Made by a program: the position numbers and the translations under genes
Shown: one piece after another, positions 1 to 64,000 of the stretch
How the letters are laid out: every line of letters starts with the position of its first letter
How positions within the stretch are numbered: position 1 is the first letter of the stretch
Origin: a virus
Taxonomy: Duplodnaviria; Caudoviricetes
Reading direction: 5' to 3' (one strand)
DNA length: 64,000 bases
IMG/VR virus record: IMGVR_UViG_2744054517_000003
Location: 1 to 64,000 of that record
The notes under the pieces: model-generated
Database searches by the model: none
What the model was told of the DNA's origin: nothing
The model's input: only the letters and a program-made list of their open reading frames with translations

Positions 1-768
1 ATGAAAAAACTATCAACACTATTTTTATTATCTATAATACTTTTATTTAGTTTTAATCAAGGTGTTTATGCCGCAACAGTAGGTGATCCCCTTACTTCTC
101 CAGAGGAAGGTTGGAATCGGTACGATGACACCGACTCCACTATTCAATATGAAGGTAATGGGTGGTTTAAATCTACAAACGGAACCTTTTATAATGGCTC
201 TGAGACATTAACTAATGACAATAATGAAAAATTCATTAAATTTAATTTCACAGGAACAAAAATAAGACTCATTACTACCGTATCTATTTGGAAAACTCAA
301 AATTATACCCTGACACTTGATGGAGTCGAATATCCTTATACACAGTACAATAAAAAAAGTGCTTTTCAAGCTATTTCGTTTGAAAAAACGGGCTTGCCAC
401 AAGGAGAACACACATTAATAATTAAAACTAATGGTGCTATTGGAATGGATGCATTTGATATTGATGGGATATTGAAAACTTATAACCCAGATATAAAAAC
501 TACTCCTGATCAAGATACACCTAAGGATATCGGCCGAGCTATTTTAGTAGTCACTATGGATACTGGTCTTGAAAAAGAGTTCGACCTGAGTATGAAAGAA
601 GTTAACGATTTTATTGCCTGGTATGAGGCTAAACAAGCAGGTACAGGTACAGCTTCCTACGCAATCAATAAACATAAGAATAACATAGGTCCTTTTAGCA
701 GTCGCAATGACTATGTAATATTCAATAAAATACTCACATTTGAAGTAAGTGAGTATTCAACTAAATAA
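1..768 (+). CDS. secreted protein with beta-sandwich (carbohydrate-binding-like) domain and distinct C-terminal domain
   Basis: 255-aa ORF; N-terminal signal peptide ending VYA-A; W.RYDD...FNFTGTKIRLI...LPQGEHTLII pattern of jelly-roll domains. Confidence 0.55.
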   Translation: MKKLSTLFLLSIILLFSFNQGVYAATVGDPLTSPEEGWNRYDDTDSTIQYEGNGWFKSTNGTFYNGSETLTNDNNEKFIKFNFTGTKIRLITTVSIWKTQNYTLTLDGVEYPYTQYNKKSAFQAISFEKTGLPQGEHTLIIKTNGAIGMDAFDIDGILKTYNPDIKTTPDQDTPKDIGRAILVVTMDTGLEKEFDLSMKEVNDFIAWYEAKQAGTGTASYAINKHKNNIGPFSSRNDYVIFNKILTFEVSEYSTK

Positions 769-790
769 ACAACAAAGGACTCCATACTGG

Positions 791-1033
791 TTACATACCA
801 GCGGAGTCCTTTTTCACATCTACTCTAATTTCAAATTGATTCCGTATGTAATAAGCTCCTGCAATTTTTACCGAATCAGGCGAAAACTTTTCTATAGTGC
901 CACCATAGTCTACAACCGACACCATATCCTCTCTCAACGACTGAACAACATATACTCTTACCTAGCTTAATGCAGCAGCAAATAGTTCTATATCCGATTT
1001 TAACACTTTATATGTATGGTTCATGCTGATCAC
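791..1033 (-). pseudogene. paralogue of the 78-aa gene at 60391-60627 with in-frame TAG
   Basis: translates MISMNHTYKVLKSDIELFAAALS*VRVYVVQSL...; CAG in the other copy is TAG here (962-964). Confidence 0.85.
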
Positions 1034-1082
1034 CTCAGGATAGGTACTTGATGGATTGTGTAGAAACCCCTTCAATGTATAA

Positions 1083-1110
1083 ACCCGCCGACCACTTAAG
1101 GTTAGCGGGT
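1083..1110. terminator. hairpin/terminator of the repeated CCGACC-N-TAAGGTTAGC family
   Basis: CCCGCCGACC-ACTTAA-GGTTAGCGGG just downstream of the peptide gene; related copies near 59755, 60675 and 63383. Confidence 0.7.
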
Positions 1111-1127
1111 ATTTGCTTTACTTACGT

Positions 1128-1248
1128 TTAAGCACCGCCAACTTGGTCAAACAATTGTACGAATTGGCTATGGTTATTCGACTGAACAGGCACAGTAGCA
1201 ATAAATAAAAAACTAGCTGCAATGATTAACAGTACCGTTTTTTAACAT
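1128..1248 (-). pseudogene. Alo/RRNPP-type signalling pro-peptide, frameshifted in an A-tract
   Basis: ATG TTA then A6; restoring 2 A gives MLKKTVLLIIAASFLFIATVPVQSNNHSQFVQLFDQVGGA, colinear with the intact peptide at 60712-60834. Confidence 0.75.
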
Positions 1249-1284
1249 TGTCTAACCATGCATTCTATAAAGAGGGCATGAATA

Positions 1285-2664
1285 TTAATAGTAAAATAAT
1301 CTATCTCTTTGCCCTACGCTAACTAAACTTTCATACTTTATAAAAGTTCTAACGTCAGCAAATTGTTTAAACTGCTCAAACAATCTTATACATCTAATGA
1401 AAAAGGATTCTTTGTTATTGGCTAATGATTTAGATAACACGTCTAGGAGGTATTTGAAGCCATAAGAGTAATTGCCTCTGTTCAAGTAGTATTTAGCAAG
1501 TTCATATTTAAAACGTGTTGTCTGCTCTGGTACTACCTGATAAGTATATATATCCGATGATGGCTGTTGTACAAAAGAATCAATAACCATATCAAATCTT
1601 TTAAGTATATCTAACTTATATCGGTTAGCAGCAAACATTACGTTCAACAGTTTAGTAACCATTTCATTATCGACCTTTGAGGCAGCAATGTATTCTACAT
1701 AATCCGAAAGTACACTTATATCCCCAGACAGGAGTGTATTAACATAAATATTGCATTCTGCCCAGTTTTGGAACAAGCCAATCCAGTGTTGGGTGGTCTC
1801 GTCCGTCTCTTCGACCCAACCTAAATCAGCGTAGGCATATGTATATTGTAGAGCTTGTTGATAATCGTCTTGGGCTTCACATACACTTGCACACAACAAG
1901 TCAGCATAGGAAATATATACAAACAACGGGCGACTTAGCTTATTGACAGACTCATCCCGCTCTCGACTCCGTTGTTCATGTTTCATTGAATATTGGATTT
2001 CTGCCTTGGCTCTCATTTTCCTCGCCATTTCGTCAACCTTGTCCCATTTACGCAAAGACCTGTATACATTAGCCAAATCCTTCAACGCATCAAGCTGGTC
2101 ACTTTCATCCAGCCGTTCGACAAAAGCTTCAAACACCGCTGCCGCCCTAATGTTACGACTTTGATCGTCTCCAATTTGAATCGTGAATATGCGATATTGA
2201 CAGACTGCCAAACGTTCAGAATGTTGATATTTCTCCGCTTCAGCTACCCCCTCATAGAGCAGCAATGCAGCCGCATTTCTTCCCTGCGACAACAATTCTT
2301 CTGCAATTTCAAATAACTTGGGTGAATACAGCAGATTGTCCATGATGGCTCCCACCACTCGACGAATCACATCCAACTTGTCCAATTCTGCACAGCGATA
2401 CAAAAATGGCTCGATTCGCCTCATATTCGGAGGATGGTCGACGATGTAATTTTCCACGAACAAGTCGTAAAAGTGACCTTCAGGCAAACCCATAGCCTCA
2501 GTAATGAGGTCAAGCTGGTTAACTGACATAGACTTATTCCCTGTTACAATAGCACTTATTATTCCCCTATTCATGCCTGCAATTTGTCCAAATTGCGCTA
2601 TGTTCAAACCCTCTTGCTGTAGATATCTGTCTAATTCTGCTCGAATCGTAGGTGTATGCTTCAT
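1285..2664 (-). CDS. HTH + TPR-like peptide-receptor regulator (AloR/AimR-like RRNPP family)
   Basis: N-terminal XRE HTH then long helical repeat region; near-identical N-terminal half to 60797-62212; pro-peptide remnant downstream; start taken at MKHTPT after GGGTGG RBS. Confidence 0.8.
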   Translation of the reverse strand: MKHTPTIRAELDRYLQQEGLNIAQFGQIAGMNRGIISAIVTGNKSMSVNQLDLITEAMGLPEGHFYDLFVENYIVDHPPNMRRIEPFLYRCAELDKLDVIRRVVGAIMDNLLYSPKLFEIAEELLSQGRNAAALLLYEGVAEAEKYQHSERLAVCQYRIFTIQIGDDQSRNIRAAAVFEAFVERLDESDQLDALKDLANVYRSLRKWDKVDEMARKMRAKAEIQYSMKHEQRSRERDESVNKLSRPLFVYISYADLLCASVCEAQDDYQQALQYTYAYADLGWVEETDETTQHWIGLFQNWAECNIYVNTLLSGDISVLSDYVEYIAASKVDNEMVTKLLNVMFAANRYKLDILKRFDMVIDSFVQQPSSDIYTYQVVPEQTTRFKYELAKYYLNRGNYSYGFKYLLDVLSKSLANNKESFFIRCIRLFEQFKQFADVRTFIKYESLVSVGQRDRLFYY

Positions 2665-2902
2665 GTCATAGCCACCCCTCGCATAGAAATTCCAGTATTT
2701 TATAATCATTTACTATTTTTGTCCAGTAATTAACAGTTGTCAATATCTTTTTTGCGAATCATGTAGAAAGGCTACGTTTGTCATAAGGGTACTCCTGTAA
2801 ACAAAAAAACACCCCACCAGCTTAGCCAGTAGGGTGTTACCGATCATTTAGATTTCAGAACGATGCTTCCATATATGTTGTTATCAGTATTGACAAAAAT
2901 AT

Positions 2903-3670
2903 TCAAACACTACATTGCTTTAATACATCATCACTGATTAAGCAGTGTTCTAAACATTTTTTTTCTAGTTCTTCTAAATCACTATCCCAGATTCCCTTAT
3001 TGACCATATGTTTCTTGATATCATAGTAATTTTCATCACTAAACAGAGCATAAGAGCATGTAGCACTATACTCTGATTCTGATTGGCAAGAATTTAATAG
3101 GTTATGCACCTTACATATCATTTCATTCTGATCATCAATTGCCTGAGTTCCATTTGTCTTCTCAATCCATTTCACCAGTATATCCAAGGTTTCAGACACT
3201 TGATTACCTATTTTGAATCTAGGCAACATAAGACGTTCAGAATCATTTAACTGTAAAATCCGAACAGTCCTTTTTCCAATTTCGTCCTTGCTGAAAAAAC
3301 GATAATTTTTGATAAATAAGTGCTGACGTGGTTCATCGATTGTAGGATTTATGATTGGTTCGTGTTTCGTATCGTGATCTCTCTTTAAACCGTTACATCG
3401 TTTGCATATTGGTAGAAGATTAAACCAATCTACAACTTCATATGGGTATAAAGACTTGGGATGAAAATGTTCTACCTCAATATATTTACTTTCTTCTCCC
3501 AGCTTGCATTCACAAAAAATACATTTATCATGACTCATAGTTAATAATGCTTTTTTAATATAATCTTGGTTCCAAACATTTTTTTTAGTTTTCAAATATT
3601 CTTCGGTTAGTTCTTTTACTTTTTCACTAGTCATTTGATGTGGAGGAAAAGTTCTTGTAATTTTTATCAT
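2903..3670 (-). CDS. ptuB: HNH endonuclease, Septu PtuB-like
   Basis: KCIFCE...EVEHFHPKS...WFNLLPICKRCNGLK; directly downstream of an AAA ATPase. Confidence 0.75.
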   Translation of the reverse strand: MIKITRTFPPHQMTSEKVKELTEEYLKTKKNVWNQDYIKKALLTMSHDKCIFCECKLGEESKYIEVEHFHPKSLYPYEVVDWFNLLPICKRCNGLKRDHDTKHEPIINPTIDEPRQHLFIKNYRFFSKDEIGKRTVRILQLNDSERLMLPRFKIGNQVSETLDILVKWIEKTNGTQAIDDQNEMICKVHNLLNSCQSESEYSATCSYALFSDENYYDIKKHMVNKGIWDSDLEELEKKCLEHCLISDDVLKQCSV

Positions 3671-3673
3671 AGC

Positions 3674-4828
3674 TCACCCTAAAGAACCCAATTGGAGTTC
3701 ATATACCTTCCTCATCGGACTTCGTGGATGTAACATTTTATTTAAAACGTCGAATAATTCTCTTGCTTGCTCAACATCTTCATTATCCAAAGCATGTTCA
3801 AATTTATTTTTAATCTCAATATATTTATTCGATCTTGTCTCCTTTAAGCCCATAACATCTTCTAATATTTCTTCTACTGTCCACCCTTTAAAACCATACT
3901 CAGACTTAAATAGATCTAGTTCAATCACTTCTCCCTCTTCATCAATGCCAAGAGCAATAAGTTCTTCTGAATTTGCTTCCTGAATCATATGTGGACTATG
4001 AGTAGTAATAATAATTTGTGCATTAGTGAACGTAGTTCTAAGCGCATCAACAAAAGGACCTTGCCAATAAGGATGCAAATGAGCATCTGCTTCATCAATT
4101 AGAATGATACCATCAAAATCCGAAACTTTAACTTTGGGTGTCATATTGAATTCAATTTCTTTAATTAAACCTAATAAAATAAATAGGGTTGATTTGAATC
4201 CAGAGGATAAATATTCAAAATAAATCCTCCCTCTTGACGTGTCTACCATTGTATCTAGTGTCGAATGGTCAATATGAGAATAGGTTACACTGGGATCTAG
4301 TAATGAGAAACATTTCTTCGCTAAAACCAAGTTAAATAACTCTGCTTCGGAAAGGTTTCCCTGAGGTTCAAATAGAACTCTATTACTAAACCAGGTTTTT
4401 ATTGAATGTGGGCTCATACCATTAACAACATATTGTTGGTAATTATTTATGTTTCTTTCCTCATCAGCACGTATTCCATCAATTTTCTGATATTCAAAGT
4501 GTCTCTGATCTTTTATATAGATTACTTTCAATACTTTTTCATGAAAAAGTAAGCTGTAATTCTTGTTTGAATCAGAAGGTGAAAATGAATTTGTGTCGAA
4601 GACACTTTCTCTCCCATCAATGTTTACTTTCCATATCCCCTTATCGGTTCTCGCATTACGTTTCAACTTTCCAGAACTCGAAAAACTGAAAGCATGAACT
4701 ATACATTCGAGAATTGTACTCTTTCCTACGCCATTCATTCCACAAATCATATTTAATTTATCATTAAATGAAACATTAAGGTCTTTTATACCACCTATAT
4801 TTTGAATAGTTACTGAATCAACTTTCAT
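3674..4828 (-). CDS. ptuA: ABC/AAA-family ATPase, Septu PtuA-like
   Basis: Walker A GMNGVGKST, signature LSSG, Walker B ILIDE.DAHLHP.WQ, IITTHSP; C-terminal GWTVEEILEDVMG; start at MKVDSV after GGGGGAG RBS. Confidence 0.75.
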   Translation of the reverse strand: MKVDSVTIQNIGGIKDLNVSFNDKLNMICGMNGVGKSTILECIVHAFSFSSSGKLKRNARTDKGIWKVNIDGRESVFDTNSFSPSDSNKNYSLLFHEKVLKVIYIKDQRHFEYQKIDGIRADEERNINNYQQYVVNGMSPHSIKTWFSNRVLFEPQGNLSEAELFNLVLAKKCFSLLDPSVTYSHIDHSTLDTMVDTSRGRIYFEYLSSGFKSTLFILLGLIKEIEFNMTPKVKVSDFDGIILIDEADAHLHPYWQGPFVDALRTTFTNAQIIITTHSPHMIQEANSEELIALGIDEEGEVIELDLFKSEYGFKGWTVEEILEDVMGLKETRSNKYIEIKNKFEHALDNEDVEQARELFDVLNKMLHPRSPMRKVYELQLGSLG

Positions 4829-4880
4829 TGAATAATCTCCCCCCTTATTCAAGAGGATTATACCACAATATTCCACGCAT

Positions 4881-5111
4881 TTATTCTAAATTATAAGTTT
4901 TGAGTAGTTCGCTCTTAGATATGCTCTTACACTGGTTTATCCACTCTTTATTAGTATCTTTTTCCATTGGACCAATAAGTGCTATATCACCATTTGAACT
5001 AACTGCATAAAAAACTCTTCTTTCCCCAGTTTTTTTGTGAGTAATAACAACGTTTGGGACTGAGTAAGGAACAATCAATTTTTCTAATTTGCTCAAATTT
5101 ATCGCCTCCAC
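4881..5111 (-). CDS. small hypothetical protein upstream of the Septu-like pair
   Basis: 76-aa ORF, AT-rich, same strand as ptuAB. Confidence 0.45.
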   Translation of the reverse strand: MEAINLSKLEKLIVPYSVPNVVITHKKTGERRVFYAVSSNGDIALIGPMEKDTNKEWINQCKSISKSELLKTYNLE

Positions 5112-5325
5112 TAATTAAAGTATATTTATTGGGACATAAAAAATGACAAGTCCAATAAGAATGGACTTGTCATACTACAATTCTAATTGAGTTTAGAACA
5201 TTTATAGTGGGCTTTCGGGATGATTTTAGCATGAACTTGAGATGATTTAAGGAAGTTCCATAGCAATTCCTGTACCAGTAGCGCTTAATCCCCTTGCCTT
5301 ATACACATAAACCAGCAAACATGTA

Positions 5326-5544
5326 TTATTGCGGATCTTCCGTGGTCGTTGAACTAGCCGATTTACCGTCCACATAAGCCTCGCCCATAATGTAGGTAAT
5401 CACTGCACCGAATGCACCGATCACGCCAGTCACTTGAATAACCGTGCCGTTACTGGCTCCAAATGCAGTAAGCAAGCTTGTCAGCAAAGCAGCCAATAAC
5501 GCCCAAAACTTACGGCTGGATAATTTTCGTTTCCAGTCTGTCAT
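5326..5544 (-). CDS. small phage holin
   Basis: MTDWKRKLSSRKFW plus two hydrophobic helices and YI.GEAYVD; follows the endolysin. Confidence 0.8.
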   Translation of the reverse strand: MTDWKRKLSSRKFWALLAALLTSLLTAFGASNGTVIQVTGVIGAFGAVITYIMGEAYVDGKSASSTTTEDPQ

Positions 5545-6308
5545 TATGCAACGTCTCCCTTCTTGAATACTCCAGCTCGGTCAAGCAATGTGATCATACG
5601 GTAAAAGTCGTAGCTACCGTCATTTGCCGTGTCCAGAACTCCTGCAGCTTTAGCATTAATACACGCTTGCTCGGCCCACGCTGGAACCTTTGTAAGTTTG
5701 TTTGCAGATTCGAGCGCGATCACACGTTTTTGTAGTGCATTAAACGCTGTTTTTTCTTCTGCTGTCATTTCCTCATCCTCCATATTCATTTTGTTCAATC
5801 TGGACAACACAGCATTAAGCTGCGCCTGACTTGGTCGTTTACCTGCCCGAAAGTCTGCTGTAGACAAGCTAAAGACCATCTGTAGGTGGGGCATGTCCTT
5901 GAATGTACGCCAGTCTCCCCCCCACTCAAGCCCAAGTTTCTTTGCTTCTTCGACCACCTCCGACCAGTCAGGAAGGGAGTCCTTATCATCGTCTTTCAAT
6001 GTGTCCCAGGACACCGTACGACCGTCACGCAACAGCAGCGCGAAATCGGCCGCAAACCCAAAGTTATGATTGCTATATCCGCCCCTGGCTTTTGTTACTT
6101 TGGGACGCTTATCTCCATTCCGTCCCTGGGCATAGAGCGCGTCCTGTTCCGCATACGTTCGCAAGCCTTGGGTTATCACAATCCAAACACCACGGACATA
6201 GCAACGCTCAATTAATTTTTCCACTACAATTTTAAAAACTGGATTCAGCCCGACAAGTCGATTAAGAGACTTTTTTTGTATCTGTTCCAGTGTCAGCACC
6301 TTTGTCAT
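5544..6308 (-). CDS. endolysin, M15 family L-Ala-D-Glu peptidase (CwlK/Ply500-like)
   Basis: ITQGLRT.AEQDALYAQGR, S.HNFG.A.D, EWGGDW.TFKD.PHLQ motifs. Confidence 0.9.
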   Translation of the reverse strand: MTKVLTLEQIQKKSLNRLVGLNPVFKIVVEKLIERCYVRGVWIVITQGLRTYAEQDALYAQGRNGDKRPKVTKARGGYSNHNFGFAADFALLLRDGRTVSWDTLKDDDKDSLPDWSEVVEEAKKLGLEWGGDWRTFKDMPHLQMVFSLSTADFRAGKRPSQAQLNAVLSRLNKMNMEDEEMTAEEKTAFNALQKRVIALESANKLTKVPAWAEQACINAKAAGVLDTANDGSYDFYRMITLLDRAGVFKKGDVA

Positions 6309-6744
6309 CTCCTTTCTCTTTCAATTGTTGTAAGAAGTTTTTGAGCTTGAACGGCAATGGGATTCCCATTGCTCCCCAGTTCTCGGCCAAGGAAAGTCCT
6401 TCACGGCCAGCGTAGAAGTAAATAGCCGCCGTTCGGAAGATCGGTGCGCCTGGTTGCAGCCAATTGTCCAATTGTGCGGACAATCCCACCACCGTCAAAA
6501 CCGTAGCCTTTCGAATGCCTCCCCAAAACATCACATCGCTGTCCATTTTTTTGTTTTTAATAGCCGCGGCAACTCCAAAAATATAATCCAATACCATCAT
6601 CGTAAGCAGCACCTGAAGCGGCTTGTCCCACCCACCCAAAAATGTAACAATCAGACCAGTCAGCGCCGCCACTCCCCCTGCCGCCGCCTCCTTTTCCGAT
6701 GTCCCGACGATTGCGGTCCATACGGTGCTGCCAAACATTTTTAT
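6262..6744 (-). CDS. phage holin (Phage_holin_4_1/toxin-secretion type)
   Basis: FLGGWD...MVLDY..GV, EG.S..EN....G.P.P motif; overlaps lysin start; start codon uncertain. Confidence 0.85.
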   Translation of the reverse strand: MKMFGSTVWTAIVGTSEKEAAAGGVAALTGLIVTFLGGWDKPLQVLLTMMVLDYIFGVAAAIKNKKMDSDVMFWGGIRKATVLTVVGLSAQLDNWLQPGAPIFRTAAIYFYAGREGLSLAENWGAMGIPLPFKLKNFLQQLKEKGDDKGADTGTDTKKVS

Positions 6745-6832
6745 TTGGCTCACTACCTTTTCCCCCTTAAAAAATAAAGCCTCCAACCACTCCAGGGGCA
6801 TAAAAAATAGCGCATCCGATTGGATACGCCGC

Positions 6833-7030
6833 TTACTCTTCTTGTTCTGTTGTTTGTTCGGCTGCTAGAGTTGTTGGAGCTGCTGGAGCCGCCTGTGAAG
6901 GCTCATTAATGCCCAAGTCTGCTTTAACCAAGTCTCGCAATCCTACTGGTACATCCTCAATTTCACGGCGGCCAGCAAGGATAAGATGTACAAGTGTCGT
7001 CGCAAAAGCTTTTTTAATCTGCTCATTCAT
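6833..7030 (-). CDS. small CD1375/XkdX-like phage protein
   Basis: LI.AGRR.IEDVP..LR..V motif after the fibre chaperone; start at MNEQ after GAGGGGAGG. Confidence 0.65.
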   Translation of the reverse strand: MNEQIKKAFATTLVHLILAGRREIEDVPVGLRDLVKADLGINEPSQAAPAAPTTLAAEQTTEQEE

Positions 7031-7091
7031 GATTTTTTCACCTCCCCTCATGAACTGCGTGAGAACAAAAAGTAGAACCCGCTCCCGGATT

Positions 7092-7493
7092 CTATTTAGC
7101 ATCGGTCTGTGACATAACTAGCTGAATAAGCCCGGCTATGGCTTCTTTATTGTCCAAATCAGCCAGTTTAAGCTCCGCTACCTGATCCGTAAGAGGTTTC
7201 GTAGGGGGTGAGTCACTGCCACTCTTAGACGGGTATGTGAATTCCATTGTCTTAGTATCTGGATTCACTCTGTAACTGGTCGCGTGGTAGAAGTCTTCAG
7301 TATACTTATCAAACTCAAGTTTGAGGACGTCTACCTGTTCAGGATCATACCCCTTTAACAACGGATAAAAGCCCATATCATCCTCTTTAGTGGTCTCACG
7401 TGCTGACTCTGATTCGACTTGGGAAGTCATAAAAATAACCTCACCGCTTGATTTTCTCCAGTAAACCTTTGGCCCAATTTTCATATAAACCAC
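7092..7493 (-). CDS. putative tail-fibre assembly/chaperone protein
   Basis: IG.KVY....GEVI and YRVNPDTK..EFTY patterns; position after the fibre gene. Confidence 0.6.
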   Translation of the reverse strand: MVYMKIGPKVYWRKSSGEVIFMTSQVESESARETTKEDDMGFYPLLKGYDPEQVDVLKLEFDKYTEDFYHATSYRVNPDTKTMEFTYPSKSGSDSPPTKPLTDQVAELKLADLDNKEAIAGLIQLVMSQTDAK

Positions 7494-7501
7494 CCTTTCT
7501 A

Positions 7502-7729
7502 TTATTCAAATGCCCACCATTCAAAAGCTTTTAAAATAGCAAGCGACCCCCCACCGCCAGTTCGCAGCGATCCACTTGATACATTCACGACGAAACCACC
7601 GTTTTGTGGCGTTAGGTAAGGAGAATTAATCCGATTGTTGAAACTTCCGTCTTCCAGAGCTTGTCTTCCAAACGATCTTACATCGTATACTGTTCCGCTT
7701 AAATAAATCCTGTTGGATGTATCACGCAA
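7502..7729 (-). CDS. probable C-terminal part of the tail fibre (possible frameshift)
   Basis: overlaps upstream ORF by 8 nt with a TTG start and weak RBS; ends W.AFE like fibre tips. Confidence 0.45.
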   Translation of the reverse strand: MRDTSNRIYLSGTVYDVRSFGRQALEDGSFNNRINSPYLTPQNGGFVVNVSSGSLRTGGGGSLAILKAFEWWAFE

Positions 7730-8429
7730 ATTCCACTCTAAAAAATATCCCGTTAGGAGAAAAACCTAAACCTGATGCCGCCAGGGATAAATCTGCACCA
7801 CTACTAATACCGATGGATGTAGCGCTCTGCCCATTGAACGTACCGCTCGCGAATCGTTTTACAGGTGCATTTGTGATTGCTGCTGCTATCTGATCGCTGC
7901 TCATGTCAGAACTGGCGCCTCCAAATTTGCCGTTGATCGCGCCTACGATTTTATTTTTAAGATCAACGGCATGCGTAAAAGCTTGGTCTGCCCGGCTGTA
8001 TGCTTCATTGGCTCGATCATATGCCGTCTTGACCGCGATCGGCGCAGCTGCCTGATCTGTAGAAGTGCTGCTTACCGATGTATTAATCTGCACAATTCCG
8101 CGCGCCTGTGTTGATGCGGAAGGCAGATCCGATGCAGGATGCGTATGCGCCTTGGGTGCTGCATACTGCTCTGTATACTTCTTGGCGTTGCCCTCTGCTG
8201 CATTCCATGTTGCTTGCTTTGCTGCCGTAACATGCAGGTCTGTATTAGAGACGTGATTGTCCAGTGCTGCCTTGGACGCAATGTCATTACCGGCTGGATC
8301 GTTTTTAATGTTTTCAATCTGTGCAGCCAACGCCTGGTCGTTTTCATAAAGCGTATCAATCGGTACATTCAGAACGTCTGCATGTCCTTGGTCTGTGGTA
8401 ACAAAACGCCTTGGTTGCTTTATTGGCAT
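7722..8429 (-). CDS. phage tail fibre protein
   Basis: LPSASTQARGIVQINTSVSSTSTDQAAAPIAVKTAYD tail-fibre repeat; H..N.DLHVT...ATWN motif. Confidence 0.8.
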   Translation of the reverse strand: MPIKQPRRFVTTDQGHADVLNVPIDTLYENDQALAAQIENIKNDPAGNDIASKAALDNHVSNTDLHVTAAKQATWNAAEGNAKKYTEQYAAPKAHTHPASDLPSASTQARGIVQINTSVSSTSTDQAAAPIAVKTAYDRANEAYSRADQAFTHAVDLKNKIVGAINGKFGGASSDMSSDQIAAAITNAPVKRFASGTFNGQSATSIGISSGADLSLAASGLGFSPNGIFFRVEFA

Positions 8430-8445
8430 GATCTATCCCTCCTTA

Positions 8446-8835
8446 TCAGTAGATATTATCGATCTCAAAAATAAACTCCATATCTGCATCCTTGATTTTA
8501 TTGGTCATGGTGCGAACAGCAGTTAGCTTGCCCGCCGAATCAACCAACGCCAGCTCATTGATCGTTTTCCCGGCCAGCTCGTTTTCTGCAAGCGAGCAGA
8601 CATAACAAATAGTTGCAGGGGCTATAAATTCGTAACTGGTGATATCTTTTTGGAGCAGCTCCACTTTTAAGGCCTGCTCAGTACCATCCAAAGGCAGCGG
8701 TTTTCCCTCTGCATCCACGCCACCGCTGCCAAATGCCATTTTGGCCACCTTCGTTAGTGTACCGCCTTCGGCTCGCGCTCGGGCCATCTGCTCTCTGGCG
8801 TAGGCGGTTGTTACCGTTAATACTTGTTCAGCCAT
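8446..8835 (-). CDS. tail-collar fibre N-terminal domain protein (DUF3751-like)
   Basis: KMAFGSGG and INELALVDSAGKL.AVRT motifs. Confidence 0.7.
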   Translation of the reverse strand: MAEQVLTVTTAYAREQMARARAEGGTLTKVAKMAFGSGGVDAEGKPLPLDGTEQALKVELLQKDITSYEFIAPATICYVCSLAENELAGKTINELALVDSAGKLTAVRTMTNKIKDADMEFIFEIDNIY

Positions 8836-8844
8836 TGTTACCTC

Positions 8845-9597
8845 CTATACAGTTTCTATTTTTTCGGTAGAGCTGAGTAATCGGCTTCCATCGAGCGCAA
8901 CACTGCCATTCAGCAACCAATAATTCTGCCGGACCTTTACATTGCCTTCCTGTCGATTCTCTATTGGATGCCGGGTCTTCAGTTCCAACCTATTCTGATA
9001 TCGTTGGCGCTCACCAGTCCATCCAGACAAGGACGCAGCACCGTTTAATAGCTCCACTCCGTCCAGATACCAAGGACGACCACCAAAAAAACGAACACGC
9101 GAACGGAAATGTATGCGGGAATGGATCTGATGTGCATGATGAAATTCAATGTGAATTGAGGGCAAAGCCTTATTGATGTGGACAGGCCGAATGTACTCAA
9201 AGTCTTCCATCAGGCTTTTAATAACCAAATCCGATTCGACTGAGTAAACAAAACGAATTTGCTTAGCGAGAAAATCCTCTTGTACGTCCAACAGATTGCC
9301 ATACTTGTTGCCGATCAGCCGTAACGTAGGAAGCGTAAATGGCCGCTTGGCCCAACGTTTGCGACGTATCGCGTCACGGCGCTGCTCCAGTGTCCCAATC
9401 TGCTCCTGTCGGAAATATATCCACTCCCATATCGGTAGCGCCCAGGTAGCCCGTTGTAAGATAAACTGATTGTCCAAATCGTCAATTGACTTTTCACGCT
9501 CATCCACCACCAACTCCATAACACCAAAATGCCGCTCGGCCATGTCGATCTCATACATGAGCGGCGGCAACATCTGCCTATAACGAAGAGGGATCAT
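8845..9597 (-). CDS. baseplate wedge protein, XkdU/DUF2313-like
   Basis: QFILQRATWALPIWE...LEQRRDAI and IRPVHI; follows baseplate J. Confidence 0.75.
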   Translation of the reverse strand: MIPLRYRQMLPPLMYEIDMAERHFGVMELVVDEREKSIDDLDNQFILQRATWALPIWEWIYFRQEQIGTLEQRRDAIRRKRWAKRPFTLPTLRLIGNKYGNLLDVQEDFLAKQIRFVYSVESDLVIKSLMEDFEYIRPVHINKALPSIHIEFHHAHQIHSRIHFRSRVRFFGGRPWYLDGVELLNGAASLSGWTGERQRYQNRLELKTRHPIENRQEGNVKVRQNYWLLNGSVALDGSRLLSSTEKIETV

Positions 9598-10418
9598 GTC
9601 AGGGTCACCTCAATTTGTAATACGGACGTTACTGGAATCTCAACGTCTTTAGTCGTTCCATTAAGCGTGAGATTTTCATAATCCTCCACGCCCTTGACCA
9701 ACAAAGCAGCACCTACGTAATTAAAGACAAGCTTTGTACGGCCAAGAGCATAATCAGCAATGCGCTTTCTGATTGGTTCAATCAGCTCAGGAAGCGGAAG
9801 AACAGTATTTAGTTTCGCAGCTACTTGCAGCGTGAACACCGGAGCAGGATACACTTCAAGATCGTGACCGCCAATCCGCTTGGTTTCCCACATATCCGCC
9901 TTAACCTTAGCAGCAAAATCTTTTGTGACTGGTTTACCCTGTAGATCAGTCAGATACAAGTCTATGGATACATCATTACGAGCCTTCTCAACATCCACAG
10001 CACCACCGACACCCTCCAGTTCCTTCGCCCATGCCTCATAGTCCTTACGACGTCCACTGCCTTCCTCAGTAAACGCACGATCAAGTATTCGCAATCGGTA
10101 CGTATCATCGTCCTCACCCGCTTTACGGGCCATTCCATCCGACCACCCGTGACCATCCAGAAATTCGCCATCTGCCCAAATGGGGAAGCCCTGAAGGAAA
10201 GCATACGTTAACAGTTCCTGCTGTTCGGAATATTCCATAGCTATCGGGTACCACAGATCATAGAAATATTCTCCCGGATCAGTAGGAGGCGGGGGCAAGC
10301 CTTTTTCCTGCGCCAATGTAATCGCACGGTTAACCCATCGGCGGTAGACTTCCTCGGGGGTTTCCTCCAAAATTGCCATCGGTGGCAGTGTCGGCAGATC
10401 CGTTAATTTCACATTCAC
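9594..10418 (-). CDS. baseplate J-like protein (XkdT-like, short)
   Basis: ADGEFLD.HG, GEDDDTYRLRI, GSG...DYEAWAKE..GVG, GVEDYENLTLNG. Confidence 0.8.
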   Translation of the reverse strand: MNVKLTDLPTLPPMAILEETPEEVYRRWVNRAITLAQEKGLPPPPTDPGEYFYDLWYPIAMEYSEQQELLTYAFLQGFPIWADGEFLDGHGWSDGMARKAGEDDDTYRLRILDRAFTEEGSGRRKDYEAWAKELEGVGGAVDVEKARNDVSIDLYLTDLQGKPVTKDFAAKVKADMWETKRIGGHDLEVYPAPVFTLQVAAKLNTVLPLPELIEPIRKRIADYALGRTKLVFNYVGAALLVKGVEDYENLTLNGTTKDVEIPVTSVLQIEVTLT

Positions 10419-10858
10419 AGTTCAATCGCCTCCTTCAGCTCCGCTTCTCCGGCTAAGCCAGTTAATTTAATTTTCAAGTACATGTTCTGGCTGTCCCGTT
10501 CCATAGACAGCACCTCTGCTTGAGAGATTTCCGTATGAGCTGCCAAAGCTTCCTCAATGTCGCGTTTTATTTCAACGTCCTCCCAATTGGCCCATTCAGA
10601 TCGTTCGACACCGATATCAGCGTCATACACCACATATTGAAATCGCTCTGTATTGAGGATTTTGAGCGCTGTCTGCACTAAATATTCAGCATAGGTGGCT
10701 GTCTTCTTGGGACGTCCATCATCTGTGGTGGCCATCTTCCTTGTACGGTAATCAATTACATACGTCCACTTGGTTTCGGACGCTACCATCTCTGTCAGCT
10801 CTACTTCGTCCACTTCGGAAAGGTCCAAATCAGGGAACAGACTTTCCTCGTCAGCCAT
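10415..10858 (-). CDS. baseplate wedge protein XkdS/DUF2634-like (gp25-like)
   Basis: ALKILNTERFQY.VY..D.GVE motif. Confidence 0.8.
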   Translation of the reverse strand: MADEESLFPDLDLSEVDEVELTEMVASETKWTYVIDYRTRKMATTDDGRPKKTATYAEYLVQTALKILNTERFQYVVYDADIGVERSEWANWEDVEIKRDIEEALAAHTEISQAEVLSMERDSQNMYLKIKLTGLAGEAELKEAIEL

Positions 10859-11276
10859 TGCCGCTCACATCCTTCCCATGGATGTAGTAGCGCTGTCCAC
10901 TCAGCCTGGAGACAATCAGCCGATCTCCGACCTGCAAAGGGCTTGGAATAACCAGCTTGCCACGTAACGAGCTGCGTGGGGTCTGCTTGTATGGCTCCCC
11001 TGTTTCGTAAACCACACCGTTAGCCAATACGCCTGTAACGCTGCCTTTGGTTTCATTGCCCTCCAGATATTCAGCAGCTATGAAATCCGCTTTAACTTCC
11101 CGATCCAACAAATACTCAGCAAACACCAGTTTATCCGCTGGATAGGGACTAAGGTCACCATCCACCTCTATTGACGGACTACCTGGCCAACTTAGAAACA
11201 TAGCCCTTTCGGTGTCCCGTGCGTCGATTTTTTCTTTGGTTTGATCTTTTAGAAGCTTGAGCGCTTCATTCAGCAC
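10851..11276 (-). CDS. baseplate spike-like protein XkdR/DUF2577-like
   Basis: position between XkdQ and XkdS; C-terminal LQVGDRLIV...GQRYYI. Confidence 0.65.
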   Translation of the reverse strand: MLNEALKLLKDQTKEKIDARDTERAMFLSWPGSPSIEVDGDLSPYPADKLVFAEYLLDREVKADFIAAEYLEGNETKGSVTGVLANGVVYETGEPYKQTPRSSLRGKLVIPSPLQVGDRLIVSRLSGQRYYIHGKDVSGNG

Positions 11277-11278
11277 GC

Positions 11279-12256
11279 CTATTCCCTCCTTTCCAATTCC
11301 AGCGTTACGGTATATGTTCCATTCTTGTAGCTGCTATCAGCCGTGACGACAATCCATTTTGAAGTATGATCGGTCTTAGTCAGGACAAGCCAACCGGAAC
11401 GCAAGCCGGATAACGTATGGTCCGTGTGCCGAACTGTAATTTTCTTGATCTGTTTGGCAGCGGACAATACCTTCAGCCGCTGCACAGCGATGGTCTCCGG
11501 CTTTTCATCCTCACCAACCTCGATGATCTCTTCCATTCGGCCCATTGCCTTAACTGCACCCGCTGCCGTTTTAGTAACAGCAGAAGCGATCTTATCATCC
11601 TTCCATTTCTGCGCGGTTATGACTGTATAAGTTTCCTCGATGCTGTATCCTGCCGTGCTGGAGGTCATCTGTTCGGGTACAAAAATAGGAACCTTGGTAT
11701 TGGTCCCTTCGCGCATCACCTGCAGATAAAAGCTCTTTTCCGTCCTAACAAGGTCTATATAATAACGGTAGCCGCTACGCTCATATGCCTTTTGCAATAC
11801 GTCGAGGATAATTTCCGAATGGGCCATCGTTCCATAACGCTCGTCCAAATTAAAGCCGAGAGCAGGACAGCGAAAGTCAATGCCCGTGCTCTTGATGTAT
11901 CGTTGCAACTCCGCTCCAGCCTCGCCTTTAAGGTATGGCCTCGTCCCCTTGTTCTTGCTCAAATACCAGCCGATCTCCCGCGCCTCAATTTCCCAAGCGT
12001 TTGTAAATTCGTCCTGCTCGTATTTAATAATAGGTCCGTGAAAAAATTGGTTTTTGTGATGATAAAGAGCACCACCGACCTTTTGCGAAAAGCACATCAG
12101 CATACCAGCTACCTTTATATTGCTCGCATTGCGAAGTCGTACCGTAGCGCTGCGGGCAATCTCATCACGGCCAGAAGACCAGGACACTTCCTCGATGCCC
12201 TCCGTCAGCATCTGCCGGGCGTTCTCCTTGCCATATACAGCCGCAAAGTCGTCCAT
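11279..12256 (-). CDS. baseplate hub protein XkdQ-like
   Basis: 325 aa; EVSWSSGRDEIARS, YSIEETYT motifs; position. Confidence 0.7.
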   Translation of the reverse strand: MDDFAAVYGKENARQMLTEGIEEVSWSSGRDEIARSATVRLRNASNIKVAGMLMCFSQKVGGALYHHKNQFFHGPIIKYEQDEFTNAWEIEAREIGWYLSKNKGTRPYLKGEAGAELQRYIKSTGIDFRCPALGFNLDERYGTMAHSEIILDVLQKAYERSGYRYYIDLVRTEKSFYLQVMREGTNTKVPIFVPEQMTSSTAGYSIEETYTVITAQKWKDDKIASAVTKTAAGAVKAMGRMEEIIEVGEDEKPETIAVQRLKVLSAAKQIKKITVRHTDHTLSGLRSGWLVLTKTDHTSKWIVVTADSSYKNGTYTVTLELERRE

Positions 12257-12262
12257 AATACA

Positions 12263-12910
12263 TCACTTCCCTTTAGCCTTGGAAACCTTGTCTGATATTC
12301 GCTTTTTGGAACTGGTATAGTCAAAAGCGCCCCTAGCGTTCGGGTCCTCCTTGGCTTTTTTGCTTTTATCCTTGGCCTTCTTTTTTTTATCATCTTTTTT
12401 CTTTTCGTTCTTTTTGTCCTTCTTGCCCGTAGTATTAGGGCGACTTTTTGACGGTTTAGTGATCACGGTTCCAGGCTTGAGAACCTGTTTAGAGTTAGAG
12501 TAAGAAACGATTTTAACAGGCTTATACTCCACAAATGAATAGTTACCATGAAGATTCCCCTGTCCATCCTTGTACGTCTGGTCCATCCCCTCCAAGAGCA
12601 TCGTTTGACTAAATAGGTTCTCAAAGTTAAGTACTACAGGCTTACCTTTCCATTGCTCCAGTAGCTTCCACGTTACTTCTGGTGTTTTATAGGTGACCGT
12701 CTGTTTGCTATCCGTCTCCCAAATCTCTTCCCAATAGCGTGGAAGGATTGCAGAAAAAGAAACCCGTTTCACTTTCGAGACGGGTTTCCCTGTTCGCTCC
12801 TGTCCAGTTATGACGGTAAAGGTTTCAACCTCATTACCAGACGTGATTTGAATCTCTGCTGGGGTGATGGGAAAAGTAAGGCGGATTTTACCTTGCGATA
12901 GTGCCAACAT
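12263..12910 (-). CDS. tail initiator XkdP-like protein (no LysM; Lys-rich tail)
   Basis: LTFPITPAEIQI, VSFSAILP, Y.FVEYK motifs directly after the tape measure. Confidence 0.7.
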   Translation of the reverse strand: MLALSQGKIRLTFPITPAEIQITSGNEVETFTVITGQERTGKPVSKVKRVSFSAILPRYWEEIWETDSKQTVTYKTPEVTWKLLEQWKGKPVVLNFENLFSQTMLLEGMDQTYKDGQGNLHGNYSFVEYKPVKIVSYSNSKQVLKPGTVITKPSKSRPNTTGKKDKKNEKKKDDKKKKAKDKSKKAKEDPNARGAFDYTSSKKRISDKVSKAKGK

Positions 12911-12913
12911 GGC

Positions 12914-15900
12914 TTACCCTCCAGTCTCCAATACTTTCATCATTTCTTCACCAAACACTTTACGGATCAACGCACGACCTTGAGGGCTGGTGAGCATCTG
13001 TGCGAACTCGGCAAAATTACTAATGCCCTTTGCCATCTCTCCGAAATCAATATTGATATTACCTATTGACACAGACTTCGGCGCGGCAGGAGCAGGCTGG
13101 GCAAGCGTCTGAGCCATTGGCATCATGCTGGCCGTACCGATCAAACTTGGCCGGCCGACTTGTCCACCGTTAGCATAAGGACGTACACCCATGATTATTC
13201 CAGCACGTTCCCAAAGCTCGCGGCCCCGACTGCGGCGGCTGGCTGACAGCGGAATGATCATTTCCGGACCAGCTTCGCCGACCAAGCCGACGTGTGGACG
13301 GTTGATATATCCACCTTGAGCATATGGTTTTGGCTTAGGTTTCGGTGTAATTCCACCACCGCCAGAGTTAGCGTCTTTTGCGTCCTTCATCTTTTTAAGG
13401 ACTACTGCAACGGAACTGACAACGGAAGACAACGTAGGGAACTGGCCGCGCATACCAGCAATAAAATGGGACATAAGATCACTTCCCCAGCTATTGCCCT
13501 GGCTCGATACGTTTTTAAGTGAGAACAGATACTGTCTCGTCTTATCAACAGCCGATTTCGCCGCAACGCTGACACTATTAAAACTCTGTTTATTTTTTGC
13601 TGCCCCTTTGGCCACCTCATCCACGCTGCTCTTAGAAGCGGTTCCTACATCTTTAATACTTTTCTGGGCTTTGCTGCTGTCACCCATTTTCCAGACAACA
13701 CCCCACGCATTTTTAAGTGCATTAAGGCGCTGCTTAACTTCTGGTTGCTCAGCAACGGTTTTTAGTCCCTCTTTAAGACCTTTATCGACTATGCTTTTGC
13801 GCACCTCGTCGCCAATCTGCTGAAGGCGCTTCTGCTTCTGCTCAGTCAGATTGTTGATCGTAATTTTTGCCTCAGGAGAGGGGCCAGGCTTCTCTTCCTT
13901 CTTGTCGCCCGTGAACCAGTTCTTCACGCCAGTCCAGGTATCCTTAGCAGAATTAAAGATTCCAACTGCACCATCCACGACCTTCCGGGTCAGCCCGCTT
14001 TCATCGGCAAATTTACCGATCTTCTCCCCTACGATATTCCCGATGTATGCACCGGCCATTGTGCCAAGTGGCCCAAGAACAGACCCAAAATCCCCGCCAA
14101 TAGCACCTCCGGCTACACGGCCAACCATAGCACCGCCTTGCGTAGATACAGCCTCACGCAAGCCCTTATCCTTTGATGCTTCGTAGAGGTCATATGCACC
14201 GGCTGCTACGCTTGCAACCGTACCAACAATACCGCCAACTTTAGCCGCTTTACCTGCTCCTTTCAGGAAGCCACGCAAGCGGCCACCGCCAGAAGGCGGA
14301 CTCGGTGGTGGCGGTGGATTTGGTGGAGCAGGTCGACGAACACGCCATGGATTTTCACGCGATCCGCGAGGACTTGGGTTAAGATCAGGGGATGGAGTGG
14401 GACGAGGACCATTAATGCGTATACGACGTCTACCGCCTCCCGCTCCCCTACGCCCTCCACGACTGTTTCTTCTACGGCGGCGTTCTCTGTCACGGTCGCC
14501 ACTATCGCCACCGTCATCATCTGCCCCTCCTTCCCCACCACCGGACACAGAGCCATTTATATAGACTTTCGTAGCGTTAACAGTCATGGAAGCAACAGAG
14601 CGTAAACCACCAATACGATCATCGACAGGGTTACGGTTTCCACTCAATTGGCGTCTAATACCGCGTCCACCCATCCGCTCCCGTATTCGGGCAGCTCGTT
14701 GGGCTGGTGTTTCCTCGGGCGGTGGAGCTGGAGGTTCAGGAGGTTTCCGCCGAATCCAGTTCCAACCGGCTTTGATTCCCCTCCCTGTCGCATTTGCACC
14801 CTCTTTTCCCTTCTCTCCTACCCATTTAGCAGCAGTAGAAAGATCATCGTTGAACTTCTTTACACCTTGTGCAAAGGCCCATAATTTCTTAGCTACCAGT
14901 ACAGCAGCCAACCCCATTAGAGCAGTATTTATGGCATTAAAATGATCTTTATAGAAGCTAGTCGCTCCAGTTATCGCATTGGTTATCCCCGTACCAAGTG
15001 TTTGAATGTTATCCTTATTCTGCACTAGCAAGGCGTTAAATTCCTTCATAGCTGGAAGGGCTGCTTGAGCAATATTGGTCCCAATCTCTTGCATTTGCAG
15101 GCTAATTTCAGCACGAGTCTGCTTCATTTCCGTCATTGGGTCCGCTGCCTGCTGCTTACGAAGCAAATTATCAGTGGTGCCCTTCATGTTTGGTGCTTTT
15201 TGAAACGCCGTGCCGAACGTCTTCAGAATGGAATCAGCGTTGTCTTCACCAGCGCCAGAACCCAAAGTTACAAGGGATTGTTTTAATTGGCTCCGCGTTT
15301 GACTAGCCAAATCGCCAACCAATGCCGCTATGGCTCCTTGAGCACGCTGTTTGTCACCTGAATTGATATCGTCTGTAAAAGCCGTCGCCTGACGTTGGGC
15401 TTCATCCTTGCCTGCTCCGCGACTGATAAAGTAATTCGCCATATCCCCTGTATTCAGAGCTTTGACACCAAACGTCTCCTTGAAAAAGTCGGCAGGCTTG
15501 TCGAAGTTAAATGCGCCATTCTGGACAGTTTTCGTTAAAAAATTTGCCATTTGCGCTGAATCGGTGCCGCTGCTTGCAAAGTATGGACTGTACTCCCAAA
15601 ACGTATCGAACAGATCCTGCTGCTTGTCACCTACCTCCTTATAGGCATACATCATGCTATCAGCGACTTGACTGTAGGATTCTTTAAAACTGTTCGACGT
15701 TTGAGACAGCGCCCGCTGTACTTCCTCAGCTCCGGCATCCGGGCGAATGTACTGGATTTTAGCAGACGCACTTACGAAGTCACTCATCTTGGACTTATCC
15801 TGAACTAAAGGAGCTGCATCGGCAAGTTGTCGGGTTCCTTCTATACGATCTGGAATAATGGCCTTTTTAACTAAATCATCTACCGTGCTAAGGCTCAGCT

Positions 15901-16438
15901 GACGAATGCTTTCTGGCATGTAAGCCGCACTTCGTGCCGCCTCACGGTTGTAGTCGGACACGCCCCCAAACATAGAGTCACTTATACCGCTACCGAGCAC
16001 AATCCCACCTGCCAACGCTGCCAACGCTGAAATTTTGTCGGATACTTGGTCAACGACTGGACTAATCGAATCCTCGGCCCGTAGCTTAACATGGGCGTCC
16101 CGGATACTTCGTATTTCCGAATCCGCTCGATCAGCAGAACGCCTAAGATCATCAGCTCCAGCACGTGCACGACGAAAGATATCGTTCAAGTGGATCTGAT
16201 TCATACGTCGTACTTCATCGGACGCGCCATTGATCCGTCTGCCTAGATCGTCCGCTGATTCCCTCGCCCGACGGCTACCGGATACAAAATCATCGAACAT
16301 GCTGCCCGATGCACGACGAAAATTCATCAGGTCGTCATGTGCGCCCTGAAGCATACGTCGCATATTCCGGACTGCGCCGGTGATCATATCCCTTGCCTCA
16401 AACGGTACCGTAACTGATGTAGTTGCTATAGTTCCCAC
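12914..16438 (-). CDS. tail tape measure protein (1174 aa)
   Basis: long Ala/Gly-rich helical ORF after the chaperone; C-terminal YAQGG...GLVGEAGPEMIIPL. Confidence 0.9.
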   Translation of the reverse strand: MGTIATTSVTVPFEARDMITGAVRNMRRMLQGAHDDLMNFRRASGSMFDDFVSGSRRARESADDLGRRINGASDEVRRMNQIHLNDIFRRARAGADDLRRSADRADSEIRSIRDAHVKLRAEDSISPVVDQVSDKISALAALAGGIVLGSGISDSMFGGVSDYNREAARSAAYMPESIRQLSLSTVDDLVKKAIIPDRIEGTRQLADAAPLVQDKSKMSDFVSASAKIQYIRPDAGAEEVQRALSQTSNSFKESYSQVADSMMYAYKEVGDKQQDLFDTFWEYSPYFASSGTDSAQMANFLTKTVQNGAFNFDKPADFFKETFGVKALNTGDMANYFISRGAGKDEAQRQATAFTDDINSGDKQRAQGAIAALVGDLASQTRSQLKQSLVTLGSGAGEDNADSILKTFGTAFQKAPNMKGTTDNLLRKQQAADPMTEMKQTRAEISLQMQEIGTNIAQAALPAMKEFNALLVQNKDNIQTLGTGITNAITGATSFYKDHFNAINTALMGLAAVLVAKKLWAFAQGVKKFNDDLSTAAKWVGEKGKEGANATGRGIKAGWNWIRRKPPEPPAPPPEETPAQRAARIRERMGGRGIRRQLSGNRNPVDDRIGGLRSVASMTVNATKVYINGSVSGGGEGGADDDGGDSGDRDRERRRRRNSRGGRRGAGGGRRRIRINGPRPTPSPDLNPSPRGSRENPWRVRRPAPPNPPPPPSPPSGGGRLRGFLKGAGKAAKVGGIVGTVASVAAGAYDLYEASKDKGLREAVSTQGGAMVGRVAGGAIGGDFGSVLGPLGTMAGAYIGNIVGEKIGKFADESGLTRKVVDGAVGIFNSAKDTWTGVKNWFTGDKKEEKPGPSPEAKITINNLTEQKQKRLQQIGDEVRKSIVDKGLKEGLKTVAEQPEVKQRLNALKNAWGVVWKMGDSSKAQKSIKDVGTASKSSVDEVAKGAAKNKQSFNSVSVAAKSAVDKTRQYLFSLKNVSSQGNSWGSDLMSHFIAGMRGQFPTLSSVVSSVAVVLKKMKDAKDANSGGGGITPKPKPKPYAQGGYINRPHVGLVGEAGPEMIIPLSASRRSRGRELWERAGIIMGVRPYANGGQVGRPSLIGTASMMPMAQTLAQPAPAAPKSVSIGNINIDFGEMAKGISNFAEFAQMLTSPQGRALIRKVFGEEMMKVLETGG

Positions 16439-16459
16439 CCCCTTCCTGTTTCGACATGG

Positions 16460-17007
16460 TTATTTCCGATTCATACGCGCCATTTCTTCCTCAGCGATCA
16501 TTGATGCTGCCAGGCAAAAATAATATTGGCGCTCTTCATCCACTTCATACGGCAAGACCTCAGAAGGCAGCTTTTTTTGGTTAACCCAAAAATGGGCTAT
16601 CCAGCTTGCCTCGCCATCTCGCCGGATGAGTTTTTTGCTTCTTTCATCAATTCTTCCTTAGTTTCTTGAAAGTTACGTACCGCCTTGCTGAGGATTGCAT
16701 AATGGTCTGGATTGCTGAGCATTCGTGGTGGTAACTCATTCTTGTTTATGCAACTATAAACTTTCAGAAGCTCTTTGTTGTTCCAATCGAAGTCATGCTC
16801 CGTCGCCCGCACAATCATAACGTCGATATCGTTGAATGTTTCCTTTGGTGAACCATCATCATTAAATGCCACATCATAGCAACGGCGGATGTCCATTGTG
16901 GTCAAGCGCCGAACGGACCATTTCTCGCCGTCCACCTCTACCTCAAGTTGTTCCGGCTTTGCGGCCGCCGTGCCAGCCGCAAGATATTTTTGTAATTTGT
17001 CGCTCAT
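16460..17007 (-). CDS. xkdN: tail assembly chaperone XkdN-like (16597-17007) with -1 frameshift extension to 16460
   Basis: ...EAKN at slippery AAAAAAC (16630-16636); -1 frame is open: KLIRRDGEASWIAHFWVNQKKLPSEVL...MARMNRK*. Confidence 0.8.
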
Positions 17008-17136
17008 TGTGATTCCTCCAATTTATTAGTCTTCTTTCATCAAAACACAGGTATTTTGAATAATCACTGCATGTAAAAAGCCTGCAAACTACTCCTATTG
17101 GAGTCAGTCTACAGGCTTAAATGATCTAGGAATTTA

Positions 17137-17481
17137 TTATTTTACAGTAATGTAATACTCAATTTGCCCCGATCCATCTGGTAGATCAGCCACAACCAAA
17201 GCGACTCCAGGCTTCAGACCAACTACTAGACCATCAACATTGAGATAGATTGGGTTATTGTCCCCCTGATCCCCACTAATCCAAAAACTTGAACCAGTCA
17301 GATACCTCGATTCGCCTACTTTAAGAGTTAATCGACTGATAACTGCGTTCGTAGTAACCCCTTGCGTAATTGCGGCTTGAGAATCTGGAGCGGCGGCGGC
17401 AGCCGGAGAAGCAAATGATGTCGATCCTAAAGAGAAGCATGCTGCAACAGTTAAAAGTCCAATCAATAGTTTCTTTTTCAC
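17137..17481 (-). CDS. secreted small Ig-like-domain moron
   Basis: signal peptide; LTLKVGES...VDGLVVGLKPG.A.V Big_2-like pattern; own AT-rich upstream region and hairpin at ~17076-17118. Confidence 0.6.
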   Translation of the reverse strand: MKKKLLIGLLTVAACFSLGSTSFASPAAAAAPDSQAAITQGVTTNAVISRLTLKVGESRYLTGSSFWISGDQGDNNPIYLNVDGLVVGLKPGVALVVADLPDGSGQIEYYITVK

Positions 17482-17701
17482 CTTACATCATCCTTTCATA
17501 TTTGGAATACACACCTATTATATAGAATATATATCCAAATATAAATAGCTTTTGGTAAAATTATCGCTAAATTTTCGAATGTTTTATGGGCTACTTCATG
17601 GATGAAATCAAAACTTGTAAAACTAATATGAATATTCATATTTTTTTAGACCATCTTTGCTAGAGCCTATCAACATTGCGGAAAAGAACCCTTTGTTCCA
17701 C

Positions 17702-18145
17702 TTAAGCCATGTAATCCGGAAACTTGTCAACGAAATCGAAATCCGTTGCTGTACCCGACAAGGTAATGTCTATACCATTGTTATCATCAATTTTCGCGAC
17801 AAGAATATCTATTTCCTCATGAATGTGAATCCCTGTGATAAGGACACGTTCCGTGTTGCCCGTGATACGGTCTTCCAAGGAACCTGTAATACGAGGAAGA
17901 AACATTGTACGACCTGCTTTAAAGTCGTCCAGCAGTCGGTACCGCAATCGCGATTCAAGTTTTGACATGACAATTTTAACTGAAATTTCGTATCCTGTGA
18001 GTTGCTTCGTTTTAGCCATGCGCCGTGCTCGAACAATGTCCAAGTTTTCTGGTTTCAGTAGCACTTCCACTTCTTTCACCGTCTGTACGTCCTCACCGTT
18101 GTCATCCTGTAACGAGAGATTTCGTCCAATAAGTTCGCGTTCCAT
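17702..18145 (-). CDS. xkdM: tail tube protein
   Basis: 147 aa directly after the sheath; I.GSLEDR.TG.TERV.I motif. Confidence 0.75.
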   Translation of the reverse strand: MERELIGRNLSLQDDNGEDVQTVKEVEVLLKPENLDIVRARRMAKTKQLTGYEISVKIVMSKLESRLRYRLLDDFKAGRTMFLPRITGSLEDRITGNTERVLITGIHIHEEIDILVAKIDDNNGIDITLSGTATDFDFVDKFPDYMA

Positions 18146-18148
18146 CTA

Positions 18149-19486
18149 TTATTCCACCTCCCAGTCAGTATAGAAAATTTCGATAGCATCAAGCGGTTTG
18201 GCGCCGAGCTTGAAATAGGCATAATCGTTCTCGCTTGTCTTATCTGGATTTTCTGAGAAACTGAATTTGTCTGCAATGGCCTTCTGCTGAGCACGAATTT
18301 TAAGATATTCCAACACAGCAGCAATAAACATGCCGCGGCCTTCTTTGTCGTTATCCAGCTTGGCTTTCCAACGCTTGCCCGCTTCGTAGATATCGTTCAT
18401 TACTTGGTCAATCATAGCGGAAACGCGAATCTTCCCAAAGTCCTCACGCTCATTTGGTCCGATCGTGGTCAGAGTGTTAATAGCAGATTCGATAATGTAT
18501 TTGTACCCATCTCGTGTAGCCATCAGCGTTCCTTCTGCCAGTCCTTTTAGTGCCTCAGTGTGACTCCAGTCCACTTTTGCCAATGTCATAGGCACTTCAA
18601 CACCCGTAAATGACTTATTGGCAGGTGTACCCGCAACCAGCCCAGCCACCCATGCAGCCCATTCGACGGATGTGTAGGTCTTACCGTTGGTGTGATCGCC
18701 AGCAAGAGAGCAGTTAATTACATAACGGGCATTCATGGCGCGACTGCGTGCGTTGTGCGCCTCAATGTCGCCGTCCGCGACAACCAACGTCGCCAGCTTA
18801 TGACCCTTATCGCGACGATCTAGCAGCCATTGTTTGGCGGAAGCTTGTACAGCCGGATCAACAGCGGAGAGGTAAATAGTATCGAACGTCAGGCCGTACA
18901 CCCGGTTAAAGATACGATTCCAGTCGGTCGCTGCCAATATGGCCGTGCCAGTTGTACCGCCATCCAGTTTGGTATAAGCCACGTCTGCAAGAGCAGTTGC
19001 GCCAGTATCCTTAAAACGGACCATAGTGGACTTTTTAAGAGCTTCCACAGCAGCCGCCTTGTCTGCAACTAGATACGTTTCTGTGTCATACACGCCCTTG
19101 GTGTCGCGAACTACGATCTCCTTCTTGGTGCCATCGATAAGAGCCGGACGCACCATGTATTCCAAATCATTGCCTCGTGTTCCTGGATAACGTGCCTCAA
19201 TAGTGTAGCTGTCAGCAACAGCGACAGATGCAGCCTTTTCTTCCCCGTTTGTAACCCGGTAGCCGATAACAGTCGCCCCGCTTTCGGCAGCAAGCTCCAA
19301 TACATCAACAAGCTTGCCGGACTCCTTTAGGCGCTCTGAATCATTAGCCATATCTACGGCTTGGTTCGGTGCGCCCCATTCGGCCTGATAGGGAATGAGT
19401 ACGCGGCCAGTTGTTGGAACAACCCGAGACCGTGCCTTTACTAGCAATTCAATGTACGCGCTGGGCCTAACCCGCTGAATTGTCAT
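18149..19486 (-). CDS. xkdK: contractile tail sheath protein
   Basis: RPSAYI, AEWG, ARYPGTRGN, AAWVAG..AG, IESAINTLTT, FGKIRV motifs. Confidence 0.9.
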   Translation of the reverse strand: MTIQRVRPSAYIELLVKARSRVVPTTGRVLIPYQAEWGAPNQAVDMANDSERLKESGKLVDVLELAAESGATVIGYRVTNGEEKAASVAVADSYTIEARYPGTRGNDLEYMVRPALIDGTKKEIVVRDTKGVYDTETYLVADKAAAVEALKKSTMVRFKDTGATALADVAYTKLDGGTTGTAILAATDWNRIFNRVYGLTFDTIYLSAVDPAVQASAKQWLLDRRDKGHKLATLVVADGDIEAHNARSRAMNARYVINCSLAGDHTNGKTYTSVEWAAWVAGLVAGTPANKSFTGVEVPMTLAKVDWSHTEALKGLAEGTLMATRDGYKYIIESAINTLTTIGPNEREDFGKIRVSAMIDQVMNDIYEAGKRWKAKLDNDKEGRGMFIAAVLEYLKIRAQQKAIADKFSFSENPDKTSENDYAYFKLGAKPLDAIEIFYTDWEVE

Positions 19487-19727
19487 TTGGCGTTTCCTCC
19501 TTTGGTTTTTTCACTTGTGGTACTTCTGGTTTAACAGGCACAGAAGCAGGGGCTTCCTTGACCGGATGCAAATACGCATCCAGTCTTTGCTCCACTTCTG
19601 CCCGTGAAAGCAATGCGCAAGCAGCGCAATCAAAAAGAGCGCCCGCAATCTCGTAAGGCTCTGCCTTCAAGACCGCTGCGCTCTCAATCCATTCCTGCTT
19701 ATTCCGTTTGTTTAAATCCTCAGTCAT
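19467..19727 (-). CDS. small phage protein (YqzN/YkzM-like)
   Basis: 86 aa before the sheath; EIAGALF motif. Confidence 0.55.
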   Translation of the reverse strand: MTEDLNKRNKQEWIESAAVLKAEPYEIAGALFDCAACALLSRAEVEQRLDAYLHPVKEAPASVPVKPEVPQVKKPKEETPNDNSAG

Positions 19728-20218
19728 GCGTCAAATTCCTCCCCGTTGTGACTGATATAGAAATTGTTAATCTTCTGAATTGGGCTGCCGTCGTCATTGA
19801 CCAGTGGCTTCGGTACACTGAGCAAATACGAGTACCTAAAGGTAACCTCTACTTGATCGGCCTTTTTCCGGGTTCGTGGCGGCTCAATGACCAGCACAAC
19901 TCCAAAACGTTTGGACGGTACGTTAAACCGCTGCTGTCGAAGGTAGGTGAAAAACGGGTCAAGGTCAAGCGGTATAGGCTCCCCCTCGTCCTGTTCGTCC
20001 GCTCGTTCCTTGTCATAGTGGAATACCAGCCCAACGTCCTCTATTATTCGGTCAGCTCGCGGCGTGTGAACCTTGTCCGAAACAAGATCCGTCTCGATAA
20101 ACACGGCAGGCAGTTTAAAATCACCAGCCAGCCATTTAGACCGATCTCGCAAGATAGAAAGCTCAGGAAACACCCGTCGCACGATTTCGGCCCAGGCTTT
20201 TAAACCAACATCCATCAT
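19724..20218 (-). CDS. putative tail terminator (XkdJ position)
   Basis: FKLPAVFI motif and synteny. Confidence 0.6.
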   Translation of the reverse strand: MMDVGLKAWAEIVRRVFPELSILRDRSKWLAGDFKLPAVFIETDLVSDKVHTPRADRIIEDVGLVFHYDKERADEQDEGEPIPLDLDPFFTYLRQQRFNVPSKRFGVVLVIEPPRTRKKADQVEVTFRYSYLLSVPKPLVNDDGSPIQKINNFYISHNGEEFDA

Positions 20219-20712
20219 CAGCGCAGCATCCTTTCGAGTTCGATTTCCAGGCGGCGCATGATGAGTTGGTTCATGCCACCTTCAAGGTGCTCCACAGCAA
20301 TATCAAAATAGTGGCGACCTATGAAGCTGCGCGGCTTTGCCATGAACCCAGTTTTGGCAGACGGATCATAGACAAATGAGCCGCCACCATTCCAGTAACC
20401 CGGCACAAAATGTTTCTTCTCAATGGTGTAACCATCATTGACCAATTGTGCATAAGGCAGGTTGGAACCAAGCTCCAGCGTGATCGCGTTGCGGTCTACG
20501 TCCCATTCCCATACGTTGTTATCATCGCCACGGGAAAAGGACTGCCACATGGCCCCGGTGTCGATCAGATCTTGTCGGTCAATTTCATCAATGATTAGAT
20601 TGAGCAGTGTTTCCCCGGCTGCCTCCGCGATGTTACGTAAAATACGTTCCATCCCTTCATCAGCTATCCGACGGAAACGCCGGGCCAGTCCATCGAAATC
20701 ATGCACGGTCAT
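20218..20712 (-). CDS. HK97 gp10-like tail completion protein
   Basis: IDTGAMWQS, LGSNLPYAQLVNDGY, FVPGYW, FIGRHYF motifs. Confidence 0.8.
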   Translation of the reverse strand: MTVHDFDGLARRFRRIADEGMERILRNIAEAAGETLLNLIIDEIDRQDLIDTGAMWQSFSRGDDNNVWEWDVDRNAITLELGSNLPYAQLVNDGYTIEKKHFVPGYWNGGGSFVYDPSAKTGFMAKPRSFIGRHYFDIAVEHLEGGMNQLIMRRLEIELERMLR

Positions 20713-21025
20713 TTCCCTTCACCTCACATGTTACAAGCAGCTCGCGCCAGTAACGACGCCGAATGGAGTCAATCACCAGGTATCTACGGCCTAGCAAAAC
20801 CACTTCGTCACTGAGCTTAATGTCGGCTGCCTTCGGGACTCCTACAGTCTTTTTGACGATGTACATTACTGGTTTAGCATCCGCTTTGGCTTCCGTCGTA
20901 GTTGTCACGACAAAGCATTTTACGTCAGTTATCTTATCGGATTTCCGATCGTCGAACAGGTCATCATCATCCCGCTTTTGACCAACACGATACACGGCCA
21001 ATGGCGTTTTAAAACGGTGGTTCAT
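20699..21025 (-). CDS. head closure/head-tail joining protein (XkdH position)
   Basis: 108 aa; ADIK..D.V...GRRY.V pattern; synteny. Confidence 0.6.
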   Translation of the reverse strand: MNHRFKTPLAVYRVGQKRDDDDLFDDRKSDKITDVKCFVVTTTTEAKADAKPVMYIVKKTVGVPKAADIKLSDEVVLLGRRYLVIDSIRRRYWRELLVTCEVKGNDRA

Positions 21026-21405
21026 AGTACGTATGCGGTGATGTTACCATCATCCGGTCCCGTTTGCTTCTTGACCCACAAGAACAGTATTGCATCCACA
21101 TCTGGATTGCCGGTTGTTTTCCCCTCTACAGCCTGACGGGTGTACGTCCAAGCTCCATCGCTCTCGGACGCATAATTACGCGCCACGGATGCAAGATATT
21201 CCTCACTGTCCTGCAATGCCAATCCCTCCGCCAGCTTGGTCCAAGCCAGCATAATCTGCTTATCAAGTTCGGTCGGGAAGGGAATTGGCAGATACAGTTC
21301 AATACGTACTTGCGCGTCATCAATGCATTGCTGTAGCAGTTCAACCGGTGCCTCTTGGACAGGGGTTACTCGACTACGCTGTTGGAGTATTGTTGGCGTC
21401 AGCAT
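21022..21405 (-). CDS. head-tail adaptor, YqbG/DUF3199-like
   Basis: MLTP..., I.DAQ.RIE.Y, SES.GAWTYT; start taken at MLTPT. Confidence 0.65.
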   Translation of the reverse strand: MLTPTILQQRSRVTPVQEAPVELLQQCIDDAQVRIELYLPIPFPTELDKQIMLAWTKLAEGLALQDSEEYLASVARNYASESDGAWTYTRQAVEGKTTGNPDVDAILFLWVKKQTGPDDGNITAYVL

Positions 21406-21736
21406 TTTTACCGTCAGCCCCTTCAGATTTCGCCGGATCACCTGCAGGTGGCGTATTGTCGGTAGGTTTGCCTCCACCGCGTAGCGCAGTGATCAGATCC
21501 TGTGTATTCATGTTGCTAAATCCCTTAATCCCGGCAGCCTTAGCCTTATCTTTAAGCTGGATTAACGTAAGGTCTTCCAACGGAATAACCTTTTCTTCCT
21601 TGATATCAAAATCCGAGCGTTCACGAAAATTTTTAATGACAGATTCACTATCAACCAGCACTGGAACCTTGGCCAGGAAGCGGATGCCATAAAGCATCAA
21701 AGAGGTGTTTTCTCCCCGGTACGTGATATATGCCAT
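21374..21736 (-). CDS. post-capsid protein with Rho-N/HeH-like motif
   Basis: LEDLTLIQLKDKAKAAGIKGFSNMNTQDLITAL. Confidence 0.65.
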   Translation of the reverse strand: MAYITYRGENTSLMLYGIRFLAKVPVLVDSESVIKNFRERSDFDIKEEKVIPLEDLTLIQLKDKAKAAGIKGFSNMNTQDLITALRGGGKPTDNTPPAGDPAKSEGADGKNADANNTPTA

Positions 21737-22668
21737 CAGAACGTCACCCCTTCGACATATGCAACTGCCCCCGGCTCTTCAAAGATAGAGTCAAAATCCG
21801 AATGGATAGCGTAGAATCGCTTGTCTGCATAGATGGCTTCTCTGCCCTCAGTAGTTTTACGAATCTGCATGTCATAGGTGTTAACCAACGCAAAGTTATC
21901 GTGATAAGTGAACAACACAGCACCCTCTGGCATATGTGCGACTTCAACCACATCGTAACTATTGATTTTCTTCACACCACCAGTAATTTGCAACTGAATA
22001 GATGCGCTGGTGTCTTTCTCAGCCAGCGCCTGAATACGCTCACTAAATGTGTTTGGGTGCATGAAATATTTGAACACACCACCTGTGCGCAAGCGAGTAG
22101 GAATTGCACGCTCGATCTCGAAGAAGACGCCTTTTTTCTTTACATCAGGAAGCGTCGTCCAGTCAATGAAGTTGCCCTTGGTCTTCGCCAACTTGAGCCA
22201 TCCGTCATTGATGCTGAGGAAAGCATAATCAGGGTCCGTATTCGGCGTAGCAGTATCCCCGTTGAACCCAATGTCCTGCATGTTATCACCATAGTTTTTG
22301 GTCATGGCCGCCATGATGATTTCCTCGGCATTCTGCCCGCGTACCCGTTGAGTCTGACGGATGAACTCCTCCGTGATTTCAAAAGGAAGAACTACTGGAG
22401 CCACAGCATAAGGGACCTGTGGAAAAGTAGGTGCAGCCGTATTGGTGGCCTCCTTATTTTCCACTTTACTGCGAAGGTTACGGCCAGTCACACCGATTTT
22501 GTCAATTGTACCTTTAGAGCTGATCTTGTTAACCGTGCGAATCCCCTTTAAAAACTCCGTAGATTCATAAGCCATTTCGGTAAACTTGTCCACCTGCTCA
22601 TAGTTCAGGGCTGTTTGATCCAGCGTGCTCGTAATGGTGGATTTGATAATTTGTCCGTTTGTTCTCAT
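21736..22668 (-). CDS. xkdG: major capsid protein, XkdG-like
   Basis: L..EQ..KF, IDKIG...R.LR, GFNGDT, FL.INDGWLKLA motifs. Confidence 0.85.
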   Translation of the reverse strand: MRTNGQIIKSTITSTLDQTALNYEQVDKFTEMAYESTEFLKGIRTVNKISSKGTIDKIGVTGRNLRSKVENKEATNTAAPTFPQVPYAVAPVVLPFEITEEFIRQTQRVRGQNAEEIIMAAMTKNYGDNMQDIGFNGDTATPNTDPDYAFLSINDGWLKLAKTKGNFIDWTTLPDVKKKGVFFEIERAIPTRLRTGGVFKYFMHPNTFSERIQALAEKDTSASIQLQITGGVKKINSYDVVEVAHMPEGAVLFTYHDNFALVNTYDMQIRKTTEGREAIYADKRFYAIHSDFDSIFEEPGAVAYVEGVTF

Positions 22669-22686
22669 ATTTATCTCCCCTTTCGA

Positions 22687-23944
22687 TTACAGAAGGCCGC
22701 CGAAGCTCACGCCCGCCGACTTCTGAATATCATCTTCTCCAGTACCACCTTGAACGGAACCACCACGGCTGTTCTTTACAACTTGTACGTCAGTAGCCAA
22801 TGCTTGGACCTGCTCAGTTAGCGGTGCTAGTGCCTTAGTAATCGCGTCAGTCAGCGCGTTTGCTTGCGGTTCAGCAGGTGGTTCTGTTCCCGCTGGCTGC
22901 CCTGGCTCTTCCCCTTCTTGTTTCTTTAATTCAGTAACCTGCGTCGACAGTGCTTCTACCTGCTTGGCGATTGGAGCCACGGCAGCCTGTACAGCCTTAG
23001 CAATATCTTCAGTGTTCAAATCGTCTTCCTCCTCGTTCCCCTCATCTTTTTCAGGGGCGGTTTTTGTTTTTAATTCGGTCAGTGCAGCAATGGCATCATC
23101 AATGTGTTTCATATTGCCGTCAGAAATCTTTTTGCCAGCCCTGGCAATCTGCTCAGGCGGTTTTCCCATCGCCTTCACAATGTCCTCTTGAATCAAAACG
23201 GTTTGAGCAATGTCAACGAAATCCTGTAAGGCTTCCCGGATCGTGTCCGGATCGGTTTCCATTCCACTGTTCCAACTGTCCCAATTAAAAAGGATCGTGT
23301 TGAGCGCATCCTGTGCAGCCCAAAATTCGCGACTCGGTCGGCCTCTGTTGTACTTATCAGCAACAGCACCTTTGGCAATCTTCTCTCCAGCAAAAAATGA
23401 TTTCATGACATTAAAAAAAGCCTGTTACCTCATCATTAGACTTGGCAGCAGACTTCTGTTGTTTTTCAATGGTTTCAGCAGTGCCAGCCATAGAGTAGCC
23501 AGTCACCTCCTCGCTCTGAATCTTATCCCAAATCTCATCACTCGCTTTCGTGACAAGCACCCAGGAACCTTTCTTGATCGTCTCTTCTCCCATTTCAAAA
23601 TCTAAGGAGCAACATAACATTCGACCACATCCCCAACGCCTGGATCAAAGTCATGTTGTGTGTCCATAACCGCACCTTTAGCAATAGCCAGATTGGACAT
23701 GAAACCATGCACAGCCTTTTCTATTTCATCGGCGGTCATCATGTCTCCATGTGTGTCTTCGACGTCTGGCTCATATACCACACCGTAAACCAGTTGTTTT
23801 GGGTCGTCAGCTTTGGTAATTAAACGAACCTGCTTTTCAAAGTCCGGTTTCTTCGTACTTTTTGTGAAAAAGAACCGCTTTTGATTTGCTCCTTTGTCCA
23901 CATGTAATGTGGGTAATGTTTGCATTTTGCAGCTTTCGCACCAT
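22687..23944 (-). pseudogene. xkdF: XkdF-like prohead protease/scaffold, frameshifted into several pieces
   Basis: VDKGAN, VYGVVYEPD..DTHGD, DTQHDF, IKKGSWV, TGYSMAG and the scaffold tail are split across ORFs 23602-23967, 23411-23620 and 22687-23406. Confidence 0.85.
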
Positions 23945-24044
23945 GTTGTTTGTTCACCCCCTCTCAAAATTTATATTGAATAAACAAAAGACCGTCCCAA
24001 AATGGAACGATCTCTTTTTGTTCAAGTAAAAGAAGTGATCAAAT

Positions 24045-24604
24045 TTACACTCCCCAAATATGCTCAATTTGACTACTTCCATCCGGCATTGTTTCAATGT
24101 AGTACACATCTGGGTTTGTCATTGTTAGGAATGTCTCGTAAGCAGATTTATGACCAAATTCTTGTAGCAGTAAAGAAAGTGTCAATCTGTGGAAACAATG
24201 ATTTTTACAGACCCATTATTTAAATATGGTTGATCGAGGAATTTTTTGACCCGCAAAGTTACATCAAGATTTGACTCTCCCCCAGGGAATGACATTTCCG
24301 GATGCTCAAACTGCTCCTTGATTCTTCTCAAACGTTCCTCATCTGATAAATCACTAGTATTACCGAGATTTCGCTCAACTAATAGCACTTCTTTTTTTAT
24401 ATCTAAATTCATTGTTTTACCTATTTCCTCTGCAGTTTGAAACGCCCTGCAAAAAGGGCTAGTTATTAGCTGAATTTCTTGATCAACAATTTTTGTGTTT
24501 AAAAAGGAGGCAAGTTGTTTGGCTTGTTGAATACCTTCTTCTGTTAAAGGATCTTTAGCTTCATTCCCCTTTGCTTTACCGTGCCGTACAAAATAAAAAA
24601 TCAT
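24045..24604 (-). pseudogene. histidine phosphatase family protein, frameshifted near C-terminus
   Basis: YFVRHG, TSPF.RA.QTA, L.ERNLG, FPGGES; IIVS-H continues in another frame (HRLTLSLLL...MTNPDVY). Confidence 0.75.
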
Positions 24605-24608
24605 TTTC

Positions 24609-25661
24609 TTATACCGGTACGAGCGTAGAAACACCAACTTCTTCGAAAGCATTTTTTACAACAGATACAGTTTCTCGAGGCAATTCACCACGATTTACTA
24701 ATGTCTCAGCAGATTCTAAAATAGCTTGTAAGGCCTCTTTAAAAGTTGCATGTGGATGAATGATTGTTCGGTTATGCCACGCTGTATACCATAAAAAGGC
24801 TGCCTTGTCAGTCCCAATCTTAATTGCTGTGAGGTAAAAAGCCTTATTAGGGATACCACTATAATAGTGTACACCTCCGTTATCATCATCTAATGGTAGA
24901 TCGGGATCAAAATCATTGAAGTGTGCTACTTGTCTATCTCCATTGTATGCTGTTCCTGGTGCCCTCATTGATCGTAGGGCCTTCCCAGGCCACTCTGGAC
25001 CAACTATTTCATCGCCAATAAGCCAATCTGCTGTATCTGCAGTCTGGCCTTTTACAAACTGCTGAACAGCAGAACCAATTACATCAGAGAAATGCTCGTT
25101 CAATGCTCCTGATTGTCTCTCATATTCAAGTTCATTAACAAACTGGGTTACTCCGTGAGCTATTTCGTGTGCAACGACATCAATACTTCTTCCTAAATTA
25201 ATGAAAGCTCTACCATCACCATCTCCCAGAGCTAATTGATCACCGACCCAAATCGCGTTATTATAATTTCTTCTGAAATGGACATTACTAATAACATCCA
25301 TACCAACTCCGTCAATAGAATTCCTATTTAATTTCTGTTTGAAATACTCTAAAGTTTTTCCACAGTAATCATAGGAAATGTTTACCACATCATCCGTAGA
25401 AGAAGATCCCCCTTCTTGACGAACCAACTTACGTTGAAACTCTCCTGTATTCTCACTATCATATACAAATCGCTTTGGTGGTCTCCCACTAATTTCCATT
25501 ATATTTCTTTCTGTTAAATTTTTTTTTACTTCAGTTCTCTTTTCTTCAATTTCTTTCGTCACCGCAAGGGTTTTCTCTGCATTTTCATTTCCTTTCTCCG
25601 CTAATTCTTTAAGCAGGTAATTCGGAATAAATCCTTCTTCATGTTTGTGATCTCCACTCAT
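24609..25661 (-). CDS. M4 metalloprotease, protealysin-like
   Basis: short propeptide FIPNYLLKELA, NNAIW, HEIAH, QSGALNEHFSD, DNGGVH..SGIPNKAFY; no signal peptide. Confidence 0.9.
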   Translation of the reverse strand: MSGDHKHEEGFIPNYLLKELAEKGNENAEKTLAVTKEIEEKRTEVKKNLTERNIMEISGRPPKRFVYDSENTGEFQRKLVRQEGGSSSTDDVVNISYDYCGKTLEYFKQKLNRNSIDGVGMDVISNVHFRRNYNNAIWVGDQLALGDGDGRAFINLGRSIDVVAHEIAHGVTQFVNELEYERQSGALNEHFSDVIGSAVQQFVKGQTADTADWLIGDEIVGPEWPGKALRSMRAPGTAYNGDRQVAHFNDFDPDLPLDDDNGGVHYYSGIPNKAFYLTAIKIGTDKAAFLWYTAWHNRTIIHPHATFKEALQAILESAETLVNRGELPRETVSVVKNAFEEVGVSTLVPV

Positions 25662-25815
25662 ATTAAATGCCCCTTTTTTCAGAATACTAACAAAACTAAT
25701 TTGTGAAAAAGGAGTTTATTTAAAACAGAAAATAAATACCAAATAAACATATATTTTAAATTAATGATTATGATTTTAATTGTAATAATTATATATTTAC
25801 TCAGACCCACGAATC

Positions 25816-26646
25816 TTAACCTAGTACCAATTGCATCGTGCAGCGGCAGTTTACAATTTCTTTTGCCTCACCTGACGGATCGCCCGGATACATCAGCTTG
25901 CTTGATCCGACCTTAAAAGGCTTGTCCAGATCAACGATCTGACCATTAGCCTTGCGGTGCGACTTTCGAGTCCGAGTGCCAGCAGCGGATCGCCATTTCT
26001 TGCCCTTAGCAATTTCGGATTTCTTCCAGCCCTCCAGCTTGCCGCCATTGGCCGCTGCGGTGCTCATGGTACGTGATACCCGCTGCGCACGCTGCATACT
26101 AAATGGGCCATCTTCCCCGCTGGCAGCCTGCGCGCTGACTTCCTGTACAAGCAAAGCCCGCTCTGAAGGTGTAGCTCCTTCCTCAATGGCTTTGCTGAAG
26201 CTACGTAGCAACACATCCGTAGAAGCTTTGTTCATGTCCGGTACCAGCTTCTTGAGCTTTTTGGAAAAACGGCCAGCGGCCTTGTTCCCTGTGCTCCATA
26301 CCTTTTCCTTGCCCAGTGCCATCAGTTCCGTTTCACCGACCAAGTGAAACAATGGCTCAAATGCTTCCTGCACCGCCTGCTCGAATAGCTCCGCGAATAC
26401 ATCCGTGGTATGCAAAGCGATAAGCACCTTACCCAGTTCCCCGATATCGCCCAGGGCATCCTCGCTTAGTTCTGAAATGGCATCATGAAGGGCTTGCCCC
26501 TGTAGCTCCAAAATCTCAATGATCTTTTCCTCGCCCTGCTTGTACAATTCCTCAAGTACCTTACGCTCAACATAGCTCAGCTCAAGGCTATCAAGAAATT
26601 CGTCATCGTCGGCTTTGGCGATCAGCGCCAAACAGGACTCACACAT
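25816..26646 (-). CDS. phage minor head/head morphogenesis protein (Mu gpF-like)
   Basis: RA.R.SRT, K.W......RTR.SH..ANGQ, MYPGDP....EIVNCRCT. Confidence 0.85.
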   Translation of the reverse strand: MCESCLALIAKADDDEFLDSLELSYVERKVLEELYKQGEEKIIEILELQGQALHDAISELSEDALGDIGELGKVLIALHTTDVFAELFEQAVQEAFEPLFHLVGETELMALGKEKVWSTGNKAAGRFSKKLKKLVPDMNKASTDVLLRSFSKAIEEGATPSERALLVQEVSAQAASGEDGPFSMQRAQRVSRTMSTAAANGGKLEGWKKSEIAKGKKWRSAAGTRTRKSHRKANGQIVDLDKPFKVGSSKLMYPGDPSGEAKEIVNCRCTMQLVLG

Positions 26647-28135
26647 GCAAAGCTGCCTCCTTGTCAGCCTGTTTTAACAAGCGTTTGGCAATTGTAGCTA
26701 TACGATTTTGCATGTCGTCTGTGTCCGTGTCTGGCTCTGGTTCAAGCAATGTGGGCTGACTGGCTGCAAGCTGCGCAATCGGCGTATCCAGATATTCCTC
26801 GCTGAACTTGGTCTCATCAATCGTTGTGCCAAGTACATCCTCGGCAATCGGAATCAGATCCCGCACCAGCATAATGCCCCGGTCAGCGATAAAGTCCAGC
26901 ATAGCTTTGCGATCCGCAGGGGCAATGATCTTCGGCCCTCTCAACACGGCACGCACTCGGAAAATATCCATAGCCGGGAACAGGCGTTTATTAAATATCT
27001 CTGCCATAATCCACTTGCGGTATGGCTCAAAAACCTGTTCCTCAGCGAACCGTAACGCAGCGTCGGCGGTCGCCCTATTGTAATCCGAGCTTTGACCGAC
27101 CAAGATCGGCGGCAACCGGAAGGCAGACAAGATATCAGTCTTCTTTTCCTTGCCATACTCCAGAAAGAGCGCGTCTTGTTGTAACAGGTCATTAAGCTTG
27201 TCCAACTTGATCTGCACTTTTTCAACCTTTTCATCCATCGGGCCGCCTGTTTCTTCCCCTTTTGCCTCCAGATAGAGAATACCGCCCTGTGAGTCGGAGC
27301 CTTTCACATTTTTAAGCAGTTCCAGAGATTACTTGGTCAGCTTGCCGTTGGTAACAGTCAAGAGCATGGACAGCATCCGTCCGTTGCTAAAGTAATTCAC
27401 ATTCAATTCCTCAGCTTCTCGGCTGCCGACTACACCAGGCGCATTGCCGAACCAGCGCGGCTCCCCATAGGGGCCGTCATGACCGATGCGAAGAGGGATG
27501 ATCTGATTTTCTTCCCTACCTCCCTCTGCCTCCGTCCCAAACAGTCGGAACCACACGACAGATGTATTGCGCTTCATAGCATAGCGTCGGGTGTAAAGCT
27601 CCTGTGAAAACTCTTCTACTTGCTTTGTGGAGCTGATACGCCGCTTGCGTTTGATAGTCGCCTTGTTACTTTCCTTCGTACAGCGGACATATTTCGGTTT
27701 CATTCGGAAAAGGGTCGGGAACTCCGAACCTACAGGCCAAGCTACCTCGACATGAGCCATCCCCGTACTTTCCAAATCGTCAATCAACTGGCTGATGATT
27801 TCGTCCGGGGTATCCTCCAGATTGCAAGTTTCAAGGAACTTTTCGGCTTTGTTCCATTCATCCAGTGCAGTTTCGTCGCTCTCTCCTGGCAAATACTCTA
27901 AGGCAATGCCATAACCGGCTATGTTACGCTTGTACGCCTCAATGCACTGAGGTATGATATTTGAGTTTTTGACCAGCAGCTTACAGGAAGCAGGGTCATT
28001 ACCGAGTGCAAAGGGTAACAGACCGTGAAGATCGTACAGATCGTCAAATAAATCCGGCAATTGAGCACTGGACGGTATATGCCGTTCGTCGTCTGCTTTG
28101 CTGATCTGAAACCATTGTGCATTTCCTTCACTCAT
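26639..28135 (-). pseudogene. portal protein (PBSX XkdE-like) interrupted by an in-frame TAA
   Basis: ORFs 27329-28135 and 26639-27307 are in the same frame, separated by TAA plus 7 sense codons; YGEPRW, YFSNGR, ILSAFRLPPILVG...YNRATA. Confidence 0.85.
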
Positions 28136-28138
28136 TGT

Positions 28139-29824
28139 TTAAATCCACCCCACTTCCTCGTTGTAATCATCACGGGACTCTGCCCGCTGCTGCTGTTTCT
28201 TCTTAAACCATTCAAACCATTTATCAGCCACCTGACGGACCTGCAACGCAATGGAATACGCCAAGATTCTGTCATCATGGCACCCGCTATCTGCCTCAGC
28301 TCTTCCATTCTTGTCTATTAACGTCATGCACTCACTGTACAGTTCGGGGCAGTAGATATCATAGAGCTGGTCCCGGATCGCTTCCTTGAAATCGCTGATC
28401 ATCACTGGGCGCGTTGCCTGGTTGGTGTTCCAGCCCAAACTCTTCTTATGCATAAACAACAGCGGGTAATGACAAGTATTGAACAGCGTATTCAGCACGG
28501 ATTCCCCAGTGTTGTTGTTCTCCACGGCCAACAGTGCCGTGTTGTAATACAAACCAAGCGTGTTCAGCTTTTTACCATACAAATCGGTGTCCCATTTGCC
28601 ATGCAGAGCCGCGCACATTTCCCCTGTGCGCTCCTCAATGACGTAAGCAGCATCATAGTCCCCGTCTTCCTTACCCTTGGCTGTATCGGCAGCCAGCACG
28701 TACCGTTTACCTCGTTCTGGCTGTCGATAAATAACCAGTTCACCAGCATTCGTTGGGATGATCTTGTTTTTAACAAATTCAATCTCGTAGTGATTGCCAA
28801 TGATACTGATTCCATCCCGCAACTGCTTGATGAATTTGTTATCGAAGATACCTTCACCAGATAACAGAAAGGCATCGTCGGGCTCAGAAGGATACTCCTG
28901 GTCAAACTGCCGCGGATCGCCACCGCAGTCGTTCCGAATGGTATACCGCCGCCACTGCAATTGTTCATCGTCCAGACCATATTTGGCTCTCAGCTCTCGT
29001 TCTTCTTCCGTCAGTTCACAACCTGGAGGTACCGGCTTTCGGTAATCAGGCATTTCAAACCACGCAAAAAAGAGCGGAGTAAAATCATTCTCGCCCTTAA
29101 CGGCTGCATCCCACATTTTTTTGAACTCTTCCATGCCATTGGCGGTAGATTCGATCACACCCAAACTACCTGGCTCTTTTGACAGAGCTGCCAGCAAGGA
29201 CAATAGATGCTTCTTTTTCTTCTTGGCTGGCCAGAATGCCACCTCTGAAGCATGTAGGTAATGGATCGTGTCCGAACGGGCAAGCACCCGGCTTTCCGCA
29301 GTCTGTACAGTGATCTTCGATTTGAGCCCCGGATTCTTACGGCGGTCAGCCGTTCGAATCGTTGGATTTTCGAAGGTGAGTTTCTTTGCATTGTTCTTTC
29401 GACTCATTGGTTTGATGATTGCCGGCACCTTTTCATAATAGAACTGGAACATATCGTACAAGTTGCTGGAGGCATCAGAAGACTGCGCAACGATAAATGC
29501 GTTCTTGGCTTCTTGGAGTGAAGTGAAATAATAGATAAGTGCTTCCGTGACAGTGGAAAAACCCATCTGCCGGGCTTTAAGGATGATAATCCGGACAGGC
29601 TTGCCAGCTTCGATCTGCCTAAATACTTCACGGACAAATGTCCGTTGAGCATCATTGAGCGTCAGCGGCATAATGCGGCCGCTCTTCGTCTTGATCTTCA
29701 AAAAGCGCCAACAAAATCGCTCGAAGTCGGATAAAATCTCTTTCAGTTCATCCAGTTTTTCAGGCCGATCCCTTAGCCGCCGCTTAGCTCTTTTTCGATG
29801 CTCCTTAGCAAGAGTAATTACCAT
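28139..29824 (-). CDS. terminase large subunit
   Basis: IIILKARQMGFST, LHASEVAFW, IESTANG, FDQEYP, ADTA.G...GDY, AVENNN, HDDRILA. Confidence 0.95.
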   Translation of the reverse strand: MVITLAKEHRKRAKRRLRDRPEKLDELKEILSDFERFCWRFLKIKTKSGRIMPLTLNDAQRTFVREVFRQIEAGKPVRIIILKARQMGFSTVTEALIYYFTSLQEAKNAFIVAQSSDASSNLYDMFQFYYEKVPAIIKPMSRKNNAKKLTFENPTIRTADRRKNPGLKSKITVQTAESRVLARSDTIHYLHASEVAFWPAKKKKKHLLSLLAALSKEPGSLGVIESTANGMEEFKKMWDAAVKGENDFTPLFFAWFEMPDYRKPVPPGCELTEEERELRAKYGLDDEQLQWRRYTIRNDCGGDPRQFDQEYPSEPDDAFLLSGEGIFDNKFIKQLRDGISIIGNHYEIEFVKNKIIPTNAGELVIYRQPERGKRYVLAADTAKGKEDGDYDAAYVIEERTGEMCAALHGKWDTDLYGKKLNTLGLYYNTALLAVENNNTGESVLNTLFNTCHYPLLFMHKKSLGWNTNQATRPVMISDFKEAIRDQLYDIYCPELYSECMTLIDKNGRAEADSGCHDDRILAYSIALQVRQVADKWFEWFKKKQQQRAESRDDYNEEVGWI

Positions 29825-30702
29825 TCGTCGTCATCTTCCTCATCGTCTTCGTCGTCTTCATCCCCTTCCGCGCCGCCATAGCCTAACAACTTACGTTTCT
29901 CCAGCTCCAGCCGTTCGCGAGCAATCTCCAGCTTTTCTTCCTCCTGCTGCAAGCTGGCAATAAGGTTAATGACCCGAAGCTTTTTATCACGGGTTTTGAC
30001 CAGTGCTTCTTCCTGTTTCAAAATCTTATCCAGCTTGGAAGTAGTGACGGTCGTAATTTCCGTGACCTTCATCCCTTCGGTTTCAACGGACAGATTGATC
30101 TGCTTCCCTGTTTTAGGGCTAGTGTAAGGAACCTTGTCCTTGCGCTGGTGTAGCTCCTGTTTGATCTTCTTTTCCTCGTCGGTCAGGCCAACTTCAAGCT
30201 GCTTGACTCGGCGCATGTGCCGTCGCTCTTGGATAGACAGCATAATAAGCTGTTCGTTGAGCTGTGCCAAAGGAGAAGTATCAATCTGATCAAACAGCTC
30301 TTGCTCGTCTTCCTCCAAGGCATCCAGAAAGATAGTTTCATACATCCCTGTCTTGAGGGCCTTCTTGTTGCGATAGGGACCACCCGGTCCACCACTATTC
30401 CCCTTGGCGTTTTGGTTACCTGGGGGAGCACCGCCGCGATTGCCAACAGCATTTTTGTTCCCCTTTGGCGCTCCCCTTGGATTAGGAGCGTTCCCTTTCG
30501 TTCCATTTGGAACGTTCCCATTGGAGGAATCAAAAACGTTCCCTTTCAATTGATCCTGCCAGCGGTCCATAGACTTCCATTTGCGTACCCTTCCCTCAGG
30601 AATAGAAAGAGCGGCGGCGATGTCTTTTAGCTTCATCGCTCCGCCGCTCTCTAGCCACATCTGTTTTGCCTCATTCCGCTCAGGACTCCGTTCTCTCGCC
30701 AT
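29818..30702 (-). CDS. terminase small subunit
   Basis: MARERSP.R..A..MW, LKDIA..L....VRKWK..DRW, GAPKGNKNA repeats; upstream of terL. Confidence 0.85.
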   Translation of the reverse strand: MARERSPERNEAKQMWLESGGAMKLKDIAAALSIPEGRVRKWKSMDRWQDQLKGNVFDSSNGNVPNGTKGNAPNPRGAPKGNKNAVGNRGGAPPGNQNAKGNSGGPGGPYRNKKALKTGMYETIFLDALEEDEQELFDQIDTSPLAQLNEQLIMLSIQERRHMRRVKQLEVGLTDEEKKIKQELHQRKDKVPYTSPKTGKQINLSVETEGMKVTEITTVTTSKLDKILKQEEALVKTRDKKLRVINLIASLQQEEEKLEIARERLELEKRKLLGYGGAEGDEDDEDDEEDDDEW

Positions 30703-30833
30703 GTTACACAATCACCACCCCCACGAATGTAAATGATGTGACTTTGAAAAAACAAAGAAGAAAAGCTCCAGACCATATGAAGGTCTGAAGCTCCCCTTGC
30801 TTTCGTTTACAGTATAAAAAATTAATTCAGAAG

Positions 30834-31676
30834 CTATTGGATATCCCCAGGTTGTGTACCAACGACTCCCCAAACATGTCCATCTACTTTATAATCGGCA
30901 CCACGCCATTGAAGTATGTAATGTCCAGAACGCATACCAGATGAGTAGCCTTCATCTGTGGTTCTCCAAATAACTGTGTCATGAGGAGCGATTGGTAAAG
31001 CACTGATGTATTCTTTGTTTGAACCTTCATGTGTCAAACTAACTTTGACAGGATGGTCCGAATAGTTCTTTATACTGAGTTTGACATGTCCATGCCCCTT
31101 AGGGATAACAAAGCCAGTTGCTGCGGTAGCACCTCCGGTTAATCTGACATCAATAACACCTATACCCCTTTGAGGCGTTACTTTGGCAGAATCAGTTCCT
31201 GACACACCCCATGCTGTGACATGCACAATATCGCCGCCAGCTCTCCACTGTATTTCATAATTTCCAGAGCGCAGCCCTTGTGAAAAAGAATTTACACTAT
31301 CCCAGGTCAAACTTTTATGAGCGCCAACAGTCTTAACAATATATTGTTTATTACTGTCTGTATGCACCAGGCTAAAAGTCATTGTTGAATCACCTGTATT
31401 TTTTACCATAATTTTAAGATGCCCGTATCCAGGATCTAAAACAAAGCGTGATACTGGGTTCTTCTCATTTTCGAACGTGTCATTAAAAACATCTCTTGCT
31501 CTTTGCGGAGTGATTACATGGTCACCAGTAGTTGTTTTACCAGCATTTTTGATCGCAATACTGGATGTATTTGCAGAATCAGACGCATCTGAACTTGCAC
31601 AGATCACACTCGGCACAACAACAGCCCCTAACAAACAAAAAGATAAGGCTGATGAAAAAAATGTTTTCTTTTTCAA
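30834..31676 (-). CDS. secreted protein with two copies of an uncharacterised beta domain
   Basis: signal peptide; two repeats of P.G.GH.K...KN...MRSG.Y..QWR...WG. Confidence 0.65.
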   Translation of the reverse strand: MKKKTFFSSALSFCLLGAVVVPSVICASSDASDSANTSSIAIKNAGKTTTGDHVITPQRARDVFNDTFENEKNPVSRFVLDPGYGHLKIMVKNTGDSTMTFSLVHTDSNKQYIVKTVGAHKSLTWDSVNSFSQGLRSGNYEIQWRAGGDIVHVTAWGVSGTDSAKVTPQRGIGVIDVRLTGGATAATGFVIPKGHGHVKLSIKNYSDHPVKVSLTHEGSNKEYISALPIAPHDTVIWRTTDEGYSSGMRSGHYILQWRGADYKVDGHVWGVVGTQPGDIQ

Positions 31677-31837
31677 TAAATATCATTTCTCCTTTGAGTT
31701 ATAAACGAAGCAAGAAAAGCTTCAAACCGAATGGCCTGAAGCTTTTCTCACCTCGTTCCAGTATAAGTAAAAAAGTTCTCCAATCAAGCGAGATACCAGT
31801 TAGCTTTTTTTATACAAAACTTTATAACTTGGTTTAA

Positions 31838-32338
31838 TTAAAGTTCATCTGAGCTAGTGGCTGATATACCCCAAGCTGTGGCGTCTACATAAGCTCCGCC
31901 AGCACGCCATTGTATTTCATAGTCTCCTGCGCGCATTCCGTTTGAAAAGCTATCCGTGCTATACCAAGTAAATGGTTCACCAGCACCTACATACTTAGTA
32001 AGTAAATAATCCCCACTATTGACATGCCTTAAGGTAAAAGTAAGCGTCGCCTTGGTGTTGTTTTTTACACGCAGCTTAACATGACCATATCCAGGAGATA
32101 TGGAGAACTCTGTTAATGGCGACTTGCCGTCAAGGACCACATTAAAAAGGTCTTTTGTTTTAAAAAGACCCACATCATGATTACCAGGTGTTTTCACTTC
32201 ATCATGGTTCCCGTAAGTCGATGTATTTGCGGAAGTACTTACAGCATCGGAATCCGCAAAAATTGCATTGGGTACGGCAACAGCCCCGCCAATAATACCT
32301 AAAGCTAAAGCTGATGCAATTAAATGTTTCTTCTTCAA
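31838..32338 (-). CDS. secreted protein with one copy of the same domain
   Basis: signal peptide; PGYGHVKLRVKN...GMRAGDYEIQWRAGG...AWG. Confidence 0.65.
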   Translation of the reverse strand: MKKKHLIASALALGIIGGAVAVPNAIFADSDAVSTSANTSTYGNHDEVKTPGNHDVGLFKTKDLFNVVLDGKSPLTEFSISPGYGHVKLRVKNNTKATLTFTLRHVNSGDYLLTKYVGAGEPFTWYSTDSFSNGMRAGDYEIQWRAGGAYVDATAWGISATSSDEL

Positions 32339-32483
32339 AGCTTATTCCTCCTATATTTGTATATTTAACTACCACCTCAGTCTACTAAAAGATTCCATGT
32401 TTTCAATCTTTCTTACATTAAGATCATATTATTGTTTAATAAATCCATATTTATGAATCAGATAGCAAGATTATTATCAGCTT

Positions 32484-32711
32484 TTACAATTCATCCTTCT
32501 GTAACTTAATATCTAATTCAATCAGACGATCCAAGTCCTGGACCGTCTGCATTTTTATATTTCCAGCTTGCAGGTCTTTGACCCACTGAGCTATACCAGC
32601 CTTAACAATCTTCCGGTACTGTGCCTTGGGTTCGAGGATACCTTCTATGATTTCAATCTCGCGTTGTAACGCTGTGTTGTATTGTTCGATTGGTAGGACT
32701 CTGATTTCCAC
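32484..32711 (-). CDS. small phage hypothetical protein
   Basis: 75-aa ORF with GGGGG RBS; I...TV.DL.RLIELD motif. Confidence 0.5.
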   Translation of the reverse strand: MEIRVLPIEQYNTALQREIEIIEGILEPKAQYRKIVKAGIAQWVKDLQAGNIKMQTVQDLDRLIELDIKLQKDEL

Positions 32712-33249
32712 GATTCGTACCCCCTATTCACAATAAAAAAAGCCATCTCTTATGAGATGACTTAAAAATTTTATGAGGCTGTCCCTAGGTCTTAGCTATG
32801 AAAACCCGTGCTACCATTACACCAACTCTCCGCAAGCCACCAGGGACAGCGAGATAATGATTGTACTCATCGACATCAATCCTTTCTGTTTCAAAGAAGT
32901 GAACCAGTCACACAAAGCAGCTCCTATAAGCCCTGAAACCAAGCTTCCTAAGAACCAATTGGATGTGAGATGAGTTAGAAATCCAGAGAGCACAGGAATC
33001 GAACCTATACCGGTGGCACACATGTTTTTCATTAGAATAGCACAAAAAGTTTCCCTGTACTATATTTTTGAGTTGAGTTGGTTTCCTATATTCAGGTAGA
33101 CGGCTAACAGGCTGTCAGACTGCGTGTATGCCCATTCTCTGCTTTCATCTTCACTCCTTCCGGTATTCGTTAATGTAACAGAAAGAACGCTCAAAATAGC
33201 TCACATTCTGTCATATGAGGGCAAAAGAAAAAGCACTCGAAAGTGCCTA

Positions 33250-33762
33250 CTAATCAGAATTTTGAATTAGATATTTTCCTAAAAAGGCTAAAAACAAGAG
33301 AAATGAAAAGGATATCGAAATTATCATAGGGATAAAATAGTCAATCGGCTTAATTTCTAAAACAAAATAATATCCGATTAAATTTAAGTAACTCACACTT
33401 GATAAAACTAAATAAGCAGGAAGTTTATTTAACATCCAATCTTCTCTTAAAGCATTCAGAAAAGGAGCATTTCTTTGTCGCTTCCAGTAAACTGAATAAA
33501 CTATCAAACAAAACAGGTATAAGAAAAACAACACCACCACGATAGCTGCTAAAACTATCTGAAAAATTAGAAGAATTGAACTCCAATTTTCATATCCAAA
33601 TTTCTTAGAAAAAAAAGATAACGTTTTTAAAAAGTCACCATTTACATCAGGTATGTTTTTCCTGATAAATGACAAAACAATTAAAATAAATGAACTGAAG
33701 ACTAAGACCTTTGAAATACTAAGTCCCTTTAGCTCTTTTATATTCGCTATTATATCAAACAT
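33250..33762 (-). CDS. AT-rich multi-pass membrane protein (moron)
   Basis: about 4 hydrophobic segments; AGGAGG RBS before MFDII. Confidence 0.6.
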   Translation of the reverse strand: MFDIIANIKELKGLSISKVLVFSSFILIVLSFIRKNIPDVNGDFLKTLSFFSKKFGYENWSSILLIFQIVLAAIVVVLFFLYLFCLIVYSVYWKRQRNAPFLNALREDWMLNKLPAYLVLSSVSYLNLIGYYFVLEIKPIDYFIPMIISISFSFLLFLAFLGKYLIQNSD

Positions 33763-34534
33763 ATGCTCCCCCTCCTGAAACCACAATTCGACATTCAGGA
33801 AGGTTTTTCCTCTTTAACACAAGGACGCAAACAAAACTGTTTAACACCATCCCATCTACCCCATACACAACCATTGCATTTTTTCGGCTGTTTTGGTGGG
33901 CCTTTCATGTATAGCAAAATTCCTTTCTTCTGCTTCTTCTTCAAGACTAAAATCCTTTCAAGGCAATAAAAAAAGCCACCCAAATGAGTGACTTGTATCT
34001 GCCTATGTATTTACAGTAGCAAATGAACTGAGGCGCTTATTTAAAACCCGAAAAAAAACAACGATTGGGTCTATTCCCCCAAGCGGGATGCAAAACGCTA
34101 CGCTGTTGCATAAAAGCATTTGTACTTAGTTACTAGGGAGGAAGAACAAGACCATTTTACTGATCGCTAGAAATGGACGTCAAAGAATAAAAACCGGATA
34201 ATATCGAGAAATAGGTAATTAAACCATTATAAGCTGGCTTTTGCTCACTTTCTCAATACTACTCGTCCCAAACGATCCTATCGCCCAGTTTATCCTCATC
34301 ATGAATTCCCAGCACACATAATAAAATGAAGCGCCAAGCGTAGTGTGAAATTCTGGATTCGGATTGTTGCATATTAAACACTGTCCTTACAGGACGCTTT
34401 ATTTTTCCTGTCTCCACAGCATGAAACAAGGACGATCCCTCCTTAACTGATAATGATAGGCTGCGAGAATGACTTGAAAGATGTAACAAAAAGCACAAGC
34501 AAATATGCCTGTGCTTTTTTTGTAGCTTATCTTG

Positions 34535-35152
34535 TTACTCTTGAATTTTTTTTGCAATTTCCATCAATTCGTCAAGAGTGGAATTGAAAGAAGAAACAGT
34601 ATAGAAGTGGTCTTTCGTAATCAAATGAACAACTCTTCTTTCTTGCCCGTCAACATAAGCTACAGTATGATTGTTGATTTTAGCCAACTCAACTTTTTCC
34701 ATATTATATGTTTTTTTCACATAATCAATAGTAGCCTGTTCATCCATTTGGGATTCTGCTTGAGTAACCATAATTTCAGTGCCGTCACCGCCACGATATG
34801 ACTGCCTGATTACCAAACCATCCTCGCCTTTCAAAGCTGTTGTGTTTAATGGCTTCAAGCTGTGCTTTTCAAGCGTTGCAATTCTAAGCGAGGCTCCCTG
34901 CGCTAGATTAGGAATATGGATATCTTCTGCTGGTACATCAGATATATTTATGAGACCTTTGATATCAACTCCTGCCTCTTCTGGTGTTTCAGTCGGCGCT
35001 TGCACTGTTGAAGCATCAATCGCTTCTGCTTTCGTTTCAACCGGAATCTGTGCAGGCGTTTCTGATTCGGCAGCATATGAATTATATGCATATGCACCAC
35101 CACCTATTACTAGTGCACCACCTAATGCTACAGCAACTAATTGTTTCTTCAA
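34535..35152 (-). CDS. secreted/membrane-anchored protein (DUF4367-like C-terminus)
   Basis: signal/anchor; KINNH..AYV, LDELMEIAKKI ending. Confidence 0.55.
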   Translation of the reverse strand: MKKQLVAVALGGALVIGGGAYAYNSYAAESETPAQIPVETKAEAIDASTVQAPTETPEEAGVDIKGLINISDVPAEDIHIPNLAQGASLRIATLEKHSLKPLNTTALKGEDGLVIRQSYRGGDGTEIMVTQAESQMDEQATIDYVKKTYNMEKVELAKINNHTVAYVDGQERRVVHLITKDHFYTVSSFNSTLDELMEIAKKIQE

Positions 35153-35167
35153 TTTAAACCCCTCCTA

Positions 35168-35652
35168 TTAATCGTAAAATACTGTACCTTCAGTAATGGC
35201 CTTATTATTGGATTTGTACAAAACAGAGTATCTCAGACCTCTATTATTATCGTTTCTCCCATAAAACACGTAATAAGTCGAACTATCAGAAGAAGATAAG
35301 GTGAAAGATCTTCCTGGAACTTCAATAGAAACATTATAGGTCATTTTATTCCAAGTCCCAGAACCAGCTATTCCGTCTGCCGGTAGCCCTTTATTTCTTT
35401 GGAAATTTTGGAGCCCTGTTTTCACACCGCTTCCAAAGCTCCCATCAATGCTTCCCACGTCTCCCTTTTGTCCATAGGCCCATAAATTTGCTTGCAGCGC
35501 TCTCACATATCCCCCACTGTCACCTTGGCGCAATGTAGGGAAACCATTAAAACCATCGTAAGCATAACTGGCACTTGCTATGCTTGCAAGCCCGAGACTA
35601 CCGCCACAGATGCAACAGCTAGAGACATTACAGATTTCATGTTTCTTTTCAA
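35168..35652 (-). pseudogene. secreted peptidoglycan-binding-domain protein, frameshift in signal peptide
   Basis: PTLRQGDSG..VRALQ..L...IDGSFG....GLQNFQ...GL.ADGIAG..TW; the TTG start after GGAGGG RBS is out of frame with the body. Confidence 0.7.
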
Positions 35653-36500
35653 TGCAATTCCCTCCATTTTAGAATTCTACGATTTTTAGTCCGTCTCATT
35701 TAGCTTTTTGTTCTGAATAGATAGAAATAAATCCCTTCTTTCCGAGACAAGAGTAACTTCATTAATCAAGCTGATTATGTAAGACTACGGTTTATGTACT
35801 TGTGACTAATAAAGCATGTTCAAAAACAGCTATTATAAATTAAATAGCTGTTTTTCCCATTTTTTGTCTTCTATTACATTATAAGTTTTTTATTGTAATT
35901 TTTCAACAAAAATATGGACAATCTTACCAGCCTATTATGAGACACGCTGCGGAATTGAACCACGCAAGGGTTCTGACCAGGCTGTTTCATGTTTCCGCTG
36001 GTTAACTGGTTCCTTGCCGCCTGCGCGTGCCATGAATAATAATGTGGGCAACAAAAAAGGACCAGCGCATTCGCCAGCCCTTCACGTGTTCCCTTCATTT
36101 CCACGTTATCAATATATCATGGGGAAATCGTCATGTGGTGTTCAATTTAGGAGCAGGTTAAGTTCGCGTAGTGCTCACTTTAGAGTCAAAAAATCTGTGC
36201 TTATTCCCCTTTAACCAGAACCGCAAATCTCTTCTTCTCAAATCACTTTCTATATTGAGAGCTTGTAAATCATCCTACCAGCTCCCTTAAGGGTAGGAGG
36301 GAAAAGCCCTCAATAATTTATAGGAGATGGTTATATGAAGAGATTTATGTTTTGGTTATTTATTAAAGTAATGTTTTACAAAGAACAAATTGCAGAATTG
36401 TTTATTGACTTAGCCACATCGGGAACTATCCTGGATGTGGCTTTTTTATTGCTCAAATTTTCTTTGATTGTCTGGATAAAGAGGGGGAATAATCCGGGTC

Positions 36501-37001
36501 TTAAAATTCCGTCTCTTCTTGCTCGAAGAAGCCCATAAGCTTCAACGTATTCGCCATGCTCTCAGCTCCTTCACTCATTTTACGTCGGATAGTACTATCG
36601 CTGAGACTACGACGGAAGAAAAGTAATGTCTCTTTATAGGTATAGCTCTGAATGTAACGGTACTCCACCGCCTTACGGGCGTCATCATCCTTAATCAAAC
36701 TGTGCGCCCGGCGAAGCTGCCTCGTATAAAAATCATACCTGCTGTAGACCCAACGCTGCTTTTCGATCAGAATCGTGGCGTTGACTGTCTTGTCTGCATG
36801 CAAATCAGTCTGGTCGATGCGGTGAGCTGCTTCGCCATCAATACCTACTTGCTGAAGCTCCTGCTCAAACTGCTCAAAGTCTTTCATAAGTGCAACCATA
36901 TCTGTATATTTTTCGAGCAGGAACTTTGTCCGCTGGATCTCCTGTTTAGTTGCTTTTGCGAAGAGCTCCCCTTGCTCCCACACCATTGCCATTCCCTTCA
37001 T
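36501..37001 (-). CDS. ArpU/RinA-like late transcriptional activator
   Basis: sigma-region-4-like C-terminus (AVEYRYI...LSDSTIRR); position upstream of packaging genes. Confidence 0.6.
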   Translation of the reverse strand: MKGMAMVWEQGELFAKATKQEIQRTKFLLEKYTDMVALMKDFEQFEQELQQVGIDGEAAHRIDQTDLHADKTVNATILIEKQRWVYSRYDFYTRQLRRAHSLIKDDDARKAVEYRYIQSYTYKETLLFFRRSLSDSTIRRKMSEGAESMANTLKLMGFFEQEETEF

Positions 37002-37113
37002 TCCCCTTTGTCATATGATATAATGTCAGGAGGAATGATTTACTATTAGTGCCCCCCGCGAGCCTGGCCAAGGAATGCGGGGTTGTTTGTATTCTTGTGG
37101 AAGAAGAACAGCA

Positions 37114-37353
37114 TTACATCTCTTCCTTTGCAATTTTCATCGTTTCTTGCACCAATTGCTTCGCGTAATCCCCATTTGGTCTCGGAGCATCCAACACATC
37201 GTATATATCCTGTAAATGAAGCAACACACGCTCGTTCGTCCCTGCTTGCTGACGGTCCGATGCTTCCGGGTCAAAACCGAGCAATCGTATCGTATCATCC
37301 AGCTCCAAACGCATATCCATGAGCTGCTCTATCGATGCGTTAATGTTTGCCAA
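37114..37353 (-). CDS. small phage hypothetical protein
   Basis: 79-aa ORF with AAAGGTG RBS. Confidence 0.5.
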   Translation of the reverse strand: MANINASIEQLMDMRLELDDTIRLLGFDPEASDRQQAGTNERVLLHLQDIYDVLDAPRPNGDYAKQLVQETMKIAKEEM

Positions 37354-37536
37354 GGTTCACACCTTTTTAGTAGCAAAGTCCTCTGAATTTCAAACTTTAG
37401 TCATCACTCTTCCAAGATGTTTACCGTAGTCGTAGACTTCTTAGTAGTTGTTCCATGTCACTCACCCTTTCAAAATTCTTTTTGGGAAATATGAATCTTT
37501 CTATTAAGTCTGCCTTATAACAAATGAGGTGATATT

Positions 37537-37839
37537 ATGACGTACAAAAAAATAAAACGCTGGACGAAGACCGTTTTAAAATTACTTTTTATCGTGAATG
37601 TAACAGGACTTGTTGTTTTTATAGGCTATCTAATATTTGATGTGCTTACTGACAAAAAAGCGCTAGTTAGTACTCCAGCTGTTAACTCAATTGCATTAAT
37701 ATTAGGAATGCTTTCACTGCCGGGAATAGTTGTTCAACTGGTATCTCTGCTTAACATCAATGAGAAGAAAACTTTTTCATTGACTTCCCAGTGCCCTCAT
37801 TGCAGACATTTAGTTGAAATGAAAATGAAAGAGGATTAA
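37537..37839 (+). CDS. two-TM membrane protein with C-terminal CxxC
   Basis: GAGGTG RBS; two hydrophobic helices; CPHC. Confidence 0.55.
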   Translation: MTYKKIKRWTKTVLKLLFIVNVTGLVVFIGYLIFDVLTDKKALVSTPAVNSIALILGMLSLPGIVVQLVSLLNINEKKTFSLTSQCPHCRHLVEMKMKED

Positions 37840-38026
37840 GATCATATGTTCCGTTTATAAAATGCAGGTGGCCGCCGTAGCCCGTGAGGGTAGGGGCCAC
37901 CCTGCAAAGGATTTATTTAAACAGCAGTTGATTGAACCGTTTGCTCTTTAACGCGCTCTTTGTATTTGTTCAACTTTCCAGTGAGCTGTCCAGAAGATAG
38001 GCCGACACTACGAGCCAATCCCCAAA

Positions 38027-38331
38027 ATGTTCCTCGATGCTGCATCTGAAGATCAATACTTTATGGCCTTCGAGCTCGCTGCTTCTACTGGCATGCGTCA
38101 AAGTGAGATACTTGCACTACCCCGATCAGAGGTAGATTTACAGAAAAAACAGCTTCGGTTCGACAAGCATATACCATTTCTGAAATAGGACATGGTCTTG
38201 ATGATACTAAAAATGATAGCAGCGTTCGCTCCATCGCACTGTTTGCTAATACCGCTAATTTTTTGGAAAATCACTTTAGAAAGCAAGAATATGAGCAAGC
38301 CAAAAATAAGCTATACAATCTACTAGACTAA
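38027..38331 (+). pseudogene. tyrosine integrase fragment of the left prophage
   Basis: FLDAASEDQYFMAFELAASTGMRQSEILAL (box I Arg), frameshift in an A-tract, then DTKNDSSVRSIAL; lacks the N-terminus and box II; points at the att site. Confidence 0.8.
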
Positions 38332-38420
38332 AGGGTAGAAAAATGGTAGAAGAATGCTCAGTTCAACAAAAAAACGCGACATCCAAAAAGCTTGGAAGCC
38401 GCGCTGTGCTTGAGTTTTAT

Positions 38421-38467
38421 AAGATGCTGGTGAAGGGAATTGAACCCCCGGCCTACGCATTACGAGT
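38421..38467 (-). repeat. att core copy 1: 3' half of tRNA-Thr(CGT)
   Basis: 47 bp identical to 54944-54990; reverse complement has anticodon loop CTCGTAA, T-arm GGTTCAATTCC and acceptor strand CACCAGCA; 5' half absent. Confidence 0.95.
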
Positions 38468-38727
38468 GCGTCTAATCTCCGCTATCGTCCCGAAACCTAG
38501 ACGTAGCCTATGACGGACATTCAGACGATGACCTACGGATTGTACGAAGCCCTACGGTTTGGTATTTTAATACATAGTGATTATACCACGGGGATATTAT
38601 CGTAGCAACGCACTCATAAACGAAGAAAAGACACCTGAAATTTTCCATTCTATCATTTAAATTATACAACCTTTGCTGTATACTGTTTATTGTAATAAAA
38701 ATACATCACCAGTTTTAGGAGTAACTA

Positions 38728-39255
38728 ATGGACCCACAACCAACGCCACAACTTCAGGAGAATAGCTGCGACGCTATCCTAGATACAGCTAAAACTTTAT
38801 ATAATGATGAGATAGATCGCTTTAAACAAGTTGAAGCCAAAACCGGTATCACGTTAGGTTTTGTCGGCGTTATTTTAGGTGTTTTTATAACCTATATTGG
38901 GACCTCTAAACTTCAAATGGATATGGTCCCCTACGTTGTATATTCGTACTTTTTTAGGTTATCTATTATAGCTCTGTTAACTGCGAGTTCTATCAAACTA
39001 ATCAATGCAATAAAAGTCGGGAGTTTCCAACAAATTGACATAAATAATATAGTAGATGAAGACTTTGCAAAAGAAAGACCTGCTAAGGTTAAACTGGACA
39101 TCGCTGCTACTTATCAAGAAACTATCAATCAAAATTCAGAAAAAATTGATGAGAAGAATGATAATTATAACGTTGGACTTAATTTAATGATGTATGGATT
39201 CGTACTGTTTATTGTCTATATTATACTAGAGGAGATTATTAAAAATGCCAGATAA
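38728..39255 (+). CDS. three-TM membrane protein, satellite cargo (Pycsar-effector-like topology)
   Basis: E..R...VEAK.G..LGFVG, two TMs, soluble loop, C-terminal TM; AT-rich. Confidence 0.6.
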   Translation: MDPQPTPQLQENSCDAILDTAKTLYNDEIDRFKQVEAKTGITLGFVGVILGVFITYIGTSKLQMDMVPYVVYSYFFRLSIIALLTASSIKLINAIKVGSFQQIDINNIVDEDFAKERPAKVKLDIAATYQETINQNSEKIDEKNDNYNVGLNLMMYGFVLFIVYIILEEIIKNAR

Positions 39256-39400
39256 AGAAAATCGAAGTAAATTCTCTAACAATTCTTCTGACACACCAAG
39301 AAGTAGGGGGACAAAGCCTGTGAAACGCGATGCCTTTTCTCAGAATAATAGTAATCCCGCTAAAGGAACACCTCGTCCTAATACAACTAAAAAGAATTAA
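39245..39400 (+). CDS. small disordered 51-aa peptide coupled to the membrane gene
   Basis: GAGGAG RBS; MPDKENRSKFSNNSSDTPRSRGTKPVKRDAFSQNNSNPAKGTPRPNTTKKN; followed by a hairpin at ~39407-39449. Confidence 0.5.
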   Translation: MPDKENRSKFSNNSSDTPRSRGTKPVKRDAFSQNNSNPAKGTPRPNTTKKN

Positions 39401-40167
39401 ACGAAGAAAAAGCGCCCGCCCACGGATCATAACCGTAGACGGGCGCTTTATAATTTCCGGAAGTTTATTTTGATACGCCGATTTCTCACGCACCTGATTT
39501 CGGGCCGCGCGAGGGGGCGCTTGGGGGTACAGCCCTCGCAATCTGCACGCAAAAAGACGCTCATTCATTCGCTTTTGATAGCGTAAATAAGCGTTATTTT
39601 CGATCGGACACACGCAGCCATACGTACCACCAGTCGCCTTTTATGCAGCGGATATTCACGGACATGTGCACAAAATCCATATTATGCGAATATGTCTGCG
39701 CCCGGAACCCGCGCCATTATGCGGTTGATACCGCGTTGCATAAACGCACCCTATGCACTGTATATACATTACCAGTGTATAATCCGTATAAATCCCGTAG
39801 CTACGCGGCTTTCCGTCCTCTCCGGCCACCTACCCGCTGGTAACATATGCAGCTAAATACACTGGTTCTCTCGTCCGTTATACACTGCATATGCAGCCGA
39901 AACGTATGACGGATTTACGCTATACCCGAAAGTTTCCGTAGCTATAAAACTGCGAGACTCCGCGCCCCAACTGGTCCTTCAGCTATTAGAATGCTTTCGT
40001 ATTCGAAAAATTCCAGAGCGGTCGCGCGTCAGGAGCGTCGTGTAGGAAAATTCGCTATAAAGTACACTTTTGGGACACCATAACTAGCCGCTAAAGCCCT
40101 ATATACCGCTGATATAACGCCATTTCACCCGATTTCGTGTACGGTATGAATCCGAACCGACTCACGC

Positions 40168-40470
40168 TTAAATAAGGCCGAGCATTCGGCATCTCTCCGT
40201 GATTTCATCCGCTGAAAGCGCGAGCCAATCTACCGCACTCCTATGTCGTCGACGTATTGCGGATATAAACCCTCGGTGTACCTTCTCGTATTCTTTATTA
40301 AAATCCTCACGTTGCCTCCAGCGGTACAGTGTCCGCCTATCAACTCCGCATAGAGATGCAATTTCATCCATCGTGTCATGTACGCCCTTGCGCGCCAGCA
40401 TTTCGATTGCAAGCCTATGACGCTCGTCCAACGGTGGCCGTGCGCGCCTTTTGCGTTTCTTATTCGCCAT
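40168..40470 (-). CDS. terminase-small-subunit-like HTH protein (phBC6A51 type)
   Basis: LDERHRLAIEML...TMDEIASLCGVDRRTLYRWRQREDF. Confidence 0.7.
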   Translation of the reverse strand: MANKKRKRRARPPLDERHRLAIEMLARKGVHDTMDEIASLCGVDRRTLYRWRQREDFNKEYEKVHRGFISAIRRRHRSAVDWLALSADEITERCRMLGLI

Positions 40471-40527
40471 TGTAACGCAACTCCTTCCGTATGTAAAAAA
40501 AGAGCGAGCCGCAGCCCGCCCGTAAGT

Positions 40528-42609
40528 TTAATTCGCCCATGCTTTAACGAACGCGCGCGCGATCTTTTCGATGTCTGCGTCTTCACGTATGGTCGTACCG
40601 TACATATTGACTACGATACCTCCGTTGCTGCCCTTACCACGTTGTTGATCGCGCCATTCAGACGCCTCGTGCTTCGTTAAGACCGCCTCATCACGGTGAA
40701 GTGTAGCGGGATAACCGTTCATAGGTACCCGGTCAAGTCCGCCCGCGTGCTTATTGCCAAGCTTTTTCCGCCGCTCCGCGTTATGTGCCGCCAACTGGTC
40801 GTCTGGAACACCGCCCATCCACGTAGGCAAGTGCTTATTCGTCCAGTCAAAGAATCCATTCACAGCGTCGCTCGATCCAAGAGACTTCGCTCCCTGACCA
40901 ATGTAAACATTAGATGCACCACCGCCTGCTCCTATTGCAGCCCCTGCGAGGGCACCACCAGGACCAAACAGACCGCCGACTATTGCCCCGCCGCCACCGT
41001 TAAGCACCGCACTAGCGATAGGGTCATTAGCGATCGCTTTCTGTATCCCGTCAATTAATCCAGACCCAAGTTTTAACCCGACACTCACAAACGTTGGTAC
41101 GGCTGCTTCGAGAGACGATGCCATGAACTGAACGACCTGTGCTGTCAATTTCTCTACAGCGTCTCGCCCCCCACCATTCCACCAATTGGAGAACGCCTTT
41201 TCTATCTTTTCGAAGGCGAACGCGACTTTACTTTTAATGTCTGGAAGCTTCGTAAACTCAGGGTTATTAATAAAGTTATCCTTGAGGAACGTTTTAGCGG
41301 TTGTTACTGCGCTCTCTACCGCTGCGGTAATCTGCGGAGTGTACTTAACGACAAAGTCTGCGGCAGCTTGCGCGAGCTTCTTCAGGATCGGCATCGTCGG
41401 AAGCAATGCGGAAATTCTTAAAGTTTCCAATGCTCCTTCGAATTGTTCTACCGCACCCGCTGCGTTATCCATCTTCTTGGTTGCGACTTGTAACGCGGTG
41501 ACATTCGCCATCTCCTGTTGAAATTTCTTAACGCCAGCCGCGCCTTCTTTGAAGAGGATGTTGCCCGCACGAATTGCATCGGACCCAAATATCTGATGCA
41601 AGTAGTATTGACGTTGCTCGTTCGTAAGCTTCCCGAATCGGTTCTTCAGCAAATCCGCTACTTGCGCTAGGTCTTTAATCTCACCCTTTTCGTCGTAAAA
41701 CGCAGAGTGTACGAGATTACTCGCGGTTAAGAACTTCTTCGTTTCCTTCGTGGCCTTAGCCGTACCGACCTTGAGTCCCGTCTGCGCTGCGACGTATTTC
41801 TCGATATCCTTCGTAACCGCTTGGACGGATGTGCCCGTTGACTTAATGCCCTTTTTGGACATAAATGCGAGGGCATCCGTGGTATTTACGGTCAAGAGAT
41901 TGAAGTCCTCGAACATGCCATACGCCTTGTCCGTTGCTGGAACCAAGTTGGACAGGAATGTCTTCAGCGACGTACCCGCGTCTGCGCCCTTCAGCCCGTT
42001 ATTCGCGAACAAGCCTAGCGCTGTATTCGTGTCCTTAAACGACTGCCCTACGCCATCAGCAACGGAACCGACCGCTGCCAACGAGTAACGCAAGTCGTGC
42101 ACGTCCGTAGCTGACGCATTCGCAGTACCCGCCAAGATATCCGCAGCCTGCGCCGCAGTTAAGCCGTCTTTCTTAAACGAGTTAAGCGCGGTCGACATAA
42201 TTTCCGCAGATTCCGCTAGGCCGAGTCCACCGGCCGTCGCCAAGTTAAGCGCTGCGTTAAGACCGCCCGCTTGGACTTGCGCGGTGGACATGCCCGCTTT
42301 CAACAGTTCCTCGATCCCTTGCGCGGCTTCGAGCGCACTATATTTCGTTAATGCGCCTTGTTGGAGCGCGAGTTGTTGCATGGCTTTCGTCTGCGCGTCT
42401 GTCGCGCCCGTTAACGCCTGAATCGTAGACATCTGTGACTCGAAACTCATCGCTTTCTTTACGGAGTCAGCCGCGAACGCAATCCCCGTAGTCGCAACAC
42501 CAATCCCCGTTGCTGCCACGCCAAATTTCGTCATATTACCGAATGCCTTACGTAGCGGGCGGCTCAAGTCATCTACTAAACGTAAGTGTCCTACCAGATC
42601 GAATGAAAT
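40528..42609 (-). CDS. satellite tape measure protein (TP901-type core), ~693 aa if started at ATT
   Basis: A.SFESQMS.I.ALTGAT, TKYSALEAAQGIEELLKAG, GLKGADAGTSLKT, IFGSDAIRA, KMDNAAG; C-terminal HAGGLDRVP..GY.A.LHRDEAVLT. Confidence 0.9.
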   Translation of the reverse strand: MSFDLVGHLRLVDDLSRPLRKAFGNMTKFGVAATGIGVATTGIAFAADSVKKAMSFESQMSTIQALTGATDAQTKAMQQLALQQGALTKYSALEAAQGIEELLKAGMSTAQVQAGGLNAALNLATAGGLGLAESAEIMSTALNSFKKDGLTAAQAADILAGTANASATDVHDLRYSLAAVGSVADGVGQSFKDTNTALGLFANNGLKGADAGTSLKTFLSNLVPATDKAYGMFEDFNLLTVNTTDALAFMSKKGIKSTGTSVQAVTKDIEKYVAAQTGLKVGTAKATKETKKFLTASNLVHSAFYDEKGEIKDLAQVADLLKNRFGKLTNEQRQYYLHQIFGSDAIRAGNILFKEGAAGVKKFQQEMANVTALQVATKKMDNAAGAVEQFEGALETLRISALLPTMPILKKLAQAAADFVVKYTPQITAAVESAVTTAKTFLKDNFINNPEFTKLPDIKSKVAFAFEKIEKAFSNWWNGGGRDAVEKLTAQVVQFMASSLEAAVPTFVSVGLKLGSGLIDGIQKAIANDPIASAVLNGGGGAIVGGLFGPGGALAGAAIGAGGGASNVYIGQGAKSLGSSDAVNGFFDWTNKHLPTWMGGVPDDQLAAHNAERRKKLGNKHAGGLDRVPMNGYPATLHRDEAVLTKHEASEWRDQQRGKGSNGGIVVNMYGTTIREDADIEKIARAFVKAWAN

Positions 42610-42954
42610 TTAAATCGCCGTCCTTTCGATCGCACGCACCAGGAGTTCCAACACCTTGTAAACCGCCATAGCCGGTCCTACTACGCCTTTTCCAGCCCGG
42701 ACAGCTTCGTCTACGTCGTCGATCGCGGGAAGTAGCTTCCTCATGCGGAAGCCCATTGCTTGTACACGCACCATGTCTGAAGCTTCAAACTTTGCGGCCA
42801 CTTCGTTCCATATCGCTGCCTGCTCAGGAAAACTATCTGCGAAATCATACGAACCGGGACGCTTGTGCGTTAAGACCGATTCAATCAACCGAATTATGGG
42901 CGTTACGCGCTCCATATCTGCGAGAACGCTGTCCGGTAGTTTAGACTTGCTCAT
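42610..42954 (-). CDS. hypothetical protein between chaperone and tape measure
   Basis: 114-aa ORF with AAGGGGG RBS. Confidence 0.65.
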   Translation of the reverse strand: MSKSKLPDSVLADMERVTPIIRLIESVLTHKRPGSYDFADSFPEQAAIWNEVAAKFEASDMVRVQAMGFRMRKLLPAIDDVDEAVRAGKGVVGPAMAVYKVLELLVRAIERTAI

Positions 42955-42967
42955 TCGTATTCCCCCT

Positions 42968-43506
42968 TTATCTTTGTTGCGCCGCCTTCGCTTCCCGTTC
43001 GAACTGGAGCATCATCGACGCGTACATAAACATCCGGTGTCTCCGGTCTTTCGCGTAAACCTCGTCGGGCGGGATGCCGTGACGCTGAAAGATTTCATGC
43101 AGCACGTACGATTCCCCGCCCGACTTAATTAGTTTTTTGCGTCTTGGATAAGCTCCGAGTCTCCCACGAATCCGGATAGTTTAAGCAACGCCTGTACGAG
43201 GCGGGATTGTTCGCCAGGTAACAACGCCTTCTTGACGACGTCAGCCGAATCGGACGCCTCGTAATGATCTTTCAATGCCTTATCGTTAAGGTCTGGGTCA
43301 GCTACGGCTTTAACGATGAGCAAACGGTTAAATAGCGACTCGTCGACACTGCCGTCCTTACCCGTCGTAGCCTGTGCGCGAGCCTTTTCGAGTGTGTCTT
43401 CATCCAGCGCTTTGACGATAAAATCCGTACCCAAACGAGGGATGTACACGCCTTCCTGTAAATCCGTGGTTGCTCCGAGTAGTGCGTCAAGTCTGCTTGT
43501 TGTCAT
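42968..43506 (-). CDS. XkdN-like tail assembly chaperone (43129-43506) with -1 frameshift extension to 42968
   Basis: V.DPDL.D..L...Y.A....DVVKKALLPGE...LSGF...DAKN; AAAAAAC at 43132-43138; -1 frame KLIKSGGESYVLHEIFQRHGIPPDEVY...QQR*. Confidence 0.85.
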
Positions 43507-43580
43507 ATAATCAGCCTCCGTATGGTATTTTTGGAAAACAAAAAGAGGCCCCGAAGGACCTCCGTGATATCGCTATTTAC

Positions 43581-44678
43581 TTACGCGGTCAGCCCTTTGA
43601 TACGGGCGTGTGCCTTCTCTTGCTCAAACTCTAGTGTGTACTCTCCGACGATGATACCGGACTGATAATCGCCTTTGACGCCAAGATACGTATGACCAAA
43701 GGAGCGGTTGCCGAGTGGTCGAATCTTAATCCGATTCGCGTCGATAAACAGAATCTCGTCTGGCTTCAGGTTATCGTTTAACACGACTTGGAACGTACCG
43801 AAGTCATTGACGATGTGGTCGACTTTCTGGCCGCGACTATTCTCTGCTTGTGTCAAACGGATTTGCGTAAATGCCATGTCGCTAATTGCGCGCTTCTGCA
43901 CGGCAGGAACAACGAACGTATAGCCTGCGCTTCCTGTGGCAAAACCGCCCGCATTGTAGACTTGTTGCGCCACGTCATCGAGCAGCTTTTTCGTAACTGG
44001 TCCGCCCGCAGTGGTCACGTTAGTCTCGATGAAGCTACGGATGCCGCGCATTGTGCGCATATCCCCGCTATCAAATTTGCGACCGCCGATAATGGCTTTC
44101 TCAAGTTGGAGCGCAAGTTCAAGCTGCTTCTTCGCCTTCTCATATGCGTAAAGGCCGCTTGACCCTATGCCATACTGCGCAACTGCTTCCGCCGAACCGG
44201 TTACACTAACCGTGTCTTCAAAAATCTGCGTTACGTTGTCTACTTTTGTTTTGGACTTATACCGTGCGTCGCGTGCATCAGCACCTTCTCGGCTGTCTCC
44301 ATAAAGAGACTCAATCGGAGCATCTTTTGCAATTGCAGCAGCCGTTGTGCCACTATGCCCCCGGACAACCGTAATCTTATTCGCGGTAGTATCCACAGAT
44401 TGGATCAGTACTAGCTCATCGCCTACCTCCGCAATCGTGTGCGGTCGGAATGGCTCGGTGCTGGCTACTTTGATCTCCGTTGCGTCCGCAGCAGCGGCGG
44501 CAGTGACCGTCGTTCGTGTCGCAAACATCGCATCTTCTAGCCAAACGTGCGTAGTTGATGTAACTGGCTGGCTGAAGCCGAGTAAATTCAACATCGGCGT
44601 TTGTGTTGGGTTAAGTAGCAGAATTTCATCAGTTACAGATTCACGTTTACCTACCAAGTCAGTTGTATAAATTGTCAT
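43581..44678 (-). CDS. major capsid protein (DUF5309/SU10-like)
   Basis: GKRESVTDEILLLNP.QTP, H.WLED, N.TQIF...VSV.GS, LEKA.I.G, R.M.GI..FI, I.GEYTLE...EKAHA. Confidence 0.85.
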   Translation of the reverse strand: MTIYTTDLVGKRESVTDEILLLNPTQTPMLNLLGFSQPVTSTTHVWLEDAMFATRTTVTAAAAADATEIKVASTEPFRPHTIAEVGDELVLIQSVDTTANKITVVRGHSGTTAAAIAKDAPIESLYGDSREGADARDARYKSKTKVDNVTQIFEDTVSVTGSAEAVAQYGIGSSGLYAYEKAKKQLELALQLEKAIIGGRKFDSGDMRTMRGIRSFIETNVTTAGGPVTKKLLDDVAQQVYNAGGFATGSAGYTFVVPAVQKRAISDMAFTQIRLTQAENSRGQKVDHIVNDFGTFQVVLNDNLKPDEILFIDANRIKIRPLGNRSFGHTYLGVKGDYQSGIIVGEYTLEFEQEKAHARIKGLTA

Positions 44679-44693
44679 AATAAATTCCCCCTA

Positions 44694-45146
44694 TTAATTT
44701 TGTGATTTAAGTTTACTTTTGAGTTCCATATACTCAACCATGTCTTCCGGACGCCCGGTACGCTTAGCCTTTTCCGCTGCTGTCGCAAGTCGCTGTTCAC
44801 TCGTCTTTTCGGCTCGCTCACCATAATTGGGCGCAAACGGGCCTCCTATAGAACGCGGTTCCCTTGGTTTAGCGGCGGAGGTAAACGCGGTCAGGATTTC
44901 ATCAATCCCCTGCGCTTGCCCTGCGTCATCAAACGTTACAGCGGAAAGATTTACGATACCCGCCAGTGCGTCCGGATCGTCAATCCCTGCTGCTCTTGCC
45001 TTCCGATAGAAGGCGTTACTGACACGTTGACTGTGTAGCTCCGTTGTCAACGTTTCGAGCCGCTGTGTGAGCTCTGCGCGTTCATCCTCCCACGTTGGTT
45101 CTTGCGTTTGTTCTTCCGGAATCTCCGGATTTGTTACGTCCTCCAC
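44694..45146 (-). CDS. capsid scaffolding protein
   Basis: acidic N-terminus, coiled coil, NAF...A..AGI, C-terminal AAEKAKRTGR.ED...Y..LK; directly upstream of MCP. Confidence 0.75.
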   Translation of the reverse strand: MEDVTNPEIPEEQTQEPTWEDERAELTQRLETLTTELHSQRVSNAFYRKARAAGIDDPDALAGIVNLSAVTFDDAGQAQGIDEILTAFTSAAKPREPRSIGGPFAPNYGERAEKTSEQRLATAAEKAKRTGRPEDMVEYMELKSKLKSQN

Positions 45147-45251
45147 GTATACCGCTCCTTTACCATTTAAATTTCATGTGTCTGAACCACGTAAAACCTC
45201 GTGGCGTCATTAGCCGTTTTATTGCCGGGGTAATCATCGGACTCACCTCCC

Positions 45252-45533
45252 TCACGCTGATTCCTCTGTTACGGTAATTATTTGTAGTGCTCGATCGGCT
45301 GCACCCGGAACGTTTGAATGAAGCCGAATACTCTTACCGACAAACAATCCCTGCGCAACGACCTCGTCAAAAGCGGAAACTATCGCGCCAGCTCCAGCCT
45401 CGATTGGATCATCGCTATCTTCGGGAATCGGTTTACTACCTTGTAGAATCGGCCACCCAACGGATGAGTCAACGTAGACAAAGTCACGGCCAAAGTTCCG
45501 CTCATGCTCAATCGTCGGTAATCCCTTGCTCAT
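45252..45533 (-). CDS. hypothetical protein
   Basis: 93-aa ORF with GGGGAG RBS. Confidence 0.5.
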   Translation of the reverse strand: MSKGLPTIEHERNFGRDFVYVDSSVGWPILQGSKPIPEDSDDPIEAGAGAIVSAFDEVVAQGLFVGKSIRLHSNVPGAADRALQIITVTEESA

Positions 45534-45691
45534 TTCCGTCTCCCCTTTCGTCTACGTCTCCGTTCCTCTTCCGCAATCATAGGCGCAGCAAATCGAATCC
45601 ATGCGCGGGATACGGAGTCACCGAATGTAATATTGGTACCGTCAGCGAACGTTACGACTGTGTGATACTGGTTAACCCCGTTGTTTAACAT
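45530..45691 (-). CDS. small 53-aa ORF with basic C-terminus
   Basis: AAAGGA RBS; MLNNGVNQYHTVVTFADG...EERRRRRKGRRK; ATGA overlap with next gene. Confidence 0.45.
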   Translation of the reverse strand: MLNNGVNQYHTVVTFADGTNITFGDSVSRAWIRFAAPMIAEEERRRRRKGRRK

Positions 45692-45753
45692 GTTCGCGTT
45701 TTCCTTTCGTAATTTAAAGTATTAAAGTGTTGGTATAAAAATAAAGACGCCTG

Positions 45754-45984
45754 TTAAAGCGCCAGTTTAGTTGATTCCTTTGCTCGCTGAATTGCAGCTA
45801 AAACGTCGTCTCCCGTTCCGAAAACCTGCGCGATCTTGATTCGCAGGTCTCGGGAAACCGTTCGACGGCCGTTTTCAACGTCTGATATGCAAGACTGACT
45901 CACGGCTAAAGCCTCCGCGAAACTTGCCTGCGTCATGCCGACCATAACGCGAATGCCACGAACTCCCGTTCCGTCCATTATCAC
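45754..45984 (-). CDS. XRE-family HTH protein
   Basis: MTQASFAEALAVSQSCISDVENGRR. Confidence 0.85.
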   Translation of the reverse strand: MIMDGTGVRGIRVMVGMTQASFAEALAVSQSCISDVENGRRTVSRDLRIKIAQVFGTGDDVLAAIQRAKESTKLAL

Positions 45985-46059
45985 AGACCCCCTTGTCCTA
46001 TTTGTAATAACGCCTGTCCCTTAAATAAAATTAACGGGAACGTTAGTTCCCTTCCCAAC

Positions 46060-47019
46060 TTAGGCGGAAATGTGGACAGTACGGGGCTTGCGGCATTCTA
46101 CAAACTCCTCTGTCAATGGTTGTTCGTACATGTTATACGTGACTACTGGTCCCCACCATATGGAGTGTTCATTGCCCTTGTATTTGTTCCGGTTACTCGT
46201 CCACCTATATTCCCCATCCAGGTAACCCGCGTTCTCAGTTCCCTTCTTATCTACGAGCTGCGCAGTATTCTTTCGACCGTGCCCTTCCTTCCGCTTCTTC
46301 GCATCAATCATATTCGCAATTTTCTTTGGATTTCCGAATGACCGCTCAGAGCGCTCCTGTAGGTCCTCCATCTCCTGGGGATTGTAGAAACCGTACTCCA
46401 TTTGCGTGCGATTTCGCTCACCCTCAAGTTTGACAGTTCCGTATCTGTCGTGGCGTTCCCACAGCGTCTTAGATACTCGGCGGCAACTAGGTCCGCAGTC
46501 CACTTTACTCGCGCGGCCCTCGAAAGGGTAACGGCATACACGACATAGCTTGACGCCCATTTTCTCGGCGATACCCTCTGCGTCAGCCTCACAGTAAATC
46601 CGTACATTGTGCTTCCTCATGAAGTCTCGCGCGCCCTCCCCTGGCGGAACATCAACGTCACGATCACGAGGTTTGTCGTATGGATCGCGTAAAATTGATA
46701 ACCCGTTAACGTGATCCTCAGCGAGAACATAATCCGCCAGCCGTTCCAAGCGCTGTTTATCGAGCCGCGTCCGAAACCTGCTGTCACCGCCTATGTGAGC
46801 ATCGAAATAATAAGCGTCATATAATTCGACCATTGTCTCCGCTATCTTCAGCCTCAGCTCAAGCGGATGCTTAGCGTAGGCCCGGTAGTTGGCACGTGTC
46901 CAGTTCGGGAACAATTCGCAGGAGTCTCCAGAATAATCATATCTGTCTACGTCTGGCGTAACGATGAGCTCAAGTTGTGGGCTATGTTGGTACTCAACTA
47001 ACTTTTTGGCTGCTTCCAT
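46060..47019 (-). CDS. phage protein with C4 zinc-finger-like motif
   Basis: LERLADYVL; CRVC..PF......DCGPSCR. Confidence 0.65.
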   Translation of the reverse strand: MEAAKKLVEYQHSPQLELIVTPDVDRYDYSGDSCELFPNWTRANYRAYAKHPLELRLKIAETMVELYDAYYFDAHIGGDSRFRTRLDKQRLERLADYVLAEDHVNGLSILRDPYDKPRDRDVDVPPGEGARDFMRKHNVRIYCEADAEGIAEKMGVKLCRVCRYPFEGRASKVDCGPSCRRVSKTLWERHDRYGTVKLEGERNRTQMEYGFYNPQEMEDLQERSERSFGNPKKIANMIDAKKRKEGHGRKNTAQLVDKKGTENAGYLDGEYRWTSNRNKYKGNEHSIWWGPVVTYNMYEQPLTEEFVECRKPRTVHISA

Positions 47020-47222
47020 CTAATCCCCTCCTATATGGAAACTTAATATTTTGATATCCGCGTATCTGTTGTTCTTCCTTGGTAGAAGTTTTCACGCAAA
47101 AATCTATATGTGACTATCTCAATGCGCGTATGATACTTCGCTAGGAATGAGCGTAAGCGAATGACGACGCGTGAGGGATAGTGGTCTTCTATCCCGAAAC
47201 AGGATTGGCTCGGTATTATTTG

Positions 47223-47334
47223 TTTCTCTTTTACGTATTTCTCTTTTACACCTTTCTCTTTTTACCGTGTGATCTGATCATACTAGGCGTGATACGATCT
47301 GACCGTACTTACCGTAGTGTGATCTGATCGTACT
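47223..47334. repeat. iteron-like repeats, candidate replication origin
   Basis: TTTCTCTTTT(T)AC at 47223, 47238, 47253 (15-bp period) and GATCTGAYCRTACT at 47271, 47296, 47321 (25-bp period), just downstream of rep-like genes. Confidence 0.75.
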
Positions 47335-47860
47335 AAGCGGAGTGACGGGCGTTTCGGCGTGTTACCGAACCATAAATACTCAAGTCCGGCTCAATTACCG
47401 TTCCTTCCTCGTCAACGATGTATCCGTCATCAGTGATTCGCGGGCAGTATGACGGGAAATACCATTTGAAGCGCCGTGTACCCTCGTACCGGGTAGCTGT
47501 GCGAATAATTCCATTGGTCTCCAGAATATCCGCAAGCAATTTAATCCGCGAGCGGTCAATCCTAAGCGTAGACATCAAGGTCTCATACGATATAAAGCAC
47601 GCCCCAAATCTGTCGTTAAGCGTTCCGTCGCTACGGAGATGGTTTCCATCAATATACGATTGCAATGTAAAGTAGAATGCCACGATATCCCTAATTTCCG
47701 GTTTACGCTGCCTACCTGCGTACACGATATCGAGCGTTTCATTAATAATTCGCGGGAATACCTTACGTACGAGGTCGCGGTTGTAAACCTCAAACCCGCG
47801 AGGGTCATCAAGAAGAGATACCTTATCGTTGGGAAGCGGATTACGGTTTCTTTCGGTCAT
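47333..47860 (-). CDS. putative replication protein (winged-helix initiator-like)
   Basis: FGACFISYETL...LRIDR..IK....ILETNGII. Confidence 0.6.
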   Translation of the reverse strand: MTERNRNPLPNDKVSLLDDPRGFEVYNRDLVRKVFPRIINETLDIVYAGRQRKPEIRDIVAFYFTLQSYIDGNHLRSDGTLNDRFGACFISYETLMSTLRIDRSRIKLLADILETNGIIRTATRYEGTRRFKWYFPSYCPRITDDGYIVDEEGTVIEPDLSIYGSVTRRNARHSA

Positions 47861-48489
47861 TTCGACATCTCCTCTATTTCGTATTTCTCGTAAAATTCCG
47901 CATACGTCAGCGACTCAAGCGGTTCGTATATGAGCTTGTTCGGAATGCGATCGGACTTTGTGACGTTGAGCAAACCGTAACGGCAAAGCGTAGCCGTGTG
48001 CTGGCGTATTTTGTACGGAGATAGCCCCGTTTGCGCCTCTATTTCGCGTTGATTTAGCCACGTTTTACCGTATAATCGGTGGCTCGGCTTGTTTTGGCAC
48101 CAGGAACGTAAATAACCGTAAAAGCCCGCCGTTTCCACGGTAAAAACTTCGAGTTTCGGATACAGCCGGTAAAGGATGACAGGGACCTTAACGAAGCGAT
48201 TATCGGTTTCGTGCGAGATTACTAAATCTACGCTCTCCCATTGCTCCGTAATCTTCCTAATCAGAGTTCGGACAATTCTCCTATGCTCCTGGGTTTTCGG
48301 CGCGACAATAAATCCTCCTTGGAAATCCGTAATTACTTCATCATCACAAGATATTGTTAGTTTGAATACTCTACTGTTCATGATCCCATGAGTAGAAGGG
48401 CTATCGGATATTTTTGCCCCAAAATCATAGGACCCTATCTTGCCGCGGTACCAATGGAGCTCATTTGCCTTTTTAATTTCAAATTCCAT
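47857..48489 (-). CDS. putative replication initiator with C-terminal winged helix
   Basis: FVKVP..LY, FYGYL, W..QREI...TGLS...I......L..YGLL.V.K. Confidence 0.6.
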   Translation of the reverse strand: MEFEIKKANELHWYRGKIGSYDFGAKISDSPSTHGIMNSRVFKLTISCDDEVITDFQGGFIVAPKTQEHRRIVRTLIRKITEQWESVDLVISHETDNRFVKVPVILYRLYPKLEVFTVETAGFYGYLRSWCQNKPSHRLYGKTWLNQREIEAQTGLSPYKIRQHTATLCRYGLLNVTKSDRIPNKLIYEPLESLTYAEFYEKYEIEEMSK

Positions 48490-48560
48490 AATCTATCTTC
48501 CCCTTTTAGTTGGTATTTTGAGCGACAGTCCACAACGGAGCCGCCGCGTTGTAGAACCAA

Positions 48561-49007
48561 TTAATACGTAAAGTAATACTCTCCTCCAGATTTCTCGCAT
48601 AGCTCAATAGCGAGGTCTACGTTAAGATCAAGGCACCCTGTATCAATCTCCGCTACCTTTGTATACTCCTTCTTTCTAATCTCAATCTTCCCGGTGCCGC
48701 CGAGTTCTTGGTCAATTAAATAATCTGCGTTCTGAAAGGCTCTGCTTTCCTCGCACACGATCTCGTAAAGTTTAAGAGCGAAGCACATCTCGTATGCTTT
48801 TTCAATGATGTTGGAAGATCGTACCGGCCGGCCCATTTCGAAACGACGAAGCGTACTTGTACTGATTCCGAGTTTACAAGAGACTTCTTCGAGCGTGAGT
48901 CCATCCGCCTGACGCCGCTCCTTAAAACGCGCCCCCTTCTCCGCCCATTCTCCGGCTTTCTTAGCTACGTACTGCTCTCGTGTCAACAATGCATTTGTCA
49001 TAATCAA
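48561..49007 (-). CDS. XRE-family HTH protein
   Basis: GLTLEEVS.KLGISTSTLRRFEMG. Confidence 0.8.
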   Translation of the reverse strand: MIMTNALLTREQYVAKKAGEWAEKGARFKERRQADGLTLEEVSCKLGISTSTLRRFEMGRPVRSSNIIEKAYEMCFALKLYEIVCEESRAFQNADYLIDQELGGTGKIEIRKKEYTKVAEIDTGCLDLNVDLAIELCEKSGGEYYFTY

Positions 49008-49049
49008 ATCGCTCCCTTTTCGTTTGGTTTTATGAAATGCGGTTTCCCG

Positions 49050-49530
49050 CGGTCTACCTAGTTAACCGAATGCGCGTCGTCGTTACGCACACATTTACGC
49101 AGTGTTTTCCGTCCTACAGTATCTTGCTGCCGGTCACTCGCGTTTCGCACATCGACTTACACTACTTTGTTTCCAGCGGAATGAGTTTCGCGTAGGTGAG
49201 CGTAATGTTTTTCCGCCTTATACTGTATTAACTACAACGGATGTCCCCTTCGCACATCTGCCTTTCATCTACTTCAACGGATGAGAAATCTCGTCTCGCA
49301 CACTTTTCCGAAAATTCTCGGCCGTACACATACTTCAACGCCGCCCAACAGCTCGTGACACACTTTTGAGGAAATTTATTTTCGTCCACCATAGTTAACA
49401 CGTCGGCCGATGACCGTTTCGCACATCGGATACTGTATTATCTACAACGAATTTTGATTCCGCACAGTCCTGTGAGAATTTTTCCCCCCTATATATGATA
49501 AGGACACAAAATCGCCAAAATGGGGCACGC
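49050..49530 (-). repeat. array of about 8 degenerate bipartite motifs (TGTGCG-N17-20-GTTRA... on minus strand)
   Basis: CGCACA or close variants at 49086, 49146, 49189, 49251, 49297, 49357, 49420, 49461, each preceded by a TAGTTAAC/TACTTCAAC/TGTATTAAC-like box. Confidence 0.7.
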
Positions 49531-49552
49531 TAAAAACTTTTTTCGTTATTTC

Positions 49553-49578
49553 TGAAACCAACGGAACTCACGTTCGTA
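49553..49578 (+). promoter_or_regulatory. ECF-sigma-type promoter TGAAAC-N16-CGTA
   Basis: exact match to the B. subtilis sigmaW consensus, with A/T tracts upstream; no ORF downstream. Confidence 0.5.
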
Positions 49579-49589
49579 TTACTGGATAT

Positions 49590-49930
49590 AACAAGCAGAC
49601 GATCGGTGCCTGAACCGGATTTACCGGCCGATCGTCCGAGGATGAAAAATCTATGTGAACTACGCCTGCCTAACGGATATTGCCGTATCCGGACGTAGGA
49701 ATTATCGAAGTCGGCCGGTAGTTGGGACGTTGGCGCGTCCTTTCACTACCGACCGGGATTGCCGAGCATTTGGCGCTACTCAGCATTAAAGCAGCGACCT
49801 GTTAGCGCAGGCCGAGCGTCCGCATAGCGACCTCTCCGATTGACGTCGGAAAGTACGGACATTTGATTGGACCGCTCGTTGGCGCGAGGCGGCCGACCTG
49901 GTAGGGTGTTAAACCGTCTCCTCCCCATTG
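49590..49930 (+). ncRNA. candidate structured non-coding RNA with repeated TTGGCG/TTAGCG-loop hairpins
   Basis: GACGATCGG/CCGATCGTC stem; GGACG-TTGGCG-CGTCC, CCTG-TTAGCG-CAGG, CTCG-TTGGCG-CGAG; no ORF. Confidence 0.45.
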
Positions 49931-49971
49931 AATGCCCGAAATGATTGGCGTCATTTCGAACAAACGTAGGT

Positions 49972-50334
49972 TCATTGGAGAACCTGAAACGGAAACTCTC
50001 CGACCATATTATTGAGGACGTCTTGCGTCAGCCATTCGATGACATCACGGCCATGCAGTTTGGTAACGATCTCCGGTATGACTACAGCCGGATCTCGCGT
50101 GACGTTGGTTGCAAGTCTAACGCTAGACGTGTTTCGGTTTTCGATATAAAACCGATTAATGCCCGTCTGGTATATCCGCTCAACCTTTGATAGATAGACG
50201 GTACCCTCCAGTACAAAAAACGCATATCCCGGTTTGACGAGGAAGCCCTCGCTCATGTCGTAATCGAGGTCGTCGTCTTCCCATACGTGCAAAATAACGA
50301 TCTTTTCGAGAACAGAGATACCATCCATACTCAA
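49972..50334 (-). CDS. hypothetical protein
   Basis: 120-aa ORF overlapping the upstream stop, GGAGG RBS. Confidence 0.55.
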   Translation of the reverse strand: MSMDGISVLEKIVILHVWEDDDLDYDMSEGFLVKPGYAFFVLEGTVYLSKVERIYQTGINRFYIENRNTSSVRLATNVTRDPAVVIPEIVTKLHGRDVIEWLTQDVLNNMVGEFPFQVLQ

Positions 50335-50531
50335 GCGCCTCCATTCGGAAATACGTTGTTAAATGCTGTATCTAGTTCTTTTAACGTCTCAATTCGTTCG
50401 GCATCGGTGAAGTGCGGACTTTCTAATACGTTGCCGACCGCGAGAACATAGAACCGAAACGCGATCATTAACGCCTCGCCCGTCGTTTCGGAACCAAGCC
50501 GATAATCCGTAAATATTTCCAAGTACGACAT
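50331..50531 (-). CDS. small hypothetical protein
   Basis: 66-aa ORF, GAGGTG RBS. Confidence 0.55.
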   Translation of the reverse strand: MSYLEIFTDYRLGSETTGEALMIAFRFYVLAVGNVLESPHFTDAERIETLKELDTAFNNVFPNGGA

Positions 50532-50624
50532 TACGTCAACACCTCACGAGCAATTAATACGACTGCGTAGATGAATTTTAGGACTGCGACGATACGCTTG
50601 CGATTTTTACGCGATAATACGATG

Positions 50625-51113
50625 TTACGCGTAGTTTATAAATTGCTTACTGCGTTCAATCTGGACGCCTCCCTTCCCGACGATGAATCCGAGTTCCTTC
50701 ATAACGTCCATTGACAGCGTTAAGCTACCGAGCGGTGACCGCCGACTGACTCCCGCTGTCTTCCAGAATGCACGCGGCTGTATGACGAGTTCCTGATGCG
50801 TACCGACGTACCGAACTATGTAGTTCCCTGTGATCGGATCGAGTACGTAGCGAACTTGAGCCGGAGTAACTAGCGGGCGTACAACACGGAAGACTTCGCG
50901 CTTCATTTGTGCGTCTAATTCAAAGCCGAGTTCGACGAGCTGTGCCGGAGTAGCCTCAACAATGTCACCGTAGAGATACGGATTAGCTTGCGGTATAATA
51001 GTGAGGAATAATTCCGATGTAACGCGGAGTTCTTGACGTGAGCAGCCGCTTCCGACCGTGAGGATGACGTTACTTTCGCGACGATTACGGATGAAACCTA
51101 ACGTGATTGACAT
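50625..51113 (-). CDS. hypothetical protein with internal two-fold repeat; first gene of the repressed operon
   Basis: AGGAGG RBS; two QEL...ELGF units. Confidence 0.6.
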   Translation of the reverse strand: MSITLGFIRNRRESNVILTVGSGCSRQELRVTSELFLTIIPQANPYLYGDIVEATPAQLVELGFELDAQMKREVFRVVRPLVTPAQVRYVLDPITGNYIVRYVGTHQELVIQPRAFWKTAGVSRRSPLGSLTLSMDVMKELGFIVGKGGVQIERSKQFINYA

Positions 51114-51211
51114 ATGATTGCGCCTCCTAGCGGAATATATAGGATGAATTGCGTTGATGCTTCGGAACAGTACGATGTTGCTCGGGGTAAAGATGAAACT
51201 TTTTGCGTTCG

Positions 51212-51284
51212 ATTACGTATTTCGTAATTTAACTATAATTACGTTTTTCGTTATTGTCAACACTTAAATTACGTTTTTCGTATT
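51212..51284 (-). promoter_or_regulatory. sigmaA promoter with three palindromic operators (satellite switch)
   Basis: minus-strand TTGACA(51260-55)-N17-TATAGT(51237-32); ATTACG-N5-CGTWWT at 51212, 51238, 51268, the middle one filling the spacer exactly. Confidence 0.8.
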
Positions 51285-51324
51285 TATATTCTGCTGTGGT
51301 GTTTAAGAGAAAGAGGGGGAAATT

Positions 51325-51570
51325 TTGAGTAATAGGACTCTCGTCTGTGATTTGAAAAATCTTTTACTTGAAAAAGGTTGGGAGCAGAAGAAGCTATCGG
51401 AATTAACTGGTATTCGAGAGGCGACAATTTCGGAGTTAGTAAGAAACAAGAATAAAATGTTCCCACGTCAGGTACTAGAAAAAATTATTAACGTACTGGA
51501 AATAGACGATATAACAAAGCTAATCCGCATTGAGTACATATCCCAAGGTGCCAAAGAAAGTACTGATTAA
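51325..51570 (+). CDS. XRE/Cro-C1 HTH repressor
   Basis: QKKLSELTGIREATISELVRNK; divergent from the operator-covered promoter. Confidence 0.85.
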   Translation: MSNRTLVCDLKNLLLEKGWEQKKLSELTGIREATISELVRNKNKMFPRQVLEKIINVLEIDDITKLIRIEYISQGAKESTD

Positions 51571-51763
51571 ATGCAAAAGAGCCGTTAACCATACGGCTCT
51601 TTTTTTTGCGTGGATTTATCGAGAGATTCGTTAAGGAATACTATGTCGAAAAATATTGTAATTCTACATGCTTGACCCAAGTAACTCATTTTTGGTATAA
51701 TTTTTTTGTCTAAAGAACAAAAAATAGATTTCCTTTAAGATTATAGATCATGGAGGTGCCATT

Positions 51764-52315
51764 TTGAATAAACCTACGCCTGATTACATTAGAGATACTG
51801 CTGTATCTATTTTGCAAGATTACGATATGGGAATAAAGCAGTCGGACCTCTGGAGAGAAGTTGAGACGTTTTTATCTGAATCTGGTTATGAAATCACTGA
51901 CCATACACTCAAGAACGCACTTTGGGACCTAGAAAAGCAACGGCCGGAGGAAGTTTTAAAGATTAAAAAATCAGCCAAAAATGTAGAACTGCACCCTTTA
52001 GACAATAATTCAGATAAACAAGACGCTTATGACGAAGCGTGGAATGAATCGCTACAGGATAGAGCAATAGGATCATTAATAAACCTTTCAGGCATGGTAT
52101 CAGAAATAACGGTTAGGATTGATTCTTCAGGTATCCATTCTAAATTAGATGAAACACAAGTGCTTTATATGAATGAATACCCCCCTGAAGTAATTGAGGC
52201 AATTACAACTCTTGGCATAGCGCTTGACCTCATGGAGAAAAGCAAAAGTGCCTTCAAAAATATAAGACACGTATGGGCTCTAGATTCCCGGAAGGCTAGT
52301 TTACAAAGGAGGTGA
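51764..52315 (+). CDS. hypothetical protein with winged-helix-like N-terminus (cargo)
   Basis: 183-aa ORF, GGAGGTG RBS. Confidence 0.6.
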   Translation: MNKPTPDYIRDTAVSILQDYDMGIKQSDLWREVETFLSESGYEITDHTLKNALWDLEKQRPEEVLKIKKSAKNVELHPLDNNSDKQDAYDEAWNESLQDRAIGSLINLSGMVSEITVRIDSSGIHSKLDETQVLYMNEYPPEVIEAITTLGIALDLMEKSKSAFKNIRHVWALDSRKASLQRR

Positions 52316-52322
52316 TAACAAT

Positions 52323-52409
52323 ATGAATGTATATGAATCACTTGCAATCATGCTACAGTTTGGACTTGTCATAATTGGTATACTTACACTGGCACAGAAA
52401 AAGCGATAG
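52323..52409 (+). CDS. putative type I (holin-like) toxin, 28 aa
   Basis: AAAGGAGGTG RBS; MNVYESLAIMLQFGLVIIGILTLAQKKR. Confidence 0.75.
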   Translation: MNVYESLAIMLQFGLVIIGILTLAQKKR

Positions 52410-52446
52410 CCTCCCCACCATGAGCTGCTACCGCACAATACTTACA
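52398..52446 (-). ncRNA. candidate antisense antitoxin RNA
   Basis: minus-strand TTGCAG-N17-TATTAT (52481-52453); GCGGTAGC/GCTATCGC-TTTTT terminator overlapping the toxin stop. Confidence 0.5.
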
Positions 52447-52840
52447 GTTTCAATAATAACGTTTAGTGTAATTACCTGCAAGACTAGGCGTAGCCCTCCG
52501 AGATTGCGTCTTTTACGTTTGTGCGTGGACAAGATAAGAACCGTAACCCTACGTATAGGCTGCGATTCTTTTCGTTTCCTGAAGTCTGCGCATCAAATAT
52601 AATTTCCAACGGTCCGTAAGATGGACGGCTCTGTCGCGACACAAAATTATCAGCTTCTAAAATCAAAAAAAAGCCCGCAATTCTCTACGTTGAGGACACG
52701 GGCTTTTAACGTTAAATTAGGCGTTTATGGCGCTACCCTTACGTGGGTATTCGGAACGGAGTTACGGCGCTTATTTGCGGTGAAATGCGATGATTAAGCT
52801 TAATAACTATGTATATATTTTGTACCACTGTCTTTCTTAA

Positions 52841-53110
52841 TTACCCTCTGTGTGCGCCCGCATACAATCCGCCCAACGCCCCGAGCACGCCACAAGCAAT
52901 AGCAGCGATCATAATTACAGGCCCTTGTATATCACGACCTTCGACCTTCTTCGTAAGGAATCCGAGAATGACCGCGATCGGAGACGTAACCACGGGAAAC
53001 CACAACAAAGAGAGTACAGCAAACGTCCATCCGAGGAACGCGAGCGCGCTACCCTTCCGTTGTTCTTGCCTTTCCGTTGGCTTGTCGCTCTTTACGACAC
53101 CGTTAATCAA
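52841..53110 (-). CDS. small two-TM membrane protein (DUF4190-like)
   Basis: two hydrophobic helices; PIAVILGF motif. Confidence 0.55.
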   Translation of the reverse strand: MINGVVKSDKPTERQEQRKGSALAFLGWTFAVLSLLWFPVVTSPIAVILGFLTKKVEGRDIQGPVIMIAAIACGVLGALGGLYAGAHRG

Positions 53111-53377
53111 ACCGAATCCCCTCCGTTAACTCACGTTTACCTAATAATACCATCGGACTAGTACGTTGTCACTAAAAGAAAAACGGACCCACCTACGCAA
53201 TCTCCCACGCAAATGAGTCCGTTAAAGTCCGCTACTTAGTTTCTTTCGTCTTTTGTTCCGCTTTAAACGTTGAGTACACGCCAGTCCCGATCAACGCGTA
53301 CGAAACGATGTCTACTCTGCACTTTCTAAGTATCTAATCGATTAGACAATTGGGATGAAATTGTGTAAACTAAAAAT

Positions 53378-53497
53378 GTAACGCATTACAAAAAGAAAAG
53401 GCCGCTAATATCGCAAGACATAGCTCGGCCCTAATCTAATTTGATTGTATTTCACGAAAAATAGCCCACATCCCTGCAAAGATAGCGGCTATTTTTT
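53378..53497 (+). ncRNA. candidate antisense antitoxin RNA
   Basis: TAGACA-N17-TAAACT (53343-53371); two hairpins, the last AAAATAGCC/GGCTATTTT-TT overlapping the toxin stop. Confidence 0.5.
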
Positions 53498-53563
53498 GCG
53501 TTTTATAATAATGACAAGTGTGGCGAACATTATCATAAGTGACAAAGATTCATACACAGTCAT
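53489..53563 (-). CDS. putative type I (holin-like) toxin, 24 aa
   Basis: GGAGGAGGTG RBS; MTVYESLSLMIMFATLVIIIKRKK. Confidence 0.75.
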   Translation of the reverse strand: MTVYESLSLMIMFATLVIIIKRKK

Positions 53564-53724
53564 GGGCGGTCACCTCCTCCCTAAAAGAGAGGACCGCTTT
53601 TTGCTATGCCTTGCTTTCTAAAAGTATACACCATCTCCACTCTCACCGCCTACTATTTTATACTGCTCTCATCTATCAAAAAAAATGCCCACCTCCGAAG
53701 AGATGAGCGTCGTTATGCGTTTTA

Positions 53725-54783
53725 TTAGCGTCTCTTTCCTGCGCGAGTCATTCCGAGTCGTGAAAGTGGCGAAAATTGTGAATGACTGTCTCGCATAGCA
53801 CCTTCGTTTACCTTGACGTACCCTTGCGTAGTCTTAATATCAGCGTGCGCTACGATCCGCTGCAAGGTGAAGAGGTCACCGCCATTAAGTAGATAGTTTG
53901 TGCAGAAGTAATCGCGGAATCGGTGCGGTGATACTGGAGTTACCTTCCGATCGATACCCACTTTGTCCGCATACTGGCTTAGTCTCTTTCGGAATTGGTC
54001 GGCTTTTAACGGATCACCGTAATTCGCCAGAAATATGAAGTCCGTATCAAAATAAGAGCGATTCTCTTCCATAAGGATAACCAACTCACGCAAAACACTC
54101 GCCGATACCGGAACAATTCGCGGCTTTCTGTTTTTGTTCATATGGCCCGGCAGCCGAATACATCGTGACGCGATATCCAGGTGAGTCGATTCCAGCCGCA
54201 ACGCCTCATTAATTCGCAATCCTGTATCTGCAAGTAACAACATAAGCGTACGGTCGCGGAAGCCCGCAAATGTATCAACGTCGGCAGCTTCGACTAAATC
54301 TCGGAGTTGTTCATCTACAATTACGCTCTTCTCTTCCGTATCCTTGCGTGGTGGCTTTAGCTTCTCCGCCGGGTCTTCTTTCATCAATCCCTCGGACATC
54401 CAAAATTTACACATTGTTTTCAACGCGCGGAGTCTTGACGCTACCGTTACGGGTGAGAGATTGCACCCTTCTACTCGCCGTTCTGCGACGCCGTCGTATT
54501 TTGTCCGTTCGTAGGACATGTAGTTCATATACTCGCGTAGAATGGCCGTATCGAGCTGGCCTACTTCATCTATCTCCGAGTGATTCTCCATAAGCCACTC
54601 CCGAAAATAACGCCAGTAACTTTGATAGTCTTCGAGTGTTCGTGTCCGTAACTTCTCCGCTCGTTTAGCGTTGAAGAATAGATCGAACCCCAAGTCAAGC
54701 CCGACGAAGCCGACCTCTTTTCCAGACCGCCCACTGCGGCGTTTAGCCGTAACAGCCTTACCCTTACGCGGATCAACTGACAT
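53725..54783 (-). CDS. int: tyrosine recombinase/integrase of the satellite
   Basis: DTGLRINE, NKNRKPRIVP, HRFRD, AHADIKTTQGY catalytic motifs; ~160 bp from att. Confidence 0.95.
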   Translation of the reverse strand: MSVDPRKGKAVTAKRRSGRSGKEVGFVGLDLGFDLFFNAKRAEKLRTRTLEDYQSYWRYFREWLMENHSEIDEVGQLDTAILREYMNYMSYERTKYDGVAERRVEGCNLSPVTVASRLRALKTMCKFWMSEGLMKEDPAEKLKPPRKDTEEKSVIVDEQLRDLVEAADVDTFAGFRDRTLMLLLADTGLRINEALRLESTHLDIASRCIRLPGHMNKNRKPRIVPVSASVLRELVILMEENRSYFDTDFIFLANYGDPLKADQFRKRLSQYADKVGIDRKVTPVSPHRFRDYFCTNYLLNGGDLFTLQRIVAHADIKTTQGYVKVNEGAMRDSHSQFSPLSRLGMTRAGKRR

Positions 54784-54943
54784 AGCAAAAAACCTCCTAC
54801 AAAATACCGTAGGAGGCTCCGTATATATCGCATTTCAGCGCCGACGTTCGTCTATTTTATCGCTAGGAAAACGTTGACCTAGCGTCTGCCTATCCGGAAC
54901 ATTCAACGAGTGACAAACGTTGATATGACGGGAAATTCTAACG

Positions 54944-54990
54944 AAGATGCTGGTGAAGGGAATTGAACCCCCGGCCTACGCATTACGAGT
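54944..54990 (-). repeat. att core copy 2: 3' half of tRNA-Thr(CGT)
   Basis: identical to 38421-38467; 5' half of the tRNA absent. Confidence 0.95.
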
Positions 54991-55353
54991 TTGTAGCGAC
55001 AAGGTTTAGCTAGTATTAATAAGACCCAAAACTTTTGCTACATTAGGGTTTTAGGTCTTTTAAGTATCAGTAAGTAACACTATGTTTTCCTAAGTATGTT
55101 TGCACTTTTGTTTGCATTATTAAAGACAAATGTCTGAGATCAAGTCTTCAGAAACAACTCTAACTTTGGTTGTTTCTCCGGTTCCCTTTGTTTTAATGAT
55201 CGCTTCCGCTATCAGGGAAATGTACTCGTCTTTAATATTCTTTTTTATTATAATTGTGTCGTGATCCATTCGATCAACTCCGTTGAAGTATTGTTTACTA
55301 TCAGTCATTTTTCCTGTATACTCTCTTGTGAATCATTCTCAATGAGGTGAAAC

Positions 55354-55575
55354 ATGGCGGCTCCTCAACCTGAACCAGGGAGAAGCCGTTTGCCTGAGTT
55401 GCTAAAAGCAAATAGAATGAAGCAAGTAGATCTTGCTAATTACTTGGGCGTGTCTCCAGCTCTTATCTCGCGAATAATTGCTGGGGAACGTCTTTTTTCT
55501 TATCCATTGGCTGCTAGGGCAGCTTTTAAGCTTGGATGCACAATGGAAGAATTGCATGAATGGGACTTGTGTTAG
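55354..55575 (+). CDS. XRE-family HTH protein
   Basis: MKQVDLANYLGVSPALISRII.GER; GAGGTG RBS. Confidence 0.85.
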   Translation: MAAPQPEPGRSRLPELLKANRMKQVDLANYLGVSPALISRIIAGERLFSYPLAARAAFKLGCTMEELHEWDLC

Positions 55576-55911
55576 GGCAAACGGTTGTGGGGTATCCCCT
55601 CCCGCTGCCATGGAAATTTACTTAAAGTCAATTTTTTTATCTTTTTATAAACTAAATTTTGTTTCATCTCCAAATGAATGCAAACACTCGTTCCTATTAT
55701 ACCTCATGTTACCAATCGACTCAATGGATTTAATCATCGTAATTCCCTCCCTTTTTTTAATTTTAATTTAAAACCTTTCACCTATATTAAATCCCAATAT
55801 TAGGTGGTTTGGCAACATAAATTCGTCCCGCTGAACTCCTGCCATTTAACGACTTTATTCGACATGATATAGCTTGATTATCGACAAAAAAAGACCGCTT
55901 TTACCTGCGGT

Positions 55912-56283
55912 CTAGAAAAATACGACATTTGGATTCAACACCTCAAGTCTGTTAATCGCTTCATCATATCTGTTATGAGCGATTTCACACCTTTTTGATT
56001 TCTTTGTAATTTCTTCTTCGAAATATACCTCTTTAAACAAAGTGTTGATTTTAACAACATTGTCTGCATTAAAAATATTGCTTCTATCTGCATATACAAA
56101 ATTACTACTTTTGTTTAAAGCATTCATGCAGTATTTTAATGGACCTGTCATGTAGTATTTGTTATCTTCGGTATGTACTACAAGACGATCGATGATCCGT
56201 TTGTAACTTATAAACCATATTGAGTCAACCGGCAAATCAATATACCCTGATAATCCTTCGGCATCAGATGTTACGCTTACCAC
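55912..56283 (-). CDS. stand-alone LytTR DNA-binding protein
   Basis: I.FI......LVVHT....Y...L......L....FVYADRSNIFN..NV; no receiver domain. Confidence 0.8.
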   Translation of the reverse strand: MVSVTSDAEGLSGYIDLPVDSIWFISYKRIIDRLVVHTEDNKYYMTGPLKYCMNALNKSSNFVYADRSNIFNADNVVKINTLFKEVYFEEEITKKSKRCEIAHNRYDEAINRLEVLNPNVVFF

Positions 56284-56294
56284 AAAAACGCCCC

Positions 56295-56417
56295 CTATTC
56301 AAACAATTCTGATGGCGGTTCCGGGCTGTAAATAAAAGCGATACTTGCGACACTTACAGTTAAAACCGCGATTGAAGATAATACTGTCGCCAACTTAGAA
56401 TATATATTTTGGGTCAT
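56295..56417 (-). CDS. agrD: AgrD-like cyclic lactone autoinducer precursor (40 aa)
   Basis: MTQNIYSKLATVLSSIAVLTVSVASIAFIYSPEPPSELFE: amphipathic leader, Ser core, Y.PE.P..L tail; directly after agrB. Confidence 0.8.
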   Translation of the reverse strand: MTQNIYSKLATVLSSIAVLTVSVASIAFIYSPEPPSELFE

Positions 56418-56425
56418 GTCCTTAA

Positions 56426-56941
56426 TCACCTCCTTAAGTTAATCAGCGTCAAAGATTGTGCCAGGATGCTTATTGCTATAAAAGGATGAGTAAACCAAAG
56501 ATTAAATCCTACAAGAATAAACGCAGCTACTTTTAGAGCAGAAAAATACTTTGGCGGTATACGGGTCTGTTTCTCTATCCCCGCTGGAGCAAAAAGTAAA
56601 ATTAGAATCATACTGATTCCTGTTGCAATCATAGTCCATTTGTGGTCCAAAGTTATGAACGATAATCCAGTAAACAGAAGCGTGGAAACAACTACGCAGC
56701 CCATACCGCTTTTAAGGTGTACCCCTCCTGTCATTTGTCTCAAGATAGCAAAGGTCATCATTATAGTGAATACTTCCCCTGCTTTACCTGTTAGCAAGGC
56801 TATTATGATCGTTGCCACAGTTATAAAGACTATATTAAGAATCACTGCTAATGCATGTTTCAAAACTGGCACAGAGGCCGGGTGATCTGGTACCACACTC
56901 TTTATATGCTGCGCCATCCGCAAGGCTAGTGGCTCAATCAT
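56426..56941 (-). CDS. agrB: AgrB-like membrane endopeptidase
   Basis: FAILRQMTGGVHLKS..GC (catalytic His/Cys), LFAP motif, multiple TMs. Confidence 0.9.
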   Translation of the reverse strand: MIEPLALRMAQHIKSVVPDHPASVPVLKHALAVILNIVFITVATIIIALLTGKAGEVFTIMMTFAILRQMTGGVHLKSGMGCVVVSTLLFTGLSFITLDHKWTMIATGISMILILLFAPAGIEKQTRIPPKYFSALKVAAFILVGFNLWFTHPFIAISILAQSLTLINLRR

Positions 56942-57572
56942 CTTTAGAAGACAGCTCCTCTCTTTCTTTCACCACTGCATAATACAGAAACAATCCCGCT
57001 ACAAGCGCGAGAACTAATATTATAAACAGAAGGTTGTTGTAAAACATAACAGTTGCAGAAGCGATAAGCCCAACCATTATGAAAGCAATTACTGCTATAT
57101 GCTCCCATTTGAAACGCAACCGTTCAAACTCTGCTGTGAATCCGATTTTGAATTTTAATAATATCCATACAAAAAAGAAAGTCCACGCGCTTGTGACTAT
57201 TTGAACGACTGTCCCGGCTGACGAATACTGCATATCCTCTGTGAAACTACCGAAAAGAGACAAAATAACAAGAGCCTGAAACGCGGTGTAGATAAACATT
57301 CCTGTCATAGCCATGATCGCTGCCCACAATATAGGGACTCTGACCACTGTCGTAATAAGTAATATAAATATTATCGTACTTATTGCAGGAACCATGAAGG
57401 ATAGAGACATTTGTTCTCTCAAAAAAAAGCTAATGAGGTTCATAATCAAAAAAGAAAACAAGCCCGGCCATAAAAATTCAAGAGGTTTAAGCCTATATAT
57501 TGATAACATTAAAGAAAATGCCGCAAACGATTCCACGCTTGAAAATAATAAAAACCTCACCGCTTCCCACAT
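56934..57572 (-). CDS. seven-TM membrane protein resembling an AgrC sensor domain without kinase domains
   Basis: 212 aa, almost wholly hydrophobic helices; overlaps agrB start; no HisKA/HATPase. Confidence 0.65.
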   Translation of the reverse strand: MWEAVRFLLFSSVESFAAFSLMLSIYRLKPLEFLWPGLFSFLIMNLISFFLREQMSLSFMVPAISTIIFILLITTVVRVPILWAAIMAMTGMFIYTAFQALVILSLFGSFTEDMQYSSAGTVVQIVTSAWTFFFVWILLKFKIGFTAEFERLRFKWEHIAVIAFIMVGLIASATVMFYNNLLFIILVLALVAGLFLYYAVVKEREELSSKDD

Positions 57573-57693
57573 TACATATGCTCCTTCACAATTGGTAACA
57601 AATATGCTTTTATTCTATATTTGTTATCTGTTATGGGCAATGCAATTACCAATCTATTTGGTAATTTTTATGTATTATGTGAGGTAATTATTT

Positions 57694-58026
57694 TCAGTCT
57701 GCGGATATAATATCCTCTAGTTTAATCCAACTAAAATCATCTTCCCCACGAACCAGTTTTACCTCACGTCTAGCGGTGTTAATTGACGTAACTACACCAG
57801 TCATGTCCGTATCGTCAAACGGGCTAAATACGGTCACTGTCACGGCTGTACGTGTATTGTAAGACTCTATTAGAGCCTGCTCAATCAATTGTACTTCCTG
57901 GTCATCCAATTCTGGTTTACCGCGCCGTTGACGGTCCTTCATGAGCTTCAAATAAGCTTCTTTATGTTCTGGTATGATAATCCGGCTGCTTTCCCATAAG
58001 CCGTTACCTTCTAATTTTTTAGACAT
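57694..58026 (-). CDS. yolD: YolD-like protein
   Basis: MSKKLEGNGLWESSRIIIPEHKEA...KPELDDQE...WIKLEDII; AGGAGG RBS. Confidence 0.85.
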   Translation of the reverse strand: MSKKLEGNGLWESSRIIIPEHKEAYLKLMKDRQRRGKPELDDQEVQLIEQALIESYNTRTAVTVTVFSPFDDTDMTGVVTSINTARREVKLVRGEDDFSWIKLEDIISAD

Positions 58027-58065
58027 GTATGTAGCCTCCTGATGTGTTATGTAGAAATTATATTC

Positions 58066-58079
58066 CGAACACTTGTTCC
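58066..58079. promoter_or_regulatory. Firmicute SOS (LexA/DinR) box upstream of yolD
   Basis: CGAACACTTGTTCC fits GAAC-N4-GTTC. Confidence 0.8.
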
Positions 58080-58135
58080 TTACAAGGGATATCATTTCCA
58101 GTACGTAAAAAAATAAACCTCAGATTATCCGAGGT

Positions 58136-58441
58136 TTAATATTCCGTAAAATATCTATTCGCATCACCCGGCGACATCGGTCTACTTCGTCCGCGCTCCC
58201 AGCCCTCTATAATAACGATATGCCGCGTATCTGACTGGTCTTCCCAAGTAATATAGTTATCCTTCTCCAAGGCCAGCAGTCCTGCCTTTATATCCGTTAC
58301 ACTCCTACCTGTCTTGATCTCCAACTCATTCATAGTTGGCATTCGTCGTTTCTGTGCAAAAAAGTTGTAAAGAATACGCAGTAACTTACGCTCGATGTCT
58401 GGTAACAAAGCGATCCACTCCTTTGTTACTATTATATACAA
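58136..58441 (-). CDS. LexA-DNA-binding-like winged-helix protein
   Basis: ERKLLRILYNF....RRMPT..EL..KTGRS...I...L..LEK..YI.W; true start probably internal; SOS-like CAAACATGAGTTCT at 58439-58452. Confidence 0.65.
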   Translation of the reverse strand: MYIIVTKEWIALLPDIERKLLRILYNFFAQKRRMPTMNELEIKTGRSVTDIKAGLLALEKDNYITWEDQSDTRHIVIIEGWERGRSRPMSPGDANRYFTEY

Positions 58442-58542
58442 ACATGAGTTCTTATAAAATAAAGAATATTATTCCAAAAAAAACACTTCACAGCCTTGCA
58501 TAATGATATCATATGTGATATCATGTATTTAGGAGGTGAGAC

Positions 58543-58767
58543 ATGGCTAGGGTCGATAAAATCATCGAGAAAATGAAAAACCGCCCTAACGGGATTAGGT
58601 TCGCGGAGATAGCAAAAGTCCTGAATCATCTGGGTTACATAGTGGTACGAATTAAGGGTTCGCATCACATATTCCGAAATGAGTCAGGAGACACGCTCCC
58701 GATACCTTTTGAAACACCCGTCAAGGCGGCGTACGTCAAAGACGTACTGGAGATCATCGGGGAGTAG
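58543..58767 (+). CDS. hicA: HicA mRNA interferase toxin
   Basis: IRFAEI.KVL..LGY....KGSHHIF. Confidence 0.9.
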   Translation: MARVDKIIEKMKNRPNGIRFAEIAKVLNHLGYIVVRIKGSHHIFRNESGDTLPIPFETPVKAAYVKDVLEIIGE

Positions 58768-58814
58768 TACCTCCCCTTTGTTCTCAAAATCATTTTATCC
58801 TAGCCTACATTAAT

Positions 58815-59183
58815 ATGGCAAATGAAAAACCGATCCAAAAAGACATAGCGTATTACATGGCGCTCCCGTATACAATTCAGATTAAGCATATGAACGACGA
58901 AAGCGGAAGCTACCACTTAGCTACAGTCGCGGAGCTGGAAGGTTGCAAGAGCCATGGCGACACGCCAGAAGAAGCCCTGAAAATGGTCAGAGAAGCTATG
59001 GAGGGTTACCTTGAGGTAAAGCTTGAGTTTGGCGATGAGATACCGGAACCAGTAAATGAGGAACAATTTAGTGGCAAATGGTTGCAACGTGCTCCAAAGT
59101 CCCTGCATAAGCATTTGATGGAGCGTGCAGCAGCAGAAGGCATATCCTTCAACCAATATTGCTTATACAAACTGAGTAAGTAA
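58815..59183 (+). CDS. hicB: HicB antitoxin
   Basis: YYMALPY, ELEGC.SHGDTPEEAL, FSGK...R.PKSLH..L...A..EGIS.NQY. Confidence 0.9.
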   Translation: MANEKPIQKDIAYYMALPYTIQIKHMNDESGSYHLATVAELEGCKSHGDTPEEALKMVREAMEGYLEVKLEFGDEIPEPVNEEQFSGKWLQRAPKSLHKHLMERAAAEGISFNQYCLYKLSK

Positions 59184-59331
59184 CGTATGTTTGAGACTCC
59201 TCTATACTAGGAGGTAAACTTATGGTAAAGGTAATTTGGTTTGTGATTATTACCATGTTGGTTAGTGCTGCTGCGTTAGCAGGGTTGATAACAGTAGTGG
59301 TTAAATTGATCCGTAAAAGAGAGGAATAACT

Positions 59332-59535
59332 ATGAAATACGGCCTACGTAAGCCCAGCCTAAACAAGCGTATAGCAGCTCGTACCAGCCTCAAACGGCAG
59401 ATTGTACACCGTGCAGGACTAAAGATGCCACGAGGCTGGGGATGGCTCAGAAACCCACGTAAGGCGGCATACAATAAGGTGTACAATCGCAGCACATTTG
59501 ATATATTTAAAGCGATTGGTAAATTGTTTAAGTAG
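59332..59535 (+). CDS. small basic phage protein
   Basis: MKYGLRKPSL.KRIAARTS...GWGWLRNPRKAAYNKVY. Confidence 0.7.
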   Translation: MKYGLRKPSLNKRIAARTSLKRQIVHRAGLKMPRGWGWLRNPRKAAYNKVYNRSTFDIFKAIGKLFK

Positions 59536-59547
59536 GAAGGTGCGGTT

Positions 59548-59748
59548 ATGGGACCTTATAATTTAGAGTTAACACCTTGGGAAATGCTCATATTGCGAGA
59601 CGATATGAAGGAACGTTTAAAATATAATCGCGGTTTCGTTCCCGAAGAACTGGCTATTTGGAGAAAAATAGAGGCATTGCATGAACAGTTAGAACGAGAT
59701 GAGGCAGATTATAAGAAAGTAGAATCAAAAGATACAAAATCAACATAA
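59548..59748 (+). CDS. small hypothetical protein
   Basis: 66-aa ORF, GGAAGG RBS. Confidence 0.5.
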   Translation: MGPYNLELTPWEMLILRDDMKERLKYNRGFVPEELAIWRKIEALHEQLERDEADYKKVESKDTKST

Positions 59749-59752
59749 GCTT

Positions 59753-59792
59753 AAAAAGCTCTGCCGACCAATTAAGGTTAGCAGAGCTTTTT
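59753..59792. terminator. bidirectional terminator of the repeated hairpin family
   Basis: AAAAAGCTCTGCCGACC-AATTAA-GGTTAGCAGAGCTTTTT between convergent genes. Confidence 0.8.
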
Positions 59793-59840
59793 AATGTGTG
59801 ACCAGCTGCTGTAGCTTGGACTATTTTAAAGTCATATATT

Positions 59841-60284
59841 TCAATTAGCATAATCGTAATAAATATAACCGTTACCCTTAATATAATGAGAACCAGAACC
59901 ATTAGAAACTTCTATGTATACTTTATAGGTTCCTGGATCAATTGTTTGGCTATATTTGTTTGAATAATCCTTATCTCCTTCAGAATCGAAATTTAATTTT
60001 TTCCAAGTGAAGACTTGACCGTCTTGTTCAAGTCGAATTTTCACATCACATGGAAAGTCCACGTTCGTAGTATCATCCAAGACAACTCCAAAGTGGACAT
60101 TTTTGACGGGTTTGTTGAATGTAACTTTGAATGTCTTTCCGCTTGACGTTTCTGCATAATCACTATCCCAAACAGCATATTGAAAATTATCACTAGTCTT
60201 TGCAAAACTTGATTGAGGTAAAAACAATACCAGTGCGCATGCGAGAACAAAGAATGTTGAACATAAAACACAGAATTTCTTCAT
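59841..60284 (-). CDS. secreted beta-rich protein
   Basis: signal peptide ending SFA; start at MKKF after AGGAGG. Confidence 0.6.
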   Translation of the reverse strand: MKKFCVLCSTFFVLACALVLFLPQSSFAKTSDNFQYAVWDSDYAETSSGKTFKVTFNKPVKNVHFGVVLDDTTNVDFPCDVKIRLEQDGQVFTWKKLNFDSEGDKDYSNKYSQTIDPGTYKVYIEVSNGSGSHYIKGNGYIYYDYAN

Positions 60285-60390
60285 AGTATAAAACCTCCTA
60301 GTAATATGGATTACATTCACCTTCATATTACTTTATTAGTAATGTCGAAGTATCTCGCATGTTGTAACAAAACAAAAAAAGACTCTCTAG

Positions 60391-60627
60391 TTACCCAGTA
60401 GAGTCTTTTACATCTACTCTAAATTCAAATTGATTCCGTATGTAATAAGCTCCGGCAATCTTGACCGATTCAGGCGAAAACTTTTCTATAGTGCCACCAT
60501 AGTCTACAACCGATATAAAATCCTCGCCTAACGACTGAACAACGTACACCTTTACCTGGCTTAATGCAGCTGCAAATAGTTCTATATCTGACTTTAACAC
60601 TTTATATGTATGGTTCATGCTGATCAC
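60391..60627 (-). CDS. 78-aa protein downstream of the receptor/peptide pair
   Basis: intact copy of the pseudogene at 791-1033. Confidence 0.75.
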   Translation of the reverse strand: MISMNHTYKVLKSDIELFAAALSQVKVYVVQSLGEDFISVVDYGGTIEKFSPESVKIAGAYYIRNQFEFRVDVKDSTG

Positions 60628-60711
60628 CTCAGATAGTTATTCTGCCGTATGTGTGGTAATTCCTGCACTAAAGAAAGCCCTACCAACCATAAGGTTGGCA
60701 GAGCTTTAGCT

Positions 60712-60834
60712 TTAAAATCCTCCAATGGTAACGTTAGGCTGAATACTATGGTGGTGGTTAAAGGCTTGATCCGGCACAGTAACAATCAACAAAAAGCTAG
60801 CCGCAATGATTAAAAGCACCATTTTTTTGAACAT
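60712..60834 (-). CDS. Alo/RRNPP-type secreted signalling pro-peptide (40 aa)
   Basis: MFKKMVLLIIAASFLLIVTVPDQAFNHHHSIQPNVTIGGF; overlaps receptor 3' end; hairpin follows. Confidence 0.8.
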   Translation of the reverse strand: MFKKMVLLIIAASFLLIVTVPDQAFNHHHSIQPNVTIGGF

Positions 60835-62212
60835 TGTTTTCCCACACCCTTTCAATAAGATTGAAATACTCAGCTTTAGTTTCAGGAACCGCATGGGCTT
60901 GAAAACGAACAAATAACCCCATACAGTTTATAAAGTAAGTTTCATTATTTATTATATGTGACTTTACCATTGCATTCATTAAATATTTAAAGCCATCACT
61001 GTACTTTCCTCGATGTAAATAATAAAAACCTAACTCGTAACCAAACCACGCGATATAATCCGGTATCACTTGTCGGGTATACATATCATCTGATGATGGT
61101 TGCTGTGAAAAAGTCCCGATTAGTTTTTCAAATCGTTTGAGTATATCGTCTACATTTATGCTGAACTGGTTTGCTGCGATTATAACATTCAACAGTTTTG
61201 AGAGCTTTTCATTCTCATTAGCGGCTGATGTTACAGCAATATATTCAACATATTCATTCAGTAGATTTGTTTCTCCTGACAACAATTTATATACGTAAGC
61301 ATTACCTTCTGCCCACTGACTGAACAAATTTACCCAGTGTCTTGTGTCCTCGTCGGTCTCTTTAACCCAGTCTAAATCCGCATAGGCGTATGTATATTGT
61401 AGAGCTTGCTGATAATCGCCCCGGGCTTCGCAAACACTTGCACACAATAGGTCAGCATAAGCAATGTATCCAAATAGCGGACCTCTTGTTCTCTTTTCAA
61501 TATCTCGTAACTCACGTTTTTCTTGGTGTTTTAAACTATACTGGATTTCCGCTTTAGCTCTCATTTGTCTTGCCATTTCGTCTACCTTGTCCCATTTACG
61601 CAAAGACCTGTATACATTAGCTAAGTCCTTCAATGCGTCAAGCTGGTCTATTTCATCTAGGCGTTCGACAAAGGCTTCAAAAACAGCTGCTGCCCTAACA
61701 TTTTGGCTTTGATCGTCTCCAATTTTGATTGTGAATATACGATATTGGCAGATTGCCAAACGTTCAGAATGTTGATATCTCTCCGCTTCAGCCACTCCCT
61801 CATAGAGCAGCAATGCAGCCTGATGTCGTCCCTGTGACAATAATCCTTCTGCAATTTCAAATAGCTTGGGTGAATACAGGAGATTGTCCATGATGGCTCC
61901 CACCACTCGACGGATCGCATCCAACCTGTCTAACTCCGCACAGCGAAACAAAAATGGCTCGATTCGCCTCATATTCGGGGGATGGTCGATGATGAAGTTT
62001 TCTATAAACAGATCGTAAAACTCCCCTTCTGGTAAACCCATAGCCTCAGTGATTCGGTCAAGCTGGTTAACTGACATAGACTTATTCCCTGTCACAATAG
62101 CACTTATTATCCCCCTATTCATGCCTGCAAGTTGTCCGAATTGCGCTAGGCTCAAACCTTTTTGTTGTATATATTTATCTAATTCTGCTCGAATCGTAGG
62201 TGTATGCTTCAT
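60797..62212 (-). CDS. HTH + TPR-like peptide-receptor regulator (AloR/AimR-like)
   Basis: paralogue of 1285-2664 with divergent C-terminal third; pro-peptide overlaps its end. Confidence 0.8.
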   Translation of the reverse strand: MKHTPTIRAELDKYIQQKGLSLAQFGQLAGMNRGIISAIVTGNKSMSVNQLDRITEAMGLPEGEFYDLFIENFIIDHPPNMRRIEPFLFRCAELDRLDAIRRVVGAIMDNLLYSPKLFEIAEGLLSQGRHQAALLLYEGVAEAERYQHSERLAICQYRIFTIKIGDDQSQNVRAAAVFEAFVERLDEIDQLDALKDLANVYRSLRKWDKVDEMARQMRAKAEIQYSLKHQEKRELRDIEKRTRGPLFGYIAYADLLCASVCEARGDYQQALQYTYAYADLDWVKETDEDTRHWVNLFSQWAEGNAYVYKLLSGETNLLNEYVEYIAVTSAANENEKLSKLLNVIIAANQFSINVDDILKRFEKLIGTFSQQPSSDDMYTRQVIPDYIAWFGYELGFYYLHRGKYSDGFKYLMNAMVKSHIINNETYFINCMGLFVRFQAHAVPETKAEYFNLIERVWENNVQKNGAFNHCG

Positions 62213-62486
62213 ATCATATCCACCCTTCATACAGAAATTCCAAAACTTATATATTATTGCATTCTATTGTTGTCCATAATTTAACAGTTGTCAATAAGTT
62301 TTGAATTTTTTGTCATTCGGATATTCAACTAAATTATTTTTTTGAATATTGTCGATTACTGTAAGACAAATAGTGCTACAATATCATTTTTCCATTTTGT
62401 TAATAGAAACACACAAATTATTCCTTTCTTTGTGTTATACTAACTCAGCAATGCAAATAAATCCCATTTTGAAAGGACGATTTTTA

Positions 62487-63095
62487 ATGAAGCTTAAAAA
62501 CACAGCAATCATTCTTACAGGTGTATTAGCTCTTACGGCAGTTGCTCCAATTGCAGCATCTGCCGAATCATCCACAGGACAAATTACACAAAATTCAAGT
62601 TCTAGTGTAACTCAAAAGAGTGCAGTTGAGGCAGTAAAACCTTATGTACAAGTTAAAGATGGAGTATTGTCCCTAAAAGAGGTTCCTGAAAGTATTTATA
62701 ACCAGTATAATTTATCAGATTTACAAAAGCATTTTGATGAATTAAATGAATTATCAAAATCAGGTAAAATTACTGTGAATAGCGATTTAAGCATAAAGGA
62801 CAATACCATCTCGCTTAATGCAGAATACGGATCTTGGACTTACCACTGGTGGGGATATGATCGGAAATTCACTGACTATCAAACTAAACAAGCGATAGAT
62901 TACTATAATACTGTGGCAGGTGGCGGCACACTCATTTCAGGGGCAACGGCTTGGTATCCTCCTGTTTCAGGTATCTCAGGATCAGTCGCAGGATACTTTG
63001 CATTGTTTGCAGCACGTATGAGCGCTAATAACAATGGTAACGGAGTTTATGTTTCTGTTTCATGGGCGGCAGTGTTTGATGTTGAACCTTTGTAA
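62487..63095 (+). CDS. secreted protein with hydrophobic Gly/Ala-rich C-terminus, bacteriocin-like
   Basis: AAAGGA RBS, signal peptide ASA; HWWGY...GGGTLISG...NNGNGVYVSVSW. Confidence 0.5.
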   Translation: MKLKNTAIILTGVLALTAVAPIAASAESSTGQITQNSSSSVTQKSAVEAVKPYVQVKDGVLSLKEVPESIYNQYNLSDLQKHFDELNELSKSGKITVNSDLSIKDNTISLNAEYGSWTYHWWGYDRKFTDYQTKQAIDYYNTVAGGGTLISGATAWYPPVSGISGSVAGYFALFAARMSANNNGNGVYVSVSWAAVFDVEPL

Positions 63096-63117
63096 TACGA
63101 CACAGTAAGGAGACTCT

Positions 63118-63282
63118 ATGACCAGTATTTTAGCTGTTTTAGTGATTATTTGGGGAATAAGTTATATGGCTGTCTACTACATTAAGAAGAAAAAAAATAC
63201 ACACGGGCAACCTGGTTATAAAATATTCTTTATGGTTATTCTTGTTATTTTAGCAATCGCTTTGGTTAGTTCATATTTATAA
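63118..63282 (+). CDS. small two-TM protein, possible immunity protein
   Basis: AAGGAG RBS; MTSILAVLVIIWGISYMAVYYIKKKKNTHGQPGYKIFFMVILVILAIALVSSYL. Confidence 0.55.
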   Translation: MTSILAVLVIIWGISYMAVYYIKKKKNTHGQPGYKIFFMVILVILAIALVSSYL

Positions 63283-63419
63283 TCAAACAATTTTATGATT
63301 TTTTATAGCCTTCCTTTAATGGAGGGCTTTTATATTACATACCAAATCTTATGGGTACATCCTATATGAGCAATGAGAAAAAGACTCCCCGCCGACCGAT
63401 TAAGGTTAGCGGAGAGTTT

Positions 63420-63866
63420 CTATTTCACGATAAATTCAACTTTTGTCCCATCTGCGTAGTCGTCTAACTTGTGACCTACCCACGATCCAGCTCCACGATT
63501 ATCCTTTGGACTTATGTACTTAATGTCTGCACCCTCTCCACCTTCGGAGCACATCGCCATAGGCCATTCATCGCGGTCCTTGCCCTTCTTGGTGGGCACA
63601 CCCTTTAGGGACAGCTCGCGATTATGGTCGGCTCCTTCACGGTCTATTGTGCATACTGGTGATTTTCCCGCCTGAATGGCTTCCTTGATGTGCTGGGCCG
63701 TTTCTGGGTACTTGGCTGACGGAAACTCCAGTTTGACCGTATCGGCAGATACCTGCGTTACCGGAACAGCTACTGGGTCGCTCTTAGTGGTCTTTACAAC
63801 GTCTTGTTGTACGCTGCAGCCAGCTAATAGGACTGTTATCAACACGGTAAATATCCATCTAAACAT
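63420..63866 (-). CDS. nucB: NucA/NucB-family DNase, lipoprotein
   Basis: lipobox LAGC; [41 protein letters not shown]. Confidence 0.9.
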
Positions 63867-64000
63867 ATGTATTCCTCCCTAAACGTAAAAACACCCCACC
63901 AGCTTAGCTAGTAGGGTGGATATCAAAAAAATATTATATGCTAAGCTATAAATGGTTCGATGAACGTTTTCCACTTATCATATACCGATATGAGAGCTGG

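Follow-up and report, generated by a model that had tools for sequence, protein, structure and literature searches.

We describe a 16,570-bp element (38421-54990 of the window, the whole 64,000-nucleotide stretch analysed), bounded by perfect 47-nt direct repeats, that is probably a helper-dependent integrative satellite. Judging from its genes, it would supply its own capsid and tail-core proteins and borrow the other virion parts, with a tape measure protein (TMP) that copies the helper's length. Its genes for capsid, scaffold, chaperone and tape measure remain intact under purifying selection. A scan of its 20 ORFs against Pfam and PHROGs found no portal, large terminase (TerL), protease, connector, sheath, tube, baseplate or lysis family, in agreement with an earlier sequence-only reading that had reported no portal, TerL or tail structure. 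The only ORFs of at least 300 aa are the integrase, a 319-aa unknown, the capsid protein and the tape measure. Since all other virion genes are missing, helper dependence is the natural reading. The integrase, switch, iterons, scaffold, capsid, frameshifted chaperone, TMP and TerS-like HTH gene named in that earlier reading were all recovered, and its replication genes are only weakly assigned.

Boundaries, switch and early genes

The ends, switch, origin and early region comprise the following features, from attL and then from the integrase leftwards:

38421-38467, no strand: attL, left copy of the perfect 47-nt direct repeat
54944-54990, no strand: attR, right copy of the 47-nt direct repeat
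53725-54783, minus strand: tyrosine integrase, 352 aa (PF00589, E 1.4e-31; phrog_1, E 3.5e-45)
51764-52315, plus strand: unknown, 183 aa, divergently transcribed with the 81-aa HTH
51325-51570, plus strand: Cro/CI-type HTH, 81 aa (PF13443, E 2.6e-9)
51212-51285, no strand: three 18-nt quasi-palindromic operator-like repeats between divergent HTH genes
50625-51113, minus strand: early gene, 162 aa, no family match (Pfam, PHROG, PADLOC)
50331-50531, minus strand: early gene, 66 aa, no match in the same three collections
49972-50334, minus strand: early gene, 120 aa, likewise no match in the three
48561-49007, minus strand: HTH protein, 148 aa (PF13560, E 2.3e-7)
47857-48489, minus strand: putative replication protein, 210 aa, N-terminal DUF7678 (PF24726, E 4.8e-13)
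47333-47860, minus strand: putative replication-initiator-like HTH_36 protein, 175 aa (PF13730, E 0.006; phrog_270, E 5.7e-4)
47267-47339, no strand: three 23-nt direct repeats with 25-nt spacing, candidate iteron origin
46060-47019, minus strand: 319-aa family-specific protein with four invariant cysteines (C159, C162, C175, C179)
45754-45984, minus strand: Xre-type HTH regulator, 76 aa, preceding the late genes (PF01381, E 4.2e-9)
45252-45533, minus strand: 93-aa unknown upstream of the scaffold gene, no family match (Pfam, PHROG, PADLOC)

The two att copies lie 16,523 bp apart, start to start. The window contains exactly two copies of a 25-nt piece of the repeat, where 100 shuffles give an expectation of 0, and there is no further copy in the whole 107,633-bp record. 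On its minus strand, attL resembles the 3' part of a tRNA-Thr(CGT)-like gene, from anticodon arm to acceptor; there is a weak Rfam tmRNA match at 38428-38502 (E 0.0064, under the gathering score), and no intact tRNA was found anywhere in the record. The relative L010 is flanked at both ends by the same att core and its integrase is 57% identical to that of the element. The sequence indicates integration by the tyrosine integrase at a tRNA-Thr-like site. Public isolate runs contain relatives only, as contigs, which cannot reveal circles: a related element forms one stand-alone contig in three of them (17,818 nt in X2 and X3, 16,810 nt in X4). In a contig that spans the att region, depth roughly doubles at that region.

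The element appears to carry a repressor-type switch and an iteron-type origin. The 81-aa HTH and the 183-aa protein (51325-52315) are candidates for the repressor side of the switch, and 47333-48489 could tentatively be read as a replication module. Several of these genes are shared by relatives: the 162-aa early protein is 81-94% identical in L004-L008 (dN/dS 0.12-0.29), the 93-aa protein is 91-95% identical in L004, L007 and L008, and the Xre-type HTH is kept in L003, L005, L007 and L008. The 319-aa protein has 16 homologous clusters, of which the named ones are all from Paenibacillus and all hypothetical. It has no Pfam domain, a PDB sequence search gave no match, and its AlphaFold model is of low confidence (pLDDT 56).

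Late operon and neighbouring features

A single late operon runs from a truncated scaffold through an SU10-type major capsid protein (MCP) and a tail-core cassette to the gene of a TerS-like protein, and a conserved non-coding stretch lies beyond it. These features, and the gene in the accessory position, are:

44694-45146, minus strand: scaffolding protein, 150 aa (PF06810, E 5e-8; PHROG head scaffolding)
43581-44678, minus strand: MCP, 365 aa, SU10 type (PF17236 SU10_MCP, E 1.3e-86)
43129-43506, minus strand: XkdN-type tail assembly chaperone (TAC), 125 aa (PF08890, E 3.3e-18)
42968-43506, minus strand: chaperone locus including a 54-aa -1 frame extension, G/GT-type pair
42610-42954, minus strand: 114-aa protein between chaperone and TMP, no Pfam, PHROG or PADLOC match
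40528-42567, minus strand: TMP, 679 aa (PF10145, E 5.7e-39; PHROG TMP families)
40168-40470, minus strand: TerS-like N-terminal HTH domain protein, 100 aa (phrog_2538 terS, E 3.8e-11; PF13022, E 2.4e-12)
39398-40059, minus strand: conserved non-coding stretch 3' of the TerS-like gene, with a terminator-like hairpin at its end (~39403-39449)
38728-39255, plus strand: membrane protein, 175 aa, accessory position (PADLOC PycTM, E 8.6e-7; phrog_23273, E 2.6e-4)

The scaffold scores 33.5 bits against PF06810, slightly below the 35-bit cutoff, and its residues 40-146 align by BLASTP to residues 117-231 of the phage scaffold. Related phages have scaffolds of 228-248 aa (in 15 of 16 phage places), of which it covers the C-terminal half, and 8 of 9 satellites have scaffolds of 144-156 aa. 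In the MCP tree, one branch (support 100/99) splits the 9 satellite rows from the 17 phage rows, which represent 16 distinct places. The satellite capsid genes form a single lineage apart from full phages.

In the tail-core cassette, the slippery heptamer A_AAA_AAC (43132-43138) lies immediately ahead of the chaperone stop and is followed by an open -1 frame of 54 codons. Heptamer and -1 ORF are kept in all 11 loci examined, namely 6/6 satellites, 3/3 related phages and both neighbouring prophages. The 114-aa protein is present in 6/6 myo-type satellites and is missing at that position from phages L022, L024 and L025. It occurs as two deeply diverged alleles (35-41% identity), shows no similarity to the 117-aa ORF at the same position in prophage 2, and its Atlas matches are all below 0.9. 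The tape measure, previously sized at ~693 aa, has 679 aa from its first start codon and aligns along its whole length with the 649-aa TMP of the full myophage L025, at 43% identity.

The TerS-like gene closes the late operon, with 92-106-aa homologues there in all relatives whose sequence reaches it. The top PDB match of its profile is 2ao9, "phage protein" (E 6.7e-4), and it shares 36% identity over ~50 aa with TerS of phages L024 and L025. Full-length TerS proteins (129-162 aa) occur in L005, L007, L008 and L010, and the window copy has just the 100-aa HTH protein, for which we infer a terminase role. L007 and L008 have the stretch at 39398-40059 at 86-90% identity, the differences including single-base indels, and no ORF in it is shared. 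Of the 14 GCATA motifs of the element, 6 fall here, and the stretch may serve as a packaging (pac) site or 3' UTR. The membrane protein resembles the PycTM type of Pycsar effector, and no cyclase gene adjoins it.

The satellite family and its phage relatives

The family comprises eight IMG/VR loci and one genome locus. The five IMG/VR relatives with capsid identity of at least 91% are all small elements with a common layout, and the concern raised earlier, that close relatives might be full phages and this copy a one-off deletion, is thus not borne out. The order scaffold-MCP-TAC-114 aa-TMP-TerS-like is found in all five, save that no scaffold ORF was recognised in L006. The same three-deletion architecture occurs in 5/5 close relatives and, with other tail cassettes, in three more distant ones. 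Structural genes are under purifying selection (dN/dS 0.03-0.28, at dS up to ~1-2), with 0.07-0.22 for the scaffold and 0.06-0.16 for TAC; the check proposed earlier for MCP and TMP gave 0.03-0.08 and, where computable, 0.07-0.28. Some relatives look damaged, L008 having a frameshifted MCP and L006 the missing scaffold. Satellite-type places are rare, with 2 among 401 genomes (species representatives) of the order. These sequences point to a single satellite lineage of ~16-18-kb elements with a Paenibacillus-type host.

Full phages appear only at 51-56% capsid identity. They are Paenibacillaceae prophages, myo-type (L022, L024, L025) or sipho-type (L023, L039). Genes in this phage lineage are ordered scaffold-MCP-connectors-sheath-tube-TAC-TMP. 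Pfam matches identify TerL, portal, sheath and tube in L025; BLAST and ORF sizes show corresponding layouts in L022-L024 and L039. Besides the MCP, satellites share with them the C-terminal half of the scaffold, the XkdN chaperone with the same slippery site, the N-terminal domain of TerS, and the TMP (full-length identity up to 43%, or ~60% in the YN15 pair). In contrast, TerL, portal, minor capsid protein, the 228-248-aa scaffold, five connector-sized genes, sheath, tube and baseplate are found only in the phages.

The capsid and tape-measure families of both neighbouring prophages are unrelated to those of the satellite, and neither belongs to the donor lineage of its structural genes. Prophage 2 is intact, and its XkdN chaperone is 35% identical to that of the satellite. 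No helper of the predicted type was found within the 107-kb record.

Proposed life cycle, rival readings and known systems

We propose that the element would be induced by a helper, for which a contractile-tailed phage of the L022/L024/L025 capsid lineage is the likeliest candidate. Small capsids, made of the satellite's shell protein with its short scaffold, would be assembled on a portal from the helper, and the helper's large terminase would package satellite DNA, steered by the TerS-like protein. The chaperone-loaded tape measure of the satellite would enter tails of helper tube, sheath and baseplate, producing chimeric tails such as experiments have demonstrated for Vibrio PLEs. It would copy the helper's length, with no shortening, and its benefit would likely be tail initiation, DNA delivery or escape from TMP-targeting factors rather than tail length. 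In related satellites the corresponding slot holds different tail-axis components: a DUF2577/XkdR-like protein, a Tal-like tip protein or, with no tape measure at all, a fibre-like protein. Hence, since its contents vary, the slot is not primarily a ruler.

TMP length determines tail length, and the sequence-only reading had proposed a tail-length kit, by which satellite tails would be shorter than the helper's; the helper would then be a neighbouring prophage (TMP of 1174 aa, or 826 aa). Such shortening has been described for PLE11, whose TMP is 95 aa shorter and whose tails are ~10 nm shorter (PMC11838301). At the 1.6 Å per residue quoted there, a 679-aa TMP would shorten the tail by ~23 nm if prophage 2 (826 aa) were the helper. 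Yet we consider this rather improbable here. The satellite TMP has no detectable similarity to that of either neighbouring prophage (best BLASTP E 0.21), and for this reason the comparison with the 1174-aa protein has no basis. Its homology to the TMPs of its own capsid lineage extends across the entire protein, and lengths of 606-700 aa across the family match the 573-649 aa of those full phages. In Paenibacillus sp. YN15 (G001), the 1170-aa TMP of a sister satellite is ~60% identical to the 1179-aa TMP of the co-resident full siphophage, as is its tip protein to that of the same phage. Moreover, prophage 1 looks defective: its portal region is broken into ORFs of 222 and 268 aa and, with a frameshifted integrase fragment at 38024-38319, the decaying neighbour of the earlier reading is plausible.

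Blocking of helper assembly is common among satellites, and MCP, scaffold, TAC, TMP and the 114-aa protein might mainly serve interference or defence by poisoning or diverting the assembly of helper heads and tails, in an element that spreads poorly or by another route. The 114-aa protein is satellite-specific with two very divergent alleles, and the cargo slot holds an orphan PycTM-like effector; elsewhere, the 80-aa Rta of PLE11 is described as restricting the helper via its TMP (PMC11838301), and PICI-borne systems interfering with tail assembly are the subject of another report (PMC11364771). We find this account unlikely, since a complete, conserved G/GT frameshift, a full-length TMP whose ends are conserved, and a scaffold and MCP that match and are both strongly constrained by purifying selection are together what building parts call for and exceed what interference needs. 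Interference and particle building also co-exist in PLEs, and the former is thus more an added function than an alternative. It is very improbable that the element is a decaying prophage remnant, i.e., a non-mobile deletion derivative left by chance with a few morphogenesis genes. Its genes do come from a phage lineage that has them within a longer order, a few relatives are damaged (L008, and L006 for its scaffold), and it lies in a tandem array with an old prophage. However, the three-deletion architecture recurs in close and distant relatives alike, dN/dS is well below 1 even at high dS, the element retains perfect att repeats and an intact integrase, switch and origin, and the capsid lineage is monophyletic with a signature short scaffold.

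The helper-dependent satellite that we favour resembles classical Gram-positive PICIs and SaPIs in its size (theirs is ~15-17 kb), att flanks, integrase, divergent repressor switch, own origin, TerS-type packaging gene and accessory cargo slot. PICIs, however, have genes neither for a capsid shell nor for tail proteins, and use small Cpm-type proteins to remodel the capsids of the helper. The cf-PICIs are likewise integrative and are described as making capsids from their own HK97-fold shell protein, the helper's not being remodelled. Unlike the present element, which has tail genes and lacks portal, protease, connectors and TerL, they are reported to encode protease, portal, head-tail connectors, TerS, TerL and HNH, with no tail genes (PMC10690885, PMC10085698).

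The novelty once suggested for this gene set is out of date in view of two published precedents. EPIPs, small satellites of the Mycolicibacterium aichiense prophage HerbertWM, encode TerS, scaffold, MCP and TMP (bioRxiv 10.64898/2025.12.02.691453, PMC12822802) and are described as lacking portal, large terminase and tail tube. Compared by gene description, they differ in carrying a head-to-tail adaptor, a stopper and a serine integrase (PMC12822802), whereas here we found no adaptor or stopper and there is a tyrosine integrase, a G/GT pair and a predicted contractile-tailed helper. EPIP particles have been isolated, and their tails exceed the helper's in length, whereas the present element is known as genes. 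Vibrio cholerae PLEs, satellites of the myophage ICP1, encode TAC, TMP and sometimes a baseplate-hub part that are incorporated into chimeric tails, with tube, sheath and baseplate coming from the contractile-tailed helper (bioRxiv 10.1101/2025.01.29.635557, PMC11838301), an arrangement that gene content suggests for our element too. The optional PLE hub has a parallel in the DUF2577/XkdR-like tail-core protein of some relatives. PLEs differ in using the helper's coat protein, where the present family encodes its own capsid protein and scaffold, and PLE11 in its shortened TMP (PMC11838301), where lengths here match helper-type phages; they belong to another host phylum, and the likeness is drawn from gene content. 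Known here from its genes, the family would represent a new Gram-positive lineage of a satellite strategy that has only lately been published.

Boundaries and gene content of the element

The window covers the opening 64 kb of a 107,633-bp provirus record. A perfect 47-nt direct repeat marks both ends of the element at 38421-54990 (16,570 bp). The window contains exactly two copies of a 25-nt piece of this repeat, where shuffled sequences predict none, and the piece has no further copy anywhere in the record. Nearly all genes lie on the minus strand, and those listed below are all open.

Genes and sites of the element, in minus-strand order (coordinates, strand or length; HTH, helix-turn-helix)
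53725-54783 (-): tyrosine integrase (PF00589)
51212-51285: three 18-nt operator-like repeats between the genes of a divergent HTH pair, a putative repressor-type switch
162, 66 and 120 aa: early genes with no assigned function, next after the switch
148 aa: HTH protein
DUF7678 protein and an HTH_36 protein that weakly resembles replication initiators
47267-47339: three 23-nt iterons, at the 3' end of the HTH_36 gene
319 aa: protein with four invariant cysteines, after the replication-like genes
76 aa and 93 aa: HTH protein and protein with no assigned function, preceding the late block
150 aa: scaffold, first gene of the late block (PF06810)
365 aa: major capsid protein, MCP (PF17236, E 1.3e-86)
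125 aa: XkdN-type tail assembly chaperone, TAC (PF08890)
114 aa: protein with no assigned function, in the TAC-TMP interval
679 aa: tape measure protein, TMP (PF10145)
100 aa: TerS-like HTH protein, last gene of the late block
38728-39255 (+): PycTM-like membrane protein, 175 aa, beyond a non-coding stretch, in cargo position

Scans of the 20 ORFs with Pfam and PHROGs gave no match to portal, terminase, protease, connector, head-to-tail adaptor, stopper, tube, baseplate or lysis families. The only ORFs of at least 300 aa are the integrase, the 319-aa protein, the MCP and the TMP, and none of the unassigned ORFs exceeds 319 aa; hence, neither a portal nor a large terminase nor a sheath gene would fit. 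The putative replication module shows weak HTH_36 and phrog_270 matches, DUF7678 and the three iterons; the relative L003 encodes a 484-aa AEP-primase-like protein. The 319-aa protein has a mean AlphaFold pLDDT of 56, and its profile found no PDB sequence. The 114-aa protein has no match in Pfam, PHROG or PADLOC, its Atlas scores (0.80 or less) are at chance level, and its hhalign probability against a 117-aa ORF of prophage 2, one of the two prophages that neighbor the element in the record, is 0.4%.

The end of the element beyond the late block has features of its own. The 175-aa membrane protein matches PycTM, the Pycsar membrane effector (E 8.6e-7), with no adjacent cyclase gene, which makes it an orphan effector-like gene. 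After the TerS-like gene lies a 660-nt non-coding stretch (39398-40059, -), 86-90% conserved in two relatives, which contains six of the 14 GCATA motifs of the element, spaced 34-94 nt apart, and closes with a terminator-like hairpin. Candidate roles are a pac site or a structured 3' UTR.

Where is the element integrated? ARAGORN detected neither a tRNA nor a tmRNA in the window or in the rest of the record, and nothing reached an Rfam gathering threshold, the sole match being a sub-threshold tmRNA hit at 38428-38502. The att core nevertheless looks like the 3' part of a tRNA-Thr, in which case the intact tRNA would sit past the end of the record. A frameshifted integrase fragment (38024-38319, +) abuts the left att copy and is 45-57% identical to the prophage 2 integrase, which lies at the opposite end of the record (106473-107633). 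Together with the tRNA-Thr-like core, these two integrase sequences would fit a tandem stack of prophage 1, satellite and prophage 2 at one site.

Recurrence of the gene set and origin of the capsid genes

A search with the MCP recovered eight IMG/VR loci, on contigs of 7.7-18.4 kb, and one locus in species-representative genomes (Paenibacillus sp. YN15). The five closest relatives (L004-L008; 91-98% MCP identity) all keep the order MCP, TAC, 114-aa homologue, TMP and TerS-like gene, and four of them have the short scaffold upstream of the MCP; no scaffold ORF was recognised in L006. The capsid gene of L008 has a frameshift. Pairwise Nei-Gojobori dN/dS, taken where dS was computable (dS up to about 1-2), was 0.03-0.08 for the MCP, 0.06-0.16 for the TAC, 0.07-0.22 for the scaffold and 0.07-0.28 for the TMP; that of the 114-aa gene was 0.11-0.45. 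The alternative of a defective prophage remnant is contradicted by the layout shared by all five close relatives, by the dN/dS of 0.03-0.28 and by the open genes. The gene set recognised in the sequence-only reading is thus real and not a one-off: the att ends, the genes and the missing portal and large terminase (TerL) were all confirmed, and the layout recurs in 5/5 close relatives. The related 7.7-kb viral contig L009 carries a TnpB/Cas12f-like gene (83-961, +; OrfB_IS605 and Cas12f1-like TNB domains) upstream of its scaffold-capsid pair.

The chaperone gene ends in an A_AAA_AAC heptamer followed by a stop codon, and the -1 frame after the heptamer stays open for 54 more codons, up to a stop immediately ahead of the ribosome-binding site that serves the 114-aa gene. 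Six of six satellites, three of three related full phages and both neighboring prophages share the heptamer and a homologous -1 extension. The G/GT arrangement is therefore real and maintained, as had been proposed for this XkdN-like chaperone with its -1 frameshift.

Public sequencing runs add relatives of the element. No run contained more than 0.19 of the sampled words of the element, so they yield relatives only, and as contigs, which cannot show a circle, excision or expression. In three isolate runs the related elements assembled as single contigs (17,818 nt twice and 16,810 nt), and a short contig over the att region had about twice the depth of the element contigs, the ratio that a unit with an att copy at each end should give. 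The variant in two of the runs (X2 and X3) joins position 42969 to 43551 with 21 other letters in between and is thus a relative without the chaperone gene.

Where did the capsid genes come from? Homologues of the MCP (E of 1e-60 or better) occur at 18 places in 17 of 401 genomes sampled from the order. Two places are of the satellite type, G001:C99 in strain YN15 (75% identity) and G399:C2 (61%); the remaining 16 have 51-56% identity. The 20-kb contexts of five of these 16 (L022-L025 and L039) have the layout of a full prophage, with terminase, portal, minor capsid protein, long scaffold, MCP and five connector-sized genes, the full-prophage genes being confirmed by Pfam in L025. Downstream, L022, L024 and L025 carry sheath, tube, XkdN chaperone, TMP and baseplate genes, and L023 and L039 a siphovirus tail. 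At each of the other 11 places, seen as 4-kb loci, the capsid gene is preceded by a long scaffold gene and followed by small connector-sized ORFs. The scaffold separates the two groups: it measures 144-156 aa in 8/9 satellite rows against 228-248 aa in 15/16 phage places (in the 16th it is cut by the contig end), and the satellite protein aligns with the C-terminal half of the phage one. In a maximum-likelihood tree of 26 capsid proteins, one branch (100/99) parts the nine satellite rows from the 17 phage rows (16 places); since the tree is unrooted, it gives one split and no direction of descent.

Among 50,697 phage records, the best MCP match (tblastn) was Sporosarcina phage Lietuvens (51%), none covered 80% or more of the TMP, and no cultured helper candidate emerged. 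The unannotated record KY038360.1 ("Brevibacillus phage MRSA107"; 24,435 bp, unusually small for a tailed phage) contains a distant capsid homologue (27% identity) and the best TMP match from an isolated phage (44% identity across 72% of the query length).

The tail genes and the helper

The sequence-only reading had predicted a tail shorter than that of the helper, by comparing the TMP with a 1174-aa protein of the neighboring prophage 1. This prediction finds no support. The satellite MCP and TMP have no BLASTP similarity to the counterparts in either neighbor (best E for the TMP, 0.21), and neither the 1174-aa protein of prophage 1 nor the 826-aa one of prophage 2 has a tape-measure match in Pfam. 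The TMP of the element (679 aa; 606-700 aa across the satellite family) aligns along its full extent with the 649-aa TMP of the myophage L025 at 43% identity, and its TAC is 36-45% identical to the chaperones of L022, L024 and L025, whose TMPs have 573-649 aa. At 1.6 Å per TMP residue (as given in PMC11838301), the predicted tail lengths are about 109 nm for the element and about 92-104 nm for these phages, against about 132 nm and 188 nm for the 826-aa and 1174-aa proteins. The satellite would have the shorter tail only if a neighbor were its helper, and we found no evidence that either is.

Both neighbors are XkdN-type myoviruses, with capsid proteins of the P2 type (prophage 1) and the E type (prophage 2). 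Prophage 2, which looks complete, has 35% identity to the element in the chaperone and 27% in the scaffold (BLASTP). The head genes of L025, a helper-type phage, have no match in the 107,633-bp record. Neither neighbor belongs to the lineage that gave the satellite its genes. We therefore name neither as the helper, for lack of MCP and TMP similarity and of a match to the L025 head genes, though prophage 2 might be it. Prophage 1 has peculiarities of its own. Its portal region (26639-28135, -) is split into ORFs of 222 and 268 aa, the first alone having a weak Phage_portal match, which suggests a disrupted portal gene. Its head module also contains a thermolysin-type M4 metallopeptidase gene (24609-25661, -; PF01447/PF02868) within a low-GC island (0.376 at 24-26 kb), which looks like a moron-type insertion.

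The genes after the capsid differ between satellites. Among the close relatives, L004, L007 and L008 have an extra DUF2577/XkdR-like protein after the TMP, and L005, L007 and L008 encode a full-length TerS, 50-54% identical to phage TerS. The more distant L003/L011 (from YN15) and L010 have another cassette after the MCP, which opens with a 79-aa ORF, encodes a TMP of 1170 or 1255 aa and a tip or fibre protein (PF06605 in L003), includes in L003 a Cu_amine_oxidN1-domain protein of about 208 aa, and is followed by a TerS-like gene. In YN15, the TMPs of the satellite (1170 aa) and of the co-resident full siphophage L023 (1179 aa) share 59-61% identity from end to end; residues 4-466 of the satellite tip protein are 61% identical to a protein of the same prophage, and the C-terminal 110 residues differ. 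The satellite at G399:C2 (L038) has the short scaffold, the MCP, a 451-aa fibre-like protein and TerS, but lacks a TMP. After its TerS gene lies an AAA_15/AAA_21 (AbiEii/OLD-like) ATPase gene (15211-16416, +); this defence-type cargo occupies the accessory position that also holds the cargo of the element.

As the cassette varies, the constant core of these satellites consists of the short scaffold, the MCP and the TerS-like gene. The slot between these core genes holds tail-axis or tip components resembling those of a contemporary phage. A more ambitious reading, which taken as a whole we consider rather unlikely, would make this an exchangeable "tail-axis cassette" in one lineage of portal-less, capsid-encoding satellites, containing chaperone and TMP, TMP and tip protein, or a fibre alone, and re-acquired repeatedly from the helper of the time, myovirus or siphovirus. 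The satellite would keep the tail length of its helper and swap the proteins that initiate the tail and conduct the DNA. Satellite particles might then bring DNA into cells from which the helper itself is barred, for example helper lysogens with TMP-targeting superinfection exclusion or hosts with other receptors, and the satellite-specific 114-aa protein may inhibit the TMP of the helper in the manner of Rta.

Relation to known satellites

The element is probably a phage satellite, a view well supported by comparative genomics. It shares with classical PICIs (SaPI-like) the architecture of an att-flanked island of about 15 kb with an integrase and a divergent, putative repressor-type switch, made up of the HTH pair and its operator-like repeats. 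However, classical PICIs have no capsid-shell or tail genes, whereas the element has MCP, TAC and TMP. Like cf-PICIs, it encodes its own MCP. Yet cf-PICIs encode a prohead protease, portal, head-tail connectors and both terminase subunits (with HNH) and steal their tails, having no tail genes (as summarised in PMC10690885); the element has none of these head genes, only a 100-aa TerS-like HTH protein, and a TAC with frameshift plus a TMP. Tail and holin profiles are forbidden components in the PICI and cf-PICI models of SatelliteFinder, and the latter requires 9-11 core components (PMC10085698). Judged from these published rules, the program would reject the element or leave it unclassified.

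Two recently described systems are closer in principle. With the PLEs of Vibrio cholerae, the element shares a satellite TAC and TMP in the absence of tube, sheath and baseplate genes. According to PMC11838301, the chaperone and TMP are encoded by all PLEs and a baseplate hub by some of them; in PLE11 virions, the TMP and hub are those of the PLE and the ICP1 counterparts are absent, as shown for the TMP by virion western blot or mass spectrometry, and their tails are about 10 nm shorter (TMP of 582 vs 677 aa). Its authors call the benefit of a satellite-owned TMP unknown and report tmp genes in unrelated satellites outside Vibrionaceae. However, PLEs use the helper coat protein, whereas the element has its own MCP and scaffold; by their descriptions, PLEs are also set apart as a Vibrio/ICP1 system with PLE-specific genes, the closest named relatives of the element being Paenibacillus. 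The EPIPs of Mycolicibacterium, as described in PMC12822802, combine TerS, scaffold, MCP and TMP in a small element lacking portal, TerL and tube, as here. But they also encode a head-to-tail adaptor, a stopper and a serine integrase, whereas the element has a tyrosine integrase and neither of the other two was found. EPIP particles have small heads and long, variable tails. The comparison with EPIPs is by description, and no Mycobacterium was among the named organism groups in the MCP search of the phage records.

To our knowledge, the rule until 2025 was that satellites steal tails whole. The element appears to be a new Gram-positive variant in which two strategies published only recently, a capsid shell of the element's own and a chimeric tail core, come together. 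To these it adds the lack of an own portal, a truncated scaffold as a signature and a tail-axis cassette that is exchangeable and matches the helper type. We found no description of this Paenibacillus satellite family in the literature, although the supplementary lists of non-Vibrionaceae tmp carriers of PMC11838301 (Extended Data Fig. 8 and tables) could include Firmicute elements. Elements of this kind would be missed systematically, since tail genes are a ground for rejection in SatelliteFinder (PMC10085698). With this family, the range of chimeric-tail satellites would widen from Vibrio and Mycobacteriaceae to spore-forming Gram-positives, and one 16.5-kb element would unite a tail core supplied by the satellite with a capsid shell, but no portal, of its own. 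The family also offers natural comparisons, between myo-type, sipho-type and TMP-free cassettes on one capsid lineage and between the satellite and the phage that share the sequenced strain Paenibacillus sp. YN15. Such comparisons could show what a satellite gains from owning its TMP, the question left open in PMC11838301.

Follow-up and report, generated by a model that had tools for sequence, protein, structure and literature searches.

Agr is the standard textbook example of a peptide being sensed through a histidine kinase. The window, i.e. the whole stretch of 64,000 nucleotides analysed here, comes from a Paenibacillus prophage region (a 107.6-kb provirus record) and carries an Agr-like cassette with neither kinase nor receiver domain. 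This raises the question of how such a cassette could read a cyclic peptide.

The initial annotation had described four tightly coupled genes, devoid of kinase and receiver domains, with an AgrD bearing Ser in place of the ring Cys; these three points stand. The open reading frames follow one another on the minus strand in the order TM (the membrane protein), AgrB, AgrD and LytTR (ORF listing; Table 1): TM and AgrB overlap by 8 nt, and gaps of 8 and 11 nt separate AgrB from AgrD and AgrD from LytTR. A domain search across the whole 107,633-bp provirus record gave 0 matches to HATPase_c_5, 0 to Response_reg and one to LytTR. Three of the four cassette genes exceed the curated cut-offs, namely AgrB (PF04647, 62.4 bits for a cut-off of 23), AgrD (TIGR04223, 22.3 bits for 19) and LytTR (PF04397, 29.1 bits for 22.6), and the operon is bounded by one promoter, one terminator and a conserved upstream box.

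Table 1. Features of the cassette and its neighbourhood (positions in the window)
Feature	Position	Strand	Basis
Integrase	53725-54783
Perfect 47-bp direct repeat, right copy (left copy 38421-38467)	54944..54990	.	self-blastn
73-aa gene with an XRE-type HTH, convergent; separates cassette from 47-bp repeat	55354..55575	+	HTH_3
Intrinsic terminator, directly 3' of the LytTR stop codon	55892..55913	-	7-pair stem, then TTTTTTT
123-aa LytTR-only DNA-binding protein, without receiver domain	55912..56283	-	PF04397 and AgrA LytTR fold match
AgrD precursor, 40 aa from ATG	56295..56417	-	TIGR04223 and family alignment
AgrB peptidase, 171 aa	56426..56941	-	PF04647
212-aa TM, seven-helix membrane protein; stand-alone AgrC-type sensor module without DHp/ATPase	56934..57572	-
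Promoter region	57612..57692	-	promoter scan and conserved upstream box
YolD-like gene, conserved upstream neighbour	57694..58095	-	PF08863, 84.5 bits
101-aa phrog_3502 protein, weak DnaD_N-like match, often 5' of the YolD-like gene	58136..58441	-

AgrB has a catalytic-type pair seven residues apart, His75 and Cys82, which we take to correspond to His77 and Cys84 of S. aureus. R68, G72, G73, H75 and C82 are invariant in 31/31 sequences, both phage AgrBs among them. For AgrD, the ATG at 56417, with AAGGAGG 9 nt before it, gives the 40-aa form, and an alternative GTG start at 56429 would give 44 aa (56429..56295). The predicted ring S-I-A-F-I is followed by the tail Y-S-P-E-P-P-S-E-L-F-E. The ring column holds Ser in 27 of the 28 AgrDs of the family, the lone exception having Cys in that column.

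The promoter reads TTGCCC-17-TAGAAT at 57640..57612 (minus strand). Upstream of it lies a 57-nt box (57692..57636) that includes a pair of ATTACC-type half sites, 23 bp from each other, and a palindrome with 9-bp arms; the repeat, of 23-bp period, ends 19 bp from the -35. This box is conserved 5' of TM in 15 class-A loci; the stretch from -125 to -25 is 70-84% identical, versus 60-68%, in most of them, for the coding DNA of TM. It differs from the repeats of the streptococcal LytTR regulatory systems (LRS), which the accessible text of PMC6193735 gives as a pair of 9-bp units spaced by 12 bp and placed about 10 bp from the -35. Upstream of the related cassettes of phages Abouo and Harrison, a search for direct-repeat pairs of 9-mers (at most 1 mismatch, period of 18-25 bp) found none. 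No further copy of the box was found in the 107.6-kb record, even with as many as 5 mismatches allowed per 23 bases, so that no phage target is visible there.

The membrane protein and the LytTR protein

TM matched no Pfam or NCBIfam family. In its AlphaFold2 model (pLDDT 81.2), seven long helices are accompanied by one short helix, and the sequence stops after helix 7. All of the 106 relatives found by an exhaustive HMMER scan are likewise short (no more than 242 aa), and a restricted search among longer proteins only found none. By hmmsearch, the TM family HMM matched 3 of 23 HATPase_c_5 kinases (E 1.1e-9, 1.6e-8 and 9.8e-8) in a collinear alignment, HMM positions 2-204 facing kinase residues 2-224; the matched kinases carry SPOB_a and HATPase_c_5, and their loci are ordered kinase-AgrB-AgrD. 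Compared by hhalign with a profile of the 23 kinases, TM reached a probability of 85.6% (local) and 93.8% (global), the controls giving 1.0% for the reversed profile and at most 0.3% for 10 column shuffles. An earlier hhalign comparison with the N-termini of only 7 Paenibacillus kinases gave no match and is superseded by the 23-kinase profile. Besides, in Atlas structures the N-termini of such kinases match TM at TM-scores of 0.61-0.72. The HMM, profile and structure comparisons thus uphold the view of TM as an AgrC-type (HPK10) sensor module: as shown by homology, it corresponds to the sensor part of such a kinase and ends where the DHp helix of the kinase would begin.

Other searches with TM were less informative. 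Foldseek against the PDB gave nothing at E <= 0.001, the A1 profile of TM against PDB sequences gave only an ORM1-like match (E 0.009), and a feature-based Atlas search of named clusters gave no usable match. None of 23 family members matched DUF3021 or DUF2154 (E <= 0.01). A likeness to Pex3 was rejected, its best VIA-align wide Z of 8.3 being within noise for helical bundles. The cytoplasmic loop between helices 5 and 6, KFKIGFTAEFERLRFKWEH, is invariant.

For the LytTR protein, both fold and sequence designate AgrA as the best match: the model (pLDDT 93.5) fits best the LytTR domain of S. aureus AgrA (4g4k_A, E 3.4e-6). Among 20 homologues 17 match LytTR, and since no other Pfam family was matched in any of them, Response_reg is found in 0/20.

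Distribution and variation of the cassette

Of 93 Paenibacillus genomes, 33 contain relatives of TM, frequently with 2-5 copies each. Of 31 distinct loci with TM, 29 have AgrB, 27 AgrD and 23 a LytTR match, the latter being full-length (123-139 aa) in 21 of these 23. The match is absent from the other 8, and the LytTR of locus L004 is broken. Related TM-AgrB-AgrD sets without LytTR are also found amid host core genes; TM-AgrB-AgrD can thus persist without LytTR. In IMG/VR, 23 loci have TM and AgrB in all cases and AgrD and LytTR in 21 each, both LytTR misses being loci cut by a contig end. The synteny survey finds the order TM-AgrB-AgrD-LytTR recurring in Paenibacillus genomes and on 23 viral contigs. 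The reading of the kinase-less and receiver-less layout as a conserved design, and not the scar of a truncation, is borne out by this recurrence, by the uniformly short TM relatives and by the LytTR-only homologues. As to the suspicion that homologues normally carry a kinase, it is right for the distant ones, full AgrC kinases at E 1e-8 to 1e-9, and wrong for the close relatives, all stand-alone.

The cassette is not confined to proviruses: in the isolated phages Abouo and Harrison a four-gene cassette adjoins the integrase, in the integrase and lysogeny region, and all four genes are true homologues of those of the window. The phage TMs match the family HMM at E 1.8e-30 (Abouo) and 2.6e-33 (Harrison), and the genes annotated 'peptidase' in these records match the LytTR-only HMM at E 6.5e-9 and 1.9e-7 respectively. 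According to the accessible text of Hargreaves 2014 (PMC3901668), phiCDHM1 carries agrB-agrD-agrC with a full AgrC kinase and no regulator, and AgrB, AgrD and ATPase-less membrane proteins are noted in phages Abouo, Davies and Emery; in that same text the fourth gene is not recognised as LytTR. A 2025 review (PMC11945551), in its accessible part, likewise says that such phages lack an AgrA-like output. What appears new beyond the 2014 note, judging from sequence comparison, is the LytTR partner of AgrB, AgrD and the kinase-less membrane protein. In the accessible main texts that our literature search covered, no kinase-less Agr system with a LytTR-only partner was described. A recurring misannotation as 'peptidase' or 'hypothetical protein' is corrected at the same time, and a new protein family is defined, that of stand-alone AgrC-like sensors, for which Pfam offers no model.

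The cassette is hypervariable between near-identical flanks. At locus L071 the flank is 95.5% identical to that of the window over 4.2 kb, with no nucleotide similarity across 57096..56101. In loci L019 and L020, AgrB is 71% and 69% identical to that of the window and TM only 48% and 46%; the LytTR of L019 is 41% identical, and none was detected in L020. More generally, the similarity of TM follows the peptide ring and LytTR more than AgrB: by statistics that ignore shared ancestry, TM identity tracks ring identity given AgrB with a partial r of 0.43 (reached by 0 of 2000 permutations), and LytTR tracks TM with an r of 0.95 and a partial r of 0.75 given AgrB. The many specificity variants fit a kin-specific signalling among lysogens or phages.

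How the peptide might be read

With canonical Agr (agrBDCA of Staphylococcus, agrABCD of the paenibacillin cluster of P. polymyxa), the module shares an AgrB peptidase whose His/Cys pair is invariant, an AgrD that combines a ring of five residues with a Pro- and acid-rich tail, a polytopic sensor homologous to the N-terminus of AgrC, a LytTR output whose best solved match is AgrA, and a hypervariable region covering sensor, AgrB and AgrD. Unlike canonical Agr, it has the order sensor-B-D-regulator, a Ser (lactone) ring residue and a place in prophage cargo; its sensor has no DHp or ATPase and its regulator no receiver, so that phosphotransfer is impossible.

With the LRS of Streptococcus mutans, HdrRM and BrsRM, it shares, as far as the accessible text of PMC6193735 describes them, a LytTR regulator that lacks a receiver and is co-transcribed with a polytopic, non-enzymatic membrane protein. 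The upstream repeat near the operon -35, although of another geometry than theirs, suggests autoregulation. That paper counts more than 4600 putative LRS operons (its S3 Table). By contrast, the membrane protein here is an AgrC-type sensor and not a DUF3021/DUF2154 protein. The gene order is reversed with agrBD in between, the regulator gene lying upstream of the membrane-inhibitor gene in the short operons of the LRS that this text describes. Moreover, the module encodes a dedicated peptide signal, whereas the signals of streptococcal LRS are unknown.

We favour, with a probability of roughly 55%, the view that the cassette is a complete and self-contained peptide quorum-sensing module without phosphotransfer, which joins an Agr signal generator to an LRS-style output. 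As it lacks the kinase and the phosphate receiver found in other Agr systems, the cyclic peptide is probably read in this module, by analogy with the LRS, through a direct contact between the membrane sensor and the small DNA-binding protein. AgrB, which has kept His75 and Cys82, would cleave the 40-aa AgrD and close a five-residue lactone, from the conserved Ser onto the residue preceding the Y-S-P-E-P-P tail, and the peptide would then be exported. TM would be its receptor and, being without kinase, would control the 123-aa LytTR-only protein by direct contact, as the co-variation and the LRS analogy suggest. It might hold the regulator inactive at the membrane until peptide binding releases it (or the reverse), in the manner of the streptococcal LRS inhibitors, and the most likely contact surface would be the invariant helix 5-6 loop KFKIGFTAEFERLRFKWEH. 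Once freed, the LytTR protein would bind the box 5' of the -35 of its own operon, producing autoinduction, and could possibly act on further targets.

Four other readings have to be weighed. TM could be a maturation or export accessory of AgrB, or else could confer immunity against a bioactive cyclic peptide, LytTR being then an independent regulator. The failure of TM to match any known family and the existence of TM-AgrB-AgrD sets without LytTR go in this direction, and co-variation with the ring would be equally expected for such a partner. However, TM shows collinear homology to the sensor module of AgrC kinases taken from kinase-AgrB-AgrD loci, its conserved columns contain no protease-type invariant His or Glu motifs, and LytTR follows TM more closely than AgrB although the genes of TM and LytTR are not adjacent; we find this reading unlikely, if the least so of the four.

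We rank next, and also consider improbable, a module aimed at the host: TM or the lactone peptide would jam a canonical thiolactone Agr of the host, and the LytTR-only protein, deaf to the phage peptide, would compete with AgrA at Agr-type promoters. In its favour, Paenibacillus genomes with the module also encode full AgrC-type kinases, and P. polymyxa is known to have a canonical AIP system of the Cys type (accessible text of PMC12180512 and PMC13700820); AgrA sites could moreover be occupied by a receiver-less LytTR domain. On the other hand TM tracks its own ring and LytTR tracks TM, as expected for cognate partners and not for a host-aimed decoy, and the module has a conserved promoter box of its own.

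Still further down our ranking comes a TM signalling through a separate host kinase or some other effector, with the LytTR-only protein as the output of another input. The use of host components has indeed been proposed for phage agr cassettes without AgrA in the accessible part of the review cited above (PMC11945551). Against this, the four genes co-occur across genera and travel together into phages with different hosts, which argues for self-sufficiency, and kinase and receiver are absent throughout the 107.6-kb record.

Finally, a decaying, non-functional remnant of an agrCBDA-type locus having lost kinase and receiver, as the full-kinase nature of distant TM homologues and the loss or breakage of LytTR in some copies could evoke, is very improbable in view of reading frames that are uninterrupted and constant in length across dozens of species and phages, of invariant catalytic and motif residues, and of tightly coupled genes with promoter and terminator.

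A widespread Agr in which sensor and DNA-binding domain are retained but both phosphotransfer domains are gone would show a second mode of reading cyclic peptides. If the direct-contact circuit is true, it would be the first AIP sensing transduced by protein-protein contact, and the LRS would gain a first defined ligand. More tentatively, the lactone peptide could be phage-specific, the stand-alone AgrC sensor gating the LytTR-only activator, and the variants could be 'pherotypes' that tune induction, lysogenisation or superinfection exclusion. Through these, lysogens or infecting phages would gauge the number of their kin, in a way similar to arbitrium. The arbitrium system (AimP/AimR/AimX) of SPbeta-like phages is a phage peptide signal with many specificity variants, encoded in the lysogeny region; its receptor is a cytoplasmic RRNPP protein and its peptide linear and imported. 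The proteins of the present module are unrelated to these, with a membrane sensor and a cyclic peptide, and a role in lysis-lysogeny is here only proposed. The presence of the cassette in real temperate phages and at prophage ends, together with specificity swaps between near-identical flanks, makes it a testable candidate for communication between phages or between lysogens by means other than the arbitrium family; phages would then have two independent families of peptide communication.

The surroundings of the cassette

The provirus record is composite and unites at least three phage-like blocks. The cassette occupies a cargo strip of low GC content, bordered by a 16.5-kb integrase element and by the lysis end of a prophage whose terminase belongs to Terminase_3 and whose portal is of the SPP1 type. 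The description of the cassette as prophage-borne is thus well founded for its homologues, found in isolated temperate phages beside the integrase, and less direct for the window, given this composite record and the cargo strip. Synteny shows, as far as gene order tells, that the module is the final piece of cargo in temperate Paenibacillaceae phages, at their lysis-distal end; from this we infer the phage position of the cassette of the window. The 47-bp repeat pair brackets the 16.5-kb integrase-bearing element, and its right copy forms the low-coordinate limit of the cargo strip. A 78-aa ORF 3' of an HTH-TPR regulator was considered as a propeptide and rejected, its N-terminus not being signal-peptide-like. 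On the other side of the cassette, TM has the YolD-like gene as its neighbour in the majority of class-A loci and of viral contigs. ORFs that resemble the 73-aa HTH gene, by size and position alone, are seen in other loci.

The cassette and its conservation

The cassette is a head-to-tail array of four minus-strand ORFs: TM, a stand-alone membrane protein, then AgrB, AgrD and a LytTR protein. TM runs 8 nt into AgrB, and gaps of 8 nt and 11 nt separate AgrB from AgrD and AgrD from LytTR. An ATG at 56417, 9 nt downstream of AAGGAGG, gives AgrD its 40-aa form. No Pfam or NCBIfam model matched TM, but the ORF coordinates and the three other families, above their curated cut-offs, bear out the four-gene Agr-like operon of the initial annotation. 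Its claim that kinase and receiver are absent also stands: in the full 107,633-bp record, neither Response_reg nor HATPase_c_5 has a single domain, and the LytTR domain occurs exactly once. Upstream of the -35, a conserved 57-nt box, found once in this record, is kept in 15 class-A loci (a group of cassette loci, most with a YolD-like gene beside TM), where it is 70-84% identical vs 60-68% for the TM coding DNA.

Features of the cassette, of the provirus record and of compared loci
Feature	Location	Strand	Evidence or remark
TM, 212-aa membrane protein	57572..56934	-	ORF call
AgrB, 171 aa	56941..56426	-	PF04647, 62.4 bits, above curated cut-off
AgrD	56429..56295, from GTG	-	TIGR04223, 22.3 bits, above curated cut-off
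LytTR protein, 123 aa	56283..55912	-	PF04397, 29.1 bits, above curated cut-off
Promoter TTGCCC-17-TAGAAT	57640..57612	-	promoter scan
Terminator, hairpin and T-run	55913..55892	-	immediately 3' of LytTR stop
Phage late genes, including tail-fibre repeat protein	5.5-32.5 kb of record		
Perfect 47-bp direct repeat	38421-38467 and 54944-54990		self-comparison; brackets 16.5-kb block of 48-52% GC
Minor-tail protein, 679 aa	40528-42567		within 16.5-kb block
Tyrosine integrase	53725-54783		within 16.5-kb block
HicA toxin / HicB antitoxin pair	58543-59183	+	cargo strip
NucA/NucB-type DNase gene	63420-63866		conserved cargo-strip member
Paralogous regulators, 474 and 477 aa	1285-2709 and 60797-62230		
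Prophage	64-107.6 kb		Terminase_3 terminase, SPP1-type portal, Mu-F-like protein, integrase at far end
Abouo gp47, "peptidase"	L033 3651-4019		LytTR-only profile, E 6.5e-9
Harrison_41, "peptidase"	L034 3648-4004		LytTR-only profile, E 1.9e-7
Kinase-AgrB-AgrD loci	L117 3397-5476, L118 3348-5427, L119 5276-7356		kinase N-terminus homologous to TM family

Such a cassette could be the remnant of a kinase operon, in which case homologues would be expected to carry the kinase. A word-indexed search returned 26 relatives of TM, all of 206-218 aa and from Paenibacillus in every named case, and none when limited to longer proteins; an exhaustive HMMER search of 1.84 billion representatives (E ≤ 0.001) gave 106, the longest of 242 aa. 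Three distant homologues, discussed below, are full kinases. Ten sampled clusters come from Paenibacillus, Cohnella, Priestia megaterium and Brevibacillus laterosporus, each annotated as hypothetical. At least one TM copy is present in 33 of 93 Paenibacillus genomes (those of the same genus as a related Paenibacillus), several having two to five. By tblastn with the window's proteins, 31 distinct copies have beside them AgrB (29), AgrD (27) and the LytTR protein (23). The LytTR ORF is full length, 123-139 aa, at 21 loci, and PF04397, matched by 17 of 20 aligned homologues, is the sole family matched by any, so that none of the 20 has a receiver domain. With relatives all within 242 aa and a recurrent four-gene set, the cassette is, judged from these comparisons, not a truncation, and the view that it is no pseudogene scar holds.

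Among class-A copies (L004, L006, L007, L017 and L020), the LytTR gene is lost or broken in some, as at L004 where it is broken, and AgrB is shortened at L017, which points to decay of individual copies in multi-copy genomes.

A diverged class, with a TM about 38% identical, comprises eight loci of complete Paenibacillus genomes, L056-L063, in which TM-AgrB-AgrD lies among host core genes and the AgrD ring is SYVYV. Neither a LytTR match nor a YolD-like neighbour was found at these loci; at L058, the only one Pfam-scanned, the neighbours are cytidylyltransferase-like, Gate-domain and Lon/PDZ proteins.

Sensor, peptide and regulator

The AlphaFold2 model of TM (pLDDT 81.2) displays seven long helices and a short charged tail after the last one. 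Fold searches in the PDB were uninformative; in the ESM Atlas, a structure search aligned TM with the N-terminal membrane part of HATPase_c_5 kinases 418-447 aa long (TM-score by query 0.61-0.72, in four of ten rows). A first profile comparison of the TM family with seven Paenibacillus kinases gave no match. The second, for which 23 HATPase_c_5 kinases were drawn from across the class, gave in hhalign a probability of 85.6% locally (TM 12-150 on kinase 4-138) and 93.8% globally, vs 1.0% for the reversed profile and at most 0.3% for ten column shuffles. Plain hmmsearch with the family HMM matches three of these 23 kinases (E 1.1e-9, 1.6e-8 and 9.8e-8), HMM positions 2-204 aligning to kinase residues 2-224. 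All three, of 441-443 aa with SPOB_a and HATPase_c_5 domains, are followed by AgrB and then by an AgrD matching the AgrD profile of the cassette family. From the Atlas, hhalign and hmmsearch matches, TM is, by homology, the sensor module of an AgrC-type kinase, stopping where the DHp helix would begin; the HMM and structure searches proposed in the initial annotation thus uphold and sharpen its idea of a kinase-less, receiver-less Agr-like module. No LytTR/AgrA gene was detected beside the three kinase loci, L117-L119. Two of them have a sigma-70-type factor as convergent neighbour.

Within the stand-alone family, conservation peaks in the helix 5-6 loop (K140, F141, I143, G144, F145, A147, E150, R153, F154, W156, E157), whose alignment with the kinases is of low confidence.

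In AgrB, R68, G72, G73, H75 and C82 are kept in 31 of 31 sequences, both phage AgrBs counted; His and Cys are seven residues apart, as in the S. aureus catalytic pair. Members of the AgrD family have in common A-S-x4 followed by [HYNS]-[SNQE]-[PG]-x-x-P and by E-L-L. In the window's AgrD, as had been noticed, Ser replaces Cys in the ring, and 27 of 28 family members have Ser there, the sole exception (L032) having Cys in that column. This Ser and the shared pattern support a predicted five-residue lactone, S-I-A-F-I, as the window's product; a lactone AIP has reportedly been described in Staphylococcus intermedius.

The LytTR-only protein, also submitted to the proposed HMM and structure check, is confirmed as such. 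Its model (pLDDT 93.5) has as best fold match the AgrA LytTR domain 4g4k_A (E 3.4e-6, TM-score by target 0.82), and its best profile match is also AgrA (3bs1_A, E 0.0028). In the latter alignment the invariant D66-R67 falls on the H-N of the AgrA FFRCHNS motif, where the aligned residue contacts DNA. Homology thus extends to all four parts, which the compared sequences show conserved as a unit.

Aligned to viral contig L071, the left flank shows 95.5% identity along 4.2 kb, and identity is 86.5% up to 57096; nucleotide similarity is then absent to 56101, through the remainder of TM, AgrB, AgrD and the beginning of LytTR, and comes back at 68%. Across 27 loci, in statistics that ignore shared ancestry, TM identity follows ring identity with AgrB controlled (partial r 0.43, a value that none of 2000 label permutations attained); in the reverse case, for AgrB, the partial correlation is 0.15 (55 of 2000); and LytTR identity tracks TM (r 0.95; partial r 0.75 given AgrB). 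Two mosaic cassette loci, L019 and L020, show the same without statistics: their AgrBs match the window's at 71% and 69% identity, both above L003 (65%), with TMs at 48% and 46% and, for L019, a LytTR at 41%; L003 shares the ring SIAFI, with TM at 85% and LytTR at 71%. Since TM and LytTR diverge together around a conserved AgrB though not adjacent, their divergence fits a functional pair. Variability, co-variation and the conserved upstream box look like the marks of a signal system that works and is diversifying.

A proposed phosphate-free circuit

The best-supported reading is a four-step, phosphate-free Agr/LytTR circuit. AgrB would produce the Ser-lactone peptide from AgrD; TM, as stand-alone AgrC-type sensor, would bind it and would control the LytTR-only protein by contact, like the membrane inhibitors of streptococcal LytTR systems; the LytTR protein would drive the operon from the 57-nt box. 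Still at the level of inference are the structure of the peptide, the binding of the ligand, contact between sensor and regulator, the DNA target and the biological output, for which phage communication or jamming of host Agr was the initial proposal. In the streptococcal systems, membrane inhibitors control HdrR and BrsR (PMC6193735). The cassette differs from the Agr family by having neither kinase nor receiver, and from LytTR regulatory systems by a membrane partner that is not DUF3021 or DUF2154 and by a reversed gene order; by these sequence features it would work like both parents while belonging cleanly to neither. Hargreaves et al. (2014; PMC3901668) had already noted AgrB, AgrD and membrane proteins without an ATPase domain in phages Abouo, Davies and Emery. 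Phage genome papers name only an AgrB family protein (PMC4168068; PMC4909266), a 2025 review holds that AgrA is missing from such phages, which may rely on that of the host (PMC11945551), and the Paenibacillus Agr systems characterised so far are described as canonical, of Cys type and kinase-dependent (PMC12180512; PMC13700820). Searches of the full text of articles turned up neither a LytTR-only partner nor a family of stand-alone sensors.

Phages and prophage cargo

The cassette is real, conserved and phage-associated. Among 50,697 phage records, tblastn with AgrB matched Brevibacillus phage Abouo and Paenibacillus larvae phages Harrison and Paisley; with TM it matched none. The annotated regions of Abouo (L033) and Harrison (L034) share the window's gene order: a 222-aa "membrane protein" matching the TM family HMM (E 1.8e-30 and 2.6e-33), AgrB with an 8-nt overlap, a 42-aa peptide and a 118-122-aa "peptidase". 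As the latter matches the LytTR-only profile, it is probably a misannotated LytTR-only regulator in both published genomes. The cassette lies between integrase and repressor-type regulators in Abouo, and immediately precedes the integrase in Harrison.

The window's record is classed as a provirus, yet it is composite, so that of the "prophage-borne" cassette initially described the phage association stands, while the owner prophage is assigned by inference. The 16.5-kb block looks like a satellite or a small phage-like element that integrated next to the cassette. The cassette itself sits in a strip of 38-41% GC (55-64 kb), flanked by blocks of 44-52% GC, with a YolD-like gene, a phrog_3502 protein, HicA/HicB, an HTH-TPR regulator and a NucA/NucB-like DNase, the last 85-95% identical in several other proviruses. 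The synteny survey that had been suggested shows this order of cargo genes again in other genomes and viral contigs, where homologous late genes lie upstream of it and the cassette closes it. Records end within about 3.4 kb past the LytTR gene in 15 of 23 IMG/VR loci, and at L050 (6559-7185), a Paenibacillus locus, host lexA lies 1.4 kb past it; L047, L049 and L052 have a similar ORF-size pattern, Pfam having been run on L050. The recurrent order, the early record ends and the lexA beyond point to the cassette as terminal cargo of the 64-107 kb prophage, att sites not having been found, and the lexA-proximal ends in several Paenibacillus genomes suggest a shared integration site. A LysM gene, with lexA, is also near the cassette end of the prophage region.

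The paralogous regulators are 84% identical in nucleotides over 975 bp, each with a conserved segment of about 270 bp downstream. That at 60797-62230 has HTH_3 and a weak TPR match; that at 1285-2709 has no Pfam match at E ≤ 0.001. They may be RRNPP-like receptors, in which case this cargo would hold a second system for signalling.
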